Notes under the pieces: model-generated
Seen by the model: only the letters and a program-made list of their open reading frames with translations
Told to the model about the DNA's origin: nothing
Database searches by the model: none
Translations under genes and position numbers: made by a program
Part shown: positions 1 through 64,000 of the stretch, one piece after another
How the letters are laid out: every line of letters starts with the position of its first letter
Numbering within the stretch: the stretch's first letter is position 1
DNA from: Bdellovibrionota bacterium
GTDB taxonomy: Bacteria; Bdellovibrionota_C; UBA2361; OMII01
Length of the DNA: 64,000 bases
NCBI GenBank assembly: GCA_044351885.1
Contig: JBILEW010000004.1
Location: 10,155 to 74,154, forward strand
Direction of reading: 5' to 3'

Positions 1-88
1 AACGGGCGACGATCGCAATCAATCGGGGAAATACGAAGAGCAGCTCGCATTTCCTCATAGCACTGCGCCCGACGATCTTTCAGGGGCT

Positions 89-1834
89 TTGAAGCGATTA
101 CAGGAGCTCGACACTCTTGACCGTAGGACACATCGCGTCTCTCTTGAGCGTATCGTACTAGCTATCAGGGCGCTCGATGAAGCGGAGACCCAGTATCGCC
201 TTTCTGAAAGGCCCGATGAAAAAGGTAGAGAAGAGCCACAGGTCGTCCTCGAGGCGCTCTGTGAGACGTCTCAAAAGATACTCTCGGATCTGAAGGCCCG
301 TAAAAAGGATGTGCCGACTGACCAGATTCAGCTCAGCGCTGTTCTCGGAGATAAGCTTGCCGCGATTTGGGCGCAGTATTTCGTGGCCACGGATGCAGAG
401 CCTGAGGTGTTGTCCATAGCGAAGAACCTCTACGCCATTTTCGGCCTGGGCAAACTCCAGAACATCGACGATCTACCGCAACACATCAAGGAAGCCTCGC
501 ACCTGAGTTCGCTCGCGCGCTTTGGTCTGTGGGGAGTGTCGCAGTCCTACTTCGGCATGCTGGCGGAGGATACGCAACTTGAAAATCACCGCCAGCGCGT
601 GTCGATGTATGCGTTCAATCAAGCAGATGCAGCGCGACAACTAGCCGAAGCCCCTCCGCAGGAACTGGTCCTGTTGAAAGGTGGTAGTAACCCGGATAAG
701 GCTCAGGAGGCGTTCCAGGTTGCTTCGGAGCTCTTGATGAAAAGCGTTCGAAGTGCGACTGCAGAGGCTCTCGATCAAGGAATTATTCTGCGCGCGCAGA
801 AGGTGTCGGAGTTCGTTATCCCTTTCATCGAACGACTCAATGTCTCGCAGATTCGCTCCTGGATGACCGATTATTCCATGACCTGTAGACAGGCTCAGGA
901 GTTGGACGAGTTCGAACTCGCACAGCAAATGTGGAAACGGCTAGAAGAATTGGCTCACACCGCTGGTGATTCGGTAGCTGTTGATGCGTTACGTTTTACA
1001 GCGGGGCGTATCAAGAATGATATGAGCTTGAAGGATTTAGTGAGTGCTGGTCAGGCTGTAGAGACCTTCCGAGCTAGATTCGACAAACTGAAGCCGCAGA
1101 CGAAGCAAGAGATAGCTTACGAGGCTATGATTGTGGGACAGGCAGCTATCTCTTTGCTGTTAAAAGAAGCAGAAGACACCCCGTATTACGAGCACGCGGG
1201 GTCTTTGCTGGCTGAGGCCCACAAGGAGATGGATGCTCTGACTTCTTTAGCCGAAGTCGATCCATCGATCGGTTCCTTCATCCTCGTAGAGAGTGCGATC
1301 GACATTGCGGTAACCTATCTCGAGCGAGACGACATCGAGCAGTCCCATGACCGGGCTGTGGAGCTGTGGAAGCGGGCGCGCGCGATCCTGGATGATATGG
1401 ACGAGCGCAGTATCGACGGGGTTTTGTACTCGCGCATCAGCTGTCGAATACTGCTGGCAGAGGTTGGTGCCTTCTTCGATGATCGCGACATTCATGCATC
1501 GCAGATTGAAGCTCTTAGAAGTCTTTGGGCGCCGTTGAGGACGAAGCTCGAGTTAGAAGACCTTCAGGATTATGAGCGCAGGAGTTATGAATTTGCTCAG
1601 ATTAATCTGCTCAGAACCCTCGCTGCTGTCGAATGCTCGTTGGATCAGGAAGCTTCGAGGGGCGGAGTCACAACGATCATGCATGCGTTGTCGCTGTACC
1701 AAAAGTACTCGGTGAGCGATGCAGATAGTTCTCTCCTCCGTACTCTCTACGAGGTTGCGATTCGCGTGCACGAGGAAAACAACCTGTTTAGCGAAGCGAC
1801 CCAGTTTCAGCAGAAGCTCGAGCGACTGGGATAG
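89..1834 (+). CDS. hypothetical protein, 581 aa, predicted all-helical
   Basis: Long uninterrupted ORF with a TTG start. Only short antisense shadow ORFs overlap it. Leu/Ala/Glu-rich helical composition, with no motif I can name. Confidence 0.5.
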   Translation: MKRLQELDTLDRRTHRVSLERIVLAIRALDEAETQYRLSERPDEKGREEPQVVLEALCETSQKILSDLKARKKDVPTDQIQLSAVLGDKLAAIWAQYFVATDAEPEVLSIAKNLYAIFGLGKLQNIDDLPQHIKEASHLSSLARFGLWGVSQSYFGMLAEDTQLENHRQRVSMYAFNQADAARQLAEAPPQELVLLKGGSNPDKAQEAFQVASELLMKSVRSATAEALDQGIILRAQKVSEFVIPFIERLNVSQIRSWMTDYSMTCRQAQELDEFELAQQMWKRLEELAHTAGDSVAVDALRFTAGRIKNDMSLKDLVSAGQAVETFRARFDKLKPQTKQEIAYEAMIVGQAAISLLLKEAEDTPYYEHAGSLLAEAHKEMDALTSLAEVDPSIGSFILVESAIDIAVTYLERDDIEQSHDRAVELWKRARAILDDMDERSIDGVLYSRISCRILLAEVGAFFDDRDIHASQIEALRSLWAPLRTKLELEDLQDYERRSYEFAQINLLRTLAAVECSLDQEASRGGVTTIMHALSLYQKYSVSDADSSLLRTLYEVAIRVHEENNLFSEATQFQQKLERLG

Positions 1835-1894
1835 AAACATCCACGCGGCATTATGGTAGCGGTCTGCGTTCCCCAAACCAAATCGGAGTGCATT

Positions 1895-2027
1895 GGGAGG
1901 GCGACCGTGTCGGTCGCCGTTCGTTTGCATTATCGGCATACGTTATCGATGGGGCGATTGCGTTGTTAGAGAAGATAGAGCAGGTCGTGCGTTCGAGCGC
2001 ACGGCGACCAACACGGTCGCCCTCCCC
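1895..2027. repeat. inverted pair of REP-like GC-rich hairpin elements
   Basis: GGGAGGGCGACCGTGTCGGTCGCC lies at 1895-1918. Its reverse complement, with one loop substitution, lies at 2003-2027. The core GGCGACC-GTGTC-GGTCGCC is itself a 7-bp stem-loop. A third copy lies at 7657-7679. The pair sits between a stop codon (1834) and the next gene start. Confidence 0.8.
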
Positions 2028-2057
2028 ACGGGGCGAACAATGTGCGACTATCGGGGA

Positions 2058-3167
2058 ATGTCTGGGTCTACTCTCCGTACAAGTCGTAATGTCCAAAAGG
2101 TCGCGGCTGCCTTGTTTGAAGGAGCCGCTGATCAGGAGCGATTTCTCGATGCACTGACACGAGGAGATGGCAAGATCACTGCTGTAGCGTGGTTGCGCGG
2201 AGATCCTTTACCGGGGCTCTTCCGCACGGGAGAGCGTCCGGAATGGTTGCCGACCTGGATAGACGTTGCGGCTGAAGGGGAGCGACCAGGAGGCCTCGAA
2301 GCTCATCATGAGGGACAGTTCTACTGTCTGGATCTCTCGTCTGCATTCGCATGCGCGACTCTCTCTGAGATACGAACACCGGTATCGATCATCGTAGACG
2401 TGTGTGCTGCTCCGGGGGGAAAGGGGATCGTTGCCCGACGATACCTCTCTCCCACAATGGTGGTAGGCAACGAGGTCATCCGGAAGAGGACTGCGCAGCT
2501 CATCTCTAATTATAAGCGGTGTGCTGTCGATCCCGCGCTGGTTACGTCGTGCGATCCAGCTATTCTTGGCGAGGCGATCCCTGGTAGCGCCAGCCTTGTA
2601 ATCGTTGACGCGCCGTGCTCAGGGCAGTCGCTCGTCTTGAAGGATCACGAGGCGCCTGGCGCATTTCATCCGGCTACGATCTCGATGAACGAACGTCGAC
2701 AGCGGAGGATTTTGGCGCACGCATCGGCGGTCGTGGCGCCTGGAGGTTATCTACTTTATTCGACCTGCACCTTTTCCCGAGAGGAAAACGAAGAGAATCT
2801 GTGCTGGTTCCTCAATAAGTTTCCAGAGTTCTCTGCTATCTCAGTTGCGTCTCTACGTGAGCATCAATCACATTTGAGTGCGGTTTCGTGTTACCGACTG
2901 TGGCCATATCAAGGACAAGGTGCCGGCGCATTCTGCGCCTTACTTCAAAAGGCAGAAACATCAGCACCCGGAGTGATGCTCTGTCCAGAAAACTTCGATC
3001 AGTATTTGCATGCGATATGGCGCTCTCCGACGCTTTTTGCGTTAGTCCCACCCCGGTCGGTAGGGCGCGAGCCCCAGGATCGTCGGCAACCTCTCACTCG
3101 GAAGGGGAAAAGGGGGCAGAAAGGGCGTTGGCGGAACGCGCAGCGCCGCTCGTCCGATGACGAGTAG
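2058..3167 (+). CDS. NOL1/NOP2/Sun (RsmB/RsmF-like) SAM-dependent RNA m5C methyltransferase
   Basis: Motifs VDVCAAPGGKG (SAM motif I), IVDAPCSGQS (motif IV Cys) and LLYSTCTFSREENEE (motif VI Cys). I moved the start to ATG 2058 (2040 is also possible), because the track start at 1893 would translate through the REP elements. Confidence 0.85.
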   Translation: MSGSTLRTSRNVQKVAAALFEGAADQERFLDALTRGDGKITAVAWLRGDPLPGLFRTGERPEWLPTWIDVAAEGERPGGLEAHHEGQFYCLDLSSAFACATLSEIRTPVSIIVDVCAAPGGKGIVARRYLSPTMVVGNEVIRKRTAQLISNYKRCAVDPALVTSCDPAILGEAIPGSASLVIVDAPCSGQSLVLKDHEAPGAFHPATISMNERRQRRILAHASAVVAPGGYLLYSTCTFSREENEENLCWFLNKFPEFSAISVASLREHQSHLSAVSCYRLWPYQGQGAGAFCALLQKAETSAPGVMLCPENFDQYLHAIWRSPTLFALVPPRSVGREPQDRRQPLTRKGKRGQKGRWRNAQRRSSDDE

Positions 3168-3878
3168 CGAGAGGGGCCCAGCTACGTGTCCGACCTCGAT
3201 ATCGCCGCGGCTCGACAGGATCGTTACACGAACGGGAGATCGGCCAATTGCACGTATGCTTTCGATTCGAGCAGTGCCGCCCACGACCACTGCCAGGTCG
3301 CTCGACGTGGTGATCTCCTCTCGTATAGTCAGATAACCTGGTGACACAATCGTCGCTAGTGAGTGCTCCTCGTTCCTCTCAATGAGAGCCGAATCAAAGA
3401 CTAGATTATCGATAACTGTTACGCTCGTAGTCAGTGTCGTTTTCAGTGTGCAGGTGAAGGGTGATACGGGGGCGGTAAAACGGCTGTTTTCGCCAGCTTC
3501 TCGCGATCCGTCGCATGGCTTCGAACCGGACAACAGGAGGTCGAAGTCAGGAAGGGGTATAGAGATGGACACAGAAGGAATGGTCTCGAAGGATGGATCG
3601 TTCTCTGAACACACCCACCATGCGCCAGTAAGTCCCTTAGCGGCGGCGCTCTGTACTGAACATCCTCGCGGTAATGCATAACTGGGAACAAGCTGTCCGC
3701 GTAGTGCCTCAAGCAAGGCTGAGGTCGTGACGCCATCGTGGTACAGTTGACCAAGAGATGCGGTGCGCGCCGTTAAAAGCCCACTCAACGCTGCGAGAAA
3801 GACGATGCTCGCGACGACCATCGGGAATACCCACCCTTTTTCGTCGGATGGGTGGCTCATAGCAGGATCTCGTTCCAC
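3042..3878 (-). CDS. minor pseudopilin, GspK/PilX-like
   Basis: Hydrophobic N-terminal segment KGWVFPMVVASIVFLAALSGLL with no Glu at +5. It is the last gene in a four-gene pseudopilin row. Its start overlaps the upstream gene. Confidence 0.5.
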   Translation of the reverse strand: MERDPAMSHPSDEKGWVFPMVVASIVFLAALSGLLTARTASLGQLYHDGVTTSALLEALRGQLVPSYALPRGCSVQSAAAKGLTGAWWVCSENDPSFETIPSVSISIPLPDFDLLLSGSKPCDGSREAGENSRFTAPVSPFTCTLKTTLTTSVTVIDNLVFDSALIERNEEHSLATIVSPGYLTIREEITTSSDLAVVVGGTARIESIRAIGRSPVRVTILSSRGDIEVGHVAGPLSLLVIGRAALRVPPTPFLPPFPLPSERLPTILGLAPYRPGWD

Positions 3879-4687
3879 AGTGCTCTTCGAGTGGTAGCAA
3901 TCACAGCGGTAGTAGTCGATGCTGGTCCACCGATAGGTTTTATAGTCACAGAGAAGATCATCGCTCCGGAGGAATCATGCCGTGGCGTTATTCGAACGAA
4001 GGAGATCCCGCGCGAGATCGGTTGATTCTCTATGATCTGACCTCCGAGATGGGAGACGAGCCTCAACTGGCTCGTACGGTCTACGAAGACCGAGTATTCG
4101 CGCTCTATTGGTAGCAGGGTGTGAAAGCTACATGCCGGAGCTTTGTAGGTAGAAAAGATGCTGTTGAGGCGGTTGCCTCGTAGATCGATGCATCCCTGTG
4201 TTTCACGCGGGATATTGGCGGAAACATGCAAGAGACCGCTCGATCCGAGGATCAACAGGCTCTTCGTGTCCGATGGGACCAGTGGAGAAGGAAAGTCACA
4301 GGCTCGAAGTTCTACATGTGTGTCATTCAGGTGAGACGAGACGATCCTCCCTCGGTGAATCGGGGACGTTTCGACAACGGATAGGATATCGGACAGTTCT
4401 CGGGGGGCCGAAGTTCCTTTGAGTTTACTAAGGGGATGTTTCGTACCGACGAGGTCAGTTCCAGATACCACGCGCCATCCACCGTTGATGCGGTGGCGAT
4501 CGAGTGCTCGTAAAGCTGCGCTCAACGCAGCGTTGGTCTTTTGCCGGGCGATGGTGGCCTCGGTTGTACTCGAAAGAGCAGCATACAGGCGCGCGCCGGC
4601 CATGACACCGGTCGACGTGCAGGCGAGGGCTATAGCCCCGAGAGAAAGGGTAACGAGCATCTCTAGCAGGGAAGTTCCTCTCTCCAT
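3857..4687 (-). CDS. minor pseudopilin, GspJ/PilW-like (prepilin-type N-terminus)
   Basis: MERG/TSLLEMLVTLSLGAIAL matches the prepilin cleavage/methylation motif G-(T/S)xLxE. I moved the start to Met at 4687. Confidence 0.65.
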   Translation of the reverse strand: MERGTSLLEMLVTLSLGAIALACTSTGVMAGARLYAALSSTTEATIARQKTNAALSAALRALDRHRINGGWRVVSGTDLVGTKHPLSKLKGTSAPRELSDILSVVETSPIHRGRIVSSHLNDTHVELRACDFPSPLVPSDTKSLLILGSSGLLHVSANIPRETQGCIDLRGNRLNSIFSTYKAPACSFHTLLPIEREYSVFVDRTSQLRLVSHLGGQIIENQPISRGISFVRITPRHDSSGAMIFSVTIKPIGGPASTTTAVIATTRRALWNEILL

Positions 4688-4697
4688 GTCGACATCC

Positions 4698-4952
4698 TCA
4701 GCGTGCAATCGTTACTGAGGTGGTACCGATCTGACACGACACGTAAGTCTGCTGTGAAGAGCAGCTCGTCGTTTCGAAGCGCGCTCGATGCGTTTGCTCC
4801 AGTGAATCGAGGGTTCGTGCCGTTCTCACCAGATACGAAAATGTCATCGCGGCGCACGATGCTAGGATTCCGAGGCTGATAAGCACCTCTGGTAGCAGGC
4901 TTCCTAGCTCGTGCTGTGTTTCTCTCGAGGAGGGCAAAAGAAGAGCTAGCAT
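4698..4952 (-). CDS. small minor pseudopilin, GspI/PilV-like
   Basis: HELG/SLLPEVLISLGILA has Gly, then Glu at +5, then a hydrophobic helix. The ORF is 84 aa. It overlaps the upstream gene by 7 nt. Confidence 0.5.
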   Translation of the reverse strand: MLALLLPSSRETQHELGSLLPEVLISLGILASCAAMTFSYLVRTARTLDSLEQTHRARFETTSCSSQQTYVSCQIGTTSVTIAR

Positions 4953-5359
4953 GTTGTGCGGATCCTTCCCCGGAGTGAAACCGTTACCGTACAGCTCGTC
5001 GAGCCTGATCGAATTGTGATCGTTGCAGGAGATGCGGCATGAGACGGGTAAAAGCGTAGTGTGCCATCGAGGTGGCGGGGTAGTTCGAGTCTCACTGCAC
5101 GTGCGGTTCGGTACGACATAATCGTTTGTGTTCCTTTAGAAATAGATACGCGATCTCCCTCTACCGAAATGCGGGTGGCACAGTCACTCATGAGCGCAAG
5201 GGCGTAGCTCCGCTCGAGCACGAGCCGTAAACGGTCGGATTCGAGTCGAAGGGCGAGTGAAGTGCGCATGGAGTGAGCACCTGTTATCACTCCTCCGACG
5301 ATGACGGCTGTGATGACGAGCACCGCCATCGTTTCTAGTAAGGAAGCGCCCCTGTTCAT
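4946..5359 (-). CDS. minor pseudopilin, GspH/FimT-like
   Basis: MNRG/ASLLETMAVLVITAVIVGG is a classical prepilin leader followed by a cleavage/methylation domain. Confidence 0.7.
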   Translation of the reverse strand: MNRGASLLETMAVLVITAVIVGGVITGAHSMRTSLALRLESDRLRLVLERSYALALMSDCATRISVEGDRVSISKGTQTIMSYRTARAVRLELPRHLDGTLRFYPSHAASPATITIRSGSTSCTVTVSLRGRIRTTC

Positions 5360-5465
5360 GGAGGTATATTCGGGTATTGAGCCGAGAAGTTGCGTGATCG
5401 ACCGCGCGTGTCGAAATGTCGTGCTTTTACGCGCTAAATATGGCCGTCGACTGGCTGCTTTGAGG

Positions 5466-6293
5466 TCAGGACAGCAACGTCTTGATCACGTTTACGTTCA
5501 AATTATACGTTTGAGCTTGGAGAGCTGTCCCCGTTTGAGCCCTAATCATGAGGGCAGTCGCTTGTGCGATCTCCTCGGCGTAGTCTGCATCCTCGATGCG
5601 AGAGAGCGCCTCCTGATCCGCTTGTCGCTTGGCGCTCAGAGAGCTATCGATAGAGTCGAGTCTAGCTTGAGCAGCTCCGAGAGATGAGCTGCGCTGACTC
5701 GAGAGCGTATCCGAGAAGGTTTGGGCTGCGTCCAGAGCTGCTTGAGCGCCAGCTTGGGTACTGATGTCCTGTGATGCGAGCGAGGATGCCATCTCTTTGA
5801 TGTTCAGGCCGCCCACATTCAGATTGGAGTTCGACGAATTGTCGACTCCCACCTGAATCGAAAGCGATGTGCCATCTAGAAGATTAGTGCCGTTGAACTG
5901 GGTTGTTTCGGCGATACGTTGGATCTCCTGAACCGTAGAGCTGTACTCAGCTTGCAAGGCTGACCTGTCGCTGTCAGAGAGTGTGCCGTTCGCAGATTGC
6001 GTGGCGAGCTCCTGGAGGCGAATGTTGAGACTTTGCACCTGTTCTGCCGCACCGTCTGCTATTGATACAGCTGAGAGAGCATCCCCGACGTTTCGAGAAG
6101 CTTGTCCTACCTGTACGATGACGCTCTCGAGAGCGCTTGCGATAGCTTGGCCGGCTGGGTCAGAGGAAGCTTTGTTGAGACGCGAGCCAGTCGAAAGTCG
6201 GGAGAAAGACTCTGAGAGTTTGTTGAGGGTCTGATTAAGGGTGCTGTCGTTGCCACCCAGGAGAGAGGAGAAGCTGAAACTTGAACTTGCCAT
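5466..6293 (-). CDS. flagellin (short, D0/D1-only, 275 aa)
   Basis: N-terminal RLSTGSRLNKASSDPAGQAIASAL and NGTNLLDG match flagellin N-domain signatures. C-terminal LSRIEDADYAEEIAQATALMIRAQTGTALQAQ matches the flagellin C-domain. A GGAGG sequence lies 8 nt upstream of the ATG. Confidence 0.85.
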   Translation of the reverse strand: MASSSFSFSSLLGGNDSTLNQTLNKLSESFSRLSTGSRLNKASSDPAGQAIASALESVIVQVGQASRNVGDALSAVSIADGAAEQVQSLNIRLQELATQSANGTLSDSDRSALQAEYSSTVQEIQRIAETTQFNGTNLLDGTSLSIQVGVDNSSNSNLNVGGLNIKEMASSLASQDISTQAGAQAALDAAQTFSDTLSSQRSSSLGAAQARLDSIDSSLSAKRQADQEALSRIEDADYAEEIAQATALMIRAQTGTALQAQTYNLNVNVIKTLLS

Positions 6294-6367
6294 GCGAGAA
6301 CCTCCGATGGCCGGACTTCCGGTCTGTGCCTACAATTTGCTAGGCAGATTGTTTCCTTACGCTCTTA

Positions 6368-6394
6368 AGGTCGGCGCTCGATACGAAAGGTTTA
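6368..6394 (-). promoter_or_regulatory. sigma-28 (FliA)-like promoter upstream of flagellin
   Basis: The minus strand reads TAAA-N15-GCCGACCT, against the consensus TAAA-N15-GCCGATAA. The spacer is correct and the site lies about 75 nt upstream of the flagellin ATG. Confidence 0.55.
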
Positions 6395-6434
6395 TGTTCT
6401 GAAGCGAAAAGTGCGCGGAGACCGGCTAAAATAG

Positions 6435-6782
6435 CTAACGCATTGAAGCGTTTGTGGTTTTACACCCGCCACGAATGCGATTTACGTGGATATCTATCAA
6501 TTTTACCACGATTCCATCGCCCGTCAGGGTCGGACAGGAAACAGAGTAGTATCTCGTGAATTTCTCATAGCGCCGCTCGACCGAGAACGAACGGGTTCCC
6601 TTGGGTAATATTAATGCCTGCCCTGGCTTCAAAGATGCCGATGCGCCGCCGCCCGATACGGAGATTACGTTGTACTCACGGTCACGTGAGTCGTTCTTGA
6701 CCTTAATCTGTCCTGGCGGAGCGGTATCCCTGCTGCAGCCAGCTACGAGGATTACGAGTAAACAAAGAAACAGCGCTCGCAT
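6435..6782 (-). CDS. small lipoprotein, function unknown
   Basis: Signal peptide with lipobox: MRALFLCLLVILVAGC. Confidence 0.6.
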   Translation of the reverse strand: MRALFLCLLVILVAGCSRDTAPPGQIKVKNDSRDREYNVISVSGGGASASLKPGQALILPKGTRSFSVERRYEKFTRYYSVSCPTLTGDGIVVKLIDIHVNRIRGGCKTTNASMR

Positions 6783-6854
6783 CGTTAGAGTGTATGACGT
6801 GGCGTGTATGCAGGGAAGAGATCAAAAAGATGACCGCTTGAACAGCGGAGAAAA

Positions 6855-7036
6855 TTGGACCGCGGAGCTTCTGCTCCGCCTGCTAATAATATTGCGATTC
6901 CAACGGTAAGCGGACTAGAAAGTCCGCGGTCCAGTTGGTGGCCTTACTGGTCTTTGGACCGCGGAGCTTCTGCTCCGCCTGCTGATAGTATTGCGATTCC
7001 AACGGTAAGCGGACTAGAAAGTCCGCGGTCCAGTTG
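6855..7036. repeat. tandem duplication (2 x 83 nt, 99-nt period) of a highly structured element
   Basis: The copies at 6855-6937 and 6954-7036 differ at 2 nt. Each copy has a closing stem TGGACC/GGTCCA and two perfect 7-bp hairpins, GCGGAGC-TTCT-GCTCCGC and GCGGACT-AGAA-AGTCCGC, joined by a 30-nt linker. Confidence 0.9.
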
Positions 7037-7042
7037 CGATCT

Positions 7043-7465
7043 TTAGCTGGCTTCTTCGCCCAGTCCGAGCAGCATCCTGAAGCGGTTGCGCAGATAAACC
7101 TCCATGCCGCTCACCGATCCATCCATGTGGATGAGTTTGTCGATGAGCTGCATAACTGCCCGTTTCGTGATCGGGTCGAGGGTGTCTTTGAGCATGGATG
7201 CTTCGGTGGAGCTGCTGCGCATGTTGCGAAGGTAGTTTTGTGCTTCAGCTAAGGATGCGGAAGCTTGCTCGTCCGAGATCTCGAACAGCTCCTTCAGCCC
7301 ATGATGGATAACGCTACGTTCGGAACGATCCACGACCTGATCAGACGCTGCGATCTCCAGAAGCACGATAGCCGTTGCTAGAGTGACGTTCTCGCCGTGG
7401 CGAATGTTTCCGTATTCTTTCAGCTCCTTGAGCTGGTCCAAGAGGTTGCTCGGTTGTTGTGACAT
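7043..7465 (-). CDS. TerB-family (tellurite-resistance TerB-like) protein
   Basis: 140 aa. The pattern LATAIVLLEIAASDQVVDRSER...ISDEQA...LIDKLIHMDGSVSGMEVYL fits the two-repeat TerB fold signature. Confidence 0.55.
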   Translation of the reverse strand: MSQQPSNLLDQLKELKEYGNIRHGENVTLATAIVLLEIAASDQVVDRSERSVIHHGLKELFEISDEQASASLAEAQNYLRNMRSSSTEASMLKDTLDPITKRAVMQLIDKLIHMDGSVSGMEVYLRNRFRMLLGLGEEAS

Positions 7466-7656
7466 GGGTCCTCACGTGATCGAGTGTTGTCGCAAAGGGG
7501 TCGACGATGCTCCCGTACCGAGCCCTTTATCAGCAGAGACTCTGTAGATCCTGGAAGATATGCGCTAACCGCCCGACAGGGTTATGCGGATTTGATGGGA
7601 CGATGTGCTGTTAGGAGTTGTAAGCCTCGAATTCGGAACAAAAATATGTCTAGCGA

Positions 7657-7679
7657 GGGAGGGCGACCGTGTCGGTCGC
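7657..7679. repeat. third copy of the REP-like hairpin element
   Basis: GGGAGGGCGACCGTGTCGGTCGC is identical to 1895-1917. It lies 22 nt downstream of the stop of the minus-strand gene 7701-8549. Confidence 0.8.
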
Positions 7680-7700
7680 TCTACCAAATGCCTTGCTTCC

Positions 7701-8549
7701 CTAGACAAACATGAGGACTGCCGCGCGCTTGCAGAGCCTCATGACGTCCTCTTTGATAGGTAACGGCAGGCTGACTTCGATAGGAGGGGCGTTGTGCTGT
7801 TGTCTCATTATGGAGATCTGAACCAGCACACCCGCTAATACCGCACATTTCGCACCCTGTGCTCCCGAGAGATTCAGTCTGTACGTTTCGTCTTTTGCCA
7901 ACGATTTCACGTATGCTCCGAGGCTCAATATCCACTCGTCGTTATGTAATATATCGGCAGGAGGGATGATTTCAACGTATCCCTCTCGAGTGAGCACCTG
8001 GGTAGTTCCTCCTTTGGTAGAGGGCGGAGAGAGGTGGCCCGCTGACTTCGACCCATCTTCATTCAAAGAGAACTTCATAGAGGGAGTGCGGAGTGATGAA
8101 GACCAGGTGGCGTGAGTGGAAGGAGCCGCATCACGGGATGACGGTGCTACGCCTTCGACAGGGGTTATTTGGAAATTAGGCCCCTGCAGCTTGTCTAATC
8201 TCATAGACTTGAGCTTGTCGTGCTGCGTCGGAGTTACTACGAGCTCTACGGGAGACTGCTTCGTGAGAGTGACGAAGTATGCGAAAGGGACCTCGTCGGC
8301 GGCCCTAACCTTAGTAACATCAAAAACTATCTTAGTGTTGGGCGAGTCGGTCTTTAGATCGGGACCTTTCAGCGCTTCCTCAATTTCCCTCCTACGTTCG
8401 AAGGCAGAAATATTTTCGCCTGAGAGCATAATCAACGGCTTGCCGTGATCGTCTTTACTTATTCTGAGCGAGCGGGCGGAATTTGAAATGCAGAGCCCTT
8501 CGAGCCCTGATGTGTGAGATACAGTTGTGTCTGTTACTGTGTCTGCCAC
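7701..8549 (-). CDS. hypothetical protein, possibly two STAS-like halves
   Basis: Uninterrupted 282-aa ORF. LIMLSGENISAFERRREIEEAL...IVFDVTKVRAADEV and YRLNLSGAQGAKCAVLAGVLVQI loosely resemble STAS/anti-sigma-antagonist strands. The domain call is weak. Confidence 0.45.
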   Translation of the reverse strand: MADTVTDTTVSHTSGLEGLCISNSARSLRISKDDHGKPLIMLSGENISAFERRREIEEALKGPDLKTDSPNTKIVFDVTKVRAADEVPFAYFVTLTKQSPVELVVTPTQHDKLKSMRLDKLQGPNFQITPVEGVAPSSRDAAPSTHATWSSSLRTPSMKFSLNEDGSKSAGHLSPPSTKGGTTQVLTREGYVEIIPPADILHNDEWILSLGAYVKSLAKDETYRLNLSGAQGAKCAVLAGVLVQISIMRQQHNAPPIEVSLPLPIKEDVMRLCKRAAVLMFV

Positions 8550-8867
8550 GATGGTTTCTCCACTATACTCCCAGGAGAATGCTAAGCCTCCCTAAGCTTT
8601 CATTCGAAAAGCGAAGTAACCGGATTGTGACATGGATTCAGAGACTAACCCACCTGTTTTAAGTTGGGGTGGTCGCATGCAAGCCCTCCTACGGATAAAA
8701 AGGCTTTGAATTTGCCATGTTAAATCAAAAACAGGCACATCGGATGCTGTATGCGGCCGGGGGGCCTCACACAGGCCCATGTCTCGTGTCATTTAACTAC
8801 CTCGAAGGTCAGGTCTAAAGAGTCGCTTAAGTACGTCTACAGACCAGAGCGACCCAACTTCTATCGT

Positions 8868-9491
8868 ATGACAGTATCGGATGTAGTCTTCATTCAGCTG
8901 CTTTTGTGGCTGGGATTCTATCTCATTATAGCAGGGGGGGCAGGTGTCATTACTGGCGCCCGCTGGGTGCATCAGAGCCCGATCGTATTTCATCGTCCAG
9001 CGATATACATCCTCGTTGGAGGTTTGCTACTTCACGACGTTTTGGTGATGACACTCGGAGAGCCGATTACCTATGCGCTGATTGTTCCTTTGGTGCTGTG
9101 GGTCATATATGAGACGGTCCATCCTTTCATCGTCGCATCGGTCGGAATAACGGGCACCAGGCCCGAGACGATCGAAGACGATCTTCAGCGGGCTTTTTCC
9201 GAACTCAAGGTTCGCTATCGCGGCACGTATCCCAGTTATGATCTCCTGGACGATAACGCCCAGGTAAGGGTCAAATATTGGAAGGGGATGGAGGAGGGAC
9301 AGCTCACGATATCCCCAGCTTCCAAACGATATCTGCTTACGAAGATTTTGGAGATAGTGGACAAGAAATCGAAGTCCGAGGAGCAGGCGAAAGCGTCACG
9401 GGCATTTATCCTCGACCTTCTGGTCGGATTTCTGTTAATCGTTTTTGCTGCGTGGCAGATCTCTATGAAGGTGTATCCTTCAACGCCTTAA
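8868..9491 (+). CDS. integral membrane protein, function unknown
   Basis: Several hydrophobic helices, for example FIQLLLWLGFYLIIAGGAGVI and LDLLVGFLLIVFAAW. I moved the start to ATG 8868. Confidence 0.5.
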   Translation: MTVSDVVFIQLLLWLGFYLIIAGGAGVITGARWVHQSPIVFHRPAIYILVGGLLLHDVLVMTLGEPITYALIVPLVLWVIYETVHPFIVASVGITGTRPETIEDDLQRAFSELKVRYRGTYPSYDLLDDNAQVRVKYWKGMEEGQLTISPASKRYLLTKILEIVDKKSKSEEQAKASRAFILDLLVGFLLIVFAAWQISMKVYPSTP

Positions 9492-10770
9492 TAGCCCCAG
9501 TAAACGGAGCCGGATCGAAACGCTCAGAGCTCGCGAGGGTAGCAAATACCTTGTCGAGAGCCGCCTTGTGGCGCTTCCCGAGAGTTGGCGAAGAGGCGAG
9601 TACTGCTTGAATACCCATGGTGATCTGTTCCGCTATTTCGTACGTAGGCGCAGGATTTCGGGCTGAAAACGAAACTAAACTTTTCAGGAGCGCGGCACAG
9701 GTTGTTTCGTCTGCCGAAATACGCGCGACGAGTGCTGTCACTTGACCATCAAAAAGCTGGGAGAGCGTCCCCAACGCCGCGGGGGCACCATCCTCCTGAT
9801 ACGAGTCGTGGACTATTTTCATTTGGGTCGTGATGGTCGACGCTAGCGATGGGTCGAGCGCTCCCAAAGCCTCCTGGAGGATGACGAGAGAGGGGAGGTT
9901 TACTTTCAGTCGTCCCGGCTTTCCTCCGTACGTCCTGTGCTTCCACTGCTTCTCAGTGAGGCTGTGGTGGCAAGAGAAACAATCAAAGGTGCTCAACTCT
10001 GGGAACTGTCCCTTTTTGACGCGCTCGGGGTCGCGGAGAACACGTAATGCCTCTCGGGCATGTGTAGCTTGTCCAACGAGCCATGCTCGCACTGGAATGT
10101 ATGCCTCCTTCCGTTGTACGTAATCCTTGTCGACCACCCAATGTTTAGGTTGGAGGACTCCGAAGGTGTCGAGCTCGAAGGTCAGCCGGGGGTGTCCAGC
10201 ACCGTAGAGATCGTGGCTGACCCACTTATTCTTGTCGCCCTGATGACACGACAAGCACATGGTTGCTCGCTCGGGAAGTGGAACGATATTGGCTAATCCA
10301 TTAGCCAGATTATCTTTGTGCGTCGCCTCCGAGTCCGTGTGCGTCGAGAGCCATTTTTCCGCAGCACCGTGACACGATTCGCACGAAACTCCGTCCTCGA
10401 TCTGAAACTTCTCGCCGCGCAAGGACTCCTCGGGAACGTAGGTAGCATGGCATTCGAGGCACAAACGATCTTTGGTCGCATCAGCGATGCCGAGGAGACT
10501 CGCCATCCGCTTACCATCCTCGTTACGCAGCACCGAGTAGGCTCGGGAGTGTTTGTCGTGCTTCAGCCAGGTGTAGTACTCGTTCTGTAAGACAGGCGAT
10601 CCTGTGAGCGGCTTCACGCTACCGTGACAGTTCGAACTTGAGCACGAGCCGACCCCCATGAAGCGCGCGTTGGTATGCGTCGGCTCTGCAGAAGCGCTAG
10701 CCATCAAAAGCACAAAGGAGGCGAAAAAGAGGGCGTGAAAATTATAAAAACGTTTGACTCTGTCCGTCAT
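9463..10770 (-). CDS. secreted multihaem c-type cytochrome (4 CxxCH + 1 CxxxxCH)
   Basis: Signal peptide FFASFVLLMASASA. Haem motifs CSSSNCH, CLECH, CESCH, CLSCH and CFSCH. Confidence 0.8.
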   Translation of the reverse strand: MTDRVKRFYNFHALFFASFVLLMASASAEPTHTNARFMGVGSCSSSNCHGSVKPLTGSPVLQNEYYTWLKHDKHSRAYSVLRNEDGKRMASLLGIADATKDRLCLECHATYVPEESLRGEKFQIEDGVSCESCHGAAEKWLSTHTDSEATHKDNLANGLANIVPLPERATMCLSCHQGDKNKWVSHDLYGAGHPRLTFELDTFGVLQPKHWVVDKDYVQRKEAYIPVRAWLVGQATHAREALRVLRDPERVKKGQFPELSTFDCFSCHHSLTEKQWKHRTYGGKPGRLKVNLPSLVILQEALGALDPSLASTITTQMKIVHDSYQEDGAPAALGTLSQLFDGQVTALVARISADETTCAALLKSLVSFSARNPAPTYEIAEQITMGIQAVLASSPTLGKRHKAALDKVFATLASSERFDPAPFTGAIKALKDTPS

Positions 10771-10985
10771 AATACTCTGTGCGCTGATTATAAACGCAGG
10801 GCTGCTCGAAATGAGGGCCCATAGGTTCGTTGTCTACACGATTTGTAAGCACTTGTTCAGCTTTTTCTCAGAAAGAAATTGATTCACCTCGTACTGAAAT
10901 TTATATTCAGGCCCGTCATCGGCGACTCTAATGTTTTCTTACGAGAGAATCGAGAGAGTTTTGAGCCGTTCTTCTCTACGGGAGC

Positions 10986-13328
10986 ATGCCAGAACATTAC
11001 GAGATAGCCATAATCGGCGCTGGGCCTGGGGGAATAGGCGCCGCAACGAATGCGGCACACTACAAGATGCCTCACGTGCTCTTCGAGAAGGGCCAGATCG
11101 CAAACACCATTTACGATTACCAGCTTCGTAAGCATGTCATGGCTGAGCCGGGGCGCTTGCCGCTCCGCGCACGGTGTCGCTTCGAGGAGGGAAGTAGGGA
11201 GGAGATCCTCCAAGCTTTCGCCGAGGACTTGAAGACCTCTGGTACCAACTTCGTGAAGGGCGAGGTTGCGAAGATCGTAAAGACGAACATCGGTTTCGAA
11301 ATCCATCACTCTGGTGGGCTTTGCACGGCAAAATACGTTGTCCTCGCTTCTGGAGTGCAGGGTTCGCCGAGAAAGCTCGGAGTTGGCGGCGAGGAGCTCC
11401 CACACGTAGCCTACACACTCGCTGACCCGGGAGCTTTTAACGGCCGTAACATAATCGTCGTTGGAGCAGGAGATGCCGCTATCGAGAACGCTCTCGCGCT
11501 CATGGAATCCAATACTGTTTTCCTCGTCAATCGAGGTGGCGAGTTTGCGCGAGCCAAGGACGCCAACGTAAAACGTGTGCAAAACGCCATCCAGTCAGGT
11601 GCGTTGAGGTGTTTTTTCAACGCGACACTTGCTCGAATTGAGTCGCAGGTTACCTACGTCAACACTCCAGAGGGAGAGGTATCCGTTGCATGTGATCATA
11701 TCATAGCGCGCCTGGGGTGCGTCTTGCCGCGGAAGTTCATCGAGTCGATGGGGATTCAGTTTCCCAATTCCGAGCCGACGGCCGTACCTGTAGTTAGCGA
11801 GAAATACGAGTCGAACGTTCCCGGGCTCTTCATCGTAGGCGCTCTTATCGGTTACCCCCTTATCAAGCAGGCCATCAATCAAGGCTACGAGGTTGTGGAG
11901 CATATAAGGGGTAATGCGATTCAACCGGCGGACCAACCCTTACTCGAGGAGCGCTTCGCGCATCTACCGGGTGCGTGGGCCGAAAACTTCCCCAAAATAA
12001 CCAAAAATGTGCCGCTCTTTGCAGACCTCAGCTCGCCACAGCTGAGAGAGATGTTGATCGATTCGAGCATACACCTGTTTCAACCCGGCGGTGTGGTGTT
12101 CGAGAAGAACGACTTCACCGATACGTTTTGGAGCGTCGTATCTGGAGCGGTCGAGGTCGAGATCGACGAAGACAAAAAGGTGGTTCTCGGGCAGGGGCAG
12201 TTCTTCGGTGAGATGGGTCTCATTTCCGGAAGGCGGCGTGTGGCCACGGTACGGGCGGCCACTGCCGATACGCTGCTGCTCGAAACCCCGCGCAAGCAGA
12301 TGCTCAAGTTGATAGCGTCCGTAAACTCGGTTCGGCGTGCGCTCGACGAGGTCTTTATCGTTCGCATCCTTCAATCGAGCATATTTCCCGAGGTAGATCA
12401 GTCGTTCCTTCAGGCGCTTGCCAAGCGCTTGAAGATGCAGAACTTCAAGAAGGGTGATGTGCTCTTCTCGGAGGGAGATATCGGAGACAAGTTGTACGTA
12501 ATCCGTAAAGGATCAGTGAAGATCTCCCGCCGCAACAGGGCGGGCGTCGATGTCGCGCAAACGTATATTCCCGCTGGTCGATATGTGGGAGAGATGGCGC
12601 TCTTGAGTGAGCGAGACACCCCTCGATCTGCTACCGTTTCCGCCGCCGTAGCGTGCGAGACGATCGTCATCGAAAAGGGCGATTTCCTCGAGATAGTGCG
12701 CGAGTTCCCCCGCGAGCGCGCGCGTATCGAGCGTTTGGTCGAAGAGCGCAAGATCGAGAATGTCACAGCAGATCTCGGGGAGGCTTCGGGAACTCTGCTG
12801 GATTTTATGTTCAAAGAGGGCCTCTCCGACGCCGACAACGTACTTCTTATCGATTCAGATCGATGTATAGCGTGTGACAACTGCGAGGCTGCGTGCGCAG
12901 CGACGCATGATGGTTATTCACGCCTGGATCGCAAAGGGGGGAAGAGTCTGGCGACGATCCAGATCCCGATCTCGTGTCGACACTGCGAGAACCCGCTGTG
13001 CATGACCGACTGTCCTCCGGATGCGCTCACGCGTATGCCCAACGGAGAGGTCGTTATTCGTGATTCATGTATCGGGTGTGGTAACTGTGTAGGAAACTGT
13101 CCTTACGGGGTCATCAAGATAGTCCACGAAAAGGTGGGCAAGGTGCGATCACTGTTCGCGTGGCTCGGATGGGGAACTGCAGAGGAAGGTCCTGCCAAGG
13201 CGGCGAAATGCGATCAGTGTCACGACTTGAAGGGTGGACCTGCTTGTGTGAGGGCGTGCCCGACCGGGGCCGCCATGCGCGTGAACTCGGCGCGCCTCAT
13301 AGAGATCGCTACGTCAAAAAGGGTGTAA
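10986..13328 (+). CDS. FAD/NAD(P) oxidoreductase (thioredoxin-reductase fold) fused to 2 cNMP-binding domains and a 4x[4Fe-4S] ferredoxin module
   Basis: IAIIGAGPGGIGAA and IIVVGAGDAAIENA form the dinucleotide folds. FFGEMGLISGRRRVATVRA and YVGEMALLSERDTPRSATVSA mark the cNMP-binding domains. The Cys clusters are CIACDNCEAAC, CRHCENPLCMTDCP, CIGCGNCVGNCP and CDQC...CVRACP. Confidence 0.85.
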   Translation: MPEHYEIAIIGAGPGGIGAATNAAHYKMPHVLFEKGQIANTIYDYQLRKHVMAEPGRLPLRARCRFEEGSREEILQAFAEDLKTSGTNFVKGEVAKIVKTNIGFEIHHSGGLCTAKYVVLASGVQGSPRKLGVGGEELPHVAYTLADPGAFNGRNIIVVGAGDAAIENALALMESNTVFLVNRGGEFARAKDANVKRVQNAIQSGALRCFFNATLARIESQVTYVNTPEGEVSVACDHIIARLGCVLPRKFIESMGIQFPNSEPTAVPVVSEKYESNVPGLFIVGALIGYPLIKQAINQGYEVVEHIRGNAIQPADQPLLEERFAHLPGAWAENFPKITKNVPLFADLSSPQLREMLIDSSIHLFQPGGVVFEKNDFTDTFWSVVSGAVEVEIDEDKKVVLGQGQFFGEMGLISGRRRVATVRAATADTLLLETPRKQMLKLIASVNSVRRALDEVFIVRILQSSIFPEVDQSFLQALAKRLKMQNFKKGDVLFSEGDIGDKLYVIRKGSVKISRRNRAGVDVAQTYIPAGRYVGEMALLSERDTPRSATVSAAVACETIVIEKGDFLEIVREFPRERARIERLVEERKIENVTADLGEASGTLLDFMFKEGLSDADNVLLIDSDRCIACDNCEAACAATHDGYSRLDRKGGKSLATIQIPISCRHCENPLCMTDCPPDALTRMPNGEVVIRDSCIGCGNCVGNCPYGVIKIVHEKVGKVRSLFAWLGWGTAEEGPAKAAKCDQCHDLKGGPACVRACPTGAAMRVNSARLIEIATSKRV

Positions 13329-13331
13329 TCG

Positions 13332-14150
13332 GTGGATGGCGATACCTTCATAAGTTACCGGCGGTTTCGATGGCTGTGGATTACGCTCGCGGCACTCGTC
13401 GTGTGTACTGCCGTTTATCTGATCGATGATCCTGTCGGCGGAAGAAACGGCGGCACTGTCGTGGGATACACCCTTGGTGTAGTGGCGACCCTAGCTATCG
13501 TATGGTTGATGACGTTTGGCATGCGTAAGCGGGCCTATGCCTCGAGTCTCGGGACGCTCGAAGGATGGCTCGCAGCTCACGTATGGATCGGAATCGGCTT
13601 GCTACTGCTCGTGCCGCTCCATGCCGGTTTCAGCTACGGTTGCAACATCCATACTCTGGCATACGTTCTGATGGTCCTTACGATTGTGACGGGGATCTGG
13701 GGAGCCATGAATTACTCTCGGCTCTCTTCGCAGATCGAGTCTCACAGAGGCGGATTGAAAACGGACCGTATCCTCGAGCAGATTCGATCCCTAGACGGAG
13801 AGATCGAAAAGCTGATAGCTACAAAGAGCGACGCATTTCTGAGTTTCGTGAAGCATCTTGATTTTTCGCTCAAGCCGAATCTCCGACTATTGATGCGACC
13901 CGGAGCGGTTGTTGGTATCGATACAAAGCAGGCCACAGACTCGATTCTTTCGTTGCCCGAAACCGAGCGGAGCGATGCTTTGAGTGTATTGGGGCTTATC
14001 GATCAGAAGAGCGATCTATCGAGGATCGTGGTTCGGGAGAGTCACATCAAGATGTTGTTGCGAGTGTGGCTCTTTGTTCATGTGCCGGTGTCCGTTGCTC
14101 TCTGCGGTGCCGTGGCGATTCACATCTTCTCTGTCTTTTTCATGTGGTAG
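13332..14150 (+). CDS. polytopic membrane protein with conserved-looking His in TM helices (possible b-type cytochrome subunit)
   Basis: GTG start 4 nt after the upstream stop. TM segments contain LAAHVWIGIGLLLLVPLHAG, NIHTLAYVLMVL and LFVHVPVSVALCGAVAIHIF. The haem-b role is inference only. Confidence 0.6.
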   Translation: MDGDTFISYRRFRWLWITLAALVVCTAVYLIDDPVGGRNGGTVVGYTLGVVATLAIVWLMTFGMRKRAYASSLGTLEGWLAAHVWIGIGLLLLVPLHAGFSYGCNIHTLAYVLMVLTIVTGIWGAMNYSRLSSQIESHRGGLKTDRILEQIRSLDGEIEKLIATKSDAFLSFVKHLDFSLKPNLRLLMRPGAVVGIDTKQATDSILSLPETERSDALSVLGLIDQKSDLSRIVVRESHIKMLLRVWLFVHVPVSVALCGAVAIHIFSVFFMW

Positions 14151-14156
14151 GTCGGC

Positions 14157-15830
14157 ATGTTTCGTCACGTACAAGAGAGGCTCTCACGAAACGGCTCGAT
14201 TGAGCAGCTTTCCACGGATTTTTCGGTATCCGAGCTTGTTGTCGGTCGTGGTGGTCGGTCGAGCATAATCCTCTCAAGTCGGGAAGTTTCGCTCGAGCAC
14301 GCTCTGTTCAAGTGGGAGAATGGGGTTGTTTCGGTGACGGATCTCGATTCTTTGAATGGGGTCCGGGTAAACGGCAAGAGAATTTCCCGGACCGTTTTGA
14401 GCGCCGGCGACCAGGTTCAGCTCGGAGATATGGGGTTTCGTGTCGAGCTCGCCGACGCCGTCGTCTCGCTCGTTCAGCGGCTCGGAGGAGAGTCGAGTAC
14501 GTCACGGGAAAAGACGGAAGTAGGGGCGGCGGAGGCTATTCGAAAGCTGCGTATCGACAGCTACCTTCCGCCGATGCGAGTACTTAGCTATGCGGCGCTC
14601 ATTTTGGTGGTCGGAATCTTTTTTGTTCGGCCTATGTTCACGAGACACAGCTTGTCCTGGAGCAGTGGCCCGATCTCGAACAGTCACAAGCTCATTGCTG
14701 CAGATTGCACTCGGTGCCACTCGATGCCCTTCACGCACGTTCCAGATAAGGAGTGTCAGTCGTGTCACTCGATGAGTGAGCACACGAAAGACATGGCGCA
14801 GTTGACCTCGCATCATCCGGACATGACGTTTCGATGCGGGCAGTGCCACATGGAGCACAACGGTGACGGTGCTCTGATATCGCGAGATTCCCGTTTTTGT
14901 GTGCAATGTCACTCCTCGATAGGAGCATTCAAGCAGAACCCGAGCATCGAGAACGTAGCGAGCTTCGAGGATCATCCGCAGTTTCGCGTTGCGGTATCCG
15001 AACCCTCGGGTCGATCGATTAGGGTGCCGATCGACGATCAGGCTCGGGCGAAGGACTCGACACCGATCAAGCTCAATCATGCGGTGCACCTCAAGCGTGG
15101 ACTCAGGGGAAAAAACGGCCCGGTCACCTTAGAGTGTAGTTCGTGCCACGAACTCGATCGGGATTTTCGTGTAATGAAGCCGATCCGCTACGAGCAGCAC
15201 TGCGCGGATTGTCATACCCTCGGATTCGACGAACGGCTGCCGAATGCACAGGTACCGCATGGTGATGCAGAGGGCGTGTACGCAGCTCTCTTTACGGAGT
15301 ACACGAAGCTCTTCTTGCTCAAGGAGGGGCCAATGTCGATTCAGTTACCAAAAGACAGGGAGATGCCTAAGGGTACAAAAGGTACCTCCGTGACCCCTCC
15401 CGTGCTTGATACCACTGCGATCGCGGCAAGTGCGCGTGATGCAGAGCGGCAGCTCTTCACGAAGACGGCATGCTTCGAGTGTCACAATGTAACCGAGAAG
15501 CCTGCCTCTGAGCAGAACGATAGTAATTCGCACTATCGGGTCCCCCCACCCCATATCCCGAACGTATGGTACTCCGCTGCTCGTTTCAGTCACGGTGCTC
15601 ACGAACCGTTTGCGTGTGAGTCCTGTCACCAGGGCACCCGTAAATCGACCAAGACAAGCGATCTTTTGCTTCCCGATATCTCCAACTGTAGAGAGTGTCA
15701 CGTGCAGCAGAATAAGCCTGGGTTCGTCACATCGGATTGTGTGTTGTGTCACTCGTATCACGTTTCTGAGAGCGTTCCGCACGGTGATAAGAAGGATATC
15801 ACAGAGTATCTTAGCGGGCTGACGAGGTAG
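14157..15830 (+). CDS. FHA domain - TM - decahaem c-type cytochrome
   Basis: FHA signature VVGRGGRSSIILSSREVSLEHALF...DLDSLNGVRVNGKRI. One TM helix (LSYAALILVVGIFFV). Ten CxxCH motifs follow. Confidence 0.85.
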   Translation: MFRHVQERLSRNGSIEQLSTDFSVSELVVGRGGRSSIILSSREVSLEHALFKWENGVVSVTDLDSLNGVRVNGKRISRTVLSAGDQVQLGDMGFRVELADAVVSLVQRLGGESSTSREKTEVGAAEAIRKLRIDSYLPPMRVLSYAALILVVGIFFVRPMFTRHSLSWSSGPISNSHKLIAADCTRCHSMPFTHVPDKECQSCHSMSEHTKDMAQLTSHHPDMTFRCGQCHMEHNGDGALISRDSRFCVQCHSSIGAFKQNPSIENVASFEDHPQFRVAVSEPSGRSIRVPIDDQARAKDSTPIKLNHAVHLKRGLRGKNGPVTLECSSCHELDRDFRVMKPIRYEQHCADCHTLGFDERLPNAQVPHGDAEGVYAALFTEYTKLFLLKEGPMSIQLPKDREMPKGTKGTSVTPPVLDTTAIAASARDAERQLFTKTACFECHNVTEKPASEQNDSNSHYRVPPPHIPNVWYSAARFSHGAHEPFACESCHQGTRKSTKTSDLLLPDISNCRECHVQQNKPGFVTSDCVLCHSYHVSESVPHGDKKDITEYLSGLTR

Positions 15831-15844
15831 TAGTAGGGAGTCTT

Positions 15845-17821
15845 ATGAAGAGGGGCATACTCTGGAGAGTGACGGCATCAGCGCTCGTGGCGTTTGGTTC
15901 GGGCTGCGGTGGTGGAGGATCGGGTTCCGGAGGCTCGCAGAGTGGTGGTTCAGCCGCAGCTAATTTCGGCTGTGACGGTAATTGTCCGAGTCAAGCTCTC
16001 GCTGTAGAGGAGGTCGAGCGGATCCTCCAACAGGGTGTCGCTGCTTCGAAGACTAAGGGTGTGGCTAGTACGATTGCAGTCGTTGATCGAGTAGGTAACG
16101 TACTGGCGCTCTATCAGATGTCGGGAGCTTCCACTACTACGACTATTCAGGGGATGATCGGTGCGCAAGGCGGACTCGAAGGAGTTGCCGTTCCGGCCAC
16201 TTTAGCGGCGATCTCCAAGGCCGGTACGGGAGCCTATCTGAGTTCTCAGGGAAATGCGTTCTCGACCAGAACGGCTAGCCAGATCATTCAGGAGCATTTT
16301 CTGCCGGGTCAGAAAAATCAACCGGGAGGCCCTCTGTTTGGAGTGCAGTTCTCTTCGCTTCCGTGCGGTGATGTAGTCGTCCACAATCCATCGCTCGCAG
16401 CAGGTGGGCTCGGAGGCAAGGAGAAAGCGGGAGGCTCTCTCGGGCCACGCCCAATGCCACTGGGCTTGTCCGGTGATCCAGGAGGGCTTCCGATCTACAA
16501 GAACGGCGATCTCGTGGGAGGGATCGGCGTCGAGTTCAACGGTGTCTATACAGTTGATCGTGATGTGTTCGATTTCGACACTGATGGCGAAGAAGAGGTA
16601 GCTCTTTCGGCGAGCGTCGGGTTCGAAGCTCCTGCAGAGAGGACTGGAGACAACGTCTTCGTTGCTGGCCGCTCACTTCGATTTGCGGATGTGGGATACA
16701 GCGATGTGGGTACGTCCGAGGAAGGCCTCGAGCCTTTGGACATGACGGGATTGAAGGCAGAGCCGCTCTATGCACGAGCGGAGATCCGTGCGGGGGTTCC
16801 CTTTGGAACGGCCGCATCGGGTGTCGCCAACACCGTACGAGCTGGACAGCCGGCTGCGATCCTCGTCAATAGTGGTGGAGGCTCGCGATTTTCGAGTCGC
16901 GGCGGTCGCGCACTACCGGGTGGAGTGGAGCTCAAGTCTTCGGAGGTGGAGGCGCTTTTGGACGCTACGCTCCTCACGGCCTACCGCTTACGAGCTGCAA
17001 TTCGTACACCGCGAGACACTGCAGCTAGAAATTCTATCTTTATCGTCGATGACAGGGGAACTGCGCTTGGCTTCATTCGTTCGCAGGATGCGCCGGTGTT
17101 CAGCATCGATGTGGCTCTGCAGAAGGCGCGCGGTGCTGCGCTCTTCAGCGCGCCGGATGCGGGAGCAAAACTCACGCAGGCGTTTGTCTCCTCTGGCGGG
17201 GGCTTCGCTGTCAATTATGCTGCTGCATACAGCGCCTTCACGGGAGGCGGTGCCTTGGATGGTTCGCACGCCTTTGCGTCTCGGTCCGTGGGGAATCTTG
17301 CACGACCGTTCTTCATCGATGGTATTGAGGGCCGACCAAACGGTCCATTTTCTCTCCCCTTTCCCGGAACAGCACCTGGGCGCTCGTGGAGTCCGTTCAA
17401 TACAGGCTTGCAGCTTGATCTGATTTTGGGCGGGATAGTTACGCCTATCCTTAATCCTGGGGTGGTTCCGAATAGCTGCGCCAACTCGTCGGTGTTCGGA
17501 GCGCTCGGGCGTAACGGTATTCAGATATTCCCAGGGGCTGTGCCTCTGTACCGCAACGGTGTGCTCATCGGTGCTATCGGAGTGAGTGGAGATGGTATCG
17601 ATCAGGACGACATCATCGCGTTTTATGGCGCGAGCAGGAGCGGCTTGGACTACGCAGGACACACCGCAGTTGGAGATGCCACGCTCGGCTTCAACGCCCC
17701 TCCCGAGATTCGAGCGGATACGATCGAATTTCCCCAGCCGGATTCGAGGGTGCGCTACGTGAACTGTCCTGAAGCTCCCTTCCGGGGCGAGAACGATCAA
17801 AACGTGTGCGAGGGTCTCTAA
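15845..17821 (+). CDS. lipoprotein with two GlcG/DUF336 (haem-binding/haem-degrading-like) domains
   Basis: Lipobox LVAFGSGC followed by a Gly/Ser linker. IAVVDRVGNVLALYQMSGA and IFIVDDRGTALGFIRSQDAPVFSIDVALQKARGAALF resemble DUF336 cores. Confidence 0.6.
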   Translation: MKRGILWRVTASALVAFGSGCGGGGSGSGGSQSGGSAAANFGCDGNCPSQALAVEEVERILQQGVAASKTKGVASTIAVVDRVGNVLALYQMSGASTTTTIQGMIGAQGGLEGVAVPATLAAISKAGTGAYLSSQGNAFSTRTASQIIQEHFLPGQKNQPGGPLFGVQFSSLPCGDVVVHNPSLAAGGLGGKEKAGGSLGPRPMPLGLSGDPGGLPIYKNGDLVGGIGVEFNGVYTVDRDVFDFDTDGEEEVALSASVGFEAPAERTGDNVFVAGRSLRFADVGYSDVGTSEEGLEPLDMTGLKAEPLYARAEIRAGVPFGTAASGVANTVRAGQPAAILVNSGGGSRFSSRGGRALPGGVELKSSEVEALLDATLLTAYRLRAAIRTPRDTAARNSIFIVDDRGTALGFIRSQDAPVFSIDVALQKARGAALFSAPDAGAKLTQAFVSSGGGFAVNYAAAYSAFTGGGALDGSHAFASRSVGNLARPFFIDGIEGRPNGPFSLPFPGTAPGRSWSPFNTGLQLDLILGGIVTPILNPGVVPNSCANSSVFGALGRNGIQIFPGAVPLYRNGVLIGAIGVSGDGIDQDDIIAFYGASRSGLDYAGHTAVGDATLGFNAPPEIRADTIEFPQPDSRVRYVNCPEAPFRGENDQNVCEGL

Positions 17822-17833
17822 AGGATAGGGAAG

Positions 17834-19627
17834 ATGATCCGACGCACCGGAGCCGCACTGTGTACCTCTCTGTTGCTGAGCGTTATGTTCGGTACGGTGG
17901 TTCCTGCGTGCATCGTCGGATACGCTGAAGAACCTTCTGCTGACGAGCACGCGTCTCCGGCGCAGACATCAACCGAGGAGCTTGAGTTTCAGCGTCAGGT
18001 ACCGGGAGAGGAGAAGGAGAACTTTCCCGGATACATCTACGAATCGATCCCACCGATTGAGAACTCAGCATCTGATTTCGTTCCTGTACCTGACCGTTGG
18101 CGTATGTTCTATGCCGGTAAGTGGTACGATCCGTACAATCAAAATGTTCTCAAGGGAGATATCCCGGTCTTCGGCGCACCGGGACACGAGTGGTTTTTAG
18201 AGGTATCCGTCATCTCCGATTCGATGTTCGAAGCCCGTCGGCTTCCGATCCCAGTGGGTTTTGCCTCTACCAATAGGAGCAGTAGCAACGACGTATTCGG
18301 AGGTGGTGATCAGACAGCATTCGTCGAAAACGTCGTAACCTCCATATCGTTTATTCGAGGTAATACGACCTTCATGCCGCCAGAGATTGAGGTGCGGGTT
18401 GCTCCGGTGTTCAATGTGAACCACGTGAGAGCTGAAGAGAACGGAGTGCTGAAAGCTGATCCTGCGTACGGAAATACTCGAACTGACAGCGCCTTCGGGT
18501 TTCAGGAGCTTCTCGCAGACATACACCTTGCCAATCTCTCGGATCGCTATGATTTCGTTTCGAGTCGTTTGGGTATTCAGCAGTTCAATAGTGATTTTCG
18601 TGGATTTCTTTTCAACGACAACGAGCCAGGCGCTCGCTTCTTCGGTAACTACGACGACAACAAGACCCAGTTCAATCTGGCGTGGTTCTCGCGCCTCGAC
18701 AAAGACACGAATTCGGGGGTGAACACCTTCAGAGACCGTCACGAGGACGTGTGGGTCGCGAATGCTTATCGGCAGGACCTTCTGTGGCTTGGACATACGG
18801 TCACTGCGAGTGTGGTGCACCGTGAAGATACCGCTGGAAACAACGGATACCGGTACGATGACAACAACTTCCTCGTGCGTCCTGCTGCTATCGGCGATGA
18901 ACGACCGAAGAATATCTACTCGACTTATTTAGGCCTCGGCGGCGATGGTCATGTTGGGCGCGTCAACACGACCACGCAATTTTACTACGTATTCGGTTCC
19001 GAAAGTCACAATGCGATTTCCAACCGGCAGGTCGACATCAGCGCAGAGATGTTCGCACAGGAGTTCTCGTACGATATCGACTTTGTGCGCTTCCGAACCT
19101 CGTTCTTTTGGGCCTCTGGTGACAAGGATCCCTACGATGGTACCGCACAGGGATTCGATGCGATCTTCGACAATCCGAATTTCGCCGGTGGCGATCTCTC
19201 CTTCTGGCAGCGTCAGGCGATTCCGTTCATTGGCGGTGGCGGAACGAACCTCGTCAACCGAAACAGCTTGCTTCCTAATTTCAGACCAGGAAAGGAGTTA
19301 GGTCAGTCGAACTTCGTTAATCCAGGTCTGCGACTGTACAACGTGGGGATGGATGTCGAGGTACTGCCGGAGCTCAAGCTCGTCACGAATGTGAGCTATC
19401 TCCAGTTCGATCAGGTAGGGCCGTTGGAGGTTGCGAGGCAGGACGGCTCTATCAGTCAGGATATCGGAGTGGATCTCTCGGCAGGTGTGATCTATCGGCC
19501 ATTCCTCAACAACAACGTGCAGATTAGGGCTGGAGCGGCGTGTCTGCTGCCAGGTAACGGTTACAAAAATCTATTCGGTGATAGGGTCAATTACGACGTG
19601 TTTACTAATCTGATCCTGCAGTACTGA
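17834..19627 (+). CDS. probable outer-membrane beta-barrel protein
   Basis: Signal peptide. Alternating aromatic/polar strand-like composition. C-terminus reads ...VFTNLILQY, ending in an aromatic residue. Its stop overlaps the next gene's start (TGATG). Confidence 0.5.
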   Translation: MIRRTGAALCTSLLLSVMFGTVVPACIVGYAEEPSADEHASPAQTSTEELEFQRQVPGEEKENFPGYIYESIPPIENSASDFVPVPDRWRMFYAGKWYDPYNQNVLKGDIPVFGAPGHEWFLEVSVISDSMFEARRLPIPVGFASTNRSSSNDVFGGGDQTAFVENVVTSISFIRGNTTFMPPEIEVRVAPVFNVNHVRAEENGVLKADPAYGNTRTDSAFGFQELLADIHLANLSDRYDFVSSRLGIQQFNSDFRGFLFNDNEPGARFFGNYDDNKTQFNLAWFSRLDKDTNSGVNTFRDRHEDVWVANAYRQDLLWLGHTVTASVVHREDTAGNNGYRYDDNNFLVRPAAIGDERPKNIYSTYLGLGGDGHVGRVNTTTQFYYVFGSESHNAISNRQVDISAEMFAQEFSYDIDFVRFRTSFFWASGDKDPYDGTAQGFDAIFDNPNFAGGDLSFWQRQAIPFIGGGGTNLVNRNSLLPNFRPGKELGQSNFVNPGLRLYNVGMDVEVLPELKLVTNVSYLQFDQVGPLEVARQDGSISQDIGVDLSAGVIYRPFLNNNVQIRAGAACLLPGNGYKNLFGDRVNYDVFTNLILQY

Positions 19628-22600
19628 TGGTGGTAAGGATGAAGCTGCGACACAGAAATCCTGATCGGTCATTCCTTGCTCGTTCTCTCGTGGGGCTGGG
19701 TTCGTTGCTGATATCGGTCTATGTCCTCGGTCTCGTAGTATACGTGCAGGCGGACGAGCACTACGATTCGATCGTCAAATCCGGCGGTTCACCTGAGAAG
19801 ATGGAGGAGACGAGTCGGGGTTGCGTCGATTGTCACACAAAGACTGATGCTCCTACGATGCACACGAATCCGGGTGTCCATATCGGTTGCGCGGAGTGCC
19901 ACGGGGGTAATCCCGAGGTGCGGGCGCAGGGGCTTGCGACCGGTACCGCCGACTATGAGAGTGCCAAGAAGAGCGCGCACGTACTTCCGAAATACCCCGA
20001 GAATTGGCCTTCATCGGCAAATCCAAAACACTCGTACTCGGAGCTAATCAAGGAACCTGTCGAGTTCGTGCGTTTTATCAATCCGGGGGATCTCAGAGCA
20101 GCACCTTCAGCGTGCGGAGGGTGTCACTCGGAGATAGTCGATGCCACCAAGAGAAGCCTCATGACGACCTCGGCGATGCTGTGGGGCGGTGCTGCCTACA
20201 ACAACGGTATTCTTCCGTTCAAGCGTTACATACTCGGTGAGAGTTACACGACCGACGGAGAGCCTGCGAGTATCGTTCACCACAAAGATAAGCCGGTTAC
20301 TCCTGCCATGGCGGCTCGGGGAGTGCTCGAGAAACTCTTGCCGATGCCGACCTGGGAAGTCCTTCCTCCTGCGGACATCTTCCGTATCTTCGAGCGTGGA
20401 GGACTCTTCGTTAAGACCCAGTTTGCCGAGGTGGGTAACCCTAATCCACTCGAGGACTCGGGAAAGCCGGACGTAAAAGCAGGTAACCGTGGTCCTGGTA
20501 CTGGCAGTCGTATCGCCGTGCCGGTGATAAATATACACAAGACACGCCTCAATGATCCGCACCTGAGCATGCTCGGAACCAACGATCATCCGGGTGACTA
20601 TCGGAGTAGCGGATGTACTTCCTGCCATACCATCTATGCTAATGACCGAGACCCAGCGCATTCCGGGCCGTATGCGAAGTACGGGAATGAAGGAAAGTCT
20701 ATAACGCAGGATCCTACTATCCCCAAAGACGAAGAGGGACATCCGCTGCAACATGCCTTCACGCGAGCGATCCCGACCAGCCAGTGCATGGTGTGTCACA
20801 TGCACCAACCGAACATGTTCGTGAACACCTTTCTCGGGTACACGATGTGGGATTACGAGGCGGATGCCCCGGCGATGTGGCCGGAGAAGCAGAAGTATCC
20901 GACGATGGAGGAGTACTATAAATCTTTGGAGCACAATCCCGAGGAAGCAGCGGTGCGTGGTAAGTGGACGGATCTTGACTTCTTGAAGCGGGTCTCTGAA
21001 CTCAATCCGCAGCTCAAAACTACTCAGTTTGCCGATTATCACGGACACGGATGGAACTTCAGGGCTGTATACAAGCGTGACAGGAAGGGCAACCTGCTCG
21101 ACAAGGACGACAAGGTCGTGTCTTTCGAAGATCCGCAGAAATTCAAGAAAGCGGTGCATCTCCAGGATATCCACGTAGATTTCGGCATGCAGTGTGTCGA
21201 CTGTCACTTCGGACAGGATACGCACGGTGACGGAAATATCTACGGGGAGGTTGCACAATCGGTCGAGATTATGTGCGAGGATTGCCACGGCTCGGTATCG
21301 CAGCGCGCAAGCTTGAAGACCTCTGGACCTGCAGCGCCGGAGGGCGGACACGATCTTTCTCTCAAGCGTACCCCGTGGGGAGAGCGTCAATTCATCTGGA
21401 AAGACGACGGGCTGTATCAACGCTCTCTCGTAACGAAGGATCTGGAATGGCGCGTGAAGCAGGTCCGAGACTCATTGGATCCTAAGAGCCCGGATTATAA
21501 TGCGCGATCAGCGAAGGCCAAGTTGGTCAAGAAGCTGGAGGATGGAGCGACTCAGTATACGGTTGCCAAGCCGGGAGATGTCGCTACTGCGGCGGGAGAG
21601 GCGGCGTTGGCGCACCCGAACTCGGACATGTCGTGCTTTGCTTGTCATAGCTCTTGGACTACTGCATGCGCCGGATGCCACCTTCCGATTCAAGCGAATT
21701 GGAAGAAGACTTCCAATCACTACGAGGACAAGGAGACCCGGAATTGGGCAAGCTACAACCCACAAGTTGCTCGGGACGATATGTATCAGCTCGGGAGGCA
21801 CGGTCCTGCCAAGAACGGCAAGATAGTTCCGATCCGTTCATCGAGTGCGCTCATATTGAGTTCAACGGATGTCAATCGTCAGAAGATCTATTTTCAGCAA
21901 CCACCGACATCATCTGCAGGGTACAGCTCGCAAGCCTTTGCCCCGCATTTCCCACATACGGTGCGCACAAAGGAAACCAAGGGTTGTAAGGATTGCCACG
22001 TATCGAAGGAGAACGACAACAACGCCATCATGGCACAGCTCCTCTTGCTTGGTACGAATTTCGTCAATTTCATGGGCTACTACACCTGGGTAGCAACCGG
22101 CGATGCGGGGCTCGAAGGGGTTCAGGTTACCGAGTGGAGCGAGCCGCAGGCTGTGATTGGAAGCTACCTTCATAGGTATGCCTACCCGGATTTTTACGCA
22201 GCGCATCAATCTCGTGGTGGTGAGCTCGAGGAGAGCCATCGGCATCACGGGGCCGGAGGTGCTACCACTGTAGTGCAGCTCCGAGGTGAGTATCTCTACA
22301 CCGTTGCCGGTTCCGGTGGTTTCAGGGTCTACGACGTAGCGAATATCGCCAATAAGGGGTTCTCGGAACGAATAGTAACGAGCCCGGTCTCACCGCTCGG
22401 ACAAAACATTCACGTCGCGACCTCTGATGCCACCGGTTTGGCACTTCCGACGAATATGCCGGTAGCTCCCTTTAAGAAGCAGTTGCCAGAAAATCTCGAA
22501 ACCCCGATGCATCCGATCTATCACTACGCATTCATATCGGATCGTGTGGAAGGTTTGATCGTCGTCAACGTCGATACGTTGCAGGACGGCGAGCCGCGCA

Positions 22601-23367
22601 ATAACTTCTTGGAGCGAGCGCTGACGTGGAACGAGAACGGGGTCCTGACTGGAGCGCGCACGATTACCCTCGCGGGAGCCCGCGCGTTCATCGGTACCGA
22701 AGATCGCGTGGTTGTGTTGAGCCTCGATGATCCCTTGGCACCTAAGGTCGAGGCTACGTGGCCAGCCAACAAACCCTCAGGTGTCGCGATTCAGTTTCGC
22801 TACGCTTTCATGACCGATAGTGAAGGATTTCACGTTATCGATATGACGCACCCTGACAAGCCTCGCGTCGTATCGTCAGCCTCGATAGCACTCCCGGATG
22901 CGCGAAATGTGTACGTGGCTCGTACCTATGCGTACGTAGCCGGTGGAAAGGAAGGGGTAGTGATAATCGATGTAGAGAAGCCTGAGCAACCGCAGGTGTA
23001 CATGAAGTACAATTCTGATGGAGCTCTCAATGACACCTATGACGTTAAGGTCGCAACGACCAACGCAAGCCTGATCGGTTATGTTGCCGATGGTGTTAAT
23101 GGACTGGTCGTATTGCAGCTTACAGATCCGGAAAGGGTACCGGGTTTTTACGGATTCTCTCCTGCTGTCAAACCGGCGGTGATCGCAACGAAGCGTATGG
23201 CTGGAGTTGCGATGGGTATTACGAAGCCTCTCGACAGAGATAGAGCAGTTGACGAGACGGGTCATCAGGTAAGTGTTCTCGGTCGTATCGGCTCGCGTCC
23301 ATTCAATCTCGAGGAGATGCGGCGCATGTTCTTGACGAAGGACGGCAAGGTGTGGAGCGTCGACTAG
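19627..23367 (+). CDS. 1246-aa membrane-anchored decahaem cytochrome with C-terminal LVIVD-like beta-propeller repeats
   Basis: N-terminal anchor LVGLGSLLISVYVLGLVVYV. Ten CxxCH motifs lie in the first ~800 aa. The C-terminal repeats are GFRVYDVANI, GLIVVNVDTL, GFHVIDMTHP, GVVIIDVEKP and GLVVLQLTDP. Confidence 0.8.
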   Translation: MVVRMKLRHRNPDRSFLARSLVGLGSLLISVYVLGLVVYVQADEHYDSIVKSGGSPEKMEETSRGCVDCHTKTDAPTMHTNPGVHIGCAECHGGNPEVRAQGLATGTADYESAKKSAHVLPKYPENWPSSANPKHSYSELIKEPVEFVRFINPGDLRAAPSACGGCHSEIVDATKRSLMTTSAMLWGGAAYNNGILPFKRYILGESYTTDGEPASIVHHKDKPVTPAMAARGVLEKLLPMPTWEVLPPADIFRIFERGGLFVKTQFAEVGNPNPLEDSGKPDVKAGNRGPGTGSRIAVPVINIHKTRLNDPHLSMLGTNDHPGDYRSSGCTSCHTIYANDRDPAHSGPYAKYGNEGKSITQDPTIPKDEEGHPLQHAFTRAIPTSQCMVCHMHQPNMFVNTFLGYTMWDYEADAPAMWPEKQKYPTMEEYYKSLEHNPEEAAVRGKWTDLDFLKRVSELNPQLKTTQFADYHGHGWNFRAVYKRDRKGNLLDKDDKVVSFEDPQKFKKAVHLQDIHVDFGMQCVDCHFGQDTHGDGNIYGEVAQSVEIMCEDCHGSVSQRASLKTSGPAAPEGGHDLSLKRTPWGERQFIWKDDGLYQRSLVTKDLEWRVKQVRDSLDPKSPDYNARSAKAKLVKKLEDGATQYTVAKPGDVATAAGEAALAHPNSDMSCFACHSSWTTACAGCHLPIQANWKKTSNHYEDKETRNWASYNPQVARDDMYQLGRHGPAKNGKIVPIRSSSALILSSTDVNRQKIYFQQPPTSSAGYSSQAFAPHFPHTVRTKETKGCKDCHVSKENDNNAIMAQLLLLGTNFVNFMGYYTWVATGDAGLEGVQVTEWSEPQAVIGSYLHRYAYPDFYAAHQSRGGELEESHRHHGAGGATTVVQLRGEYLYTVAGSGGFRVYDVANIANKGFSERIVTSPVSPLGQNIHVATSDATGLALPTNMPVAPFKKQLPENLETPMHPIYHYAFISDRVEGLIVVNVDTLQDGEPRNNFLERALTWNENGVLTGARTITLAGARAFIGTEDRVVVLSLDDPLAPKVEATWPANKPSGVAIQFRYAFMTDSEGFHVIDMTHPDKPRVVSSASIALPDARNVYVARTYAYVAGGKEGVVIIDVEKPEQPQVYMKYNSDGALNDTYDVKVATTNASLIGYVADGVNGLVVLQLTDPERVPGFYGFSPAVKPAVIATKRMAGVAMGITKPLDRDRAVDETGHQVSVLGRIGSRPFNLEEMRRMFLTKDGKVWSVD

Positions 23368-23483
23368 TCCATATGTGAACGTGCTCGTGTGGGTTTTGCC
23401 TAGCTTCCTAAGGGAAGGTGGCAAACGAGTCAGAATAGCTACACTCTTCGGGCAAACGGTGGTATAAGAATGCATCCATCGCC

Positions 23484-25271
23484 GTGAGCACTATGCAGAT
23501 TATCGGGTCCCAGCCAGCATCAAACGAACTTGTATCGAACGTAGAGAATCTCACTGGCGACAAAGGTAACGCATTTCTCAATCTGATTACCGCCGTACGA
23601 GCCGAAGCGCAGGACGAGGGCCCCCCGAGGGTGGTCGTCGATGTCGGGCCTCTCATGCCCGCTAATTACAAGATGACGGCAAATAGGATAGCCAAGGCGT
23701 TGACTCGCGAGTTGACCAAGGCTTCGTGGTCTACATCTGCCCTAGTTGCATCGATCGATATAGAGCCGGAGGGTAGTGAGAGGACCGTACCTCTCGGACG
23801 GCCGAGTCTCGGTATCGATGTGGCACAGCTCGATGATTTTCTGACGGAGAGCCTTGCCTCCTTAAATTTCTCACCGCACACAATCACCCTGTTCGAGGTC
23901 GGCTTGGGCCAAGAGAGATGGGCTTTTCTGTCTCTGATCTATTCTCGTGGTCCACGGTGCGCCGAGCAGGCGTGTCGGCACTTGAGGGACGAGCTGAAAA
24001 ATCGCTTTGGCGTGCTCCTTCGGTTGGTTGCTGCGCCAGAGAGAGGTAATGCGTCGGCCGCTCTGTTTGATCGATCTCAAGAAAGTGTTCTTTCCGGTGG
24101 CTTGCCGGAGGTTTCTGATCCTGGAGTGAGCACACATCGGGGATTCAGGGTGGGGCGGCGTTTGGGCCTGCCACTTCCCGCGGGTGTAGGTGATTGGCGA
24201 CGGTATCCTTTTACGAGCATCGATGGGTCGATTACGCGCCTTATCGAGGATATGATGTCGGCAGCACCCGCATGTTCGCCCGATTGCGAGGTTGAAGGTT
24301 TGATGGATCTTCGAGTAGGGACCCCTTTGCGGCTTCCTGAGTTCGAAGCGCTGAGTCCAGGTGTAACTTTGCCTGTCATCGGGGTGCGCGCACTTTTAGC
24401 CCCAGGGGTCGGCCCGGTACAGGAGGGCGAAGTCGTGTTGGTCGAGGCTCGTAACGGCAGGGCCTGCGACGTAGGTCGCGCAAGTCAGATCATGTTCGAG
24501 TTGCCGGATGCCGAAGAGTTGCGCAGAGCAGGTATCGAACTGAATAGCGACGAGAGAGCGCTTCACACCCAGTTGCAGTCTATCCGAGATGCAGCGCTCA
24601 TTCTTCACGACAGAGACGTTACTATCGGGGCGGCTTTGCCAACCCACCTCGCGAGCTCAGAGGGTGATGAATCAGGACGCTTGCGCTTTACTCGGGCGGA
24701 AAGGGTCGTTTCCTCTGTGATCAGGTTTATGCAGGAGCAGATCCTCGGATGGCGCGATCGGTTGGACGTTCCTCCGACCTTGTTAGTATCGAGACCGACA
24801 TTTCCTGATGAGGATGAGGTAAAGCGTATTCTGGATCTGGCGTCATACCACGTGGAGCGATGTGGCTACCCGAGCGTCAGTTCGGCAACTCTCGAACCGG
24901 CAAGCATTTTGTATCCCAGTGGTCGCTTGATGATTGCAGAGGCGCTCGTTGCCGGAGGATACACCGACGAGGCGAGGTCTATTCCTCGACTGCTGCACGA
25001 CGCATACTACAATCGTAAGCTGCATCTCTTGGGGCCCCAAGAGAACTCTCGTCCAGGGGATGCCTTACATCTGAAACGGGGCAAGTACGGGTTCATCAAC
25101 AATCTTCAAGTTGCCAGCAAGCTCCTTGGGTTGCCCATTCTCGAACCGGAGCTCTTGCGGCAGGCGCTCAACGCGAGTGCTCGTCGCAAAAATCTCGATA
25201 GAGTCAATGCAACTCGCTTAGGAGATGCGATACGTGAGCAGCAGGAGCAGCTACTCGAGCGGCTGTGGTGA
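23484..25271 (+). CDS. hypothetical protein, 595 aa
   Basis: Uninterrupted ORF (GTG start, alternative ATG at 23493) with no recognisable motif. Confidence 0.5.
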   Translation: MSTMQIIGSQPASNELVSNVENLTGDKGNAFLNLITAVRAEAQDEGPPRVVVDVGPLMPANYKMTANRIAKALTRELTKASWSTSALVASIDIEPEGSERTVPLGRPSLGIDVAQLDDFLTESLASLNFSPHTITLFEVGLGQERWAFLSLIYSRGPRCAEQACRHLRDELKNRFGVLLRLVAAPERGNASAALFDRSQESVLSGGLPEVSDPGVSTHRGFRVGRRLGLPLPAGVGDWRRYPFTSIDGSITRLIEDMMSAAPACSPDCEVEGLMDLRVGTPLRLPEFEALSPGVTLPVIGVRALLAPGVGPVQEGEVVLVEARNGRACDVGRASQIMFELPDAEELRRAGIELNSDERALHTQLQSIRDAALILHDRDVTIGAALPTHLASSEGDESGRLRFTRAERVVSSVIRFMQEQILGWRDRLDVPPTLLVSRPTFPDEDEVKRILDLASYHVERCGYPSVSSATLEPASILYPSGRLMIAEALVAGGYTDEARSIPRLLHDAYYNRKLHLLGPQENSRPGDALHLKRGKYGFINNLQVASKLLGLPILEPELLRQALNASARRKNLDRVNATRLGDAIREQQEQLLERLW

Positions 25272-25274
25272 TGA

Positions 25275-25877
25275 CTAAGTCGTTACAGCAGTCGCCAAGA
25301 AGCTAGACTCCTTGGTTTCCAGTTTCTCGGCATAGCACCCGGCACAGGCAGGAAGGTACTTCTCCTCGGCCCCTAGCTCAATCGAAGGTCCTTCGATAGT
25401 TGGCTTGCCGTTCAAGAATTTCAAGTTGAAGAGCGCGCGGCGATTACAAAAAAAGCAGGTCGTCTTGATCTCCGATATCTCGTCGGCAAGTTCGAACAAA
25501 CGACGAGAGCCCTCGAAGAGCTCTGTTCTGAAGTCTGAGCGTAATCCGTAACAGATGACCGGAATATCGAGGTCGATAGCGAGTGCGCGCAGTTGATTGA
25601 TCACGTGCTGGGAGAGGAACTGCGCTTCGTCGACAAGCATACAATTAATCCCTTCGAACTGTTCGGGCTGAAAGTCGGTGTCCTGTTGAAGGAGGATATC
25701 TGCATCCCGTTCCAACCCTGCGCGCGATTTTATGGTATTTTCACCGAATCTATCGTCCAGGGCGGGTTTCATGACAAGCACCCGCTTATTTTGCTGTCCG
25801 TACGAGTGCGCCACTGCGAGAAGATTTAGGGTCTTCGCGCTTCCTACGGTGCCGTATCGAAAATAGAGTTTTGCCAT
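25275..25877 (-). CDS. tdk: thymidine kinase
   Basis: P-loop GTVGSAKT, VDEAQFL, and the zinc-binding pairs CFFCNRRA...CAGCY typical of TK1-type kinases. Confidence 0.9.
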   Translation of the reverse strand: MAKLYFRYGTVGSAKTLNLLAVAHSYGQQNKRVLVMKPALDDRFGENTIKSRAGLERDADILLQQDTDFQPEQFEGINCMLVDEAQFLSQHVINQLRALAIDLDIPVICYGLRSDFRTELFEGSRRLFELADEISEIKTTCFFCNRRALFNLKFLNGKPTIEGPSIELGAEEKYLPACAGCYAEKLETKESSFLATAVTT

Positions 25878-26100
25878 ACCTGTCGCATAATTCGAGTCTG
25901 TGGCACGGGAGCAGCCACGAAAAGGAGATAGCGCGAAAGTATACGGAATTGAAAAGTAAAATCCAAGCGCTTACTTAGTAGCCGTAGCGTTCGACCTGGA
26001 GAGAGGTCGTTCGAATAACGGCAAGATCTATGGCTCTAGCCGCCAGAGTGCAAAAGCGCTAAAATCCTGATGAATACGGGTAGATGAGAGTACAACGTCT

Positions 26101-26137
26101 CACGACTTACGGCATATATAGGGTGCTGTAAGTCGTG
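26101..26137 (+). promoter_or_regulatory. perfect 10-bp inverted repeat (CACGACTTAC-N17-GTAAGTCGTG) in the tdk / 26183 divergent intergenic region
   Basis: Read directly from the sequence. The loop contains CATATATAGGGT, which is -10-like. The repeat lies 46 nt upstream of ATG 26183. Function unknown. Confidence 0.35.
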
Positions 26138-26182
26138 GTGATGACGTTCGAGTTTCAAGGTTTTTCCCCAAGGAGAGAAATC

Positions 26183-26665
26183 ATGCGCAAGCTTGATCGG
26201 ATCTGCCGGGTATGTCAGCAACCCTTTTCTTGCTCGAGTTTTGGTGAGGTCTGTTCGAAGGAATGCGATGAGCGCCTTTCGCAGACCAAATACTATGAAT
26301 TCGAATTAGGCGAAGCGGTTGCGGAACTGAATGAGTTTGAGGAGGGAGTATATCTTCCGTTGTTCCTTAAGCTCGCACGTGCTGAGGCTCAACTGCGTGC
26401 ACTGCAGATCGGTGTGTGTATGCTCTCACGGAGCGACCACATGACTGCAACGCACAGTGATTCTCTCGAGGTTCGAGAGTGGAAGGAAGAACAGTTGGAG
26501 CATGACGAGTGGACAATCTCTCTCCTAAAACGTCCGATACGACGGCTACGGAAGAAAGTGCGTCTACTCGAGGAAGAACTGAGAGAGATTGACCAACGGT
26601 GGCGATCCCTCTCTGACCGCAAGGAAGCTGTCCTGAAAGAATTGAGCAGGGCACGTGGAGACTAA
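26183..26665 (+). CDS. zinc-ribbon / coiled-coil protein, function unknown
   Basis: An AGGAG sequence lies 8 nt upstream of ATG 26183. N-terminal CRVC...C...C, followed by heptad-like charged helices. Confidence 0.5.
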   Translation: MRKLDRICRVCQQPFSCSSFGEVCSKECDERLSQTKYYEFELGEAVAELNEFEEGVYLPLFLKLARAEAQLRALQIGVCMLSRSDHMTATHSDSLEVREWKEEQLEHDEWTISLLKRPIRRLRKKVRLLEEELREIDQRWRSLSDRKEAVLKELSRARGD

Positions 26666-26778
26666 GATGTTTTGTGAAGTTAATAGTGGGAGCCGACGAG
26701 CGTTGGTGACCACCTCAATGGTTTATCCAACGCGCGTCACCCCACACCACTTTAAAAACTTAAGATGGATTTAGAACC

Positions 26779-27447
26779 GTGTGGACCCTTTACCAGCATT
26801 CGAATGGGAATTTGTATCTTAGTCTCGGAACTGCAAGGCATTCCGAAAGCTGTGAGCCATTGGAGGTGTATCGCACCCTTTACGACAACGACATGGCGCC
26901 GATATGGGCGCGCCCTCAGGCCATGTTTCATGAGGAGGTGGCTCCCGGTCTTAAGCGATTTACCGAAGTAGGTCGAGTTCGAATAATGATGCCGGAGGAT
27001 AGTGAGCGCTACCTCGAATTCGGACACGACGCGTGGGGGGAGGGGGCGACTGTTGAGGAATTCGTAGCTTCCTATGCGCACGACAAGGACTATCTTCGAG
27101 GGACTCGCTATCTGTTGGAGTCCCCAAGGGGAGAGCCTATCGGCAATCTCAACACCATACGATTCGCCCGAGGGCTCGTCGGTATAGCTTCTGTCTCGGT
27201 GAATCCGAGCCAGAGGGGGCGTGGTTATGGATCGATCCTCACGCGAGCGGTGATGGAGCTTCTGAGATGTGAGGAGCCATCGATGCGTTTTATGTTGTAC
27301 TCTGAGGTGAAGCCATCGATGTATGAAAGGCTTGGATTCGCGCGACTACCGAACGAGATGCAGTTCCACCTTCCGGCGCTAGCCATGGTCACGGGGGACG
27401 CACCTATCACGGAGCATGAGCTTTCGTTTCTACGGGAATACTTTTAG
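26779..27447 (+). CDS. DUF1653-like N-terminal domain fused to a GNAT N-acetyltransferase
   Basis: YQHSNGNLYLSLGTARHSESCEPLEVYRTLY...IWARPQAMF resembles DUF1653. QRGRGYGSILTRAVME is GNAT motif A. Confidence 0.6.
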   Translation: MWTLYQHSNGNLYLSLGTARHSESCEPLEVYRTLYDNDMAPIWARPQAMFHEEVAPGLKRFTEVGRVRIMMPEDSERYLEFGHDAWGEGATVEEFVASYAHDKDYLRGTRYLLESPRGEPIGNLNTIRFARGLVGIASVSVNPSQRGRGYGSILTRAVMELLRCEEPSMRFMLYSEVKPSMYERLGFARLPNEMQFHLPALAMVTGDAPITEHELSFLREYF

Positions 27448-27455
27448 GAGGCGAG

Positions 27456-27488
27456 GAGGGGAACAGCGGAGTAACCGCTATTCCCCTC
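27456..27488. terminator. bidirectional hairpin between convergent genes
   Basis: GAGGGGAACAGCGG-AGTAA-CCGCTATTCCCCTC forms a 14-bp stem with one mismatch. It lies between stop 27447 (+) and stop 27526 (-). Confidence 0.6.
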
Positions 27489-27525
27489 GGGTTTACAGCA
27501 TTCCATGCGTCGGGTCTGGTAAGGT

Positions 27526-27969
27526 CTATTGCTTCTTGGCCGTAAATGTCACCACCTGGTTGTCGCGATCCAAGCAGACAGCAAAGATCTGATTGTTGTT
27601 TCTCACATGACCTTCGCAGTGGTTGACGTACCCTTCCAACTCCTCTCCCGATACAGTGAGTGAGAAATCAAAGGAACTTCCGAAGACCGTTCCAACAAGG
27701 GTGTAGGGACTATCTTGATTGGTGTTGTTCACGCGGTAGCCATTTTGCGTTAGCTCAAAGGTAAGAGGCCCAAGTACGGGAGTATTCTCTCTCCCCTGAG
27801 TGAACGCCTTCCAGGTTCCCTTTACGTTTGCCGAGCAGGTTCCGCAGCGCGGATTGCAGCTTGGAATTTTGAGCGCGCAGGCACTATCTGGGGAGATAAA
27901 AACCGAGCTGGCGATCACTAATACGGTGGTGACAATTGAGGCTAGAGCGGCGCCGATAAGTGTCTTCAT
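27526..27969 (-). CDS. small secreted Cys-containing protein, function unknown
   Basis: Signal peptide MKTLIGAALASIVTTVLVIASSVF. A GAGGA sequence lies upstream of ATG 27969. Confidence 0.5.
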   Translation of the reverse strand: MKTLIGAALASIVTTVLVIASSVFISPDSACALKIPSCNPRCGTCSANVKGTWKAFTQGRENTPVLGPLTFELTQNGYRVNNTNQDSPYTLVGTVFGSSFDFSLTVSGEELEGYVNHCEGHVRNNNQIFAVCLDRDNQVVTFTAKKQ

Positions 27970-28056
27970 ATTGAGTCCTCTAGAATAGGGTTCGTTGCCC
28001 CTTACAGATACTATGCGGATGGAGGGTCGTGAAGGGGATAAATCGGCCATGCCCCC

Positions 28057-28329
28057 TTATGAGCCCGGGTCTGAAGCCCCTTTTGGCGATATTCCGGAGG
28101 CAAGCCATGTGGCCAGGACGAACGGAGCAGTAAGCGTAGGCAATTCCACGTAACCAAATGCCGCATACAACGGTAACTTTGCAATCGTCGCTCCGATTGC
28201 TAGGAATGGTTTATCTTTGAGAGCTATTGCACAAAGAGCTGCGTTGTACCCTAGTAGGCCGCTGGCCACCGCAGCATTCACAGCTTCGTGAACATTTGGC
28301 CTCAAGTCGAAACTGTAATCGGCCGACAC
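28057..28329 (-). pseudogene. C-terminal remnant of a urea-transporter (UT) family gene
   Basis: The 90-aa ORF carries LLGYNAALCAIAL and LPTLTAPFVLATWL, which resemble the last third of UT-family proteins. Only 94 nt remain upstream before the next gene, so there is no room for the N-terminal two thirds. Confidence 0.4.
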
Positions 28330-28423
28330 CCTCTACGGAGCCGAGAGAAAATTCCCCTCTCCCTCGAGATTGAAAGGAGAACTATCTCGATATCGGCTTA
28401 TGTAGCTACTTAAAGGAGCGATT

Positions 28424-28825
28424 ATGTTCGAGCTTCCTCCAGAAGAACCGCAGGCTTTAGTAGTCGATGACGTTCCAGCAACCAGGGCTGCCCTCAAGGA
28501 TATGCTGTACGAGATCGGTTTCAAACGGGTCATGGAGGCGTCAGGAGGCCGTGAGGCGCTCGAGAAGCTGAAAAGCGAGGGCGCGGACCTAATCGTGTGT
28601 GACTACATGATGGAGGATATGTCGGGGCTCGATCTGCTTAATCAATTGCGAAATCACGCCTATCTGGTTGATATCCCCTTCATCGTCGTGAGCTCCAACG
28701 GCGATGCGCCAGTGATTGAGACGGCAATCGATCTCGGGGCAGCCGAGTACCTCGTCAAGCCGGTAAGCTTTCAACTTCTGAAGAAAAAAATTACTGACGT
28801 CCTCATGCGGCGTATGCGCCCGTAG
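28424..28825 (+). CDS. single-domain CheY-like response regulator
   Basis: Receiver motifs VVDD, LIVCDYMMEDMSG (phospho-Asp) and YLVKP. Confidence 0.9.
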   Translation: MFELPPEEPQALVVDDVPATRAALKDMLYEIGFKRVMEASGGREALEKLKSEGADLIVCDYMMEDMSGLDLLNQLRNHAYLVDIPFIVVSSNGDAPVIETAIDLGAAEYLVKPVSFQLLKKKITDVLMRRMRP

Positions 28826-28885
28826 AGAATCGGGGCTTTTGTTGCCTAGATTCCCTGACAAGAGCGTCGATGGAACTACTGCCCG

Positions 28886-31800
28886 TCACACAAACGCATC
28901 GGTCGTAGTTGTTCCTTTGGCTTCCGAGGCAGAGCTTTGGGCGATCTCGCAGATCCTGCTGACCACTCCAGCGATAGACAGAACCTGATTGGCCAAAGAT
29001 GTCACGAGCGCTGCCGCTTCGTCGAACTTGTCCTGCTTGCACAGGCTCTCGACAGTCGAAGCCAGCTTACCTGAAGTTACCGCACCTACATCCAGGAGTA
29101 GCCCCTTGAGAGCATGGGCGGCGGACTTCAGCTCGCCTAAATCCCTCTCGGTCTTGGCACGGGTCAGATCAGCTAGCGGACCCTTGAACGACGAATCAAA
29201 CGCCTTAAGAATCAGAATTGTTCTACGCACTGATTCTCCGGAGCGCACGAAGACGTCGGCGATATCGAATATCTGAGTGAATGATACCTCGTCATCGAGG
29301 ACTTCGAAATCAGCCATACTTGTTTCTGCCCTAAGCTGCTTCCACGCCCGAAACGCTGTGTCCTGCAGTTGTGCCACTTCAGGGCATAGCTCAGGTTCGT
29401 CATAGGTCCGAACGTGGTCTAGGCGATCGGAACCCGCCGGTCGTTCACCTTTTTGCCATACGGCGCCTCCATGTGTCGTCAGCACCCGCGCCAGCTCGGT
29501 CGGCTGAATCGGTTTAGTGACCACATCGTCCACTCCACATCTTCTCATGTTATCGATCTCGTCCGTCATCGCGTGCGCAGTCACGGCGATTACTGGGATG
29601 TGAGAGCCTCGCCCCGAAGATAGTTCGAGTTCACGGATTCTTTGCGTTGCAGTGATTCCGTCCATCAAGGGCATCTGTATATCGGTAAGTACGATGTCGA
29701 AACCTTTCGAGGAGGACTCTCCATCGATCTGGCCTTTGAGAGATGCAAGGAGGTCCAGCCCATTCTCGACACATGTAACGTGGTGCCCAGCCTCCTGAAG
29801 CATGCTCGAAAGGATGATTCGATTAGTTTCAGCATCATCGGCTATTAAGACCCGCAACGCACGAGATGCCACGAGTGTGGCTTCATCGTCGTTGCTCCAG
29901 CTCTCTTCGTCTATCTGCAACTGTCCTGCCACGACAAGCAGGATGTCTTCCAGAGAAATTGGGCGCATGAGCACATGCGGAACACCCAGAGCCGTCAATC
30001 TCTCCCTGACGGCTATATCGTAGGTCGGTACGAGGACGGCCAGTGGCACTAATTTACGTGTAGCCGCGTCCACAACAAGGTTGAATACATGCGATCGCTT
30101 GATCGCCTCCGATGTCACGATAAGGAGACCGAAGTCATTGAGATGAGCTGCCAGGTTCTGTAGCTGGGAAGACTCTGCAGAGTTCACGACGAGGCTTTCG
30201 ATCCCGTATCTTCCGAAGGTTTCATGCATCGTCTTCACTGCGAACGAATCTCCATCGACGATAGCTGCTCGTCGGGGAGAGAAAGCGATCTCAGGCTCCT
30301 GCCACTTCGGGTCTGCTACCGTGGGCAGGAGTACGGCAAGGGTAAATTCGGTTCCCTTGCCGACCTCGCTCGTGACCTCTACGCTTCCCCTCATCTGCTC
30401 GACGAGTTGCTTTACGATGGTGAGACCAAGCCCTGTTCCAGTAAACACACGCGCCACAGAGTCGTCTGCTTGAGTGAATGGATCGAAGATGCGAGGGAGT
30501 CGCTCTGCAGGGATTCCGACTCCGGAATCCGCAACCGAGATGACAAGCTTGTGGTGTTCTCCCTCATGTCCGCCAGAATGCACGGTGAGCTTGACGAAGC
30601 CCTGGAGGGTAAACTTTATTGAATTGCCGAGAAGGTTTATGAGGCATTGCTTGAGTCGCAGTGGATCTCCGCAGAATCGATCAGGAGTGCCCGGGGTCAC
30701 GTCACAAACAAGCTCGACCTTTCCCTTCTCCTCCGCGCGCGGCGCGACCGTACGTAGTGATTCTCGTATGACATCACGAAGGCTAAAATCTATCTCTTCG
30801 AGGGAAAGGTTCCCCGTTTCCATCTTCGAGAAGTCTAGGATCTCGTTGATGGTATCGAGAAGGCTGAAGGCAGAATTTTTCGCCATCCCGATATAGGACC
30901 TCTTGGTCTTGGATGTCTCTTCCTTCATGAGAATTCGCAGCATTCCGACCACTCCGTGAATCGGTGTTCGGAGCTCGTGTGATACCTTGGCGATGAAGGT
31001 GGATTTAGCCTGGTTTGCGGCCTCTGCCTCGTCACGAGCCGTCTGCAGCTCGTGCTGTGTTCGAGCGAGGGTGTCTAACATCGAGTTGATCTGTTCTGCG
31101 AGAACTCCGAGCTCATCATGTCCAGTCACCGAGATCCGCTGCGTAGTGTCGCCTGTGAGCGAGATCGATCGTATCTGATCGACAGAAGAGCGGAGAGCCG
31201 CGATAATGACCCTGTGGACAACTAGAGCGGCCAGGAGTGTTGCTGCCAGGCTCAATAGCGTGAGAAAGAGAAGTAGTGTCGTCCGAGCGGCAAGACCCTG
31301 CATGTGCACGTAGCGTCGGAGCGTGACTTGGATCATCGCTGCTTGCTTTCCATCGACACCGGCCAGGATCCCACGGCCGATTATATTCTGATCGTCGATG
31401 ACTTCGAGCTTCGTGAAAGCAGAAGAGGCGGAATCGAGCGGAAAAATCCCGATGGTAAGCTTCGTCTGGCGTGATATATCATCGATCAGGGCTTGATCAA
31501 CCGACATGACGAACACAAAAGATCCTCGTGACGGCTTTGAGCGCTCGCTATCGAGGATCGGACTCCTCGTGACCATGATCACGCCATCCGGACCGCGCAG
31601 CAGACCAGATTCCAGTGCGGTGGAGCTTCCCGTGCGAATCGAAGGGATACCAGCACGCAGGATCTCTGAAAGTTCGTATGATAGTGGTTCGATGGATGAT
31701 AGCTGAGAATTTACCTCTTGGCCGAATATGAGATCTCCGTCCTGTGAGAAATATGCTACTGCTCTCATCCGCAGCGCTTGAAGTGTTTCGTAGTTCAGAT

Positions 31801-33052
31801 TCGTATCAATGTAATCCTTGTCTTTGCTCACTATGAAGTCGTAGGTGGCATCCCACTGCCCCCAGTCAGCGGTCTTTCCGAGGAGCTCTTGTGCGCGAGC
31901 ATGTAGCGCACGCTCAGCGCGCGTTACGTTATCTGCGAGGTTTTTGGTCTCGATCTCTTGGAAGGCACTCGTAAGGGAGGTTTCGAACACTATATACAGA
32001 AAGGCGCCCATCAGAATGAACGATGCAGACACGGTCACTAGTACGCGGACTTGTAGAGAACGGCGATAGGAGTTGGGATCTTGCAGACGGAGGTGAGAGT
32101 CCCCAGTTGCTGCGATCTGCTGGACGGTCCCCGAGAGTGTCGATAGTCGCGTCAAGACCTGCCGATCGATCAGCCACCACATGAACAGGAGCACGAAGAG
32201 TCCCGCTAGAGCCACCCCCAATACCGCCACGTTTCTTGCTCTCTCTGCGAGACGCGTTACTACGTTGTCGTCATTGAATTCGAACAGTATCGCGGGCTGC
32301 TGCGCGAAATCACGGATGAGGCCAAAGACTTGGGAGTTGCCATCGTCGGAGGCCACATGCACGAATTTCTCGCCCTCGTTGAGGCGGGTCAGTGCAAAAG
32401 ACGCCTGTGACGACGGTGTCTCCTGAGAAAAACGCCAAAAGCGCAGATCGAGGTTAGTCTGGTAGGACCATTCCTTGAAGAGAGAGTTGGTAACGAGGGA
32501 TGTGACCAACAGCATCCCACGCCCTGCCGAATCTCGTTTTGAGGGGAGGATCTCAGTGAATGCGTAGAGGACCGTTTCCCCGTTTATCTGGGCCAAGCCA
32601 CTACCGTCTTTGTTCTTCTCCTCAAGGTCTCGGTCCATGATGCTCTTGAGGACCGCGGCGGTATCATTCGGGGTCTTCTCGACCTTGCTCTCTGCTGCCA
32701 CAGTGTGGGCGCTTTGAACGAGCTCTCCCTTGCCGCTGAAGTAGAGAACGTCCCGAAATCCTAGGGTGGAGAGGGTCATGAAGTTGAGGTTCTCTTCGAC
32801 GTAGGTCTGATTCCTCGACTTCATGAATTCGAAGGTGTTGTCCCACTGCCCCCAGTCAACGACCTTTTTGTGAAGCACCTCGAGTTGATTGGTGAGGGCG
32901 TTCTGTACCCGTGTCACGTTGCGTTCAAATCGCTGTAGCTCGAGCTTCTTGAAGCTGTTCACGACAACCGTCTGTACAAGCACGACGAGCGCAGCGCACA
33001 GGAAAGCGATTGAGACGGATAGGCCCAAAACAACCCTTGTTCTAACTTTCAT
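28886..33052 (-). CDS. hybrid sensor histidine kinase: 2 x CHASE4-like, HAMP, HisKA, HATPase, pseudo-receiver, receiver, HPt
   Basis: VVDWGQWDNTFEFM and TADWGQWDATYDFI are duplicated CHASE4-type sensor signatures, each preceded by a TM helix. H-box SHELRTPIHGV. GTGLGLTIVKQL. Receiver VLTDIQMPLMDG. HPt SAAHALKGLLLDVGA. Confidence 0.9.
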   Translation of the reverse strand: MKVRTRVVLGLSVSIAFLCAALVVLVQTVVVNSFKKLELQRFERNVTRVQNALTNQLEVLHKKVVDWGQWDNTFEFMKSRNQTYVEENLNFMTLSTLGFRDVLYFSGKGELVQSAHTVAAESKVEKTPNDTAAVLKSIMDRDLEEKNKDGSGLAQINGETVLYAFTEILPSKRDSAGRGMLLVTSLVTNSLFKEWSYQTNLDLRFWRFSQETPSSQASFALTRLNEGEKFVHVASDDGNSQVFGLIRDFAQQPAILFEFNDDNVVTRLAERARNVAVLGVALAGLFVLLFMWWLIDRQVLTRLSTLSGTVQQIAATGDSHLRLQDPNSYRRSLQVRVLVTVSASFILMGAFLYIVFETSLTSAFQEIETKNLADNVTRAERALHARAQELLGKTADWGQWDATYDFIVSKDKDYIDTNLNYETLQALRMRAVAYFSQDGDLIFGQEVNSQLSSIEPLSYELSEILRAGIPSIRTGSSTALESGLLRGPDGVIMVTRSPILDSERSKPSRGSFVFVMSVDQALIDDISRQTKLTIGIFPLDSASSAFTKLEVIDDQNIIGRGILAGVDGKQAAMIQVTLRRYVHMQGLAARTTLLLFLTLLSLAATLLAALVVHRVIIAALRSSVDQIRSISLTGDTTQRISVTGHDELGVLAEQINSMLDTLARTQHELQTARDEAEAANQAKSTFIAKVSHELRTPIHGVVGMLRILMKEETSKTKRSYIGMAKNSAFSLLDTINEILDFSKMETGNLSLEEIDFSLRDVIRESLRTVAPRAEEKGKVELVCDVTPGTPDRFCGDPLRLKQCLINLLGNSIKFTLQGFVKLTVHSGGHEGEHHKLVISVADSGVGIPAERLPRIFDPFTQADDSVARVFTGTGLGLTIVKQLVEQMRGSVEVTSEVGKGTEFTLAVLLPTVADPKWQEPEIAFSPRRAAIVDGDSFAVKTMHETFGRYGIESLVVNSAESSQLQNLAAHLNDFGLLIVTSEAIKRSHVFNLVVDAATRKLVPLAVLVPTYDIAVRERLTALGVPHVLMRPISLEDILLVVAGQLQIDEESWSNDDEATLVASRALRVLIADDAETNRIILSSMLQEAGHHVTCVENGLDLLASLKGQIDGESSSKGFDIVLTDIQMPLMDGITATQRIRELELSSGRGSHIPVIAVTAHAMTDEIDNMRRCGVDDVVTKPIQPTELARVLTTHGGAVWQKGERPAGSDRLDHVRTYDEPELCPEVAQLQDTAFRAWKQLRAETSMADFEVLDDEVSFTQIFDIADVFVRSGESVRRTILILKAFDSSFKGPLADLTRAKTERDLGELKSAAHALKGLLLDVGAVTSGKLASTVESLCKQDKFDEAAALVTSLANQVLSIAGVVSRICEIAQSSASEAKGTTTTDAFV

Positions 33053-33134
33053 CGTTCTCTCCCCTAAGTCCCTTGGGGAGTTCGTCAGAACAGGAACATT
33101 GCTTGAGCGCGAATGCGGTATCGGCGTTTGCCGA

Positions 33135-33989
33135 TTAGGCGCTCACCTTCGTCGCAGAAACCATAACGATTCCAGGGATACCGACGTCTGGATCTTTTAT
33201 AATAAGGTCTTCGACTACTGGATTCGGAAGGCCCAACATGGGGAGAAGCTCTCTAAAATGATCTCCATAAAGCTCGGCGCATCTATATACATCAGGGGGG
33301 CCGTCAGGGCGCTTGACCTCATACTCTGTCATGCCCCGCAGAGCTGATATGAAGAGATGCCCTCCGGGTGCAATTGAGTCGCATACGTTCTTCATAACTG
33401 CCTTCCATCCGTCGAGGGTTTCGCCGACCTCTCCAGAGACAAAGAACATGCCGGTAATCGCATGAGGGGTCAGAGGAACCCTTGATGTGTTGACGATCGG
33501 CGACCTTAGAACATTGCAGGTATCAATAGATTCAATCTTACGACGCATCTCAGCAATTCGACTGGCGATATTTGCATCAGTAGGTTCAATACCTTCATTC
33601 CCGAGAGCCATAGCAATGTAGTGATTCCATGAGAAGGCATCGCTGGCTCCAGTCGCCCATCTGTGCGTCTCTTCCCGAGCCTCCTGGCGATAGTCAGTCG
33701 CGTAAAGCCTTGTCACCCATGGGGCAATCGAAATCATGTGGTGGACTCCCCCTTCGCCACTTATCTCTACGTAGTTGTCCCACGAGCGACCCAGGCGCCT
33801 TAGCTCATGATTGAGAAACTTGTTTATCGCGATCTCATCGATGCTAGGGGGGTCCTTGTAGTATGTATCAAGATAGAAGCGAGTGAAGCTGGTGAGCGCG
33901 TCGTATTCGTATGTCTGCTGGGGTGCCTCGGTAGGAATACCTTCTACGCGCGGAGAAGTTCTATCAGGTTGTGGCGATGTCATTAGCAA
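33135..33989 (-). CDS. SAM-dependent methyltransferase, NNMT/PNMT/TEMT-like
   Basis: FYLDTYYKD..., VEISGEGGVHHMI (motif I region), LYATDYRQEAREETHRWATGASDAFSWNHYI and GGHLFISAL. These parallel the NNMT-family pattern (DIGSGPT, SDy..Nr.El.kWL...DWS, GGhL). Confidence 0.5.
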   Translation of the reverse strand: MLMTSPQPDRTSPRVEGIPTEAPQQTYEYDALTSFTRFYLDTYYKDPPSIDEIAINKFLNHELRRLGRSWDNYVEISGEGGVHHMISIAPWVTRLYATDYRQEAREETHRWATGASDAFSWNHYIAMALGNEGIEPTDANIASRIAEMRRKIESIDTCNVLRSPIVNTSRVPLTPHAITGMFFVSGEVGETLDGWKAVMKNVCDSIAPGGHLFISALRGMTEYEVKRPDGPPDVYRCAELYGDHFRELLPMLGLPNPVVEDLIIKDPDVGIPGIVMVSATKVSA

Positions 33990-34080
33990 ATTCCCTAACT
34001 AAAGGTTGAAAAAACGGGAAAGCCTTTGTGGAAAGGCTTTCCCATTTTGAAGTTGATATAACCCTTCCCATAACCTCTTC

Positions 34081-34464
34081 TCATTTCTGGCTTGTCTCCA
34101 CTGCCTCTGGGGTAGCAGAGTGGGCTTTCTGAGGGGGGCCCGACAAGGGTCCCTTTACCAGGAAAAGGCCCACAAGGATGAAAGCCAATCCTGCGTACTG
34201 GATTCGGGTGAGATCTTCTCCTAGCACGAACACCGCGTACGCTAGGGTCAGGAGAGTGAGCAGGGAGTCCACGACTCCGGAAGCCACCCCCAGGCCAAAT
34301 TGAAGGCAGGCCCACCGAAACCCAAAAAACGCGACAACTGCCAGCACCGAGACGTATCCCATGTAATGGAACCGCCCCGGCTCAAGACTCTTCTCGGTCA
34401 ATATGTTCGCCCACACATAGGTGAGGGCGATCATCACGCAGAAGATTAGCGCTCGTGCGTCCAT
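34081..34464 (-). CDS. small 4-TM membrane protein, SMR/DMT-like transporter
   Basis: 127 aa with four hydrophobic helices. The C-terminus YAGLAFILVGLFLVKG is typical of EamA/SMR-type proteins. An AGGAG RBS is present. Confidence 0.4.
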   Translation of the reverse strand: MDARALIFCVMIALTYVWANILTEKSLEPGRFHYMGYVSVLAVVAFFGFRWACLQFGLGVASGVVDSLLTLLTLAYAVFVLGEDLTRIQYAGLAFILVGLFLVKGPLSGPPQKAHSATPEAVETSQK

Positions 34465-34777
34465 CTTCTATCTCCTTTCACATGAGAGTTGAACCTTAAA
34501 ACAACCGTTGGTCGATTAACTCAGTTTGAAAAGGGGTAGTCAATCGCAATTGGCTCGGCGTTTGCGCAGAATTATCTAGGCGCCAGCTCGGTTTAAATGC
34601 GTTGTAGGAAATGGAGCTATGAAATGAGGTACTTTGCTGGGCCGATTGCGGCGGACTCGGAAACCTCAGAGCAGGATCTGATCGGAACAGTAAATGACAG
34701 ATGCGATCACTGTACGCGTTCGTAGAGTGAAGTCTATTTGGATTGAGACGCTAGCAAATGACGCGGGCCTTTAGAGC

Positions 34778-35188
34778 CTACTCCCGCCGCGACCGCTGCA
34801 TCACATCAGCGATCTTCATCTTCAGCAGCTTAAAGCTGATCGGCTTAACCATGTAATCGGCAGCTCCGAGATCAAGAGCGGTCTCTATGATTGGAGTGTC
34901 GCGGTTGCTGCTCAACATAATGACCGGAATGTCGGCGAGCTTGGGATAATCTTTGAGCGCTATCAAGAGATCGATGCCGTTCATGCCACGCATCGAATGG
35001 TCACAGATCACCAGTTTTGCGCCGGTTTCGAGCAGTTTGTCGAGAGCCTCCTTGCCGTCCGCTGCCACCTCGATGTCGGTGAACCCCATCTCCTGAAACA
35101 TGTCGGTCAGGAGCAATCGGGTTGATGGAAGATCGTCTACGATGAGTACCTGCGGCTCGCGCGAAGTGATCCCGTAACTGTTGTCCAT
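34778..35188 (-). CDS. single-domain CheY-like response regulator (paralogue of 28424-28825)
   Basis: LIVDD, LVICDHSMRGMNG and YMVKP. By eye it is identical to the other CheY-like protein at over half of the positions. Confidence 0.9.
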   Translation of the reverse strand: MDNSYGITSREPQVLIVDDLPSTRLLLTDMFQEMGFTDIEVAADGKEALDKLLETGAKLVICDHSMRGMNGIDLLIALKDYPKLADIPVIMLSSNRDTPIIETALDLGAADYMVKPISFKLLKMKIADVMQRSRRE

Positions 35189-35359
35189 TGCTCCCCCTTA
35201 ATGCGTCGCACGCGTCAATTCGTTCAGTAGGAGCCATCGGTAGATCAGTGAATCAGCTTTAGCTTTCTGGACTCAATAGCTGCCCGCTCGCACAAAAGAG
35301 GCGAGCAGATCGTCGTTTACTCACTTGCAAAAAAGGTTTGATGGAAATAGAAACGGTGT

Positions 35360-36292
35360 GTGTCGCAGTCAAGTGTTTCGCCAAAAATTACAGATCTTCA
35401 AACAATCAGCAAAAGCTGGGAGGAGGCCGGAAAGGTGGTCTCTGGGCTTGGCCCAATCTTTCCGCCAATCGCCGGTTATGTGAGGGTCCTCAATACGCCG
35501 ACCGGACAGGATCCCCGAGTCAACGCAACCAAGCATAGAGTGCTAGCCGAGTGCTTGCGAGCTCCAACTATAAATGAGGGGCTAGTCCAACTCGTCGATA
35601 ATTTCTATCCAAGGAGACTTCCCTCACACCGGAGCATTAGCCCGAGCGACCTCACCCAGTTAGTGGATTATGAGTCGTGTGCCGCACTACTGGCTCTTTT
35701 GTACCTATTTCGAAAAACAAAGGCATCGCTTGTAGATCTCTCGGAATGGCAGATTCTCTCAGAGCTCGTTCACGAGCGGGCCGATGTTGGGTACTATTTA
35801 GGATTGAGCCTTTCGGGCTTCGGTGGGGCCATGGGGCTTCTCGTCGGCGGGATGAGGTTTCTATCTCTCGGCTTCATCGCCTCCCGCAATCCAGATCGAT
35901 ATCGGGACTATGAGGACCATCTGCGCACTCGTCGTCTATCCTTCGACGTGACGCATGAAATCGCGACCTGGGGCTTCAGTCACGCGCAGTTTGCGGCCTT
36001 GTACTTACAGCGTATGGGATACGGGCGTAAGATCCCCCTGTCGATATTAGAAGGGTGGGGCGTGCACGCACCCCAAAACGCGCTCTCCTTGAAGGTTAGA
36101 GCAGTTTCGATTTGGATCGAGTCACTGGTGCGCTACACGAAGCCACCATTACTGCTAAAGGAAGCTCCGTTCGGTATGACCAAGCAGGAGACTGAGCAGC
36201 TGATCGCAAGTGTTAAGACGCTGATGGAATCTCAGGTGGGCATATTCTGGCTTGAGCCCCGAGAGGTTCGAGAGAAACCTCAAAGAGGATAA
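35360..36292 (+). CDS. hypothetical protein, possibly a divergent HDOD-like domain
   Basis: THEIATWGFSHAQFAALYLQRMGYGRKIPLSI resembles the HDOD segment E..fG.dHa.vGa.L...W.lP. The remainder is not diagnostic. Confidence 0.4.
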   Translation: MSQSSVSPKITDLQTISKSWEEAGKVVSGLGPIFPPIAGYVRVLNTPTGQDPRVNATKHRVLAECLRAPTINEGLVQLVDNFYPRRLPSHRSISPSDLTQLVDYESCAALLALLYLFRKTKASLVDLSEWQILSELVHERADVGYYLGLSLSGFGGAMGLLVGGMRFLSLGFIASRNPDRYRDYEDHLRTRRLSFDVTHEIATWGFSHAQFAALYLQRMGYGRKIPLSILEGWGVHAPQNALSLKVRAVSIWIESLVRYTKPPLLLKEAPFGMTKQETEQLIASVKTLMESQVGIFWLEPREVREKPQRG

Positions 36293-36587
36293 GACGAAAG
36301 AAGGCACATATTCCCCCGATAGCGGAACGCCCCTTCAGCGGGCGTCGTTGTGTGGGCGACGCAGCGGTACGTATGTCGGGGCATCAAGAATGTGAGTGGA
36401 TAGGTTTTAGAGCTATTCGACCGTGAATATCTACCTTGCTTGTAAAATCAGCATGTTAGTGTATCTCGCAAGCTCCTTCCATGCCTCCTTTCCGTCAACA
36501 GCGCGCATTTTTTTTTAATGAGCGTCAGATTGTAAAGGGCGGAAATACCCTTCCGATAACTCCCCGTGACACTTTTGAGGAGTTGGC

Positions 36588-37244
36588 ATGGGAAACACCG
36601 TTCGTAGCTGTTTGGCTCTTTCACTCACATCCATCGTGATTGTAGCGACAACTGCATGGGCTGATCGTCCTACCAAGCAGGAATGTCGGGAGGCGTGTAA
36701 TGAGTTTACCGCCGAGTTTGTAGGTAGCTCCGATCAGTCAGTCTCGTTGAATCGAAAGCAACGTGGAGTGGTTGCCAATTCGATTCGACAGGTGGCGAAG
36801 CAGTGTATCCGGTTGTGCGGATTCGGTGTGGTTGATATCGACACTTTGGCTCAATTGGTTGCATCTTTGAGAGAGCCCCAAGGTGGAGGAGAGCAGAACA
36901 GTATAGGATCCCTTCGGCCGCCTTCGTTTCGCCCTACTGCCAAGCCAGTTTCGGCCATTCCACAAGCTACGGCGACACCAATCGCTTCTCCAAGGCCGGT
37001 TACCACTGTGCCGCCAGTGGCCACTATGACGCCCATGCCACAGGTGACGTCAGCGCCGTATCCGACCGTGGCAGGTACGGTAGCGCCTGAGGTAACGTCA
37101 GCGCCGTATCCGACCGTGGCAGGTACGGTAGCGCCTGAGGTAACGTCAGCGCCGTATCCGACCGTGGCGGTTACGGTAGCGCCGGAGTTGACGGTGATTG
37201 CGGAGCCTACTTCTCCCTATGTGTACCCGCCAGGATACGTGTGA
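36588..37244 (+). CDS. secreted Pro/Thr/Val-rich repeat protein
   Basis: Signal peptide, a Cys-containing N-domain, then (APEVTSAPYPTVAGTV)n repeats. Confidence 0.6.
   Translation: MGNTVRSCLALSLTSIVIVATTAWADRPTKQECREACNEFTAEFVGSSDQSVSLNRKQRGVVANSIRQVAKQCIRLCGFGVVDIDTLAQLVASLREPQGGGEQNSIGSLRPPSFRPTAKPVSAIPQATATPIASPRPVTTVPPVATMTPMPQVTSAPYPTVAGTVAPEVTSAPYPTVAGTVAPEVTSAPYPTVAVTVAPELTVIAEPTSPYVYPPGYV
37044..37187 (+). repeat. 3 x 48-bp in-frame tandem repeat inside CDS
   Basis: GT(G/A)ACGTCAGCGCCGTATCCGACCGTGGCAGGTACGGTAGCGCCTGAG is repeated at 37044, 37092 and 37140 with few substitutions. Confidence 0.9.
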
Positions 37245-37256
37245 AGGGGAGACAGC

Positions 37257-40121
37257 TTACCGCGACTGTTGTGTTAGCCTGGAAAGGCGGACGTTAAAGG
37301 CATCCTGGAGCGGCTTCAAGTAGGTGGGGACCACTCGCGAGATGTCCTGCGACCAGGCTGGGTTGCGAGCACAGAGCTCCTCAAGAAGGCTGATAGCGTC
37401 ATCATAACGTCCCAGGTTAGTCAAAACCATGGCCGCGTGGATTGGCGCTTGATGCTTGAGATCCGCCGCAAGCAGACTCTCGGCATCTTGCTGATTCACG
37501 GGCTGACCAGCGTGAATGTCACCAAGAACACGGATCAACGTCGCGTCGTGCCTGTACGAAGGATCGTCCCTAAAAGACTCTCCTGTGTTCCTGATCTGGG
37601 GAGAGCTGACTCCTTGGAGCAAATTCAGCATGGCCTGCGCAATTTCGAATTCCGGAGTGCCTGCGAGGATCCGATTACCCGAAAGGACAGCGTTAGCTCT
37701 GGTAAGTGTCGCGAGGAGTTCCGGTCGTGAGGCGACGGGGACGGCTTGAGAGGCGTGCGCTACATCACGCACGAGAGAAAATACCTGGAATGCCAAATCG
37801 GAGTGCCCTACTCCCCCCATACGCGATTGCCCATATGCTGTAATAAGCGAGCTGAGAGCGGTGTGAAGATGCTTGTACCGAAGGGTCGAATCGTTGTTGT
37901 GAGAGGCGCGCAAATTGAGATGAGCGTTGATTATGTTCTCTAAAAGTCCTTCGGGATTAACCTCAAGTGCTCTCCTGGCCGCTACCATCGGTATTTGAAT
38001 CTCGGTCTGCTGTACGTCAGCAGGGCGCCCCTGCCACGCGCGGAAGGCTACGAGGAGGGCTGTTGAGGCGTCACTACTGAAATACCTATTCCCGAAAACC
38101 GGAGGCTCGGTCTCAGGGTCGATTGTACGTTCGATCATGAACTGGACGTTGGTTACCATGTTCGGGACAGCACGCCTTTCGGGATCGCCGTCGATTTCAA
38201 CCCCGCACGCAGCGCATGCCCGGGCAATCATACGACACTCAGCGGCGAGTTGCTGCCTAACTTCAATCGGCAAAGTCGTATCCCACGGAAGCCTTCCCCC
38301 GAGGTCAGTCAACATGACACACAAGCTGTCTACAGCGATCGCCCCGGCTATCTTCTCCCGGTATTCTTGAGAGAAGTGAGCAGATGACATCATCTTCTCG
38401 AATTCGTCGATCCCGTCGTCTGTGAGTCCCTTTGGGAGTAGGCACTCTCGCGCCTTGAGCAGAAGCTCAGAGTCAAATTCAGCGAGCGCTCCAGGTGCCT
38501 TCCCCGAGATCGCGGCGGCATATCCCGCGGTCTCGAGATTTCGCATCTTCACGAGCATCGAACGGGCTTGGTGCTCTCGCTCGAGGGTGCCGAGTAATGT
38601 TTTCAATGTGTCGTTTTCGTGAATGTGGGTCTTAAGATCCTGTAACAGTTCGGGCCGCACAAGATTAACGGCCGCGTCGATATTTCCATTTTTTTCCGCT
38701 AGCTGAGCATCCTTCAACAGGCGCGCCGCGAGGTCCCGATCTCTTGCTATATCAGCTGCTAGAATCTCGCGGCGATTTTGTTTCTCGACAGCCGCTAGCC
38801 GCTCTTCCGCCGCACGGTTTTGTCGGTCTATCACGACCCATCCGGCACCTATCAGACCGGCACCCGCAGCGGCTATTCCGGCAGCTATCCTTGGGTTGAC
38901 CCTCACCCAGGTGAAACTGGCTACGGCCCCGACCTTGAAACGGTAGGCCCATTTTTGTGGAGTGGATAAGCTACTCGAAAAGGCCTGTACCTCCCGACCG
39001 TCAAGGAACGCTTCAAGATCTTCCTTAAATTCACGGGCATCTTTGTATCGTTCAAGAGGATCCCGCTGCAGCGCTTTGTGAATGATCGCAACCAATTCGG
39101 GTGGAAGGGCCGGATTGATAGAAAGAGGATCGCCATAGAGTGAAATAGGGTCGGCAGCATCCTTAATTTGACGCAAGATCTCTCCGGCCAAGGTACCATG
39201 GCACCTTTCGAAAGGTGCCTCGTTCAACACCAGATGACGCAGAATGAGACCCAGCTGATAAACATCTGTCCGTACCGTTACAGGACCACCTCCGGGTAGT
39301 TGGTCCGGCGAAGCGTAGCGTACTGTACCCCTGAAACCAGTTCCTTTTCCTTCGCTTTCCTGAGTGCCCTCTTGCGCGCTGAGACAGGGGTCGTTTAAGG
39401 AGCCTCCGCTACTTAAACCGAAATCGGTAACGAATACCTCTTTGTCTGTCGAGATCAAAATATTCGCTGGCTTCAAGTCGTGATGGATGATCGAGCGATC
39501 GTGTAGGTACGCTACGGCGTCGAGGGTTTCGAGAAAAAAGCGCATAAGCTGTTTGTCTCGGCCTCTCCATTGAACTTTGGTCACATCGTCTACTGCGGAG
39601 TCGAAGTATCTCTCGATCGCGGTCTCGAGAGTGGATGCATCCTTGACGAGGTCCATGACGAAATACGGGCGACCAGCTTCAGAAACACCGAAGCGATATA
39701 CTTTGACTAGGTTTTTGTGATTGAGAGCAGCGATGGCTTGCGCCTCTCCCTTGAAGCGAGCCGCTGCTGAGGGCGTAGGCGGTTCTTTCAGAACCTTGAT
39801 GGCTTGCTCTCTATTTAGAGTAATGTCCTTTGCAGAAACAACGAGCCCCATGCCTCCGTGTCCTATGAAGGTGATCGAGCTAGCTGAGAAAACCTCTTGA
39901 ATAGCTGCAGTCTGCCGGAGATCGTCTAGTATATCTGCGCTGGTTGCCCCCCTCGAAGGTAGCGGCAGAGGCCGTCGCAGCTGCGTGTTCGGCAAAGACA
40001 TATCGAAGTCCTGCACTTCTAGGTCTTCGGGCCGGACCCCTTCCATTGAAAGATCTGTGCGGGTTGCCTCATGGCTCGATCGATCACCATTTACTGATGA
40101 GGAACTGTCGGGGCTTGGCAT
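37257..40121 (-). CDS. Hanks-type Ser/Thr protein kinase with TM segment and large helical C-terminal domain
   Basis: GHGGMGLV (G-loop), AIKVLK, HHDLKPANILI and DFGLS. TM segment IAAGIAAAGAGLIGAGWVVI. About 500 aa of helical repeats follow. Confidence 0.9.
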   Translation of the reverse strand: MPSPDSSSSVNGDRSSHEATRTDLSMEGVRPEDLEVQDFDMSLPNTQLRRPLPLPSRGATSADILDDLRQTAAIQEVFSASSITFIGHGGMGLVVSAKDITLNREQAIKVLKEPPTPSAAARFKGEAQAIAALNHKNLVKVYRFGVSEAGRPYFVMDLVKDASTLETAIERYFDSAVDDVTKVQWRGRDKQLMRFFLETLDAVAYLHDRSIIHHDLKPANILISTDKEVFVTDFGLSSGGSLNDPCLSAQEGTQESEGKGTGFRGTVRYASPDQLPGGGPVTVRTDVYQLGLILRHLVLNEAPFERCHGTLAGEILRQIKDAADPISLYGDPLSINPALPPELVAIIHKALQRDPLERYKDAREFKEDLEAFLDGREVQAFSSSLSTPQKWAYRFKVGAVASFTWVRVNPRIAAGIAAAGAGLIGAGWVVIDRQNRAAEERLAAVEKQNRREILAADIARDRDLAARLLKDAQLAEKNGNIDAAVNLVRPELLQDLKTHIHENDTLKTLLGTLEREHQARSMLVKMRNLETAGYAAAISGKAPGALAEFDSELLLKARECLLPKGLTDDGIDEFEKMMSSAHFSQEYREKIAGAIAVDSLCVMLTDLGGRLPWDTTLPIEVRQQLAAECRMIARACAACGVEIDGDPERRAVPNMVTNVQFMIERTIDPETEPPVFGNRYFSSDASTALLVAFRAWQGRPADVQQTEIQIPMVAARRALEVNPEGLLENIINAHLNLRASHNNDSTLRYKHLHTALSSLITAYGQSRMGGVGHSDLAFQVFSLVRDVAHASQAVPVASRPELLATLTRANAVLSGNRILAGTPEFEIAQAMLNLLQGVSSPQIRNTGESFRDDPSYRHDATLIRVLGDIHAGQPVNQQDAESLLAADLKHQAPIHAAMVLTNLGRYDDAISLLEELCARNPAWSQDISRVVPTYLKPLQDAFNVRLSRLTQQSR

Positions 40122-40439
40122 GACGGAACGCGCTAGTTTTTTTGTTTTACTCAGATGTAGATATCACATTTGACGAAGCAAAGGAAAAAATGAGCGAAGC
40201 TAGGTATTGTCGCTGCAGAGCTAAAAATCGTATTGAATTTGGGTGGTTGGCGCTCGCGGCGTAATTTCTGAATCGTTGTCCTGCACAGCATTTACGAAAC
40301 CACAGCCGTCGGTACTAGGTAGTTTGGGTTTGGTATAGCGATATGCAGAGGTTGAAAAATCCGTGTTTGAAATGAGAGGGGTAAAGCAGGTAGCATCATT
40401 GCGCAGTAAGGTAAATTTCCGAGTTTATGTGGCGTTCTT

Positions 40440-43304
40440 ATGAATCAAGGCGGACCCGCGCAAAAGCAGTCTCCAGATCTGGATAAAACGATCCTCATGC
40501 CGCGTGATTCCGTGGATTTTGAGCCGGAGTTGGGATACTTCCGTTCGATGGGTACTGCTGACGGCGCGGTCCGTGTCATAAGGTGGGAGGATGTGACCAC
40601 TCGCCTCGCGATGTTGAGGCAGATCCTACCGAACGTCAGCTGCCTTTTTGATTTATCATCGGAGGCCGACCCCTTAGTAGTGGAGAGGTTGAGGGATCAA
40701 GGAGTTTCTTTCTCTGCGGCGGGAGCTGCCTATCTCGAAAGGATGCGTATTCTTGATGTTCCTTCATCACGGATCTCACTCACTGCTGCCGCCCCCTCGG
40801 GGGACGCGATGCACGCTGCTAAAGATGCTAAAGTACGAACTGTAAGTGTCGGAAGTCTCAGTGCCTTGCAGAGTCTGATTAAGGACGGGGCGGGGGGCTC
40901 TCAGGGGTGGCAACCTACGCTGCAAATCGTAGTGAAAATAACGGATGGACAGTCGCTGGTAAATCCTCGGAAGCTCGACGTAATACTGGATGAGGCTAAG
41001 CGAGCGGGTTTTTCATCTTTCGGATTATCGGTAGTCGCCGAAAAGGATTTGACGACTCCGGAAGAACGAAAGCGATTAATCGATGCCGTGAGTAGGGCAG
41101 CAAGTTCGTGTGCCCAACACCACGTCACAGTCGATTGCATTCAGATACTCGGAGGTCTCGCTGATCATCGCTCCCTCAGGCGGATGAATGTGGAGCTGCC
41201 CTCGTATCTTGAGGACCTGTCGCAGACGATAATCCGAGTCCAGGCCGCGATTCAGCAGGAGAATCCTAAGTCGCAGCCCCGAATCGAGGTCGAGGCAGGG
41301 CAGCTGCTTTTAGGCCATTTCCCGACGTGTGGAGTTATTACCAATGTCAAGAAGCAGCGCGGTGATGGCGTTCTCGAAGTATTCACATGCCTCTCAGTGT
41401 ACGGAGACCTCGCCGGGCATCTGTTCCATAAGGAACCCGTCTCAATCGAGGTTCTTTCCGATCCCGCCGGGAGCACGTCCCTGTCCAGTAGGCTCGTAGA
41501 TGCGGTTATTCATGGTGGTACGTGTGACTCTATCGACAGTCTGTATGATAGAAACGGCCGCCTCGTGCAGTTTGCGGTTCCGGAAAACTTGAGAGGTGGA
41601 TGTCTCCTTGTTGTGTATGGAAAGCGCTTGCATCATGGAGCCACTGACTTTAACCAGATCCCCCCTGCTCGAGTAGTCATTCATGACCGCTACGATGATA
41701 GGGAGCCGTACAAGTGCTCAGCACTGTCGGATTTTCAGGGTCCGCAATTTGAAGCGGCCAGGGAGTTTTGGGCAAGTGAAACGGCGCTGCGCCTGAAGAC
41801 TACTTTTCGGGAAACGAGGAGGAGGATAGACAACCGCCAGCCGGTCAACGGTAGACAGTTAGGCCAGTTGGTGACCGACACGAAGCTCCGACAGGAACGA
41901 TATCAGATGGTGGCGGGAGCTTTTCTCGAACGGTTCCCCTCGGCACAAGGCACGGTGACTCTCTTGGATCTTGAGACGTATGCGGTAGCCTTGCGCAACA
42001 CCGAGCGGTATGTGTGTGAAGTGACAGTCGATGGATACTCAGGAGTCGATGAAGTCTTTTGGCCCACCAAGACCTTCAGTGACCCGATAGGTCTTCTGTG
42101 CCAGGCAGCTACCGGTCGCGGAGTTGATGCAGCTTCGGCTGGCGAGATCTGGATGGCTATGCGGGCGGGCTTCAATCCGAAGAAGATGATAGTGTCGCAT
42201 CCGCACAAGACACCAGAGACGCTTCGAATGATCTGCGATCCTCGGTACGCTCCGTGGGCTGTTACAATCGACTCGGAGCAGGAGCTCGACCGACTGGTTG
42301 AGGCCGGACTTTCGAGGAACACGGTACTCTTCATTCGATACAAGGCGACTGGAGCGAACGTCGTAGCGAACCTGAGTGCGAAGTTTGGAATGCCTGTCGA
42401 GTCGGAGAGGGATAAGCAAAAGATCCTGCACCTTCTCGAGCTCGCCCACGACCGAGGGTTCAAAGAGTTCGGTTGGGCCTTCCATGTTGGTACACAAAGC
42501 CACGATAAGAATGATTACAGGAATGCTCTTAAAACGGCGCTCCAGTTGACCAAAATGGCTCTTGCGCTCCCTCGTCCGATAAAAGTGACGAATTTTAATA
42601 TCGGGGGAGGTGTATGTGACGAACGTGTGGCGCTCAAGAACTCGATCCCAGGTGAGGTCCCCCTGACGGCCAAGCGCGTCCTGGCGGGAGTTGGTGCGCA
42701 GGTTGCCGCCTGTCGTAAAACTGCGGAGCGGCTAGTAGGTGCGCCTGTTCGGTTTATAGCCGAACCAGGCCGAGTCACGTGCGCTTTGGCGGGCTTCATG
42801 ATGTCGCAGGTTGTGGCGGGTCGAGAGGCAGACTTCACCGGAGCGCGGATCTGTTTAGCGACATCCCATCAGCAAATCTTGTCGGGTAATGTACATGATG
42901 AGTCTTATTATGATCTTCTCTCTGTCAGGCAAGCTGGAGGAGGAGATGTCGTGCGTTATCAAGTATGCGGAAGCTCGAATCGTCCCGATGATATCTTTCC
43001 GTCGATAGCGCCAGACGGCATGCATCTGCTCCCAGCAGATCTACGTGCTGGTGATTGGCTCATGGCCCCCGAAGCGGGGATTGCCTATGGCTGGAATGCT
43101 TCAGGCTCTATCGATGGGATCGATCCTGGAAGGTTCTTTGCTTTCTACTTTGATGATAACGGGTGTATCCAGTTCATCGAATCGCCGTGGTCGCGGCGCG
43201 AGCATGTGAAAAACCAGGATCTCAAGGAGTTCATTGCACGTCATGGGTCGGCAAGCGCCCCTGTTTCCCAGCGTAGGATATTCCCGATCGATCAAGCTAC
43301 GTAG
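40440..43304 (+). CDS. tandem fusion of two Orn/DAP/Arg-decarboxylase-fold (fold-type III PLP) modules
   Basis: C-terminal half: PTKTFSDP (PLP Lys), VDAASAGEI, FHVGTQS, FNIGGGV and AEPGR. N-terminal half: the same layout with degenerate motifs (SSEADP, LSVVAEKD, VEAGQ), but it retains HGGTCDSID. Confidence 0.75.
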   Translation: MNQGGPAQKQSPDLDKTILMPRDSVDFEPELGYFRSMGTADGAVRVIRWEDVTTRLAMLRQILPNVSCLFDLSSEADPLVVERLRDQGVSFSAAGAAYLERMRILDVPSSRISLTAAAPSGDAMHAAKDAKVRTVSVGSLSALQSLIKDGAGGSQGWQPTLQIVVKITDGQSLVNPRKLDVILDEAKRAGFSSFGLSVVAEKDLTTPEERKRLIDAVSRAASSCAQHHVTVDCIQILGGLADHRSLRRMNVELPSYLEDLSQTIIRVQAAIQQENPKSQPRIEVEAGQLLLGHFPTCGVITNVKKQRGDGVLEVFTCLSVYGDLAGHLFHKEPVSIEVLSDPAGSTSLSSRLVDAVIHGGTCDSIDSLYDRNGRLVQFAVPENLRGGCLLVVYGKRLHHGATDFNQIPPARVVIHDRYDDREPYKCSALSDFQGPQFEAAREFWASETALRLKTTFRETRRRIDNRQPVNGRQLGQLVTDTKLRQERYQMVAGAFLERFPSAQGTVTLLDLETYAVALRNTERYVCEVTVDGYSGVDEVFWPTKTFSDPIGLLCQAATGRGVDAASAGEIWMAMRAGFNPKKMIVSHPHKTPETLRMICDPRYAPWAVTIDSEQELDRLVEAGLSRNTVLFIRYKATGANVVANLSAKFGMPVESERDKQKILHLLELAHDRGFKEFGWAFHVGTQSHDKNDYRNALKTALQLTKMALALPRPIKVTNFNIGGGVCDERVALKNSIPGEVPLTAKRVLAGVGAQVAACRKTAERLVGAPVRFIAEPGRVTCALAGFMMSQVVAGREADFTGARICLATSHQQILSGNVHDESYYDLLSVRQAGGGDVVRYQVCGSSNRPDDIFPSIAPDGMHLLPADLRAGDWLMAPEAGIAYGWNASGSIDGIDPGRFFAFYFDDNGCIQFIESPWSRREHVKNQDLKEFIARHGSASAPVSQRRIFPIDQAT

Positions 43305-43423
43305 TCGAGGGATTTCGAAGAGCTTTCTCGCCTTCAGCAGACTGGAAAGTATCTCGCTACAACACGTTTTTGCGATTAAGCTCACGTTCATGGCAACCGA
43401 CAAGAAGTTAAAGGGATTTCGCT

Positions 43424-44017
43424 ATGACAGATGATGAGAACACAAACAACCGTGCCGTCAAGAGTGAGACGCCAGAAGGTGTCATGATGAGACGTGCCTT
43501 TGATGCGGCGCAAGCTCCGACTATGGATGGTCCTCGCGTGCTGGCACAGTTAGTGAGTAAGGCGTGGGAACGGCTCGAGCATAAAATAGCATTCGATCCG
43601 GGCAGGCAAAAGCGAACTCCTGGGTCTGCAAGTGAGGAGATGCTCGATCTGACGGACCTCTATCACCGGATGGGTGACTCCACTACTCGAGTTGGCTTGA
43701 TACTAAACGCATTCTCAGCGTGCTTTCATGAGCAATATATCCAACTGATGGACTCTGAGGAGATCGGAGATTCGAAGTCTATCGAAGCAGCAGCTCACGC
43801 CGTGAAAGGGCTCCTGCTCGAGGTGGGGGCGAGGCAGCCCGCCATCCTCGCTGCGAATATCGAGCAGATGTGCCAGGCCGGTCAAGCTGCGGAAGCTCTA
43901 AAGCTGATACCGATTCTCGGCGATCAGGTCATCCTGACTGCGCGCTTGGTGAAGCACACCGTTGCAGCGCTGCATGTTGAGGAAGAGCCGCTTCAGATTG
44001 TGCAAGGGCCTGCCTAG
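43424..44017 (+). CDS. stand-alone HPt phosphotransfer protein
   Basis: AAAHAVKGLLLEVGA is an HPt His motif, similar to the HPt at the C-terminus of the hybrid kinase. Confidence 0.75.
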   Translation: MTDDENTNNRAVKSETPEGVMMRRAFDAAQAPTMDGPRVLAQLVSKAWERLEHKIAFDPGRQKRTPGSASEEMLDLTDLYHRMGDSTTRVGLILNAFSACFHEQYIQLMDSEEIGDSKSIEAAAHAVKGLLLEVGARQPAILAANIEQMCQAGQAAEALKLIPILGDQVILTARLVKHTVAALHVEEEPLQIVQGPA

Positions 44018-44149
44018 CCCCTACCTCTCGGTGAGCTCCTTAAGGAAGCGCGGCAATCCGCCCCTGCTACGAAAGCGGATCTTGGGTCGTTCTTCAATTT
44101 TCACCCCAACCTCCACTTTCTCGCTACGGGTAGGTTTTACCTCGCTTCC

Positions 44150-45061
44150 CTAGGTGTCAAAGCTTTCTTTACACCCTTGGAAGTGCTGGATGACTGTTTC
44201 GAGGAACGAAGAGCCCCCCGTTCCATCGAAGTTCAACGACAGGCCTAATCCTGTGGCGAGGCAGCTTATTTCTTCGGCATCACATGGGTATCCCTGTAGG
44301 CTCCCTATGCCTGAGTGGTGACAGAGCAGCTCTGCGAGTTGCACAGCTGCAATCCTCGCTTCGTGTGCATCGTCGAGCGGGAAATCGATTGGGTCTCTAT
44401 AGTGTAGGATCGCACGTACCACGGAGGGTGGCAGATCCCATTTCTTGGCTACTAGGGCGCCGACATACGTGTGCGTTACGCCGAATACTCGTCGCTCTGC
44501 TTCGAGGAACTCTACCCCAGTCGTACTGATGACATCGAGCACCCGCTCGAACAGAGCTACTCTGGCAGGTTCCGTAAGTAATACCAACTGCCCCAAATTG
44601 TGAAGGAGTCCGAAGATGAAGACTTCACCGGGGCTCTGCATTTTGAGCTTCGTAGCAATCCGATATGCGCACAGCCCGGTAAAGAGCGAGCGTTGCCAGA
44701 TCATCGAACGCAGCTCTTCGTTGGCTGCTGTCAGTCCTTGAAGCATTGAGGCAGCGATGATTCCCTGCAGCCCACGGGTGCCGATCACCATGAATGCTTG
44801 AGATAACGTTGAGATCTGTCTTTGTCTCAAAAAGACAGGTGAGTTAGCTACTCGCAAGATACGAGCGGTCAGGGCAGGGTCCTGACCGATTACCTCTTCC
44901 AGCAGCTCCAACGACACGTGCGGTTGGTTAAGAATCGCCATCGCGCGAGAAGCACATGGTGGAAGTGGCGGTAGGTTGCCGACCCAGGCAACGATCTCCT
45001 TGAGAAGAGCGTAATCCAGTCCTTCGGGGTTCGGTATCAAGTTCAATACAGAATGTTCCAT
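44150..45061 (-). CDS. HDOD domain protein
   Basis: LPPLPPCASRAMAIL...EVIGQDPALTARILRVANSPVF...ISTLSQAFMVIGTRGL...GLLHNLGQLVL. Confidence 0.85.
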   Translation of the reverse strand: MEHSVLNLIPNPEGLDYALLKEIVAWVGNLPPLPPCASRAMAILNQPHVSLELLEEVIGQDPALTARILRVANSPVFLRQRQISTLSQAFMVIGTRGLQGIIAASMLQGLTAANEELRSMIWQRSLFTGLCAYRIATKLKMQSPGEVFIFGLLHNLGQLVLLTEPARVALFERVLDVISTTGVEFLEAERRVFGVTHTYVGALVAKKWDLPPSVVRAILHYRDPIDFPLDDAHEARIAAVQLAELLCHHSGIGSLQGYPCDAEEISCLATGLGLSLNFDGTGGSSFLETVIQHFQGCKESFDT

Positions 45062-45269
45062 GTAGCAGTGTTCAAACAGAGCCCCTGCTCAAAATTATAG
45101 GGCTAATGTACTAAACACTCACTTCGGTCGATCTCCGCCGACGCTGAAGCTTAAAACAGCGATATCTGCCTCTCTTTCTTAAACGCTGTTATGTAGATGG
45201 CGGGTTAGAGCGAGGGGTGTGATTAAAATGCACCGCACTAATTTCAACGCATCTCAACTGTGCAGCCTG

Positions 45270-45884
45270 CTACGTGGAACATGCACGAACAGCGTACTCT
45301 ATATGATGCTGCAAATTCGAAACGCTCAAAGGCTTCACTAGGCACGAGGAGACGCCTAACTGTTTCGCCTCAGTAACGTGCTCAAGTTCGGGTGTATTAG
45401 TCACCAGAATAAATGGCATGTGCTTCGTGTCTGCATTCGCTCGAACGGAGTGTAGCAGGTCGAGACCGGATCCATCCCTAAGATTCAAGTCGCTTATAAT
45501 AACTTGTATGCAGGCCGTGCGCATGATTCGCGCGGCATCGGCAAGGTTGGTCGCGATGAATATCTGTTTTGCGGGTATGCCGATAGACCTCAATATCGTG
45601 TGTGCAACATGGCAACTTGGTATCACATCGTCGACGATGAGGAATGAGAGAAGCTCTAAGTACACATCCAACGGTAGCGCATTCCGTACTGTTGTACCGC
45701 CTTCTTTTGGGGTCGAGATAGCGCGTGCTTCGGAAGCCACAGGTCTGTCGAAGAGAGAGGATCTGTGTTGTGCTGGAGGCTCTGTGGGGTCGCTACTATT
45801 GCTAAGCGCTGACCATGGAAGTGGACAAAATGAGCCCTGAGCTGGCGCGTCTTTTCCTTTGCGCGTTCCTTTTCTTTCGCTCAT
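45270..45884 (-). CDS. response regulator receiver protein with ~85-aa low-complexity N-terminal extension
   Basis: FLIVDDV, VIISDLNLRDGSG and CLVKP. Confidence 0.8.
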   Translation of the reverse strand: MSERKGTRKGKDAPAQGSFCPLPWSALSNSSDPTEPPAQHRSSLFDRPVASEARAISTPKEGGTTVRNALPLDVYLELLSFLIVDDVIPSCHVAHTILRSIGIPAKQIFIATNLADAARIMRTACIQVIISDLNLRDGSGLDLLHSVRANADTKHMPFILVTNTPELEHVTEAKQLGVSSCLVKPLSVSNLQHHIEYAVRACST

Positions 45885-46067
45885 TTACCAACTCCGTATG
45901 CCAACATCAGATGCTTATCGTGTCACCATTATTCTGGCGATATGTTTCTCTCGGGAAGCTCTTGCGAGGGCTTTAGAAAGAGGCGCCCTTTTTTAGCCCT
46001 CTTAACGGTAAAGTTTTTCGGCCGATTGCACGACTATCTCACGGCAGGGGCGTGGGTTGGTCGTTCT

Positions 46068-46895
46068 ATGCAAGGCAAGGGAATGCTTAGACGTAGTGCT
46101 GATTTATTATTGGTAGTCGCTTGGGGCCTCGGTGTGCTCCTGGTATGCGCGGACAGTTACGCTCAAGAGGGCGCCTCGCAGCCCGTGATGTCGGTCGACT
46201 CCGCCGTGGGCTTGGACGCTTCCGCAGACGAGGAACAAGACGAGTTCTTCACACTGACCTCCTCTGTCGGCATATATTCGGCTTACATGTTCCGCAGCCT
46301 CAACTTATACGACGGGCTATCGATTCAGCCGAGCATACAGGGGACCCTCAATTTCGGGGACTATGGTAATCTCTCCCTCATTCATTGGATGCAGCTACCG
46401 GCTCAGGGCGAGCAGTACGCAACTAAGTTTATCGAGATAGACGAGGGCATCGGTTACGACTTTACCTGGGATGCAGTTACATTTTCCTTCGTTCATTATT
46501 GGTATCTCTACCGCAACGGCACCGCTAATACCTATCCAGGATCGCGAGAAGTAACTGCTACTGTGTCGTGGGATGTTTTGCTTCAGCCGTATGTCATGCT
46601 TGCCAACGAGTATCGAGCGTACAAATGTCAGTACTACGAGATCGGTATCAGTCACACCTTTGAAAGCAATGACGAATCAGGCTTGAACCTCACACTCTTT
46701 TCCAATTCGGGATTCACGAGCAATGCCACGCCGTATTGGGAGGGAAATGGGTATGTTCAAAGCACCCTGGGAGCGTCAACAGATATACCTCTTGGTTCCG
46801 TAACGGTTAGCCCGACTCTGTCGTACTCCAACGGTAACGATGGATACACCACGGACCAGTGGTGGGGGGGAATAAATATATCTCTAAGGCTTTGA
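46068..46895 (+). CDS. TorF/Gcw_chp-family putative outer-membrane porin
   Basis: Signal peptide LLLVVAWGLGVLLVCADSYA. SAYMFRSLNLYDGLSIQPSIQG resembles the sdYvfRG...PalQg family signature. I moved the start to ATG 46068. Confidence 0.5.
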   Translation: MQGKGMLRRSADLLLVVAWGLGVLLVCADSYAQEGASQPVMSVDSAVGLDASADEEQDEFFTLTSSVGIYSAYMFRSLNLYDGLSIQPSIQGTLNFGDYGNLSLIHWMQLPAQGEQYATKFIEIDEGIGYDFTWDAVTFSFVHYWYLYRNGTANTYPGSREVTATVSWDVLLQPYVMLANEYRAYKCQYYEIGISHTFESNDESGLNLTLFSNSGFTSNATPYWEGNGYVQSTLGASTDIPLGSVTVSPTLSYSNGNDGYTTDQWWGGINISLRL

Positions 46896-47605
46896 CGAAC
46901 TCGAACTGCTCTTGAGGGTCTTCTTCACGAATCGCTTGTGGGCTAAGTGAACTCCCCCTGAGTAGCTTCGAGGGACGCTTTTGTAAACCAAAGCAGCCTC
47001 CGCCTCAAACGGACGCGCAAAGCTCATGGTGCTAAGAACAATGAGTAGTATCCACAATCGATTCATCATACCTTCATTATAAACATCTTTGCAGTCGACG
47101 TTACTTAATTCTTGTGGTGGAATCCGTGAGGTCAGGCATTTAGCGAGCACGGCCTTTATCGGTTCGGCGTTCCCTGGCGAGCGCAATCGCGCAATGTCTG
47201 CCTTTATCAATTCCCCCCTTTTTACCGACCGCTCGAAAGCGCAGAATATTGGCAAGATCCGGTGCGAATCGGGGTGGGTGGGGTCGGACTCAATGAGGGC
47301 CCGATTACTTTAGCGCTCATGTTGCCGGAATATGCCGGAAGAATAGGGGTGAAGGACCCGGATTTCGAAGTGCGCATCCTTTCGGAGAGGGGAGTGTGCT
47401 CACACAGCTTCAGCAGGACGGATTCTATCCAGTTCTCTACGACGCAGCCGACGTGCGTGCCGATCTGCCGGGAGTTTCGAAATCTCACTTTCAGTCATGT
47501 ATTCGCCCGACCACTCCGCTAAAATGTGTGCGGCACTGAGCGATTGGGAGCAACCTAATTGATTTCTCGAGATAGTCTCTGATACCGTCTTCGAAGTGAG
47601 AACGA

Positions 47606-49021
47606 ATGAACACTACGATGTGGATACCCCTCCTTCTAGCCGCATTACATCTCCTTGGTCTGACGACCGCTTTCCATGCGCTTGCGTATTCTCGCAGCTC
47701 GCAGGGCGCCATTGCATGGTGTCTTTCGCTCTTCATGTTTCCCTATCTTGCTCTCCCGGCGTACTTCGTCTTCGGTAAAAGTCACTTCCGAGGCTATCGT
47801 GAGAAGATCTCGGCGATGATAGCAGCGCACCAGGCTGCTCACGCGATGTACCTGTCGCACCTGCGCGAGCACAGAGCTCATAGTGGTGATGTGTCTGAGC
47901 CTTTGGAGCACATCGCTCATGCTCACTTCTTAATGGGGAACAGAGTGACGTTGCTCGTCGACGGTCGTGCCACGTTCGACGCGTTGTTTGAGGCGATAGA
48001 TACTGCACAACGCTTCATTTTGGTGGAGTTCTTCATCATCAAGGACGACGAGCTCGGCCGTACATTGCGAAACAAACTGATCGCAAAAGCGAAACAGGGG
48101 TGCGCTGTGTACGTACTGTATGATGAAGTCGGTAGTAACAAGTTGAACAGGGCATATACCAAGCCTCTGACAGATGCTGGCGCACGCGTATCTTGCTTCA
48201 ACACTCGACAGGGGATTCGCAACTTCTTTCAGTTCAACTTCCGTAATCACCGAAAAATTGTTGTAATTGATGGCACGCAAGCCTTCGTTGGAGGACACAA
48301 TGTAGGTGACGAGTATGTAGGTAAATCGCCGAAGTTCTCCGCTTGGAGAGATACTCACATCAAGGTGGAGGGCCCGGCGGTGCTACCGCTGCAGGCGATA
48401 TTTTTGGCCGACTGGGCATGGGCAACCGGTTGTGCTCCCGAGGCTGATCTCATAGAACCTGTGTCGAGAGGAGAAAGTAGTATTCTAGTGCTCCCATCCG
48501 GCCCTGCCGATCCTCACGATAGGTGCACTCTCCTGTTTCTCGAGGCTATCACTCGCGCCAAAAAGCGGGTGTGGATAGCGAGCCCGTATTTCGTACCTGA
48601 TGAGTCTCTCGTGAAGGCGTTACAGTTGGCGGCTCTGCGTGGTATCGATGTGCGTATAATGCTTCCCGAAAAGGCGGATCACCTCTTAGTATGGTTGGCC
48701 TCGTTCTCGTATGTGCCAGAGGTTACAGCGGTCGGTGTGAGAGTATTTCGTTACGCTGCCGGCTTTCTGCATCAGAAGGTGTTCGTCGTAGACGATGATA
48801 TCAGCGCTGTCGGGACGGCGAATCTCGACAATCGCTCGCTGAGGCTCAACTTCGAGGTCACCGCCGTAATTAGTGATTCGGAATTTACGCGTGAGATGAT
48901 AGCGATGCTGGAAGATGATTTCGCACAGTGCAAGGATGATAGCAGCTTGAAGTTCTCCGATCTGTCGCTCGCTAAACAGATCGGCTCCAAGGCGGCTCGA
49001 CTTTTTTCTCCAATACTGTAG
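47606..49021 (+). CDS. cls: cardiolipin synthase (PLD superfamily)
   Basis: Two HKD motifs, HRKIVVIDGTQAFVGGHNVGDEY and HQKVFVVDDDISAVGTANLDNRS. Two N-terminal TM helices. Confidence 0.9.
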   Translation: MNTTMWIPLLLAALHLLGLTTAFHALAYSRSSQGAIAWCLSLFMFPYLALPAYFVFGKSHFRGYREKISAMIAAHQAAHAMYLSHLREHRAHSGDVSEPLEHIAHAHFLMGNRVTLLVDGRATFDALFEAIDTAQRFILVEFFIIKDDELGRTLRNKLIAKAKQGCAVYVLYDEVGSNKLNRAYTKPLTDAGARVSCFNTRQGIRNFFQFNFRNHRKIVVIDGTQAFVGGHNVGDEYVGKSPKFSAWRDTHIKVEGPAVLPLQAIFLADWAWATGCAPEADLIEPVSRGESSILVLPSGPADPHDRCTLLFLEAITRAKKRVWIASPYFVPDESLVKALQLAALRGIDVRIMLPEKADHLLVWLASFSYVPEVTAVGVRVFRYAAGFLHQKVFVVDDDISAVGTANLDNRSLRLNFEVTAVISDSEFTREMIAMLEDDFAQCKDDSSLKFSDLSLAKQIGSKAARLFSPIL

Positions 49022-49030
49022 AGGAATTAT

Positions 49031-49435
49031 ATGTCGCGACGTGGTAAGGGTGAGGACGAGGAACGAGAAGTTCGCTTAGATAAGTGGTTGTGGGCAGCGC
49101 GGTTCTTCAAAACCCGAGCATTAGCCCACGAAGCGATCGATGCAGGCCGGGTTTCCGTCGATGGGGCGCGAGCTAAGCCCAGTCGCACGGTCGCGGTAGG
49201 ACAGGAATTGCGTATCGCCAGCCCGCGAGGGGAATTCACAGTCATAGTGGAGCAGGTGTCTGCACAGAGAGGCTCAGCGAGCGTTGCCGCTACCTTTTTC
49301 AAGGAAACTGACGAGAGCAAAGTACGTCGGATGGAGCTAGCCGAAATGCACCGATTGTCGCGTGTCTTTGCTCCGGATGAGAAGCCGAATACTCAAGATC
49401 GCCGACTCCTGCGACGGCTCAAAGAGGGGAGTTGA
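49031..49435 (+). CDS. hslR: S4-domain ribosome-associated heat-shock protein Hsp15
   Basis: VRLDKWLWAARFFKTRALAHEAIDAGRVSVDG. Confidence 0.8.
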   Translation: MSRRGKGEDEEREVRLDKWLWAARFFKTRALAHEAIDAGRVSVDGARAKPSRTVAVGQELRIASPRGEFTVIVEQVSAQRGSASVAATFFKETDESKVRRMELAEMHRLSRVFAPDEKPNTQDRRLLRRLKEGS

Positions 49436-49446
49436 AGAAGAGACCA

Positions 49447-50232
49447 TCAGCGATACGGCTCCCACTCCGGCTCATTGGCAAAGACCCAGCGATAGTAGTC
49501 TTTGAGCTGTAGCCGATCGGCGGCGGCCTCATCGACGATCACGGTGCACTTCTTGTGCATCTGTAAGGCGCTTGCAGTAACCACCGATTGGATTGGGCCC
49601 TCGACCGCCTTGTGTAGGATCTCCGCTTTTGATGCTCCCGTGGCTAGCATAATGCACCAGCGGCTATCCAGAATTGTACCTACACCCATAGTTACCGCTC
49701 GGGAAGGGACGTGCTCGGCACCTCCGAAAAAGGCCGCATTCTGCTCCCGTGTTTCGGGCGTGAGAGACTTCGTCCGCGTTCGGGACGACAGCGACGAGAG
49801 GGGCTCGTTAAAGGCCAGATGTCCATTCAGGCCGATACCAAGAAGCTGAAGATCTATTCCACCAGCGTCGACGATCGCCTGTTCGTACCTTGCGCACTCT
49901 GCCTCGAGATCTGGGGCCATCCCATCCGGTAGGAAGGTTCTTTTCGCAGGTATATTGATGTGGTCGAAGAGTCCTCGTTGCATGGTGCTGCGGTAGGATT
50001 GTGGGTGACTCGCTGGTATGCCTATGTACTCATCGAGATTGAAGGTGGTCACCCGCGAGAAGTCGAGATTCTCGGAACGGTGTAATTCGCAAAGACGCTG
50101 GTAGACCAGCTCTGGTGTTCGCCCTGTAGCTAGCCCCAGCACGGACGAAGGTTTCTTGCGAACAGTGTCGGCTATGAGCCGTGCTACGAGGTCGCTAGCG
50201 TGTTGCGTAGTTGGACAGATGATTACTTCCAT
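49447..50232 (-). CDS. nagB: glucosamine-6-phosphate deaminase
   Basis: LGLATGRTP, FNLDEYIG and LLGIGLNGHLAFNEP. Confidence 0.9.
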   Translation of the reverse strand: MEVIICPTTQHASDLVARLIADTVRKKPSSVLGLATGRTPELVYQRLCELHRSENLDFSRVTTFNLDEYIGIPASHPQSYRSTMQRGLFDHINIPAKRTFLPDGMAPDLEAECARYEQAIVDAGGIDLQLLGIGLNGHLAFNEPLSSLSSRTRTKSLTPETREQNAAFFGGAEHVPSRAVTMGVGTILDSRWCIMLATGASKAEILHKAVEGPIQSVVTASALQMHKKCTVIVDEAAADRLQLKDYYRWVFANEPEWEPYR

Positions 50233-50249
50233 GTCTTCCTCAGGTTAGA

Positions 50250-51167
50250 TTACGGGATCTCAAGGTATCTTCGGTTCAAAAACGGAGCAAGCTGGCGCTC
50301 TCTGCTGGAGAGGCGGAACTCGACCTCCCGAAACAGTTCGAACGGTCCCTCCTGCTCCATCGTCTCCACCAACGTAGCGATCTGTCCCTGGGATTTGAAT
50401 GCCATGATGGATTGCATCTTGGCGCAAAAATGTTCGTCGGTGCCTCGGTAGAGGATGTTCGGAGCCTCACCAGGCGCAAAATCACAGTAGATCGCGAATT
50501 GGTAGCAGAATGGGAGGTGACGTATCGGGTCTCCGCATTCCGGCCAGATGGACCCCTGAGCATGAAATATCGAGATGAAGATCTGCTCGCAGGTAACGAC
50601 GTGATCGTTGTGATAGTCGCTGCTTGCAGGGAAGAAAAGTCTCGTGATCGGGGCACGTGTGCCAGCATAGGAGATGCCTTTGCGAAGTACCCTGACGAAG
50701 GCGTCCTCGAGGCCGGTGAAGCCATCAGGTGACGAAGGATCTCCGGCGATAGCGGGGCGCTTCCCGCGATAGCGCTCGAGATCTCCATCCGGAAATCCGA
50801 GCCAGTGCACTTGCGATGGATCGATGCCAAGAATGCGACAGGATTCCAGGGTCTCTCGGCGTCGAATGTCAGTAATGGTTTCGCGCTCTTCAAGGGTGGT
50901 GTATCCGAGACGTCCGTCCGTCACGATCACGAGGTTCAATGGTACCTCTGCTTCGACAAAATGTCGAAGCAGCATGCCCATGCCTACTACTGCGTCATCG
51001 TCGTGGGGGACGATGACAAGCACACCCTCGTGGCCTGCCTTCCATTCGGTCAGAACTTGGGTGGCCTCGTCGCTGAATGTACTCTCGTCTGACGGCTCGC
51101 TCGGGAGTCGATAGAAGCCGCTGAAGATGCTCTCTTTGCTGAGAACGTTACGGTGTGCCATCTGCAT
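50250..51167 (-). CDS. PIG-L/LmbE-family N-acetylglucosaminyl deacetylase
   Basis: VIVPHDDDAVVGMG (PHPDD-type motif) and SDYHNDH (HxDH zinc motif). Confidence 0.7.
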   Translation of the reverse strand: MQMAHRNVLSKESIFSGFYRLPSEPSDESTFSDEATQVLTEWKAGHEGVLVIVPHDDDAVVGMGMLLRHFVEAEVPLNLVIVTDGRLGYTTLEERETITDIRRRETLESCRILGIDPSQVHWLGFPDGDLERYRGKRPAIAGDPSSPDGFTGLEDAFVRVLRKGISYAGTRAPITRLFFPASSDYHNDHVVTCEQIFISIFHAQGSIWPECGDPIRHLPFCYQFAIYCDFAPGEAPNILYRGTDEHFCAKMQSIMAFKSQGQIATLVETMEQEGPFELFREVEFRLSSRERQLAPFLNRRYLEIP

Positions 51168-52566
51168 GCTCCGTGAGGTTGGGTTTTCGATATTCGCGAA
51201 GTGCTCGAGCGAGACCTACCATCGGCACTGTTATTTCGGCACCACCAGCCAATTTTATCGGTTTCACTAAGTGGAGGGAGAAGGTGGAGACGTCCTGCAT
51301 GAGGTATTTCAGGTGCGCTTCAATCGACGTAAAGTAGCCCACGAAATGGCGAGCCATCGAGCTGTCCAGGGAGATGGTCGGCGCAAGGTTGCCGCGTTTG
51401 ATCTGGGAGCAGACCGAGAGATAGATAATTGTTGCCGCAAGCGCTCCCGCGCGGTGCACCAGAGCGCCGACAAGGGCGGTAAGAGTTTCGATCGCTGAAT
51501 GGTCGTAGTTTGCGAATTCGGTTGGAATAACTTTGTTGTCACTAAGCAGCGCGCTCAAAGAGGAGTTGGTAAAAGATAGAGTGCCCTGCCTAATAGCGGC
51601 TCGTATGGGAAGCAGGGCACGCCCCTCAGGGACTTCCGTGAGGGCTTCGATATGACTGATGCAGAGGTCCCTGAACCATGCTCCGCCGCACAGCTCTTCG
51701 ATGGCAATCGAGGCACTTTCTCTGGAGGTGCTGTAGATTCGATCGCCTCTCGAAAGCATAGAATCAGGTAGCAACAACATCCCACCTAATTCGGAGTTGT
51801 AAATCGTATACTCACCACCAACGCCAGCTCCGACCAGGGTGCAGTTCGCTCCAGAAGAGACCACCACACCTGCGTGAGAGCATGGCTGTGCAAAGAGCGT
51901 GAAAACTGTATCGTTCCCGATAACCAAGACATCAGCGTTGATACCCGATGAGTCGAGGGCATGCTGAAATTCTTGGCCTATATCGTGGCCGTCGTGTAGG
52001 CCTTCGAGGAACCACTCTCCCTTCCTGTACCCGCCGCCGTGCAGACCGCACACGATACCCGTGATTCCCGAGAGTTCAGGCGTCACGAGAGGACGAGTCC
52101 TGATCTGATTTGACCAGATCACCCCGACCCTCACTGGCACAGGGTTTCTCACGAGAGTTGGCGCGGCCTCGGCAATCTGGCAAAGGAGGGTGTCTAGGAA
52201 TGCTCTTAGTGCTAGCCCGTCATGAGGCCCTGCGGGTCGGAACGATTCGTTAGGATCGTCGAAGAGGAATTCGAATTCGTTTCCTTCATGGGTAAGCGCG
52301 ACCTTTGTGTGGGTTCCCCCTATGTCTATCAAAAGTATCGTGGAGGGGCCTTCCGTCTGATGCCGATCCATCAACGCAAGGCCTGAGCTGTCCCATGCAC
52401 AACGTGGTTCTCCACATCCACGAGCGGCATTCGCTATCATCATCGTGCCCGTCGCGACGAGAGAGGCGAGAGCCTCTGGCCGGATGCTTAGTTCGAGGAT
52501 CTCAGAGAGCTGTCGAATGTGTGAGATACTAGTTCGCGGGTCCATGTGATGTCCCGTTTTTACCAT
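51148..52566 (-). CDS. hexokinase-family sugar kinase
   Basis: LLIDIGGTHTKVAL (phosphate-1), VIGNDTVFTLFA (NDTVGTL-like) and VVVSSGANCTLV. I trimmed the start to ATG 52566, because the track's N-terminal extension overlaps a credible plus-strand gene. Confidence 0.6.
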   Translation of the reverse strand: MVKTGHHMDPRTSISHIRQLSEILELSIRPEALASLVATGTMMIANAARGCGEPRCAWDSSGLALMDRHQTEGPSTILLIDIGGTHTKVALTHEGNEFEFLFDDPNESFRPAGPHDGLALRAFLDTLLCQIAEAAPTLVRNPVPVRVGVIWSNQIRTRPLVTPELSGITGIVCGLHGGGYRKGEWFLEGLHDGHDIGQEFQHALDSSGINADVLVIGNDTVFTLFAQPCSHAGVVVSSGANCTLVGAGVGGEYTIYNSELGGMLLLPDSMLSRGDRIYSTSRESASIAIEELCGGAWFRDLCISHIEALTEVPEGRALLPIRAAIRQGTLSFTNSSLSALLSDNKVIPTEFANYDHSAIETLTALVGALVHRAGALAATIIYLSVCSQIKRGNLAPTISLDSSMARHFVGYFTSIEAHLKYLMQDVSTFSLHLVKPIKLAGGAEITVPMVGLARALREYRKPNLTEHADGTP

Positions 52567-52705
52567 GATTTCTTGGCTAAACAAGGGTTCTTGGAAGGTG
52601 GTGCGGGCCTCGACGGCCCGCAGGGCTTTCTTTCCCCTGTTTCGAGCTATCTGTTCGTTGTAGAATTCCGTAGCCGATAACTGTATCTGACGATGGAGGC
52701 ATGCG

Positions 52706-53068
52706 ATGTCGATGATAACGACGGCCTTGCAAGTAGTGATCTCGCTGGGGCTTTTGAATGTATGGCTTATTCGGCCCAAGCTTGAGACTGCATATCGTGG
52801 TGGTGAGGCGAAGACCCTCTTCGATGAGTTCCGAGTGTACGGACTCCCCGCGTGGAGTTTCTTCGTAGTAGGAGCTTTGAAGATAGCTTTTGCAATTCTT
52901 CTCATACTAGGCGTGTGGTTGTCGCCACTTACGGATCCTGCAGCGATAGGAATAGCGATTCTCATGGCGGCAGCAGTGCTGATGCATGCAAAGGTCCGCG
53001 ATCCTGTGCGCAAAGCGGTCCCTGCCGCGGTTACGCTCGTTTGTGCCTTGGTAGTGGTGCTAGCCTGA
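52706..53068 (+). CDS. DoxX-like small membrane protein
   Basis: 120 aa with four TM helices. LMAAAVLMHAKVRDP fits the DoxX-like pattern. Confidence 0.55.
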   Translation: MSMITTALQVVISLGLLNVWLIRPKLETAYRGGEAKTLFDEFRVYGLPAWSFFVVGALKIAFAILLILGVWLSPLTDPAAIGIAILMAAAVLMHAKVRDPVRKAVPAAVTLVCALVVVLA

Positions 53069-53086
53069 TCGTGTTCACCGCTAAGT

Positions 53087-53656
53087 TTGAGGTGGAGATA
53101 CGTGGTCGCTAATTTGTCCGATATCCAGAGGGAGATTCTCGGCATCCTCAGCATGAATGGGGGGGCTCACCCTGGAGCAGCTATCGCGGCAGTTGAAGCT
53201 CAAGCCTCACAATGTGAGGTACCAACTCAAACTATTGTTGGAGGATGGTCGAGCCTCGCGAGGAGTCCTCATAAATCAGAGAGCGTTGGGATATCAAGCC
53301 TTCAACATCTTCTTCGATGTAGCGCGCACCAAGACTTCAAAGGTTTTGGATTTCGCGCGTAGAAGATCCGAAAATCCAACGGCGACTTTCTCCAGGGGCA
53401 GCTGATCCTGAGCTTGAAAGCACGTTCGACGGAGAACGAAGCTCGTGTCCTAGGATTGTGTTCAACTAATCTACACGTAGAAGCGCTCATTAGTGGAATT
53501 GGCACATGGGATTTCAAGATAGTTTTTCAAGGTGAAAGTATGCGCCATCTCATCGATGTGCAGAACAGCTTGCTTTCTGACCTGGGAAATATCGTCGACA
53601 GAAGTGAAACCTTCACACGTGACAAAGTTTTGTGGGTCGCGCCTGGGATCCCTTGA
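53087..53656 (+). pseudogene. Lrp/AsnC-family regulator disrupted by two frame changes
   Basis: The HTH begins in one frame (LSDIQREILGILSMNGG). It continues in another after a G7 run at 53159-53165 (LTLEQLSRQLKLKPHNVRYQLKLLLEDG...LGYQAFNIFFDV). The C-terminal ligand-domain-like part (GTWDFKIVFQGESMRHLIDVQNSLL) is back in the first frame from about 53363. Confidence 0.5.
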
Positions 53657-53750
53657 GCGAAGCCGCATGATTCTCGAACCCTCGTAGCCTTGCATGGTGC
53701 GAGGGGATGGTTGGCGGGGAGTGGTGACTAAGGAAGCGGCTACTAATCGA

Positions 53751-55196
53751 TCACCCGGCTGACATCTTTCGTGTCCTGGGAACCTTTGCAGCCACACGAC
53801 GAGCCTCTATGGCATCTCCGATCTCCGCAGCGAGTCCAGGAGAAGCCGAGAATAGCTCTCGAATCTCAGCGCTATCGAACACCATCACCTTCAGATCTTC
53901 CTCGGCGACGATCTCCAGGTCGTTGACCCCCACTCCTGTAGTCATATGCTCACCAAAGCACTCTCCCGGTCCTATCTCACCGATCTGCACCTTGTGACCG
54001 TCTTGGCTGGTGGCGATAAGGTTCGCCTGACCGAGTAAGATCAGGGCAAACCCCTTGAATCGAGTACCAGAGCGCTGAATGAATTCGCCCTTGGCATAGT
54101 CGATAATCAGAGGCTGCTTTGAGCTGTCTGCTTTGAGAGCTGCTTTGAAGCGTGGATACTCTCGGAGCCATTCTTGAGGCGGTCGCTGCGGAGCCCCAGG
54201 ATTCTCACCAGGGCTGTACTCCATGGTAATTGGAAAGGGGATCGTCAACCCTTCTCGTCGCGCGACATACCAAAGACAGGTCATGATTCGATCGCGCGTT
54301 GCTGCAAGCTCCTCTTGGCGTGCGACTGAAAAACTAACCTTGTACGAGATGGAATAGTCCGAGTACTCCGCCGTGCGAACCACTGGCGCAGGATCAGCGA
54401 GTACACCGGGCGTTGTCGATACCAGCGACTGGAGTATTCTCTTCACACGATTCGGAGCATCGTCGTAGCTGAATCCGATCTGAAAGCTTTCGGTGCGGAC
54501 ATCTGTTGGGCGAGAGAGATTACTGAAGGCTCCTTTGTACAAGCGCACGTTCGGGACGATACGCAGCTCTCGTGTCGGGGTCTGAATATGGACCGAGCGC
54601 CAATTAATCTCTATTACCTTCCCCGTAACCCCCTCGGCTGAGATCCAATCTCCCACCTTGAGGGGGCGTTCGAAGAGCAACATCAATCCAGACACGATGT
54701 TTCCGAGCGGCTCCTGTAGCGCTAAGCCGATAACAACCGAACCAACGCCCAGCGCCGTGAGAGCGCCTCGGATCTCGCGGCCCCAGACGCTTGAGTAGAT
54801 TATCATGGCTCCAATAGCAACGACGCCGACACGGAGTAGATCGGCGAAGAGCTTTGGAACTCGCTCTCTCCACGAATTGTCTCCTGTCGAGGTAAAAACC
54901 AGGTCGTTTACAGCGCCGAGGGTCGTATAGAGCAATACTATCCAGAAAACACTGGCGATCACTCGAGCACTGGTGTCGTCCTGAGGCAGCTCGAGAATAA
55001 ACCGTACGAAGATAAAAAGTGCCAAGGCGGGGAGTAGTAAATTCCGAACCGTCTTCAATGTGTGTGCTAAGACGCTCCCCTTACGCTGAAGCAGGGCTAC
55101 TACCTCATTCAAAAGAAGTAGAGCTATGGGAAATCCTACAGCAAGGTAAAAGGCCGGCCAGAAGTTCGGAAGGTTGAGAGCGAGCGTGTCGAACAT
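53751..55196 (-). CDS. MscS-family mechanosensitive channel with C-terminal cNMP-binding domain
   Basis: LQEPLGNIVSGLMLLFERPLKVGDWI (MscS pore/beta domain). C-terminal ...GPGECFGEHMT...LKVMVFD is cNMP-binding-like. Confidence 0.8.
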   Translation of the reverse strand: MFDTLALNLPNFWPAFYLAVGFPIALLLLNEVVALLQRKGSVLAHTLKTVRNLLLPALALFIFVRFILELPQDDTSARVIASVFWIVLLYTTLGAVNDLVFTSTGDNSWRERVPKLFADLLRVGVVAIGAMIIYSSVWGREIRGALTALGVGSVVIGLALQEPLGNIVSGLMLLFERPLKVGDWISAEGVTGKVIEINWRSVHIQTPTRELRIVPNVRLYKGAFSNLSRPTDVRTESFQIGFSYDDAPNRVKRILQSLVSTTPGVLADPAPVVRTAEYSDYSISYKVSFSVARQEELAATRDRIMTCLWYVARREGLTIPFPITMEYSPGENPGAPQRPPQEWLREYPRFKAALKADSSKQPLIIDYAKGEFIQRSGTRFKGFALILLGQANLIATSQDGHKVQIGEIGPGECFGEHMTTGVGVNDLEIVAEEDLKVMVFDSAEIRELFSASPGLAAEIGDAIEARRVAAKVPRTRKMSAG

Positions 55197-55233
55197 AGAG
55201 TCCTATTTCGTGTGCGGGAAATCTACGACTTTC

Positions 55234-57342
55234 CTATACCGCTATCTGCCAAACTTCGAGAGAAGGCCTACCGTCGAGGTCGACCTGGAGGGGGCCGGAG
55301 AACGAGAACTGCTCCCCCATTCGCTCGCGCACATTCGCGGTGACGCGAATCACTCCACCTTTCCCAGAGGTCAACTTTTTCGCAATTGTTACGGTATCTC
55401 CCCACAGGTCATAGAGAAACTTCCTGCGACCGACAACGCCGCCTACTACTGGGCCTGAATTGATGCCGATGGCGATGCCGAGCGCCACCTGGTGCTCCCT
55501 GTTGAAGATCTCTAATATTCGCGCCATTTCTTCCGCAAAGAGAATCGTTCTGCGAGCGTGATCGGGGCGGGTGATAGAGAGTCCGCATACGGCGAGATAT
55601 GAGCCGCCGATGGTTCGGACCTTTTCGATCCCGAATTTATCTGCCGCCTCGTCGAAAGCCGCGATAAGGTCCGCAAGTAATCCTAAGGCTTTCTCCTCGC
55701 CCAATCTTGTACCGATTTCCTCCATGCCCATCATTTCAGAGAAGAGGACTGTGACATCGGTAAATTGACGACTTGCGCGCTCATCGCCTCCTTGGCGCTG
55801 TGCAATCGCTGAAGCAGGCAAGATATTGAGAAGCAGCTCCTGATTCTCGCGCGATCGCGCTTCGAGCTCCTCCGTTTGAGACTTTATGCTTGCACACATC
55901 GAATTGAACACCTGAGCGAGATTGCCGAATTCGTCCCGAGATGAAATCTCTACCTTGACGTTAGTCTCCCCGGCCCCGAGCCTTCTGGCGCCGTCCGCAA
56001 GTGCTCGTAAAGGACGGGTGAGAAAGTGGCTCGACAGAAGTGCTAGCAGGCTTACCACGAGCGTAATCGCGCTCGATGCGATCAGCACCTTGCGACCGAA
56101 TTCACGAATTGGAGCGTTGGCTTCAGTTTCGTCCATCTCTGCGATGACTGCCCACCGGAGTGAATCCAACTCTATTGGGCCGTAGGCACTCAGTACCGGT
56201 TTAGCCCTGTAATCGATAACAGTAGTAATACCCTCTCGGCCGCGCAGTGCTTCGTCTACGCTTGCCGTATTCACAGTCAGGGCATTCATGACAGTGCCTT
56301 GGCGCTCAATCCGGTCGACGATCTTGGTGCTCGTCCCACTTTCTCGCAGGGTCTGGATGAACGCCTGCGAATCCTCGTACATAAAGCGTGAGCGGCTACG
56401 CATCGTTTTGTCCGGTCCTACGACGTAGCTCTCTCCCGTCGTCCCCATGCCTTCCTGCTGCCAGTTATAGTTACCGGAGAGAACTTTGTTGAAGTTTTCA
56501 ATCGGGAACTGCAATACGAGGATCCCGATCATTTGCCCTTCGTCGAATATGGGGCTCATGGCAAAGCCCATGGGGCTTCCCAGAGAGGGGCGATACGGCT
56601 CGAAATCGGCGATCTTGAAATCATCTCTATCTCGGGCAGATCGAAGGATTCGCGCGCGATCCCCGAGGTTCGTGTGTGCATAGGGCCCGGACTCCAGGCT
56701 CGTGCCGAATTCGGTCGTCTTTTGATATGAGTACACGATCTGAAGAGAATCCGCATCGACGAGCATGAGGTCTTCGAAGCCGAATATCTTTACCGCCCGG
56801 GAGAAAAATTTGTGTAGTCGTGCGTGGGCTTGGCCGTACGAAGATGTGTCGGTCGGAGAGATCTCCAAGCCCTGCTTCTTCATGTATTCGAGCGGATTTG
56901 CCGCTATGTAATGATACTGCAGATAACGGGCTGCCGAGCTTGCTGGCAGGAAGCTTTCTAAAACAGGCGCTCCCTCTAGGTGCTTAGCTAGACGAGGAAG
57001 AAACTCATCTCGATAAAAACTCTCTAGCTTCTCTTCTTCGCTTGCACTGAGCTTCTTCGCGGAGAGGTCGTGAAAGGCCTCACGGAATGCCCGCATGCCT
57101 TCGATAGCGGCGCGGCTGTCAGACATCGAAATGACCTGATCGCGCAGAGAATCGAGCATCGCCTTGAGAGTCGTGGTTTTTGCAACACGTACCCCTTTGA
57201 GATGGTCTTCGATGGATCGGGTCAATGCGGCTTTGGCTGAGGTGTAACCGATGACAGCCATGACAGCCACTGACACCAAGCTCACGGTAAGCAGTAAGAG
57301 GATCATTTTCGATTGGATGCTCAATCGGTTCAGTACCAGCAT
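55234..57342 (-). CDS. class III adenylate/guanylate cyclase with periplasmic Cache-like sensor and HAMP
   Basis: TM - about 280-aa periplasmic domain - TM - HAMP (RPLRALADGARRL...FGNLAQVFNSM) - cyclase (VTVLFSEMMG, KVRTIGGSYLAVCG, GDTVTIAKKL). I moved the start to ATG 57342. Confidence 0.85.
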   Translation of the reverse strand: MLVLNRLSIQSKMILLLLTVSLVSVAVMAVIGYTSAKAALTRSIEDHLKGVRVAKTTTLKAMLDSLRDQVISMSDSRAAIEGMRAFREAFHDLSAKKLSASEEEKLESFYRDEFLPRLAKHLEGAPVLESFLPASSAARYLQYHYIAANPLEYMKKQGLEISPTDTSSYGQAHARLHKFFSRAVKIFGFEDLMLVDADSLQIVYSYQKTTEFGTSLESGPYAHTNLGDRARILRSARDRDDFKIADFEPYRPSLGSPMGFAMSPIFDEGQMIGILVLQFPIENFNKVLSGNYNWQQEGMGTTGESYVVGPDKTMRSRSRFMYEDSQAFIQTLRESGTSTKIVDRIERQGTVMNALTVNTASVDEALRGREGITTVIDYRAKPVLSAYGPIELDSLRWAVIAEMDETEANAPIREFGRKVLIASSAITLVVSLLALLSSHFLTRPLRALADGARRLGAGETNVKVEISSRDEFGNLAQVFNSMCASIKSQTEELEARSRENQELLLNILPASAIAQRQGGDERASRQFTDVTVLFSEMMGMEEIGTRLGEEKALGLLADLIAAFDEAADKFGIEKVRTIGGSYLAVCGLSITRPDHARRTILFAEEMARILEIFNREHQVALGIAIGINSGPVVGGVVGRRKFLYDLWGDTVTIAKKLTSGKGGVIRVTANVRERMGEQFSFSGPLQVDLDGRPSLEVWQIAV

Positions 57343-57543
57343 AATTTCCCCATGAGTAAAGGAGCGGCAGCAGGATACCCTTTTGATTGGCGGGCTTAAA
57401 CCCCTAGGTGCTCGATCTTGGCAAGCGGTGGCGCGTTTTTGTGGGAAATTCCCCGTCAAACAAGGGCTCTCAGAAGGCCGTATTGGTTTCGGATGACGGT
57501 AATCTTCGTTTTTGAAACGAGGCCAAGTATGGTAAGAATCTAG

Positions 57544-58947
<1,404 letters not shown>

Positions 58948-58962
58948 GGGAGGACGCATTCT

Positions 58963-59415
58963 ATGAAAAAGATTCTTGCCACCGTTATTTTTCTGCTCAG
59001 CGCTGAGTCCCTGTATGCCGAGGAGGTGTGGCTCCAGGTCAAGGAATCATTGCTTCGAGCAGAGCCGAGGTTTTATGCGCGTACTGTTGCGCCGGTGCGG
59101 TACGGAGACCGTCTTCAGGCAGTGTCGAAAGACGGAGGATGGGTCAAGGTGCAGCTCAAAACTGCGCAGGGGTATCTTCCCGGGGCCTCGGTCTCCCCAA
59201 AAAGGATCGTACTTTCCGGCGCTCGGGCGGTATCTGTCGAGGCGGATGCTGCCGATGTCGTTCTTGCAGGTAAGGGGTTTGGTAAGGAGATCGAGGAGCA
59301 GTATCGACGCAGTGGGGCTGGACTAAGGTACGATCTCGTCGATCTCGTCGAGAGATCGAGCACGGTTACCCCAGGAGATGTCGCTCAGTTCGCCAAGAAA
59401 GGAGGTCTGAAATGA
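58963..59415 (+). CDS. secreted SH3b-domain protein
   Basis: Signal peptide. LRAEPRFYARTVAPVRYGDRLQAVSKDGGWVKVQL is a bacterial SH3 pattern. Confidence 0.6.
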   Translation: MKKILATVIFLLSAESLYAEEVWLQVKESLLRAEPRFYARTVAPVRYGDRLQAVSKDGGWVKVQLKTAQGYLPGASVSPKRIVLSGARAVSVEADAADVVLAGKGFGKEIEEQYRRSGAGLRYDLVDLVERSSTVTPGDVAQFAKKGGLK

Positions 59416-60359
59416 GAGATGTTCCAGCATATCGAGTGAGTTTTTGTGGGATGAGCGCTCTGGTTCTCCTTCTCGGAGGAGTCTTTGTCCTGACAGGGTG
59501 TGCCAATCAGTCTTTCAAGCAGGTCGGCGCCTCGATACTTTCATCGACTGGAATCGTCAGCTCCACTCAGGCTGAAGGGCTTCTGGGGGCTGGCGCAAAT
59601 CTCGTCGAATCGCAGCAATCGCTCACTGCAGAGCAGGAGTATTATCTCGGTAGAGCTGTTTCTGCCAATCTCCTCGAGACGTACAAGCCCGTGACCAAAA
59701 GCGGCACGATGAAGTATCTCAATCAGGTCGGTATGACGATCGCCAGTGTCTCGGATCTTCCAGAGACGTTCGGCGGGTATCACTTTGCACTAGTTGAGTC
59801 CGACCAGATTAATGCGTTTGCCGCTCCAGGTGGGTTCATTTATGTATCGACCGGATTTGTGCGCAGATTGCCAGATGAAGATTCTTTGGCAGCGGTCCTC
59901 GCCCACGAAGTAGCGCACGTAAATTTTAAGCACGGTGTCTCCGCTATTTCGAATGCAAAGCTCTTTTCTGCTTTGGGAGAGTTCACGAAACAGGGCGCTT
60001 CGATCGCTGGCTCTCGCGTAGGCGCGCCCGTGGAGCTTGCATCGCTCACCAACATGCTTGCTGAGAGCGCTACAGGAGTTACAGACAAGCTCTTACGTTC
60101 GGGATTCGACCGGAGTCAGGAGTATCAAGCCGACCTCTATGCAGCGCAGTTGCTGGAGCGGGCGGGATATGATCCGAACGCCTTGGTAAGAGTTTTGAAG
60201 ATCCTGCAGGAGAGTCAGGCAGACGATGCCCAAGGGTGGTATGCTACCCATCCGGCACCTAAGAAGCGTATCTCTGAGCTGGAGGATGAATTCGATTTTA
60301 CCCCTCCGCGAGAGGGGCATCCCGAGCGGAAGGCGCGCTTTACACGCACGATGAAGTAG
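59412..60359 (+). CDS. M48-family zinc metalloprotease lipoprotein
   Basis: Lipobox VLTGC, HEVAHVNFKH (HExxH) and QEYQADLYAAQLLERAGYDP. ATGA overlap with the upstream gene. Confidence 0.8.
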   Translation: MRDVPAYRVSFCGMSALVLLLGGVFVLTGCANQSFKQVGASILSSTGIVSSTQAEGLLGAGANLVESQQSLTAEQEYYLGRAVSANLLETYKPVTKSGTMKYLNQVGMTIASVSDLPETFGGYHFALVESDQINAFAAPGGFIYVSTGFVRRLPDEDSLAAVLAHEVAHVNFKHGVSAISNAKLFSALGEFTKQGASIAGSRVGAPVELASLTNMLAESATGVTDKLLRSGFDRSQEYQADLYAAQLLERAGYDPNALVRVLKILQESQADDAQGWYATHPAPKKRISELEDEFDFTPPREGHPERKARFTRTMK

Positions 60360-60368
60360 CGTTGCACT

Positions 60369-62480
60369 GTGATGCAGTCGAATGCGGTCACCTCTAGACG
60401 TCATGTGTTCGTCCCCGCTTTGGTGGCGAGTGTGGTAATTGCTATCGGACTGTCTTTCGGGTTCCTTGGAGATATCGAGAATCAATCCTGGGACTGGAGG
60501 GTTCGAGTAGCTGCGCGGGGAGATCGGCACGATCCAGCAGTCAAGATCCTCATGATCGACCAAACATCGATCGACTACTTTGCCGAAAACTTTAAGGTGT
60601 CCTGGCCGTGGCCGCGCTCTATGTACGCGCCCGTAGTGCAATTTCTTGCGAAGGCCGGTGCCAAGGGAGTGGCGTTCGACATGCTTTTCACTGAGCCTGG
60701 GAGTAACGAAGGCGACGACGAGGAGTTCGCGCGTGCACTCGACGAGGTAAGAACGACACTACCGGTCGTCAGTGCTCTGGCAATCCGCACGTCGGAGACG
60801 AGGGTACAACAGCAGGAAGTCGACTTCCTCCGTCAGCTTCGTAGCAACGAGGAGAGTACCGCTTTGGCTCAGGGGCTCGGAAATCGAGCCCCCGTCTACA
60901 AAGATGCCGTTGCGCCGATAGAAAGCATTCTGCGGGCGAGCGCAGCTGTGGGGAACACGCAGGCAGAGCCGGATGCCGACAAAATATTCCGTCACATCGG
61001 TGTGGGTGTTTACGTTGGCGCTACCCCTATTCTTAACCTTCCTTTTGCTCTCTTTCATAAGGTTCATCCAACGGCCTTTCCATGGAAAGAAACGGCGGAG
61101 AAAGCGGATGGATCGGGAAGGCTGTTGGTAAACTTTCATGGTCCAGCGCGCACCTACGAGTGGTACTCAATTCATGCCGTAATCGCGAGCTGGGTACAGA
61201 TGAGCGAGGGACGTGCTCCTGATGTTCCTCTCGAAGCCTTTAAGGATGCTTACGTATTCGTTGGAGCGAGCGCGCCGGCATTGCTGGACTTCAGGCCCGT
61301 ACCCTTTCCGGGAGTCTATCCGGGAGTGGAGTTCAATGCGACCGTTCTAGACAACCTCATGCACGGATCTTTTTATAGAAAGCTTCCGATTTGGATCGCC
61401 GTCGTGCTTGGCATAGCGATGGTAGTCGGAACGATGCTCATAACGCTCTTGTTTTCGACGCACCAGGTGTCCCTTCTTTTTTTGTGGAGTATGTTGTGGA
61501 TAGTCGGCTGTTTCGGTGCAGCGTTCATCGGTTGGTGGGTCCCGATGGTGGTGCCTCTTCTCGGTATGGTCCTCGTCGCTCTAGGGACAGTGGTGATTCA
61601 GTATCAATTCGAGGGGCGACAACACAGGTTTATTAGGAATGCATTTTCTCGGTATGTTGCTCCTGAGGTGATTCAATCGATAGTAAATTCTCCGTCGAAG
61701 CTGGCTCTTGGTGGCGAGAAGCGGGAGCTTACTATTCTGTTCTCGGACATCGAGGGCTTCACGCGGATCTCCGAGAAACTTTCTCCGGCGGACCTGGTGA
61801 AATTTCTCAACCTCTTTCTCTCGGAGATGACGACAATCATCCTGGGATTCGGTGGAACACTGGACAAGTATCAAGGAGACGCCATAATCGCCTTCTGGAA
61901 CGCACCTTTACCGGTGGCGGATCATCGGCGACGTGCCGTAGAGGCATCCTGCATGTGTCAAAGGCGTCTGCGTGAGTTGGCGCCTCAGTTCGAGCGAGAG
62001 TTTGGGGTTCAGGTACGGATGAGGGTGGGACTCCACACGGGGCAGGTTACCGTGGGAAACTTCGGTTCTTCCACCCGCTTCAACTACACAATCATCGGTG
62101 ATGCGGCGAATTTGGCCTCGCGTCTCGAGGGTGTGAACAAGGTCTTCGGTAGCAGCGTAATGGTGTCAGCGGCAACGAGAGAGTCGCTTGACCAGGGGGT
62201 CGTGTGGAGGACTCTCGGAGAGATTCGTGTCGTCGGACGCGAGGAGACCGTGGTAGCATACGAGCCACTCGACGAAACGCACGACGCGACTATCGTGGAG
62301 AGCTTGTCGGTTTACGAAGATGCTCGGCGAAGTTTCGAACAGCAAGATCTCGATAAAGCAGAGGCACTCTTTTCGAAGCTTTCGGGAGATCCGGTCAGTC
62401 GAGCGTATCTTTCGAGAATTCAGGGCTACAGGCGGAATGGCGGCTCGTTCACGCACATCTGGAATTTGACGGAGAAGTAA
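60369..62480 (+). CDS. CHASE2-sensor class III adenylate/guanylate cyclase
   Basis: An N-terminal ~330-aa extracytoplasmic domain is followed by three TM helices, the CHASE2 layout. Cyclase motifs LTILFSDIEGFT, KYQGDAIIAFWNAP and GDAANLASRLE. Confidence 0.8.
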   Translation: MMQSNAVTSRRHVFVPALVASVVIAIGLSFGFLGDIENQSWDWRVRVAARGDRHDPAVKILMIDQTSIDYFAENFKVSWPWPRSMYAPVVQFLAKAGAKGVAFDMLFTEPGSNEGDDEEFARALDEVRTTLPVVSALAIRTSETRVQQQEVDFLRQLRSNEESTALAQGLGNRAPVYKDAVAPIESILRASAAVGNTQAEPDADKIFRHIGVGVYVGATPILNLPFALFHKVHPTAFPWKETAEKADGSGRLLVNFHGPARTYEWYSIHAVIASWVQMSEGRAPDVPLEAFKDAYVFVGASAPALLDFRPVPFPGVYPGVEFNATVLDNLMHGSFYRKLPIWIAVVLGIAMVVGTMLITLLFSTHQVSLLFLWSMLWIVGCFGAAFIGWWVPMVVPLLGMVLVALGTVVIQYQFEGRQHRFIRNAFSRYVAPEVIQSIVNSPSKLALGGEKRELTILFSDIEGFTRISEKLSPADLVKFLNLFLSEMTTIILGFGGTLDKYQGDAIIAFWNAPLPVADHRRRAVEASCMCQRRLRELAPQFEREFGVQVRMRVGLHTGQVTVGNFGSSTRFNYTIIGDAANLASRLEGVNKVFGSSVMVSAATRESLDQGVVWRTLGEIRVVGREETVVAYEPLDETHDATIVESLSVYEDARRSFEQQDLDKAEALFSKLSGDPVSRAYLSRIQGYRRNGGSFTHIWNLTEK

Positions 62481-62485
62481 TCGCT

Positions 62486-63202
62486 ATGAGTATGAAAGTA
62501 GTATCGGCAAAGGGAGATCTGGAAGCGGCGTTTGACAAGGCAGCCAAAGCCATATTCGCGGCGTGTGAGAGGGTCCCTCATGGTAACGAGCCGGTCATTG
62601 CACTGTGTGGGGGTAGAAGTGTGGTCGGTTTGCTCGGTGCCCTCAAGCGCGAGTCGGCTCATCAGCCTGCCGGACTCATGCAGCGTGTACACTTCTTCAT
62701 GGCAGATGAGCGCCTCGTCCCCCTGAGTGACGAGAACAGTAACTATGGAGCTCTCCACAGGTTGTTGTTCGCAGACTTAGTTAAAGATGGAACAATTCGA
62801 GCAGAGCAGCTTCATCCTTTGAATCCTGATCCGCGTGAAAGCGATCACGGCTGCGCGGCGTATGCAGATGAGCTCGGGCGCTTTGGTGGGAAATTTACGG
62901 TCGTGGTACTCGGGATAGGAGAGGATGGCCATGTTGCGGGACTTTTCCCCAATCATCCTGTTTTGCAGCGGCGAGAGAAAACATTCTTTTCGTTTTATGA
63001 TTCTCCGAAGCCGCCTCCGCAACGTATGACAGCGAGTGCGCAGCTCATCCGTGAGGCAGAGCTGTGTGTATTGTTAGCGCTAGGAGAGGGTAAGCGCGAG
63101 GCATGGACTCGCTTTTCGAAAGCAGAGACTTCCTTCGAGGAGTGCCCGAGTGTGATAGGAAAAGAGGTAAAGGAAAGTGTCGTAGTTACCGACCTCAATT
63201 GA
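62486..63202 (+). CDS. pgl: 6-phosphogluconolactonase
   Basis: ALCGGRSV, FFMADERLVP and VLGIGEDGHVAGLFPNHP. Confidence 0.8.
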   Translation: MSMKVVSAKGDLEAAFDKAAKAIFAACERVPHGNEPVIALCGGRSVVGLLGALKRESAHQPAGLMQRVHFFMADERLVPLSDENSNYGALHRLLFADLVKDGTIRAEQLHPLNPDPRESDHGCAAYADELGRFGGKFTVVVLGIGEDGHVAGLFPNHPVLQRREKTFFSFYDSPKPPPQRMTASAQLIREAELCVLLALGEGKREAWTRFSKAETSFEECPSVIGKEVKESVVVTDLN

Positions 63203-63332
63203 GGATTCCCCCTCGCCAGAAGATTCAACTCACGATATCCTGAATCTGTACCGATAGTACTAACATCAGAAGAAGTAGGGCTCTTGTAGGTGCGAGGGGT
63301 ATATCACTCTTCCCAGCTCATGGAGGGAGCTT

Positions 63333-64000
63333 TTGAAAGAAGACTTTGCGGTTACGGTTCGCAATCAGTCGCAGGAATCATCGGAACACATCAGTGATGA
63401 GTTAGGTGATTTTTTCCCTCAAATTCCCAATAAATTCAAAAAAAAGAAGAAGAAAAAGGATCGCAGCTCCTTCGGACATGGTGGATTTTCCGAGGACGCA
63501 GAGGAGCGAACAATCGATCTGAAAACTCATAGGAACGTGGATCCGGTGCGCTTCTGCTCACGTTCCGAGGCCATATGCGCCGAATTGCTGCAGAGATTTG
63601 TCCCTCATTTCCAACTCAAGGAGGGTGCTACCTTTCAGGTGGGCATCGGGAAGGACGAACGTGGAAACACTCGCACGGTTGATTTTCTGGTAGACGGAGT
63701 GCTCTTCGAGTACCATCCGGTACGGTTCTTCAAAAACAAGCGGCGCTGCGGTGATTTCCAGAATACCGACGAATATCGCGCTTATACGCGTACTTTCTAT
63801 TCGTTGTCCAACGACAACCGTGATTTTTTTCACTCCGTCATGAAAGCGCGGCTCGCCGAGAACTACTTCAGAAAGAGAAGAGCTCTCTTGGACCAACATC
63901 CGATCTTTCGTCGGATGGAGCTGATTGTCGCGACATCGCCTGAGGAGTTCTACTCGTTAGTAATTCGACGATTTGGCAAGAATTATCCAAAGACGGTAGA
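63333..64000 (+). CDS. partial ORF (3' end outside window), hypothetical; possible nuclease-like core
   Basis: This ORF is not in the supplied track because it runs off the window. I translated it by hand from TTG 63333 and the frame stays open to 64000. It contains a poly-Lys run (KFKKKKKKKD) and TVDFLVDGVLFEYH. The antisense ORF 63558-63899 is its shadow. Confidence 0.45.
   Translation, partial: MKEDFAVTVRNQSQESSEHISDELGDFFPQIPNKFKKKKKKKDRSSFGHGGFSEDAEERTIDLKTHRNVDPVRFCSRSEAICAELLQRFVPHFQLKEGATFQVGIGKDERGNTRTVDFLVDGVLFEYHPVRFFKNKRRCGDFQNTDEYRAYTRTFYSLSNDNRDFFHSVMKARLAENYFRKRRALLDQHPIFRRMELIVATSPEEFYSLVIRRFGKNYPKTV

Follow-up and report, generated by a model that had tools for sequence, protein, structure and literature searches.

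The 64,000-nucleotide stretch of Bdellovibrionota DNA analyzed here (the window) contains seven adjacent genes for haem, iron–sulfur and signalling-domain proteins, raising the question of whether they form one system and what that system does. An ORF check of the window recovered all seven where an earlier note had placed them (Table 1). The gaps within G1–G6 are 3, 6, 14 and 12 nt, G5 and G6 share a 1-nt TGATG overlap, and cytA lies 215 nt upstream of G1 in the divergent orientation, reproducing in coordinates and spacing the run of six closely packed same-strand ORFs described in that note. Its domain and haem-count readings were matched for all seven products by profile searches, hydropathy, motif counts and modelling, with one refinement to cytA given below. 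A single σ70-like match was found in the cytA–G1 intergenic region (10879–10907, + strand), where such matches were no more frequent than in shuffles, and a crude scan of 51 upstream regions detected no conserved Fur or CRP box.

Table 1. Features of the seven-gene cluster, in positions of the window.
Feature	Position	Strand	Length	Description
cytA	9463..10770	-	435 aa	secreted soluble cytochrome c, c554-like
cytA–G1 divergent intergenic region	10771..10985		215 nt	presumed, from its position, to hold both promoters
G1	10986..13328	+	780 aa	cytoplasmic FAD/NAD(P)H, tandem cNMP-binding and ferredoxin protein
G2	13332..14150	+	272 aa	membrane protein, five TM segments
G3	14157..15830	+	557 aa	FHA domain, one TM helix, 10 CxxCH
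G4	15845..17821	+	658 aa	lipoprotein, two GlcG/HbpS/EfgA-like (DUF336) domains
G5	17834..19627	+	597 aa	outer-membrane protein with signal peptide
G6	19627..23367	+	1246 aa	secreted, 10 CxxCH, C-terminal LVIVD beta-propeller

Genome loci from Bdellovibrionota, Alpha- and Gammaproteobacteria and Spirochaetes MAGs were compared. Of the 57 whose sequence extended 7.5 kb or more upstream of G5, 51, spanning several phyla, had G1–G6 in co-linear order, whereas the ORFs flanking the unit were not conserved across the compared loci, indicating that the order is not due to chance. Of the 53 loci with a full G1–G4 set, 45 also have cytA. In one locus (L060) the gene order is permuted with all seven genes still together, and in Sphingobium the genes form two convergent operons, G1–G3 and cytA with G4–G6; the cultured hosts with this arrangement are aerobic sphingomonads. 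The proposal that the seven genes make up one co-conserved unit survives both the permutation and the split, and the cluster is real and conserved across several bacterial phyla. The sphingomonad operon split suggests an inner module (G1–G3) and an outer module (cytA and G4–G6). Two loci (L033 and L034) contain G4–G6 with the inner module absent within ~8 kb, showing that physical linkage between the modules is not obligatory. Cross-phylum identity was highest for G6 (~57%), followed by G5 (~47%) and G1 (~46%) at similar levels, then G4 (~41%), cytA (~38%), G2 (~35%) and G3 (~29%), a gradient that would fit a constrained catalytic end and a looser wire.

No signal peptide was seen in G1 by sequence inspection, and the protein matched Pfam Pyr_redox_3 (4e-34), two cNMP_binding domains (2e-38) and a HydN-like Fer4 region. 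Residues 1–310 form a TrxR/YpdA-like FAD/NAD(P)H domain lacking the CxxC disulfide, and residues 619–779 a HydN/HycB-like ferredoxin with four predicted [4Fe-4S] clusters; between the flavin and FeS parts, at ~340–590, lie tandem PKA/PKG-like cNMP-binding domains. The PDB relatives were PKG CNB domains (8e-28), YpdA/Bdr (1e-21), HycB3 (1e-19) and TrxR-type FNR. All 16 FeS cysteines were invariant in 50 orthologues, in which both phosphate-binding cassettes (FGE..GL..GRRRxAT and GEMAL…PRSAT), canonical in form, were also conserved. These results agree with the cytoplasmic oxidoreductase with two second-messenger-binding domains and 16 cysteines that had been read from the window.

G2 has five hydrophobic segments by hydropathy and carries two invariant His pairs, His83/His97 in TM3 and His250/His264 in TM5. 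In each pair 14 positions separate the two residues, and the positive-inside rule, read from the sequence, places the pairs at matching depth in the membrane. Such 14-residue spacing is classic for di-haem b cytochromes, which G2 is predicted to be; the polytopic protein with His in its TM helices described earlier thus gains two in-register pairs. TM4 and TM5 are separated by a helical insert of ~110 aa, predicted to lie in the cytoplasm. The family gave weak matches to Ni_hydr_CYTB in 14 of 17 orthologues (best 8e-7) and to Ferric_reduct in three of the 17. Quinone interaction is usual among Ni_hydr_CYTB relatives (e.g. FdnI), so that G2 may be linked to the quinone pool instead of serving as a pure wire. 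In G3, an FHA domain (residues 28–90; Pfam, 1.7e-15) precedes one TM helix (136–162) and ten CxxCH motifs, all 20 haem cysteines of which are invariant in 51 orthologues. Since c-haems are attached on the periplasmic side during cytochrome c maturation, the C-terminal domain must lie outside and the FHA domain inside, the topology that had been assigned to G3. The closest solved FHA domains are those of GarA/OdhI. Among the signature residues, Gly-Arg is invariant, Asn-Gly is kept in about 90%, His in 76% and Ser in 39% of orthologues; phospho-Thr reading, attributed to G3 in the earlier note, is plausible for the canonical copy in the window but less so for the family, since only 20 of the 51 orthologues retain the key Ser.

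We propose that NAD(P)H would reduce FAD, which would hand the electrons on to the four [4Fe-4S] clusters, all within cytoplasmic G1; from there they would travel across the inner membrane through two stacked b-haems of G2 to the ten c-haems of G3, a membrane-anchored wire. This route would bypass the quinone pool or, at most, branch to it. The tandem cNMP domains of G1, together with the FHA domain of G3, may gate the chain or serve as a dock that turns it on; without regulation, electrons leaking outward would cost both NAD(P)H and membrane potential.

In the outer module, cytA carries four CxxCH motifs plus C43-x4-C48-H49, and all five were invariant in 38 orthologues. With the invariant Cx4CH added to the four CxxCH, cytA probably binds five haems; the earlier haem counts otherwise stand. 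A C-terminal domain of ~170 aa is free of haem. The protein matched Pfam Cytochrome_C554 (3.5e-12), and its sole PDB sequence match was Nitrosomonas c554 (E 0.003). The ten CxxCH motifs of G6 are widely spaced (residues 66–787) and, like those of cytA and G3, invariant in orthologues. Its LVIVD beta-propeller (~865–1200), which had been recognized together with the haem motifs, was modelled with pLDDT ~90; the cytochrome part stayed unfolded in the model. No PDB sequence relative of G6 was found, and the only similarity to ExtM was local and sub-threshold (6.8e-23; 80.8 bits, cut-off 800). Of all components G6 is the best conserved, with 54–61% identity to alpha, gamma and spirochaete orthologues, unlike the surface cytochromes MtrC and OmcA, which typically evolve fast. 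Judged by conservation alone, G6 resembles an enzyme more than a wire.

Taken together, we tentatively favor, at somewhat less than an even chance, a two-module NAD(P)H-linked redox machine in which a cNMP-gated chain delivers electrons to a decahaem enzyme located in the periplasm or associated with the outer membrane. Within the periplasm, pentahaem cytA would be the shuttle between G3 and G6, the putative terminal enzyme, which probably sits on G5. The whole system appears to hold 25 c-type haems, in cytA, G3 and G6, plus a membrane b-type cytochrome. Electron direction is not readable from sequence, and we infer that flow is outward. In the opposite direction, G6 would oxidize a reduced compound, either periplasmic or imported (Fe(II), Mn(II), a sulfur or nitrogen species or organic matter, for example), and electrons would enter the quinone pool through cytA, G3 and G2 in a pattern like that from HAO through c554 and cM552 to quinone, with G1 as a regulatory or side-branch subunit. 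The c554 match of cytA, its only solved relative, the resemblance of G2 to the quinone-reactive cytochrome b561/FdnI family and the lithoheterotrophy common in the host groups argue for such entry. A preprint on Ferrigenium likewise proposes that a trio resembling G1–G3 links Fe(II) oxidation to quinone (bioRxiv 10.64898/2026.01.22.701106). We nevertheless consider inward flow unlikely: it leaves the always-fused, conserved cytoplasmic NAD(P)H/FAD domain and four-cluster ferredoxin without explanation, transfer up to NAD(P)+ would run uphill against both the redox and the membrane potential, and no quinone-site motif was identified.

G5 has a signal peptide, an aromatic C-terminus (…LILQY), an invariant N-terminal extension of ~60 aa (54–120) and then ~18–20 long beta strands. 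It had no Pfam, NCBIfam or PDB sequence match, and its family comprises 538 clusters (at 50% identity) with E ≤ 1e-30. The AF2 model, of low confidence (pLDDT 51.6), consists entirely of beta-hairpins, and its top Foldseek matches were the outer-membrane barrels AlgE (2.5e-9), MOMP, OccK/OprD and OmpK36, in line with the probable barrel predicted earlier. With low confidence, G5 would thus be an AlgE/OprD-like barrel of about 18–20 strands, not MtrB-like, and in the favored scheme a porin-like path for substrate entry or release. A G5 barrel of 20 strands could nonetheless house a haem domain, as has been proposed for Geobacter Pcc porins.

The earlier note had likened the cluster to Mtr/Pcc trans-outer-membrane conduits, in which case part of G6, or cytA, would lie inside the G5 barrel and electrons would pass to or from extracellular insoluble minerals, humic substances or partner cells. 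The products do cover every envelope compartment, from cytoplasmic G1, membrane-bound G2 and G3, with its N-terminus in the cytoplasm and its haems outside, to lipoprotein G4, barrel G5 and secreted G6, and barrel, lipoprotein and decahaem proteins are encoded side by side. G5 and G6 are probably translationally coupled, their junction ranging from −1 to +13 nt in most loci; the unusual conservation of G5 and its invariant N-terminal extension suggest tight protein–protein contacts, and 11 of 20 G6 orthologues gave weak matches to MtrC/MtrF domains II/IV. A porin–cytochrome reading is also favored by the authors of a preprint on a related cluster (bioRxiv 10.1101/2023.11.21.568154). However, the cytochrome-in-barrel part of the comparison is weakened by the absence of an MtrB_PioB match in G5, whose best folds in the low-confidence model are ~18-strand channels as opposed to the 26-strand MtrB, by the lack of CxxCH in lipoprotein G4 and of a lipobox in G6, by a conservation of G6 far above that usual for surface cytochromes and by hosts that are mostly aerobic planktonic or soil heterotrophs (e.g. 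SAR116 and Sphingobium), and we regard such a conduit as improbable.

G4 has a GSGC lipobox (Cys21, with Gly at +2) and matches HbpS-like Pfam (4e-20) in three stretches, confirming the lipoprotein with two GlcG/DUF336-like domains. It has four invariant cysteines; its closest solved structure is EfgA (2e-7), and its Sphingobium orthologue bears the PGAP name 'heme-binding protein'. In the two-module scheme G4 would be accessory. Membership in the haem- and corrinoid-binding HbpS/PduO-C/GlcG family also allows for tetrapyrrole or iron acquisition, with G5 importing haem, corrinoid or chelated Fe(III), G4 and a BtuG-like G6 propeller binding it, and the NAD(P)H-fed haem chain reducing the ligand so that the metal is freed or assimilated, much as eukaryotic FRE/FRO ferric reductases do, but across two membranes. 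The NAD(P)H, flavin and di-haem b logic is that of ferric reductases, hosts live in oxic waters assumed to be iron-poor, and the first Foldseek match of the propeller is the B12-binding surface lipoprotein BtuG1. That match is, however, one among hundreds of similarly scoring generic 7/8-blade propellers, the crude upstream scan gave no Fur box, no conserved TonB-dependent receptor or ABC importer lies near the unit, and 25 c-haems would be costly for iron uptake, all of which makes acquisition highly improbable. Finally, HbpS is a redox-stress sensor partner and EfgA a formaldehyde sensor, and the cluster combines GlcG/HbpS-like domains with FHA and CNB signalling domains, as might a sensor whose haem chain reports periplasmic redox state to the cytoplasm through FHA and cNMP outputs without metabolic flux. 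Since profile searches and the neighbourhood revealed no output domain in the conserved unit (kinase, cyclase, DNA-binding or other), and FAD/NAD(P)H, four FeS clusters and 27 haems far exceed known sensors, we find this idea barely credible.

In Pfam/NCBIfam profile searches, no component reached the thresholds of the Mtr, Pcc, Hmc, Qrc or Nrf families, and, as the earlier note had supposed, none was assignable to a characterized respiratory complex. The favored two-module scheme nevertheless has partial parallels. In NOX/FRE/STEAP enzymes and bacterial Fre–MsrQ–MsrP, electrons from NAD(P)H and a flavin on the cytoplasmic side reach two b-haems, which His pairs 13–14 residues apart hold in two TM helices, and exit on the opposite membrane side. 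The cluster would share this logic, but G2 has only weak Ferric_reduct or b561 scores, the flavin domain has a TrxR/YpdA rather than an FNR fold, and the system further includes four FeS clusters, two CNB domains and 25 c-haems. The proposed order of multihaem enzyme, c554-type shuttle and membrane-anchored multihaem protein resembles the HAO–cytochrome c554–cM552 relay of ammonia oxidizers, which has these three parts, although cytA matches c554 weakly. Formate dehydrogenase-N docks a four-cluster ferredoxin (FdnH) on a di-haem b561-type subunit (FdnI); the pairing recurs here in inverted arrangement, with the four-cluster domain on the cytoplasmic face and fused to a flavoprotein. MtrCAB, PioAB/MtoAB and Geobacter Pcc/Ext likewise encode an outer-membrane barrel together with decahaem cytochromes and a lipoprotein, for electron transfer across the envelope. 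Here, by contrast, no MtrB_PioB, MtrA/DmsE or OmcA/MtrC match reached threshold, the lipoprotein is haem-free, the barrel is AlgE/OprD-like in a low-confidence model, and the input is an NAD(P)H flavoprotein and di-haem b instead of a quinol dehydrogenase (CymA, ImcH or CbcL, for example). The earlier note had argued that built-in second-messenger and phospho-Thr-reading domains are not a described feature of Mtr/Pcc systems; here the cNMP cassettes are canonical, and the FHA domain varies in its Ser.

The nearest relatives come from two preprints. The ptdABCDEFG operon of marine ODZ Alphaproteobacteria, whose function was called 'completely unknown' (Elbon et al., bioRxiv 10.1101/2023.11.21.568154), resembles the cluster in four parts at the level of domains and descriptions: its periplasmic tetrahaem PtdD corresponds to cytA, the FAD/NAD(P) oxidoreductase PtdC and the cNMP-binding 4Fe-4S protein PtdE to G1, where both are fused, the ferric-reductase-like TM protein PtdF to G2 and the decahaem PtdG to G3, and it also includes a porin. 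Its terminal module, by contrast, is PtdA, an NrfA-like pentahaem protein with a beta-sandwich, for which neither this cluster nor any of the 80 loci has a counterpart ORF; it has neither a GlcG/HbpS lipoprotein nor a 1250-aa decahaem/LVIVD protein, and no FHA domain is mentioned in that preprint. In Ferrigenium straubiae, the adjacent 'NHC' genes encode a [4Fe-4S] protein, a 5-TM protein without known domain and an FHA–TM–multihaem cytochrome, a fusion unreported before according to the authors (bioRxiv 10.64898/2026.01.22.701106). Architecture and gene order are those of G1–G2–G3, but NHC has nine haems as opposed to ten in G3, adjoins nirK and SHP genes rather than a G4–G6 module, and is described without mention of FAD or cNMP domains and, as for ptd, without an assigned function. 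The earlier statement that no characterized system has this composition thus holds for the complete seven-gene system, which is uncharacterized so far, but not for the inner-module architecture, already noticed with different partners; its occurrence beside other terminal modules supports a modular organization.

The seven genes that the earlier note had assigned to this cluster were all reproduced, at the same coordinates, in our ORF list, and its tight layout was recovered by script: the same-strand genes G1 to G6 are separated by gaps of 3, 6, 14 and 12 nt, with a 1-nt TGATG overlap between the last two (G5 and G6), and the divergent cytochrome gene cytA lies 215 nt upstream of G1. Every domain named in that note was found again with Pfam and NCBIfam. 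The c-haem motifs comprise 10 CxxCH in G3, 10 in G6, and four CxxCH plus one Cx4CH in cytA. Two flanking ORFs without Pfam match, the first of which is convergent with cytA and overlaps its 3′ end by 29 nt, were kept only in the nearest relative (L002) and mark the edges of the conserved unit.

Coordinates of the features discussed, in the window unless another locus is named
Feature	Position	Strand	Description
Flanking ORF	8751-9491	+	246 aa
cytA	9463-10770	-	divergent c-type cytochrome gene
TTGAT half-site	~10879		half of an FNR/CRP-type box
G1-G6	10986-23367	+	same-strand operon
G5 residues 54-120	17996-18193	+	N-terminal stretch
Flanking ORF	23484-25271	+	595 aa
Signalling gene	28886-33052	-	
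Signalling gene	37257-40121	-	
Decarboxylase-domain gene	40440-43304	+	954-aa protein
Signalling gene	44150-45061	-	
Signalling gene	53751-55196	-	
Signalling gene	55234-57627	-	
Signalling gene	60369-62480	+	
ORF between G3 and G4, L067	7768-8178		~147 aa, signal peptide
Metallophosphoesterase gene, L082	15572-16420		S. herbicidovorans pMSHV

The window comes from a metagenome contig (JGI 3300059473). A Logan-assembled contig (L001) carries the same G5 protein, and the nearest genomes are Bdellovibrionota bacterium MAGs, with a 92% identical G5 in L002. The protein collection contains thousands of homologues of G5 and thousands of G6, every one of them either unnamed or labelled 'hypothetical', and an exhaustive profile search resolved the G5 family into 538 clusters (50% identity) at E ≤ 1e-30. 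A G5 profile search in which each GTDB species was represented by a single genome gave 262 confirmed loci, 80 of which were kept and compared with the seven window proteins by tblastn; co-linearity was assessed in the 57 loci with at least 7.5 kb upstream of G5. G1, G2, G3 and G4 were present together in 53 of these 57 loci and were co-linear on a single strand in 51, and cytA lay within the locus in 45 of the 53 holding G1 to G4. Co-linearity in 51 loci across several phyla decisively rules out that the genes are not conserved together. The hosts are labelled as Bdellovibrionota, Gammaproteobacteria, Spirochaetes MAGs and Alphaproteobacteria (SAR116, Rhodospirillaceae, Thalassobaculaceae and Nisaea). 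A Bacteroidota host was rejected: G3 of a 'Pedobacter' contig (L072) is nearly identical to that of a 'Moraxellaceae' contig (L060) and, since these names belong to different phyla, one of the two is probably mis-binned.

Gene arrangement suggests two modules, an inner one of G1 to G3 and an outer one of cytA with G4 to G6. Sphingobium herbicidovorans MH, an aerobe in culture, carries the genes on a megaplasmid of ~1 Mb as two convergent operons, one holding G1-G2-G3 followed by a metallophosphoesterase gene and the other cytA-G4-G5-G6, all with only generic PGAP names. Two loci (L033 and L034) carry G4 to G6 but lack an inner module over a distance of about 8 kb, and in L060 the order is circularly permuted (G2-G3-G4-G5-G6-cytA-G1) on one strand throughout. 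G6 occurs in many cultured sphingomonads, where it is annotated as 'LVIVD repeat-containing protein' or 'multiheme c-type cytochrome'. Between Bdellovibrionota and Proteobacteria, identity is highest for G6 (~57%) and lowest for G3 (~29%).

Few other genes accompany the cluster. An ORF of ~147 aa with a signal peptide lies between G3 and G4 in 14 loci, all alphaproteobacterial (for example L067, with similar positions in L051-L057 and L061-L066), and is absent from the window, where these two genes are 14 nt apart. Apart from this ORF, only sporadic HD-domain or metallophosphoesterase genes were found as extra neighbours, and no conserved kinase, cyclase, T2SS or TonB gene lies near the cluster. 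In S. herbicidovorans a metallophosphoesterase gene sits directly 3′ of G3 and a second one lies upstream; the product could be a phosphatase or phosphodiesterase tied to FHA or cNMP regulation, and the gene is not conserved in other lineages.

G1 combines a Pyr_redox_3 domain, two cNMP_binding (CNB) domains and a HydN-like four-cluster Fer4 region according to Pfam and NCBIfam; it has no signal peptide, and a GxGxxG Rossmann motif stands right at its N-terminus. YpdA/Bdr and the TrxR-like ferredoxin-NADP reductases are what its flavin domain resembles most. The CxxC of TrxR-type thioredoxin/disulfide reductases was not found in residues 1-320, where the only partly conserved cysteines, C209 and C236, form no motif, so that the domain resembles the YpdA or TrxR-like FNR types. 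The tandem CNB region resembles CNB-A/B of PKG/PKA regulatory subunits (8e-28; Pfam 2e-38), and both phosphate-binding cassettes (G-E…R-[ST/A]-A-[ST]) are intact and canonical, their Gly-Glu and Arg-x-Ala-Thr being at least 90% conserved. With intact cassettes, the CNB domains are of the cyclic-nucleotide-binding type, and ligand binding is predicted from their sequence. The C-terminal domain is HycB/HydN-like; none of its 16 cysteines varies among 50 orthologues.

G2 has five hydrophobic segments. His83 and His97 in segment 3 and His250 and His264 in segment 5 are the same in every sequence of two alignments (52 and 17 orthologues), as is His107. The 14-residue spacing within each pair matches the 13-14 residues of di-haem b cytochromes, and by the positive-inside rule the first His of each pair (His83, His250) lies close to the cytoplasmic side and the second (His97, His264) close to the periplasmic side. 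Pairs of bis-His ligands on two transmembrane helices are classic for two stacked b-haems, as in cytochrome b, b561/FdnI and NOX/FRE. The window copy scored 17.7 bits with a di-haem b family profile whose cut-off is 30.1; among 17 orthologues, weak matches were obtained to PF01292 (Ni_hydr_CYTB) in 14 (best 8e-7) and to PF01794 (Ferric_reduct) in three. G2 thus fits, below threshold, a divergent member of the Ni_hydr_CYTB/b561/ferric-reductase superfamily. A profile search found no sequence relative of it in the PDB.

In G3, Pfam and NCBIfam place an FHA domain ahead of multihaem c-type cytochrome motifs, and all 20 haem cysteines of the protein are invariant in orthologues. Haem c is attached in the periplasm; given the single transmembrane helix of G3, its FHA domain should therefore lie in the cytoplasm. 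The closest solved domains are those of the phospho-Thr readers GarA and OdhI. The window copy keeps every signature residue (G30 R31, S45 xx H48, N72 G73), and in 51 orthologues the Gly-Arg is conserved in 100%, the Asn in 90%, the His in 76% and the phosphate-contacting Ser in 20 (39%). A NrfH/NapC-type match for G3 fell far below threshold (18 bits vs 134).

Signalling genes abound elsewhere in the window; they encode a hybrid histidine kinase with CHASE4, a Ser/Thr kinase with TPR, an HDOD protein, an MscS-type channel that binds cNMP and a pair of class III adenylate/guanylate cyclases, one carrying HAMP and the other CHASE2. The host thus has genes for making cNMP and phospho-Thr signals; none of them is conserved beside the cluster in other genomes. 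Nearby, the 954-aa protein has an Orn/Arg decarboxylase domain at residues ~538-780 only, behind an N-terminal extension of ~500 aa without match. Scans for sigma-70 promoters and terminators gave matches no more frequent than in shuffled sequence, and in 51 scanned upstream regions neither a Fur box nor a shared CRP box was found. An FNR/CRP-type box (TTGAT-N4-GTCAA, one mismatch) lies ~169 nt upstream of G1 in L051, L053, L056 and L057; it is confined to one alphaproteobacterial subgroup, and the window has the TTGAT half-site only. That the cluster serves tetrapyrrole or iron acquisition is very unlikely in our estimate, and that it is a redox sensor pure and simple seems most improbable.

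The outer module contains two further haem proteins. In cytA the Cx4CH motif is invariant and, together with the four CxxCH, indicates that the protein probably binds five haems; its sole solved relative is Nitrosomonas c554. G6 combines LVIVD repeats with c3/c7-type motifs (Pfam, NCBIfam). Each of its ten CxxCH is invariant, and the haems are widely spaced. No lipobox and no NrfA or Cytochrom_C552 match were found in G6. Its propeller was modelled confidently by AF2 and matched generic 7/8-blade propellers in Foldseek; the cytochrome region had a pLDDT of 20-30 and was unusable for fold comparison. G4 is an HbpS-like (DUF336/GlcG; Pfam, NCBIfam) lipoprotein with two such domains, four invariant cysteines and no CxxCH, and the closest solved protein is EfgA.

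G5 had no Pfam or NCBIfam match at E ≤ 0.01, and PDB sequence searches with G5 (single sequence) and G6 (single sequence and profile) returned nothing meaningful. The AF2 model of G5, of low confidence (pLDDT 51.6), shows about 18-20 long antiparallel strands, a C-terminal aromatic residue and, ahead of the strands, a conserved extension of about 60 residues. Foldseek retrieved outer-membrane barrels only, first AlgE (18 strands), then MOMP, OccK/OprD and general porins (OmpK36); MtrB was not among the 50 matches listed. The barrel proposed for this gene was thus supported, and an MtrB-like type was not. Residues 54-120, mostly unstructured in the model, are almost invariant across phyla (…FVPVPDRWRxFYAGKWYDPYNQNVLKGDIPVFG…). 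The N-terminal extension may act as a plug or as a peptide to which G6 or G4 docks.

From the observed cofactor motifs, topology and co-conservation an electron path can be proposed, whose order, direction, gating and substrate we infer as follows. In the cytoplasm NAD(P)H would reduce the FAD of G1 and, through it, four [4Fe-4S] clusters; two b-haems in G2 would then carry the electrons through the membrane to ten anchored c-haems in G3, five on the soluble c554-like cytA and ten on G6. Electrons would run outward, because moving electrons inward from ordinary periplasmic donors to NAD(P)+ would be uphill in redox potential and also against the membrane potential (negative inside), while outward transfer is favourable on both counts. 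An inward path, in which G6 oxidises a substrate and cytA, G3 and G2 hand the electrons on to quinone in the manner of HAO, c554 and cM552, is supported by the c554 and b561 resemblances and by the hypothesis that the authors of the Ferrigenium study put forward for their own trio (bioRxiv 10.64898/2026.01.22.701106); it would leave the conserved NAD(P)H/FeS protein without explanation, and we judge it unlikely. Outward transfer would spend reducing power and membrane potential, a cost that would explain a PKA-like cNMP switch between the flavin and FeS domains and an FHA dock on the membrane partner. We read G6 as the probable catalytic terminus because it is extremely conserved and its haems lie far apart, and G5 as its likely outer-membrane partner and substrate channel on account of the AlgE/OprD-like fold and the probable translational coupling of the two genes. 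The picture that we tentatively prefer, at a little under even chances, is thus a gated chain fed by NAD(P)H and leading outward to an enzyme-like G6 with G5 as its channel. A bolder version, which we think rather unlikely, would make the system a two-membrane bacterial counterpart of the eukaryotic NADPH oxidase/ferric reductase: a second-messenger-gated export from NAD(P)H, independent of the quinone pool, through FAD, 4x[4Fe-4S], 2 haem b and 25 haem c to new outer-membrane decahaem/beta-propeller enzymes.

The system is real, widespread and uncharacterised: a multihaem envelope electron-transfer system with an unusual input (NAD(P)H/flavin/FeS plus di-haem b) and built-in regulatory domains, whose terminal decahaem/propeller family is new. 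Large multihaem systems are usually associated with anaerobic metal respirers or lithotrophs; here a 27-haem, flavin/FeS-fed system is found in aerobic heterotrophs abundant in lakes, ocean and soil, it apparently draws on cytoplasmic NAD(P)H instead of quinol, and cNMP and FHA modules are built in. If the wiring is true, it would provide a new regulated exit route for cytoplasmic reducing power and a new decahaem enzyme family. NAD(P)H-dependent extracellular reduction has been reported for oxic waters. On the bolder version above, the system could be the missing enzymatic source of such chemistry (superoxide, Fe(III), Mn, organic matter), since sphingomonads and aerobic bacterioplankton that are abundant (SAR116, lake Bdellovibrionota) have it. 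Cultured, genetically accessible carriers such as Sphingobium herbicidovorans MH and Novosphingobium sp. Chol11 make a direct experimental test feasible.

The earlier note had likened the cluster to Mtr/Pcc conduits. Its central idea, a regulated electron path spanning the envelope, is likely; a trans-outer-membrane conduit of the Mtr type is disfavoured. G5 did not match the MtrB/PioB-family porins (26-28 strands), its low-confidence model having ~18-20, and only cytA gave matches to MtrA/DmsE (TIGR03508; 23 bits, cut-off 192) and OmcA/MtrC (TIGR03507; 16 bits, cut-off 209). The lipoprotein decahaem of Mtr/Pio/Mto systems has no equivalent here, the lipoprotein G4 lacking CxxCH and the decahaem G6 a lipobox, and the input differs as well: theirs is the quinol pool, whereas no quinol-pool input gene (NapC/NirT, ImcH or CbcL type) belongs to the conserved unit, whose input component is the NAD(P)H/FAD/FeS protein G1. 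Thus, although the parts list fits a Mtr/Pcc-type conduit to extracellular solids and the barrel is unusually conserved, such a function is improbable given a barrel of the wrong type, a haem-free lipoprotein, a G6 without lipobox and aerobic, planktonic hosts. Membership in Mtr, Pcc, Hmc, Qrc, Nrf, Dsr, ACIII or Ext was rejected, since Pfam and NCBIfam gave only local sub-threshold matches, the best to a known complex being ExtM (80.8 bits vs a cut-off of 800). In agreement with the earlier note, no component reached the curated threshold of any named respiratory family.

The claim that no such system was known has to be qualified, because two preprints overlap with it in part. Elbon et al. 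(bioRxiv 10.1101/2023.11.21.568154) described a ptdABCDEFG operon of marine bacteria, of 'completely unknown' function, that encodes a NrfA-like pentahaem protein, a porin, an FAD/NAD(P) oxidoreductase, a tetrahaem protein, a cNMP-binding 4Fe-4S protein, a ferric-reductase-like transmembrane protein and a decahaem protein. At the domain level only, G1 (as a fusion), G2 and G3 are equivalents of PtdC/E/F/G, and by domain description the tetrahaem protein resembles cytA. The NrfA-like pentahaem protein differs from G6, which has 10 haems and a propeller, and neither the window cluster nor the flanks of the 80 related loci contained a NrfA-like pentahaem gene or an extra multihaem ORF. The Ferrigenium straubiae preprint of 2026 (bioRxiv 10.64898/2026.01.22.701106) reported three adjacent genes, for a [4Fe-4S] protein, a 5-TM protein and an FHA-TM-nonahaem cytochrome, calling FHA-multihaem fusions previously unreported. 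By description, G1-G2-G3 have exactly the architecture and adjacency of this NHC trio, with ten haems in G3 instead of nine. The G4-G5-G6 module is in neither ptd nor NHC. The inner module appears, then, to have been noticed before without being understood, and the outer module and the seven-gene combination appear undescribed; the literature on LVIVD/multihaem proteins, Bdellovibrionota EET, sphingomonad LVIVD proteins and SAR116 decahaem proteins yielded no characterisation. The function of the cluster, once found, would also explain the 'ptd' and 'NHC' clusters. As functional analogies rather than memberships, NOX/FRE and Fre-MsrQ-MsrP come nearest in the transmembrane step, and HAO-c554-cM552 or the porin-cytochrome systems in the periplasmic and outer part.

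Follow-up and report, generated by a model that had tools for sequence, protein, structure and literature searches.

How can an active site that is normally built between two identical subunits be assembled when two diverged copies of the subunit are carried on a single polypeptide? The question is raised by one gene in the 64-kb window analysed here (the window being the whole stretch of DNA, 64,000 nucleotides), whose product an initial annotation had described as two covalently fused copies of an ODC-type decarboxylase with exactly one composite active site. That the ODC active site crosses the subunit boundary was established with engineered K69A/C360A heterodimers. Lys69 and Cys360 of one site come from opposite subunits (PMC3289617), and in the PheB397/TyrA389 cradle Tyr389 is contributed by chain A and Phe397 by chain B (PMC11912471). 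An obligate head-to-tail homodimer with two equivalent sites is the norm for the family, a norm from which the fused decarboxylase departs in that its halves are non-equivalent.

Results

Two decarboxylase units on one chain

The gene and its parts are laid out as follows.

40440..43304, plus strand: candidate gene for a fused, pseudo-dimeric PLP decarboxylase of fold type III; uninterrupted ORF of 954 aa with two PF02784 matches
40566..41729, plus strand: N-half (aa ~43-430), predicted dead barrel with intact beta-domain, putative donor of trans residues; neutral profile E 9e-35
41730..41939, plus strand: helical linker between the halves (aa ~431-500, ~70 aa); helices in the AlphaFold2 (AF2) model, outside both profile matches
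41940..43301, plus strand: C-half (aa ~501-954), PLP barrel predicted to be catalytically competent, trans loop degenerate; neutral profile E 9e-69

The start codon is ambiguous, since either the ATG at 40440 (954 aa) or that at 40497 (M20; 935 aa) could serve, and public gene calls use both. The initial claim that the decarboxylase layout occurs twice in the 954-aa product is borne out by two kinds of profile. PF02784, the TIM-barrel PLP-binding domain, matches the N-half alone with E 7e-7 and the C-half with E 8e-26, both above the 23.4-bit cut-off, and a neutral profile made from single-domain relatives and human ODC also matches both, in the N-half over model positions 25-405 and with an E-value that speaks against this half being unrelated to the decarboxylase fold. 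PF00278, the C-terminal beta-sheet domain, matches the C-half only, at 17.5 bits and thus below its cut-off of 23; the neutral-profile alignment covers the beta-domain of both halves. Aligned with each other by hhalign, the halves are in register over 424 columns (E 2.5e-6). These sequence comparisons confirm two full-length ODC-subgroup fold-type III decarboxylase units on one chain.

AF2 folds the whole chain as one compact body (pLDDT 88.3, pTM 0.90); an earlier model from 8 sequences had been only moderate (pLDDT 67). The ~70-aa linker, which is conserved, is well ordered in the model, with helices at 434-444, 447-464, 474-478 and 481-498 and pLDDT 82-96. Compared with crystal structures of the ODC subgroup the model halves reach a TM of up to 0.89, with 0.87-0.89 for whole ODC chains. 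Among solved structures those of Lys/Orn, Orn and Arg decarboxylases come closest, rather than that of DAPDC, and the structure of AZIN (PDB 3btn) is among the matches. Profiles of the N-half and of the C-half find the same top single-domain relatives, which have complete catalytic sets, and both halves descend from this one single-domain subfamily.

Distribution and annotation of the fused family

The fused family is rare. A survey of its distribution found about 20 clusters in all, with 18 full-length fused homologues and with the fusion in ~18 divergent clusters from independent samples; the closest genomes are Bdellovibrionota MAGs. JGI and NCBI both name the proteins 'diaminopimelate decarboxylase', and TIGR01048 is the top NCBIfam match, which would favour an ordinary diaminopimelate decarboxylase (LysA), or else two adjacent genes run together through a mistake in sequencing or assembly. 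We find this explanation scarcely credible. The closest structures are those named above, and neither the 64-kb window nor the related loci contain dap or lys genes. LysA identity was rejected on this absence of dap/lys neighbours, on the ODC-like CDSxD trans loop and on the TIGR01048 score itself, 78.6 bits where the cut-off is 297.9, and from the C-half only; single-domain relatives fall likewise far under this cut-off. The two-gene join was rejected because the same fused ORF recurs in ~18 divergent clusters, and recurrence in independent samples rules out an artefact. The systematic misannotation of the family as 'diaminopimelate decarboxylase' is thereby corrected.

Partition of active-site residues between the halves

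The residues on which the argument turns are encoded at the following positions.

41400..41402, plus strand: Y321 (= ODC Y323); Tyr in 18/18 N-halves and 0/18 C-halves
41511..41537, plus strand: HGGTCDSID loop with C362, D363 and D366 (= ODC C360, D361 and D364), predicted trans catalytic and substrate-binding loop; C and D in 18/18 N-halves
41649..41654, plus strand: F404-N405 (= ODC F397-N398), predicted trans wall of the substrate channel; 18/18 N-halves, with I891-D892 in the window C-half
42069..42071, plus strand: K544 (= ODC K69), predicted PLP Schiff-base lysine; from alignment to K69, invariant
42966..42992, plus strand: degenerate C-half loop CGSSNRPDD, with N847-R848 replacing the Cys-Asp of GxxCDxxD; from alignment of halves and homologues

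All the motifs quoted in the initial annotation are found, once each, in the half to which they had been assigned. The N-half has SSEADP (73-78), LSVVAEKD (196-203), VEAGQ (284-288) and HGGTCDSID (358-366), and the C-half PTKTFSDP (542-549), FHVGTQS (681-687), NIGGGV (720-725), (A)EPGR (774-778) and CGSSNRPDD (843-851). Residues were then counted, under the numbers of their ODC equivalents, in an alignment of the 18 fused proteins, which are 19-61% identical. In the C-halves the cis residues D88, E94, H197, GGG, E274, R277 and D332 are present in 18/18, and R154 and Y389 in 17/18; K69 is also tabulated at 17/18, the eighteenth protein (P0016) having a lysine motif, CIAQKAQNDP, just beyond the alignment slice. 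The N-halves have K69, D88, E94 and Y389 in 0/18 and H197 in 2/18. For the trans residues the pattern is reversed, with Y323, C360, D361, F397 and N398 each in 18/18 N-halves, and with C360 and Y323 in none of the 18 C-halves, as had been proposed for the Cys loop from the intact HGGTCDSID and the degenerate CGSSNRPDD.

The same division is seen in the window protein. Its C-half holds the cis set K544, D563, E569, R633, H682, G722-724, E775, R778, D820 and Y883; in its N-half K69 is replaced by S73, D88 by S, E94 by Y, H197 by V and Y389 by R396, and R154, R277 and D332 are also replaced. The claim that the N-half has lost the barrel motifs thus holds for Lys, His and Arg but not for the GG of the glycine loop or the Glu of EPGR (the E274 equivalent), which alone of the cis set remain. 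The N-half keeps the trans residues Y321, C362, D363, D366, F404 and N405. The window C-half has lost the GxxCDxxD loop and F397/N398 except for the equivalent of D364 (D851), and within the core clade this loop is conserved as GSSNRxxD. The interface residues D364 and G387 are largely retained in both halves. The split also extends to residues that had not been remarked on before, Y883 being confined to the C-half and Y321 and F404-N405 to the N-half.

This partition of cis and trans residues is far beyond chance, and neither half has a full catalytic set. Because the cis residues are in the C-half and the trans residues in the N-half, one composite site and one dead site would be expected, and on the 18-protein comparison we consider it very likely that the protein is a natural single-chain pseudo-heterodimer of this kind, with the C-half providing the Lys/PLP barrel and the N-half the Cys loop, as initially suggested. 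The weight of the individual residues is not the same. In ODC, C360 is not strictly needed for decarboxylation, so its loss from the C-halves is weaker evidence than the loss of the lysine from the N-halves.

Laboratory ODC heterodimers (Lys69->Ala/Cys360->Ala) likewise combine one subunit without the lysine and another without the trans cysteine. However, these are engineered, non-covalent and statistically mixed, whereas the fused family is natural and covalent, has been fixed in evolution and has many more complementary losses. In E. histolytica ODC a heterodimer of K57A and C334A has one functional site and regains partial activity (PMC3289617, where the classic mouse and T. brucei mutant heterodimers are also cited). 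The fused family would thus be a natural counterpart of the engineered heterodimers, its partition conserved down to ~20% identity.

Could the composite site instead form between chains, the N-half of one pairing with the C-half of another, so that domain swapping yields a dimer, or a larger assembly, in which each dimer has two sites? The residue partition is silent on whether the N-half loops and the C-half barrel share one chain, and some fold-type III decarboxylases are higher oligomers, e.g. the SpeA tetramers. On the other hand, the single chain is folded as one confident body at the pTM given above, the helical linker is conserved and well ordered, and fusion would bring little gain if pairing were intermolecular. 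We therefore regard pairing between chains as unlikely, and suppose that the two halves of a single chain pair with each other head-to-tail.

A second possibility is that the N-half gives no catalytic residues and is a pseudoenzyme that serves only for regulation or as a scaffold, with an allosteric effect on the activity or stability of the C-half, the site being completed otherwise, e.g. between two C-halves. AZIN, an ODC pseudoenzyme, has antizyme as its binding partner and not ODC. The trypanosomatid prozymes of AdoMetDC (PMC5201418) and deoxyhypusine synthase (PMC3663545) provide examples of polyamine enzymes activated by a dead paralogue, and the N-half shares with these and with AZIN that it is a dead paralogue of a polyamine-pathway enzyme; like a prozyme, it is paired with an active copy. 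Moreover, its barrel has a conservation of its own, 14/18 N-halves having His at the E94 position and 15-16/18 keeping the phosphate-loop GG. Yet the only invariant N-half residues among the 18 proteins are Y321, C362, D363, F404 and N405, all of them trans active-site residues, and a site between two C-halves would be without C360 and D361 and usually without F397/N398. Prozymes are encoded by separate genes, have other folds and act allosterically without giving catalytic residues, whereas the dead copy of the present family is part of a fusion, adopts the ODC fold and seems to contribute such residues. A purely regulatory N-half thus seems quite improbable to us. A regulatory role of the dead pocket is compatible with the one-site pseudo-dimer and is no replacement for it.

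How could such a protein have arisen? The comparisons indicate that a single-domain homodimeric ancestor underwent tandem duplication and fusion, and that complementary loss followed, the C-half keeping the PLP barrel and the cis set and the N-half keeping the residues donated to a partner. The single composite site would then consist of the C-half barrel and the N-half loops, and the reciprocal site (N-half barrel and C-half loop) would be catalytically dead and possibly repurposed. The fused decarboxylase is presumably catalytically active. Since both distal-amine ligands are retained, D820 (= D332) and D363 (= D361), and since the closest structures are Lys/Orn, Orn and Arg decarboxylases, the comparisons point to a basic amino acid as substrate and to a product of the di- or polyamine type.

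Gene neighbourhood and its conservation

The genes around the fused decarboxylase, in order along the window, are the following.

28886..33052, minus strand: CHASE4(x2)-HAMP-HisKA-HATPase-REC-HPt hybrid histidine kinase, 1388 aa, 4 TM, from domain matches and the TM pattern
33135..33989, minus strand: NNMT/PNMT/TEMT-family small-molecule N-methyltransferase, 284 aa; PF01234 E 4e-19
34081..34464, minus strand: small EamA/SMR-like membrane protein, 127 aa, 4 TM, candidate amine exporter; PF00892 E 1.4e-7
34778..35188, minus strand: stand-alone response-regulator receiver, 136 aa; 87% identical in L008
35360..36292, plus strand: conserved protein with no assigned function, 310 aa; 45-70% identical in L008 and L010
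36588..37244, plus strand: small secreted protein, 218 aa, with Cys and with 16-aa repeats rich in Pro/Thr/Val; 59% identical in L008
37257..40121, minus strand: receptor-type Ser/Thr kinase, 954 aa; Pkinase E 5e-34
40122..40439, no strand: divergent intergenic region of 318 bp common to the kinase and decarboxylase genes, which are head-to-head in 9 loci
43424..44017, plus strand: HPt-like phosphotransfer protein, 197 aa; Hpt E 4e-4, conserved in L001, L008 and L018
44150..45061, minus strand: HDOD-domain protein, 303 aa; conserved in L001 and the P0002 locus
45270..45884, minus strand: response-regulator receiver protein, 204 aa; also kept in L008 and L018

The Ser/Thr kinase and HPt-like neighbours are as first described. 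The kinase has an N-terminal kinase domain, one TM helix (~412-432) and a large C-terminal non-cytoplasmic domain with a weak TPR signal. The HPt-like protein is 35-39% identical to the hybrid histidine kinase's own HPt domain; no terminator was found between its gene and that of the decarboxylase, and the two are probably co-transcribed. The 318-bp intergenic region contains no Rfam match, no inverted repeat and one promoter-like site that is no better than chance. For the N-methyltransferase the best PDB matches are INMT, NNMT and PNMT, and the best NCBIfam match is GntF N-methyltransferase at 39 bits against a cut-off of 60. The EamA/SMR-like protein has a weak likeness to the MdtJ/MdtI spermidine-efflux proteins, below the curated cut-offs. 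Pfam and NCBIfam searches with the 310-aa protein gave no match, and the L015 locus has a secreted protein analogous to the one listed.

The 64-kb window is devoid of genes for the lysine or polyamine pathways, the fused decarboxylase is never found in an operon of either kind, and the initial description of a signalling island rather than a polyamine or lysine operon turns out to be an understatement, as the tie to signalling kinases is conserved across the fused family. A receptor Ser/Thr kinase adjoins the fused decarboxylase in 10 of the 11 informative loci, and beside distant fused decarboxylases the alignment of kinase orthologues spans the TM and coiled region. The CHASE4 hybrid histidine kinase occurs in 8 loci, including the most divergent ones, where the decarboxylases are 19-23% identical and the CHASE4 kinases 31-38%. 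An N-methyltransferase is found in 6 fused loci and beside a single-domain relative. This relative, P0022, is adjoined by kinase, methyltransferase and EamA genes, its EamA homologue being 44% identical, and these partners already stood beside the single-domain ancestor. The methyltransferase, EamA and CHASE4 genes are absent from view in some loci, several contigs being short, and L016 has none of them.

Such tight and ancient linkage to two signalling kinases, together with several loci that are without biosynthetic pathway context, might suggest that the protein is in vivo a ligand sensor and not an enzyme, a module that binds an amino acid or an amine and signals this to the Ser/Thr kinase and the CHASE4 histidine kinase. 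Against this, the complete catalytic set of the composite site is under strict purifying selection down to 19% identity, and the N-methyltransferase and exporter-like protein conserved along with the decarboxylase point to a small molecule as product. Moreover, a scan of the 954-aa sequence found no hydrophobic segment, and the protein is therefore cytoplasmic. We consider a pure sensor very improbable.

Discussion

More generally, the linkage to membrane signalling kinases suggests that an amine signal is made by the fused decarboxylase, rather than that it is a housekeeping enzyme. As its most likely role we propose, only tentatively, that of synthase of an amine signal, probably an N-methylated one. 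In such a module the decarboxylase would carry out the first step and the adjacent NNMT/PNMT-type methyltransferase would N-methylate the amine, for which the small EamA/SMR-like protein would be the exporter. Sensing or control would fall to the CHASE4 hybrid histidine kinase, together with HPt and REC partners, and to the divergently transcribed receptor Ser/Thr kinase. The kinases could also regulate the decarboxylase instead of sensing its product. Taken as a whole, the one-site pseudo-dimer with a role in an amine-signal module is probably the best explanation of the locus.

A further step, which we put forward as a speculation that may well prove wrong, is an unrecognised amine signalling system. 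A lineage-specific N-methylated di- or polyamine would result from the successive action of the decarboxylase and of a methyltransferase of the NNMT/PNMT type, itself variable, would leave the cell through the EamA/SMR-like protein, and would be sensed by the double-CHASE4 histidine kinase (via the 197-aa HPt protein and REC) and/or by the Ser/Thr kinase ectodomain, with the dead N-half pocket as a regulatory input, e.g. for feedback or kinase control. We found no literature link of CHASE4 to amines and no reported CHASE4 ligand. The system makes concrete the hypothesis of a methylated amine as signal in these bacteria, and, if true, it would provide a first candidate ligand class for CHASE4 and, for predatory or related bacteria, an autoinducer chemistry that is new.

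Linkage of synthase and sensor across lineages, as in pairs of autoinducer synthase and sensor kinase, is seen here in the gene order. In CqsA/CqsS of Vibrio and LqsA/LqsS of Legionella a PLP autoinducer synthase stands beside a hybrid histidine-kinase receptor, CqsA, which synthesises alpha-hydroxyketones, being an acyl-CoA transferase of fold type I. As in those systems, a PLP-enzyme gene is genetically linked to that of a membrane hybrid histidine kinase, which has phosphorelay partners of the HPt/REC kind. However, the fused family differs in its fold-type III enzyme and in the additional N-methyltransferase, CHASE4 sensor and receptor Ser/Thr kinase.

At the level of the enzyme, the homodimeric members of the ODC subgroup (eukaryotic ODC, bacterial Lys/Orn decarboxylase and the PBCV-1 arginine decarboxylase) have the same two-domain fold as each half, the same cis barrel and trans beta-domain-loop residues and both distal-amine Asp residues. 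They consist, however, of two identical chains with two sites, whereas the fused family would combine diverged copies in one chain with one site. It would be a clear natural example of the change from an obligate homodimer, in which two composite sites are formed, to a single-chain one-site enzyme with a freed, possibly regulatory pocket. In heterodimeric ABC exporters and CFTR, two homologous domains arranged head-to-tail likewise share two composite ATP sites, of which complementary degeneration has left the consensus site catalytic and the degenerate one non-catalytic and possibly regulatory; the likeness is one of evolutionary logic only, since fold and chemistry are unrelated to those of the fused decarboxylase.

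Two decarboxylase folds in one chain

Our analysis indicates that the open reading frame at 40440-43304 (+), which runs without interruption for 954 aa, encodes a decarboxylase fold twice over, as the initial annotation had claimed; each of the nine motif strings on which that claim was built occurs once in the protein, at the expected place. The Pfam PLP-binding barrel PF02784 matches the C-half (aa 538-780, E 8e-26) and also the N-half taken alone (aa 51-161, E 7e-7). Searches against solved structures match the C-half to Lys/Orn decarboxylase and ODCs at 3e-14 and below, and the N-half to PBCV-1 arginine decarboxylase (E 2.6e-5) over a stretch that begins at the Lys position and includes the HGGTCDSID loop. 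A neutral profile, made from seven single-domain relatives and human ODC, recovers the N-half at 9e-35 across model positions 25-405 and the C-half at 9e-69. In a direct comparison of the N-half profile with the C-half profile, hhalign pairs 424 columns in register (E 2.5e-6). Given these profile and half-against-half alignments, the N-half is a complete but diverged decarboxylase fold rather than an unrelated extension.

The start of the gene is ambiguous between ATG codons at 40440 and 40497, and public gene calls give both 954 aa and 935 aa. Residues 1-19 are weakly conserved, a conserved Met (MPRDS) stands at codon 20, and neither ATG has a clear Shine-Dalgarno sequence in front of it.

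Partition of the catalytic residues

We numbered both halves on human ODC, its reference sequence verified against PDB 2on3_A, and compiled the active-site residues of 18 fused proteins, which are 19-61% identical to the one encoded in the window. Residues are called cis if they act with PLP in their own ODC subunit and trans if they are donated by the partner subunit.

Active-site residues (human ODC numbering) in the halves of 18 fused proteins
K69, D88, E94, Y389: cis, with PLP; N-halves 0/18 each; C-halves 17-18/18
H197: cis; N-halves 2/18; C-halves 18/18
R154, G235-237, E274, R277, D332: cis; N-halves variable, not conserved; C-halves 17-18/18
Y323, C360, D361, F397, N398: trans; N-halves 18/18 each; C-halves C360 0/18, Y323 0/18, D361 at most 1/18, F397 and N398 mostly lost

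The catalytic residues are partitioned strictly into cis and trans sets between the halves, and this partition is conserved across the fused family. The single K69 gap among the C-halves belongs to P0016, whose CIAQKAQNDP lysine motif lies just beyond the slice used. In a MAFFT alignment of the 18 proteins, the only N-half residues invariant throughout are Y321, C362, D363, F404 and N405 of the window protein; the invariant C-half residues include K544, D563, E569, R633, H682, G722-724, E775, R778, H819, D820 and Y883. Complementary loss of active-site motifs, first read from the window protein, is thus borne out in the family, and full catalytic sets in both halves, the finding that would have spoken against it, are not present in these 18 proteins.

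The published cis/trans assignment for ODC agrees with this partition. The ODC pocket combines Lys69 of one subunit with Cys360 of the other (PMC3289617), Tyr389 (chain A) and Phe397 (chain B) form a cradle for the substrate, and Asp332 and Asp361 hold the distal amine (PMC11912471). When K→A and C→A mutants of ODC are mixed, activity returns to about 29%, owing to heterodimers in which one site works (PMC3289617); compared with that laboratory construct, the window protein is a natural, evolutionarily fixed equivalent. Moreover, the dimer-interface residues D364 and G387 are largely retained in N- and C-halves, as expected if an ODC-like interface persists.

Predicted structure and the probable composite site

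An AlphaFold2 model from an 8-sequence alignment was moderate (pLDDT 67, pTM 0.62, catalytic loops below 50) and is superseded by one from an 18-sequence alignment covering all 954 residues (pLDDT 88.3, pTM 0.90), in which the catalytic loops are confident and the inter-half linker (aa ~434-498) is ordered and helical. A pTM of 0.90 in a two-lobed chain means a confident prediction of how the halves are placed relative to each other, and together with the residue partition it suggests that they pack head-to-tail within one chain. The Foldseek neighbors of the halves are PBCV-1 ArgDC, S. ruminantium LDC, V. vulnificus L/ODC and T. brucei ODC (target-normalised TM 0.8-0.89); DAP decarboxylases rank lower than Arg, Lys and Orn decarboxylases.

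We consider it very likely that the protein is a single-chain enzyme with one composite active site. In such an enzyme K544 would bind one PLP, and C362, D363, F404, N405 and Y321 of the N-half would close the site. A basic amino acid would be the substrate, given that the protein retains each of the two Asp residues that bind the distal amine and that its closest structural matches act on Lys, Orn or Arg. The same site could also form between chains by domain swapping, which we regard as less likely in view of the confident model of the single chain. Alternatively, the N-half could be purely allosteric, "prozyme-like", which would leave unexplained why its sole invariant residues are active-site residues.

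In the composite-site enzyme the reciprocal pocket would be dead, because it is without Schiff base capability, the His and the phosphate-binding Tyr. It has a conservation of its own, with a His at the E94 position, a GG loop and GSSNRxxD in the core clade, so the dead pocket may have a regulatory use.

Distribution and origin

A word-indexed search of 5.8 billion proteins gave 8 clusters, all fused apart from truncated fragments, and an exhaustive profile search of 1.84 billion representatives gave 24 proteins at E < 1e-30, half of them (12/24) full-length two-domain representatives of 900-1083 aa. The nearest genomic matches are two Bdellovibrionota MAGs from Lake Mendota, from a scan of genome contigs in which only two partial Bdellovibrionota loci and some unrelated single-domain matches came up. 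A metagenome scan with the intermediate alignment as query added two further loci. Because the fusion recurs in many independent samples, a sequencing error joining two genes, which the initial annotation had named among the outcomes that would undo its reading, is ruled out.

None of the fused proteins or single-domain relatives reaches an NCBIfam equivalog cut-off. The public label "diaminopimelate decarboxylase" is unsupported; LysA identity is refuted on score, gene context and structural neighbors.

The N-half and C-half profiles have their best single-domain relatives in common, namely the unfused decarboxylases P0023, P0022, P0028 and P0027, which score 5e-74 to 2e-62 with the N-half profile and 3e-101 to 2e-81 with the C-half profile within a candidate set pre-selected by a C-half-dominated search. 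All four carry the complete canonical residue set. Common best relatives with complete sets point to descent of both halves from one single-domain subfamily by tandem duplication, which would have been followed by subfunctionalisation.

We also considered P0036, P0058, P0059 and P0061 as analogues and rejected them. These are eukaryote-type ODCs with two or three near-identical decarboxylase units, one of them with a long acidic low-complexity insert. Complementary loss is absent from P0058, P0059 and P0061, where every complete copy retains the Schiff-base Lys together with the trans Cys. Probably all four are recent tandem duplicates or merged gene models, unrelated to the subfunctionalised fusion.

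Gene neighborhood

Genes around the fused decarboxylase
28886-33052 (-): CHASE4x2-HAMP-HisKA-HATPase-REC-HPt hybrid kinase
33135-33989 (-): NNMT/PNMT/TEMT methyltransferase
34081-34464 (-): 4-TM EamA protein
34778-35188 (-): REC
35360-36292 (+): 310-aa protein without Pfam or NCBIfam match
36588-37244 (+): secreted repeat protein
37257-40121 (-): receptor Ser/Thr kinase
40440-43304 (+): fused decarboxylase
43424-44017 (+): HPt-like protein
44150-45061 (-): HDOD protein
45270-45884 (-): REC

The linkage of the fused decarboxylase to kinases, methyltransferase and EamA protein is conserved, and the Ser/Thr kinase and HPt-like protein named at the outset as its neighbors do adjoin it. A large kinase lies head-to-head with the decarboxylase in the window, in L018 and in the loci of P0002, P0004, P0005, P0012, P0017, P0024 and P0031; in the P0015 locus a kinase follows shortly downstream, beyond an EamA gene, and L016 (P0020) is the only informative locus without a Ser/Thr kinase. 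The kinases of distant loci align across the kinase domain, the transmembrane helix and then a coiled region, and are thus orthologous receptor-type kinases. The CHASE4 hybrid kinase occurs in the core loci, L012 and the P0012 locus, and it flanks the two most divergent decarboxylases (L014 and L017; 31-35% identity, 760-1200 aa). The P0023 neighborhood was left out of this comparison as its contig is short. Beyond the cluster, the 64-kb window contains further signalling genes and redox genes; we found none of a lysine or polyamine pathway anywhere in it. The intergenic region between the divergent kinase and decarboxylase genes, scanned for Rfam families, promoters and terminators, and repeats, gave nothing above chance.

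The best solved relatives of the methyltransferase are INMT, NNMT and PNMT, and its best NCBIfam match, below cut-off, is the guanitoxin N-methyltransferase GntF. The EamA protein weakly resembles MdtI and MdtJ, the spermidine-efflux SMR subunits. P0022, the closest of the single-domain relatives and one with a complete catalytic set, is flanked by a 1523-aa kinase-WD40 protein and by a PF01234 methyltransferase with a small EamA protein 44% identical to that of the window, surroundings that would make the kinase/decarboxylase/N-methyltransferase/EamA module older than the fusion. The P0022 module looks either ancestral or parallel to the fused-decarboxylase system, and its kinases are cytoplasmic rather than receptor-type.

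A working model

How could these genes act together? The most economical account of the conserved module is that the decarboxylase would make an amine, the methyltransferase would N-methylate it, the EamA protein would export the product, and the CHASE4 hybrid kinase (with the HPt-like and REC proteins) and/or the receptor Ser/Thr kinase would sense the amine or control its synthesis. We propose this role of signal synthase tentatively, with markedly less assurance than the architecture of the enzyme. If instead the fused protein were a non-catalytic sensor, its fully conserved catalytic set and its methyltransferase and exporter partners would be left unexplained.

Our survey of the searchable literature turned up neither a fused complementary-loss fold-type III decarboxylase or fold-III pseudo-dimer nor a kinase/decarboxylase/methyltransferase/EamA module, and nothing relevant to a CHASE4-amine link. 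Neither the fold nor the chemistry is new, and one-site pseudo-heterodimers are known as a concept; the apparent novelty lies in the natural single-chain form seen in this family and in its signalling context.

Further observations on the cluster and the window

In clusters that are well conserved elsewhere, variability is greatest in the methyltransferase and EamA genes (window 33135-34464 against L008 2771-4344 and L012 3372-4238 and 9057-9920). Between L008 and the window the methyltransferases are 23% and the EamA proteins 37% identical, with the EamA gene inverted, against 58-87% for the hybrid kinase, REC, Ser/Thr kinase and decarboxylase; L012 has two different PF01234 methyltransferases. 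This variability could reflect lineage diversification of the product's methylation pattern. The P0022 module (L021 801-11093, NCBI GCA_963204915.1, and L022) also contains an FHA-kinase and a small tyrosine-phosphatase-like protein.

In the catalytic loop of the partner kinase, HHD stands where HRD is usual (IIHHDLKPANIL), so that the protein is a non-RD kinase; its AIK lysine and DFG motif are intact. Convergent with the 3' end of its gene is that of the small secreted Cys-containing protein (36588-37244), whose C-terminal part consists of three 48-nt tandem repeats (16-aa, APEVTSAPYPTVAGTV-like; 37042-37187). With a 59% identical homologue in L008 and an analogous secreted Pro-rich protein at the same position in the distant locus L015 (605-1081), it is possibly a partner of the kinase ectodomain. 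The 310-aa protein has syntenic counterparts in L008 (70% identity) and L010 (45%), and the P0012 locus has a protein of similar size. The 197-aa HPt-like protein is paralogous to the HPt domain at the C-terminus of the CHASE4 kinase itself (residues ~1237-1367; 35-39% identity in L001, L008 and L018), with a further N-terminal part of ~100 aa; no terminator-like site was found between its gene and that of the decarboxylase.

Elsewhere in the window, a run of multihaem cytochrome-like protein genes (9463-23367) includes one with an N-terminal FHA domain (14157-15830), a 1246-aa cytochrome c7/LVIVD-repeat protein (19627-23367) and a 780-aa protein (10986-13328) in which a flavin oxidoreductase is joined to a 4Fe-4S dicluster domain and two cNMP-binding domains. 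Cyclic-nucleotide signalling is dense at 53751-62480, with an MscS-like channel bearing a cNMP-binding domain (53751-55196), a HAMP-adenylate/guanylate cyclase (55234-57627) and a CHASE2-cyclase (60369-62480), and amid these genes lies that of argininosuccinate synthase (57580-58947). In the P0012 locus a CHASE2 protein is encoded directly downstream of the fused decarboxylase.
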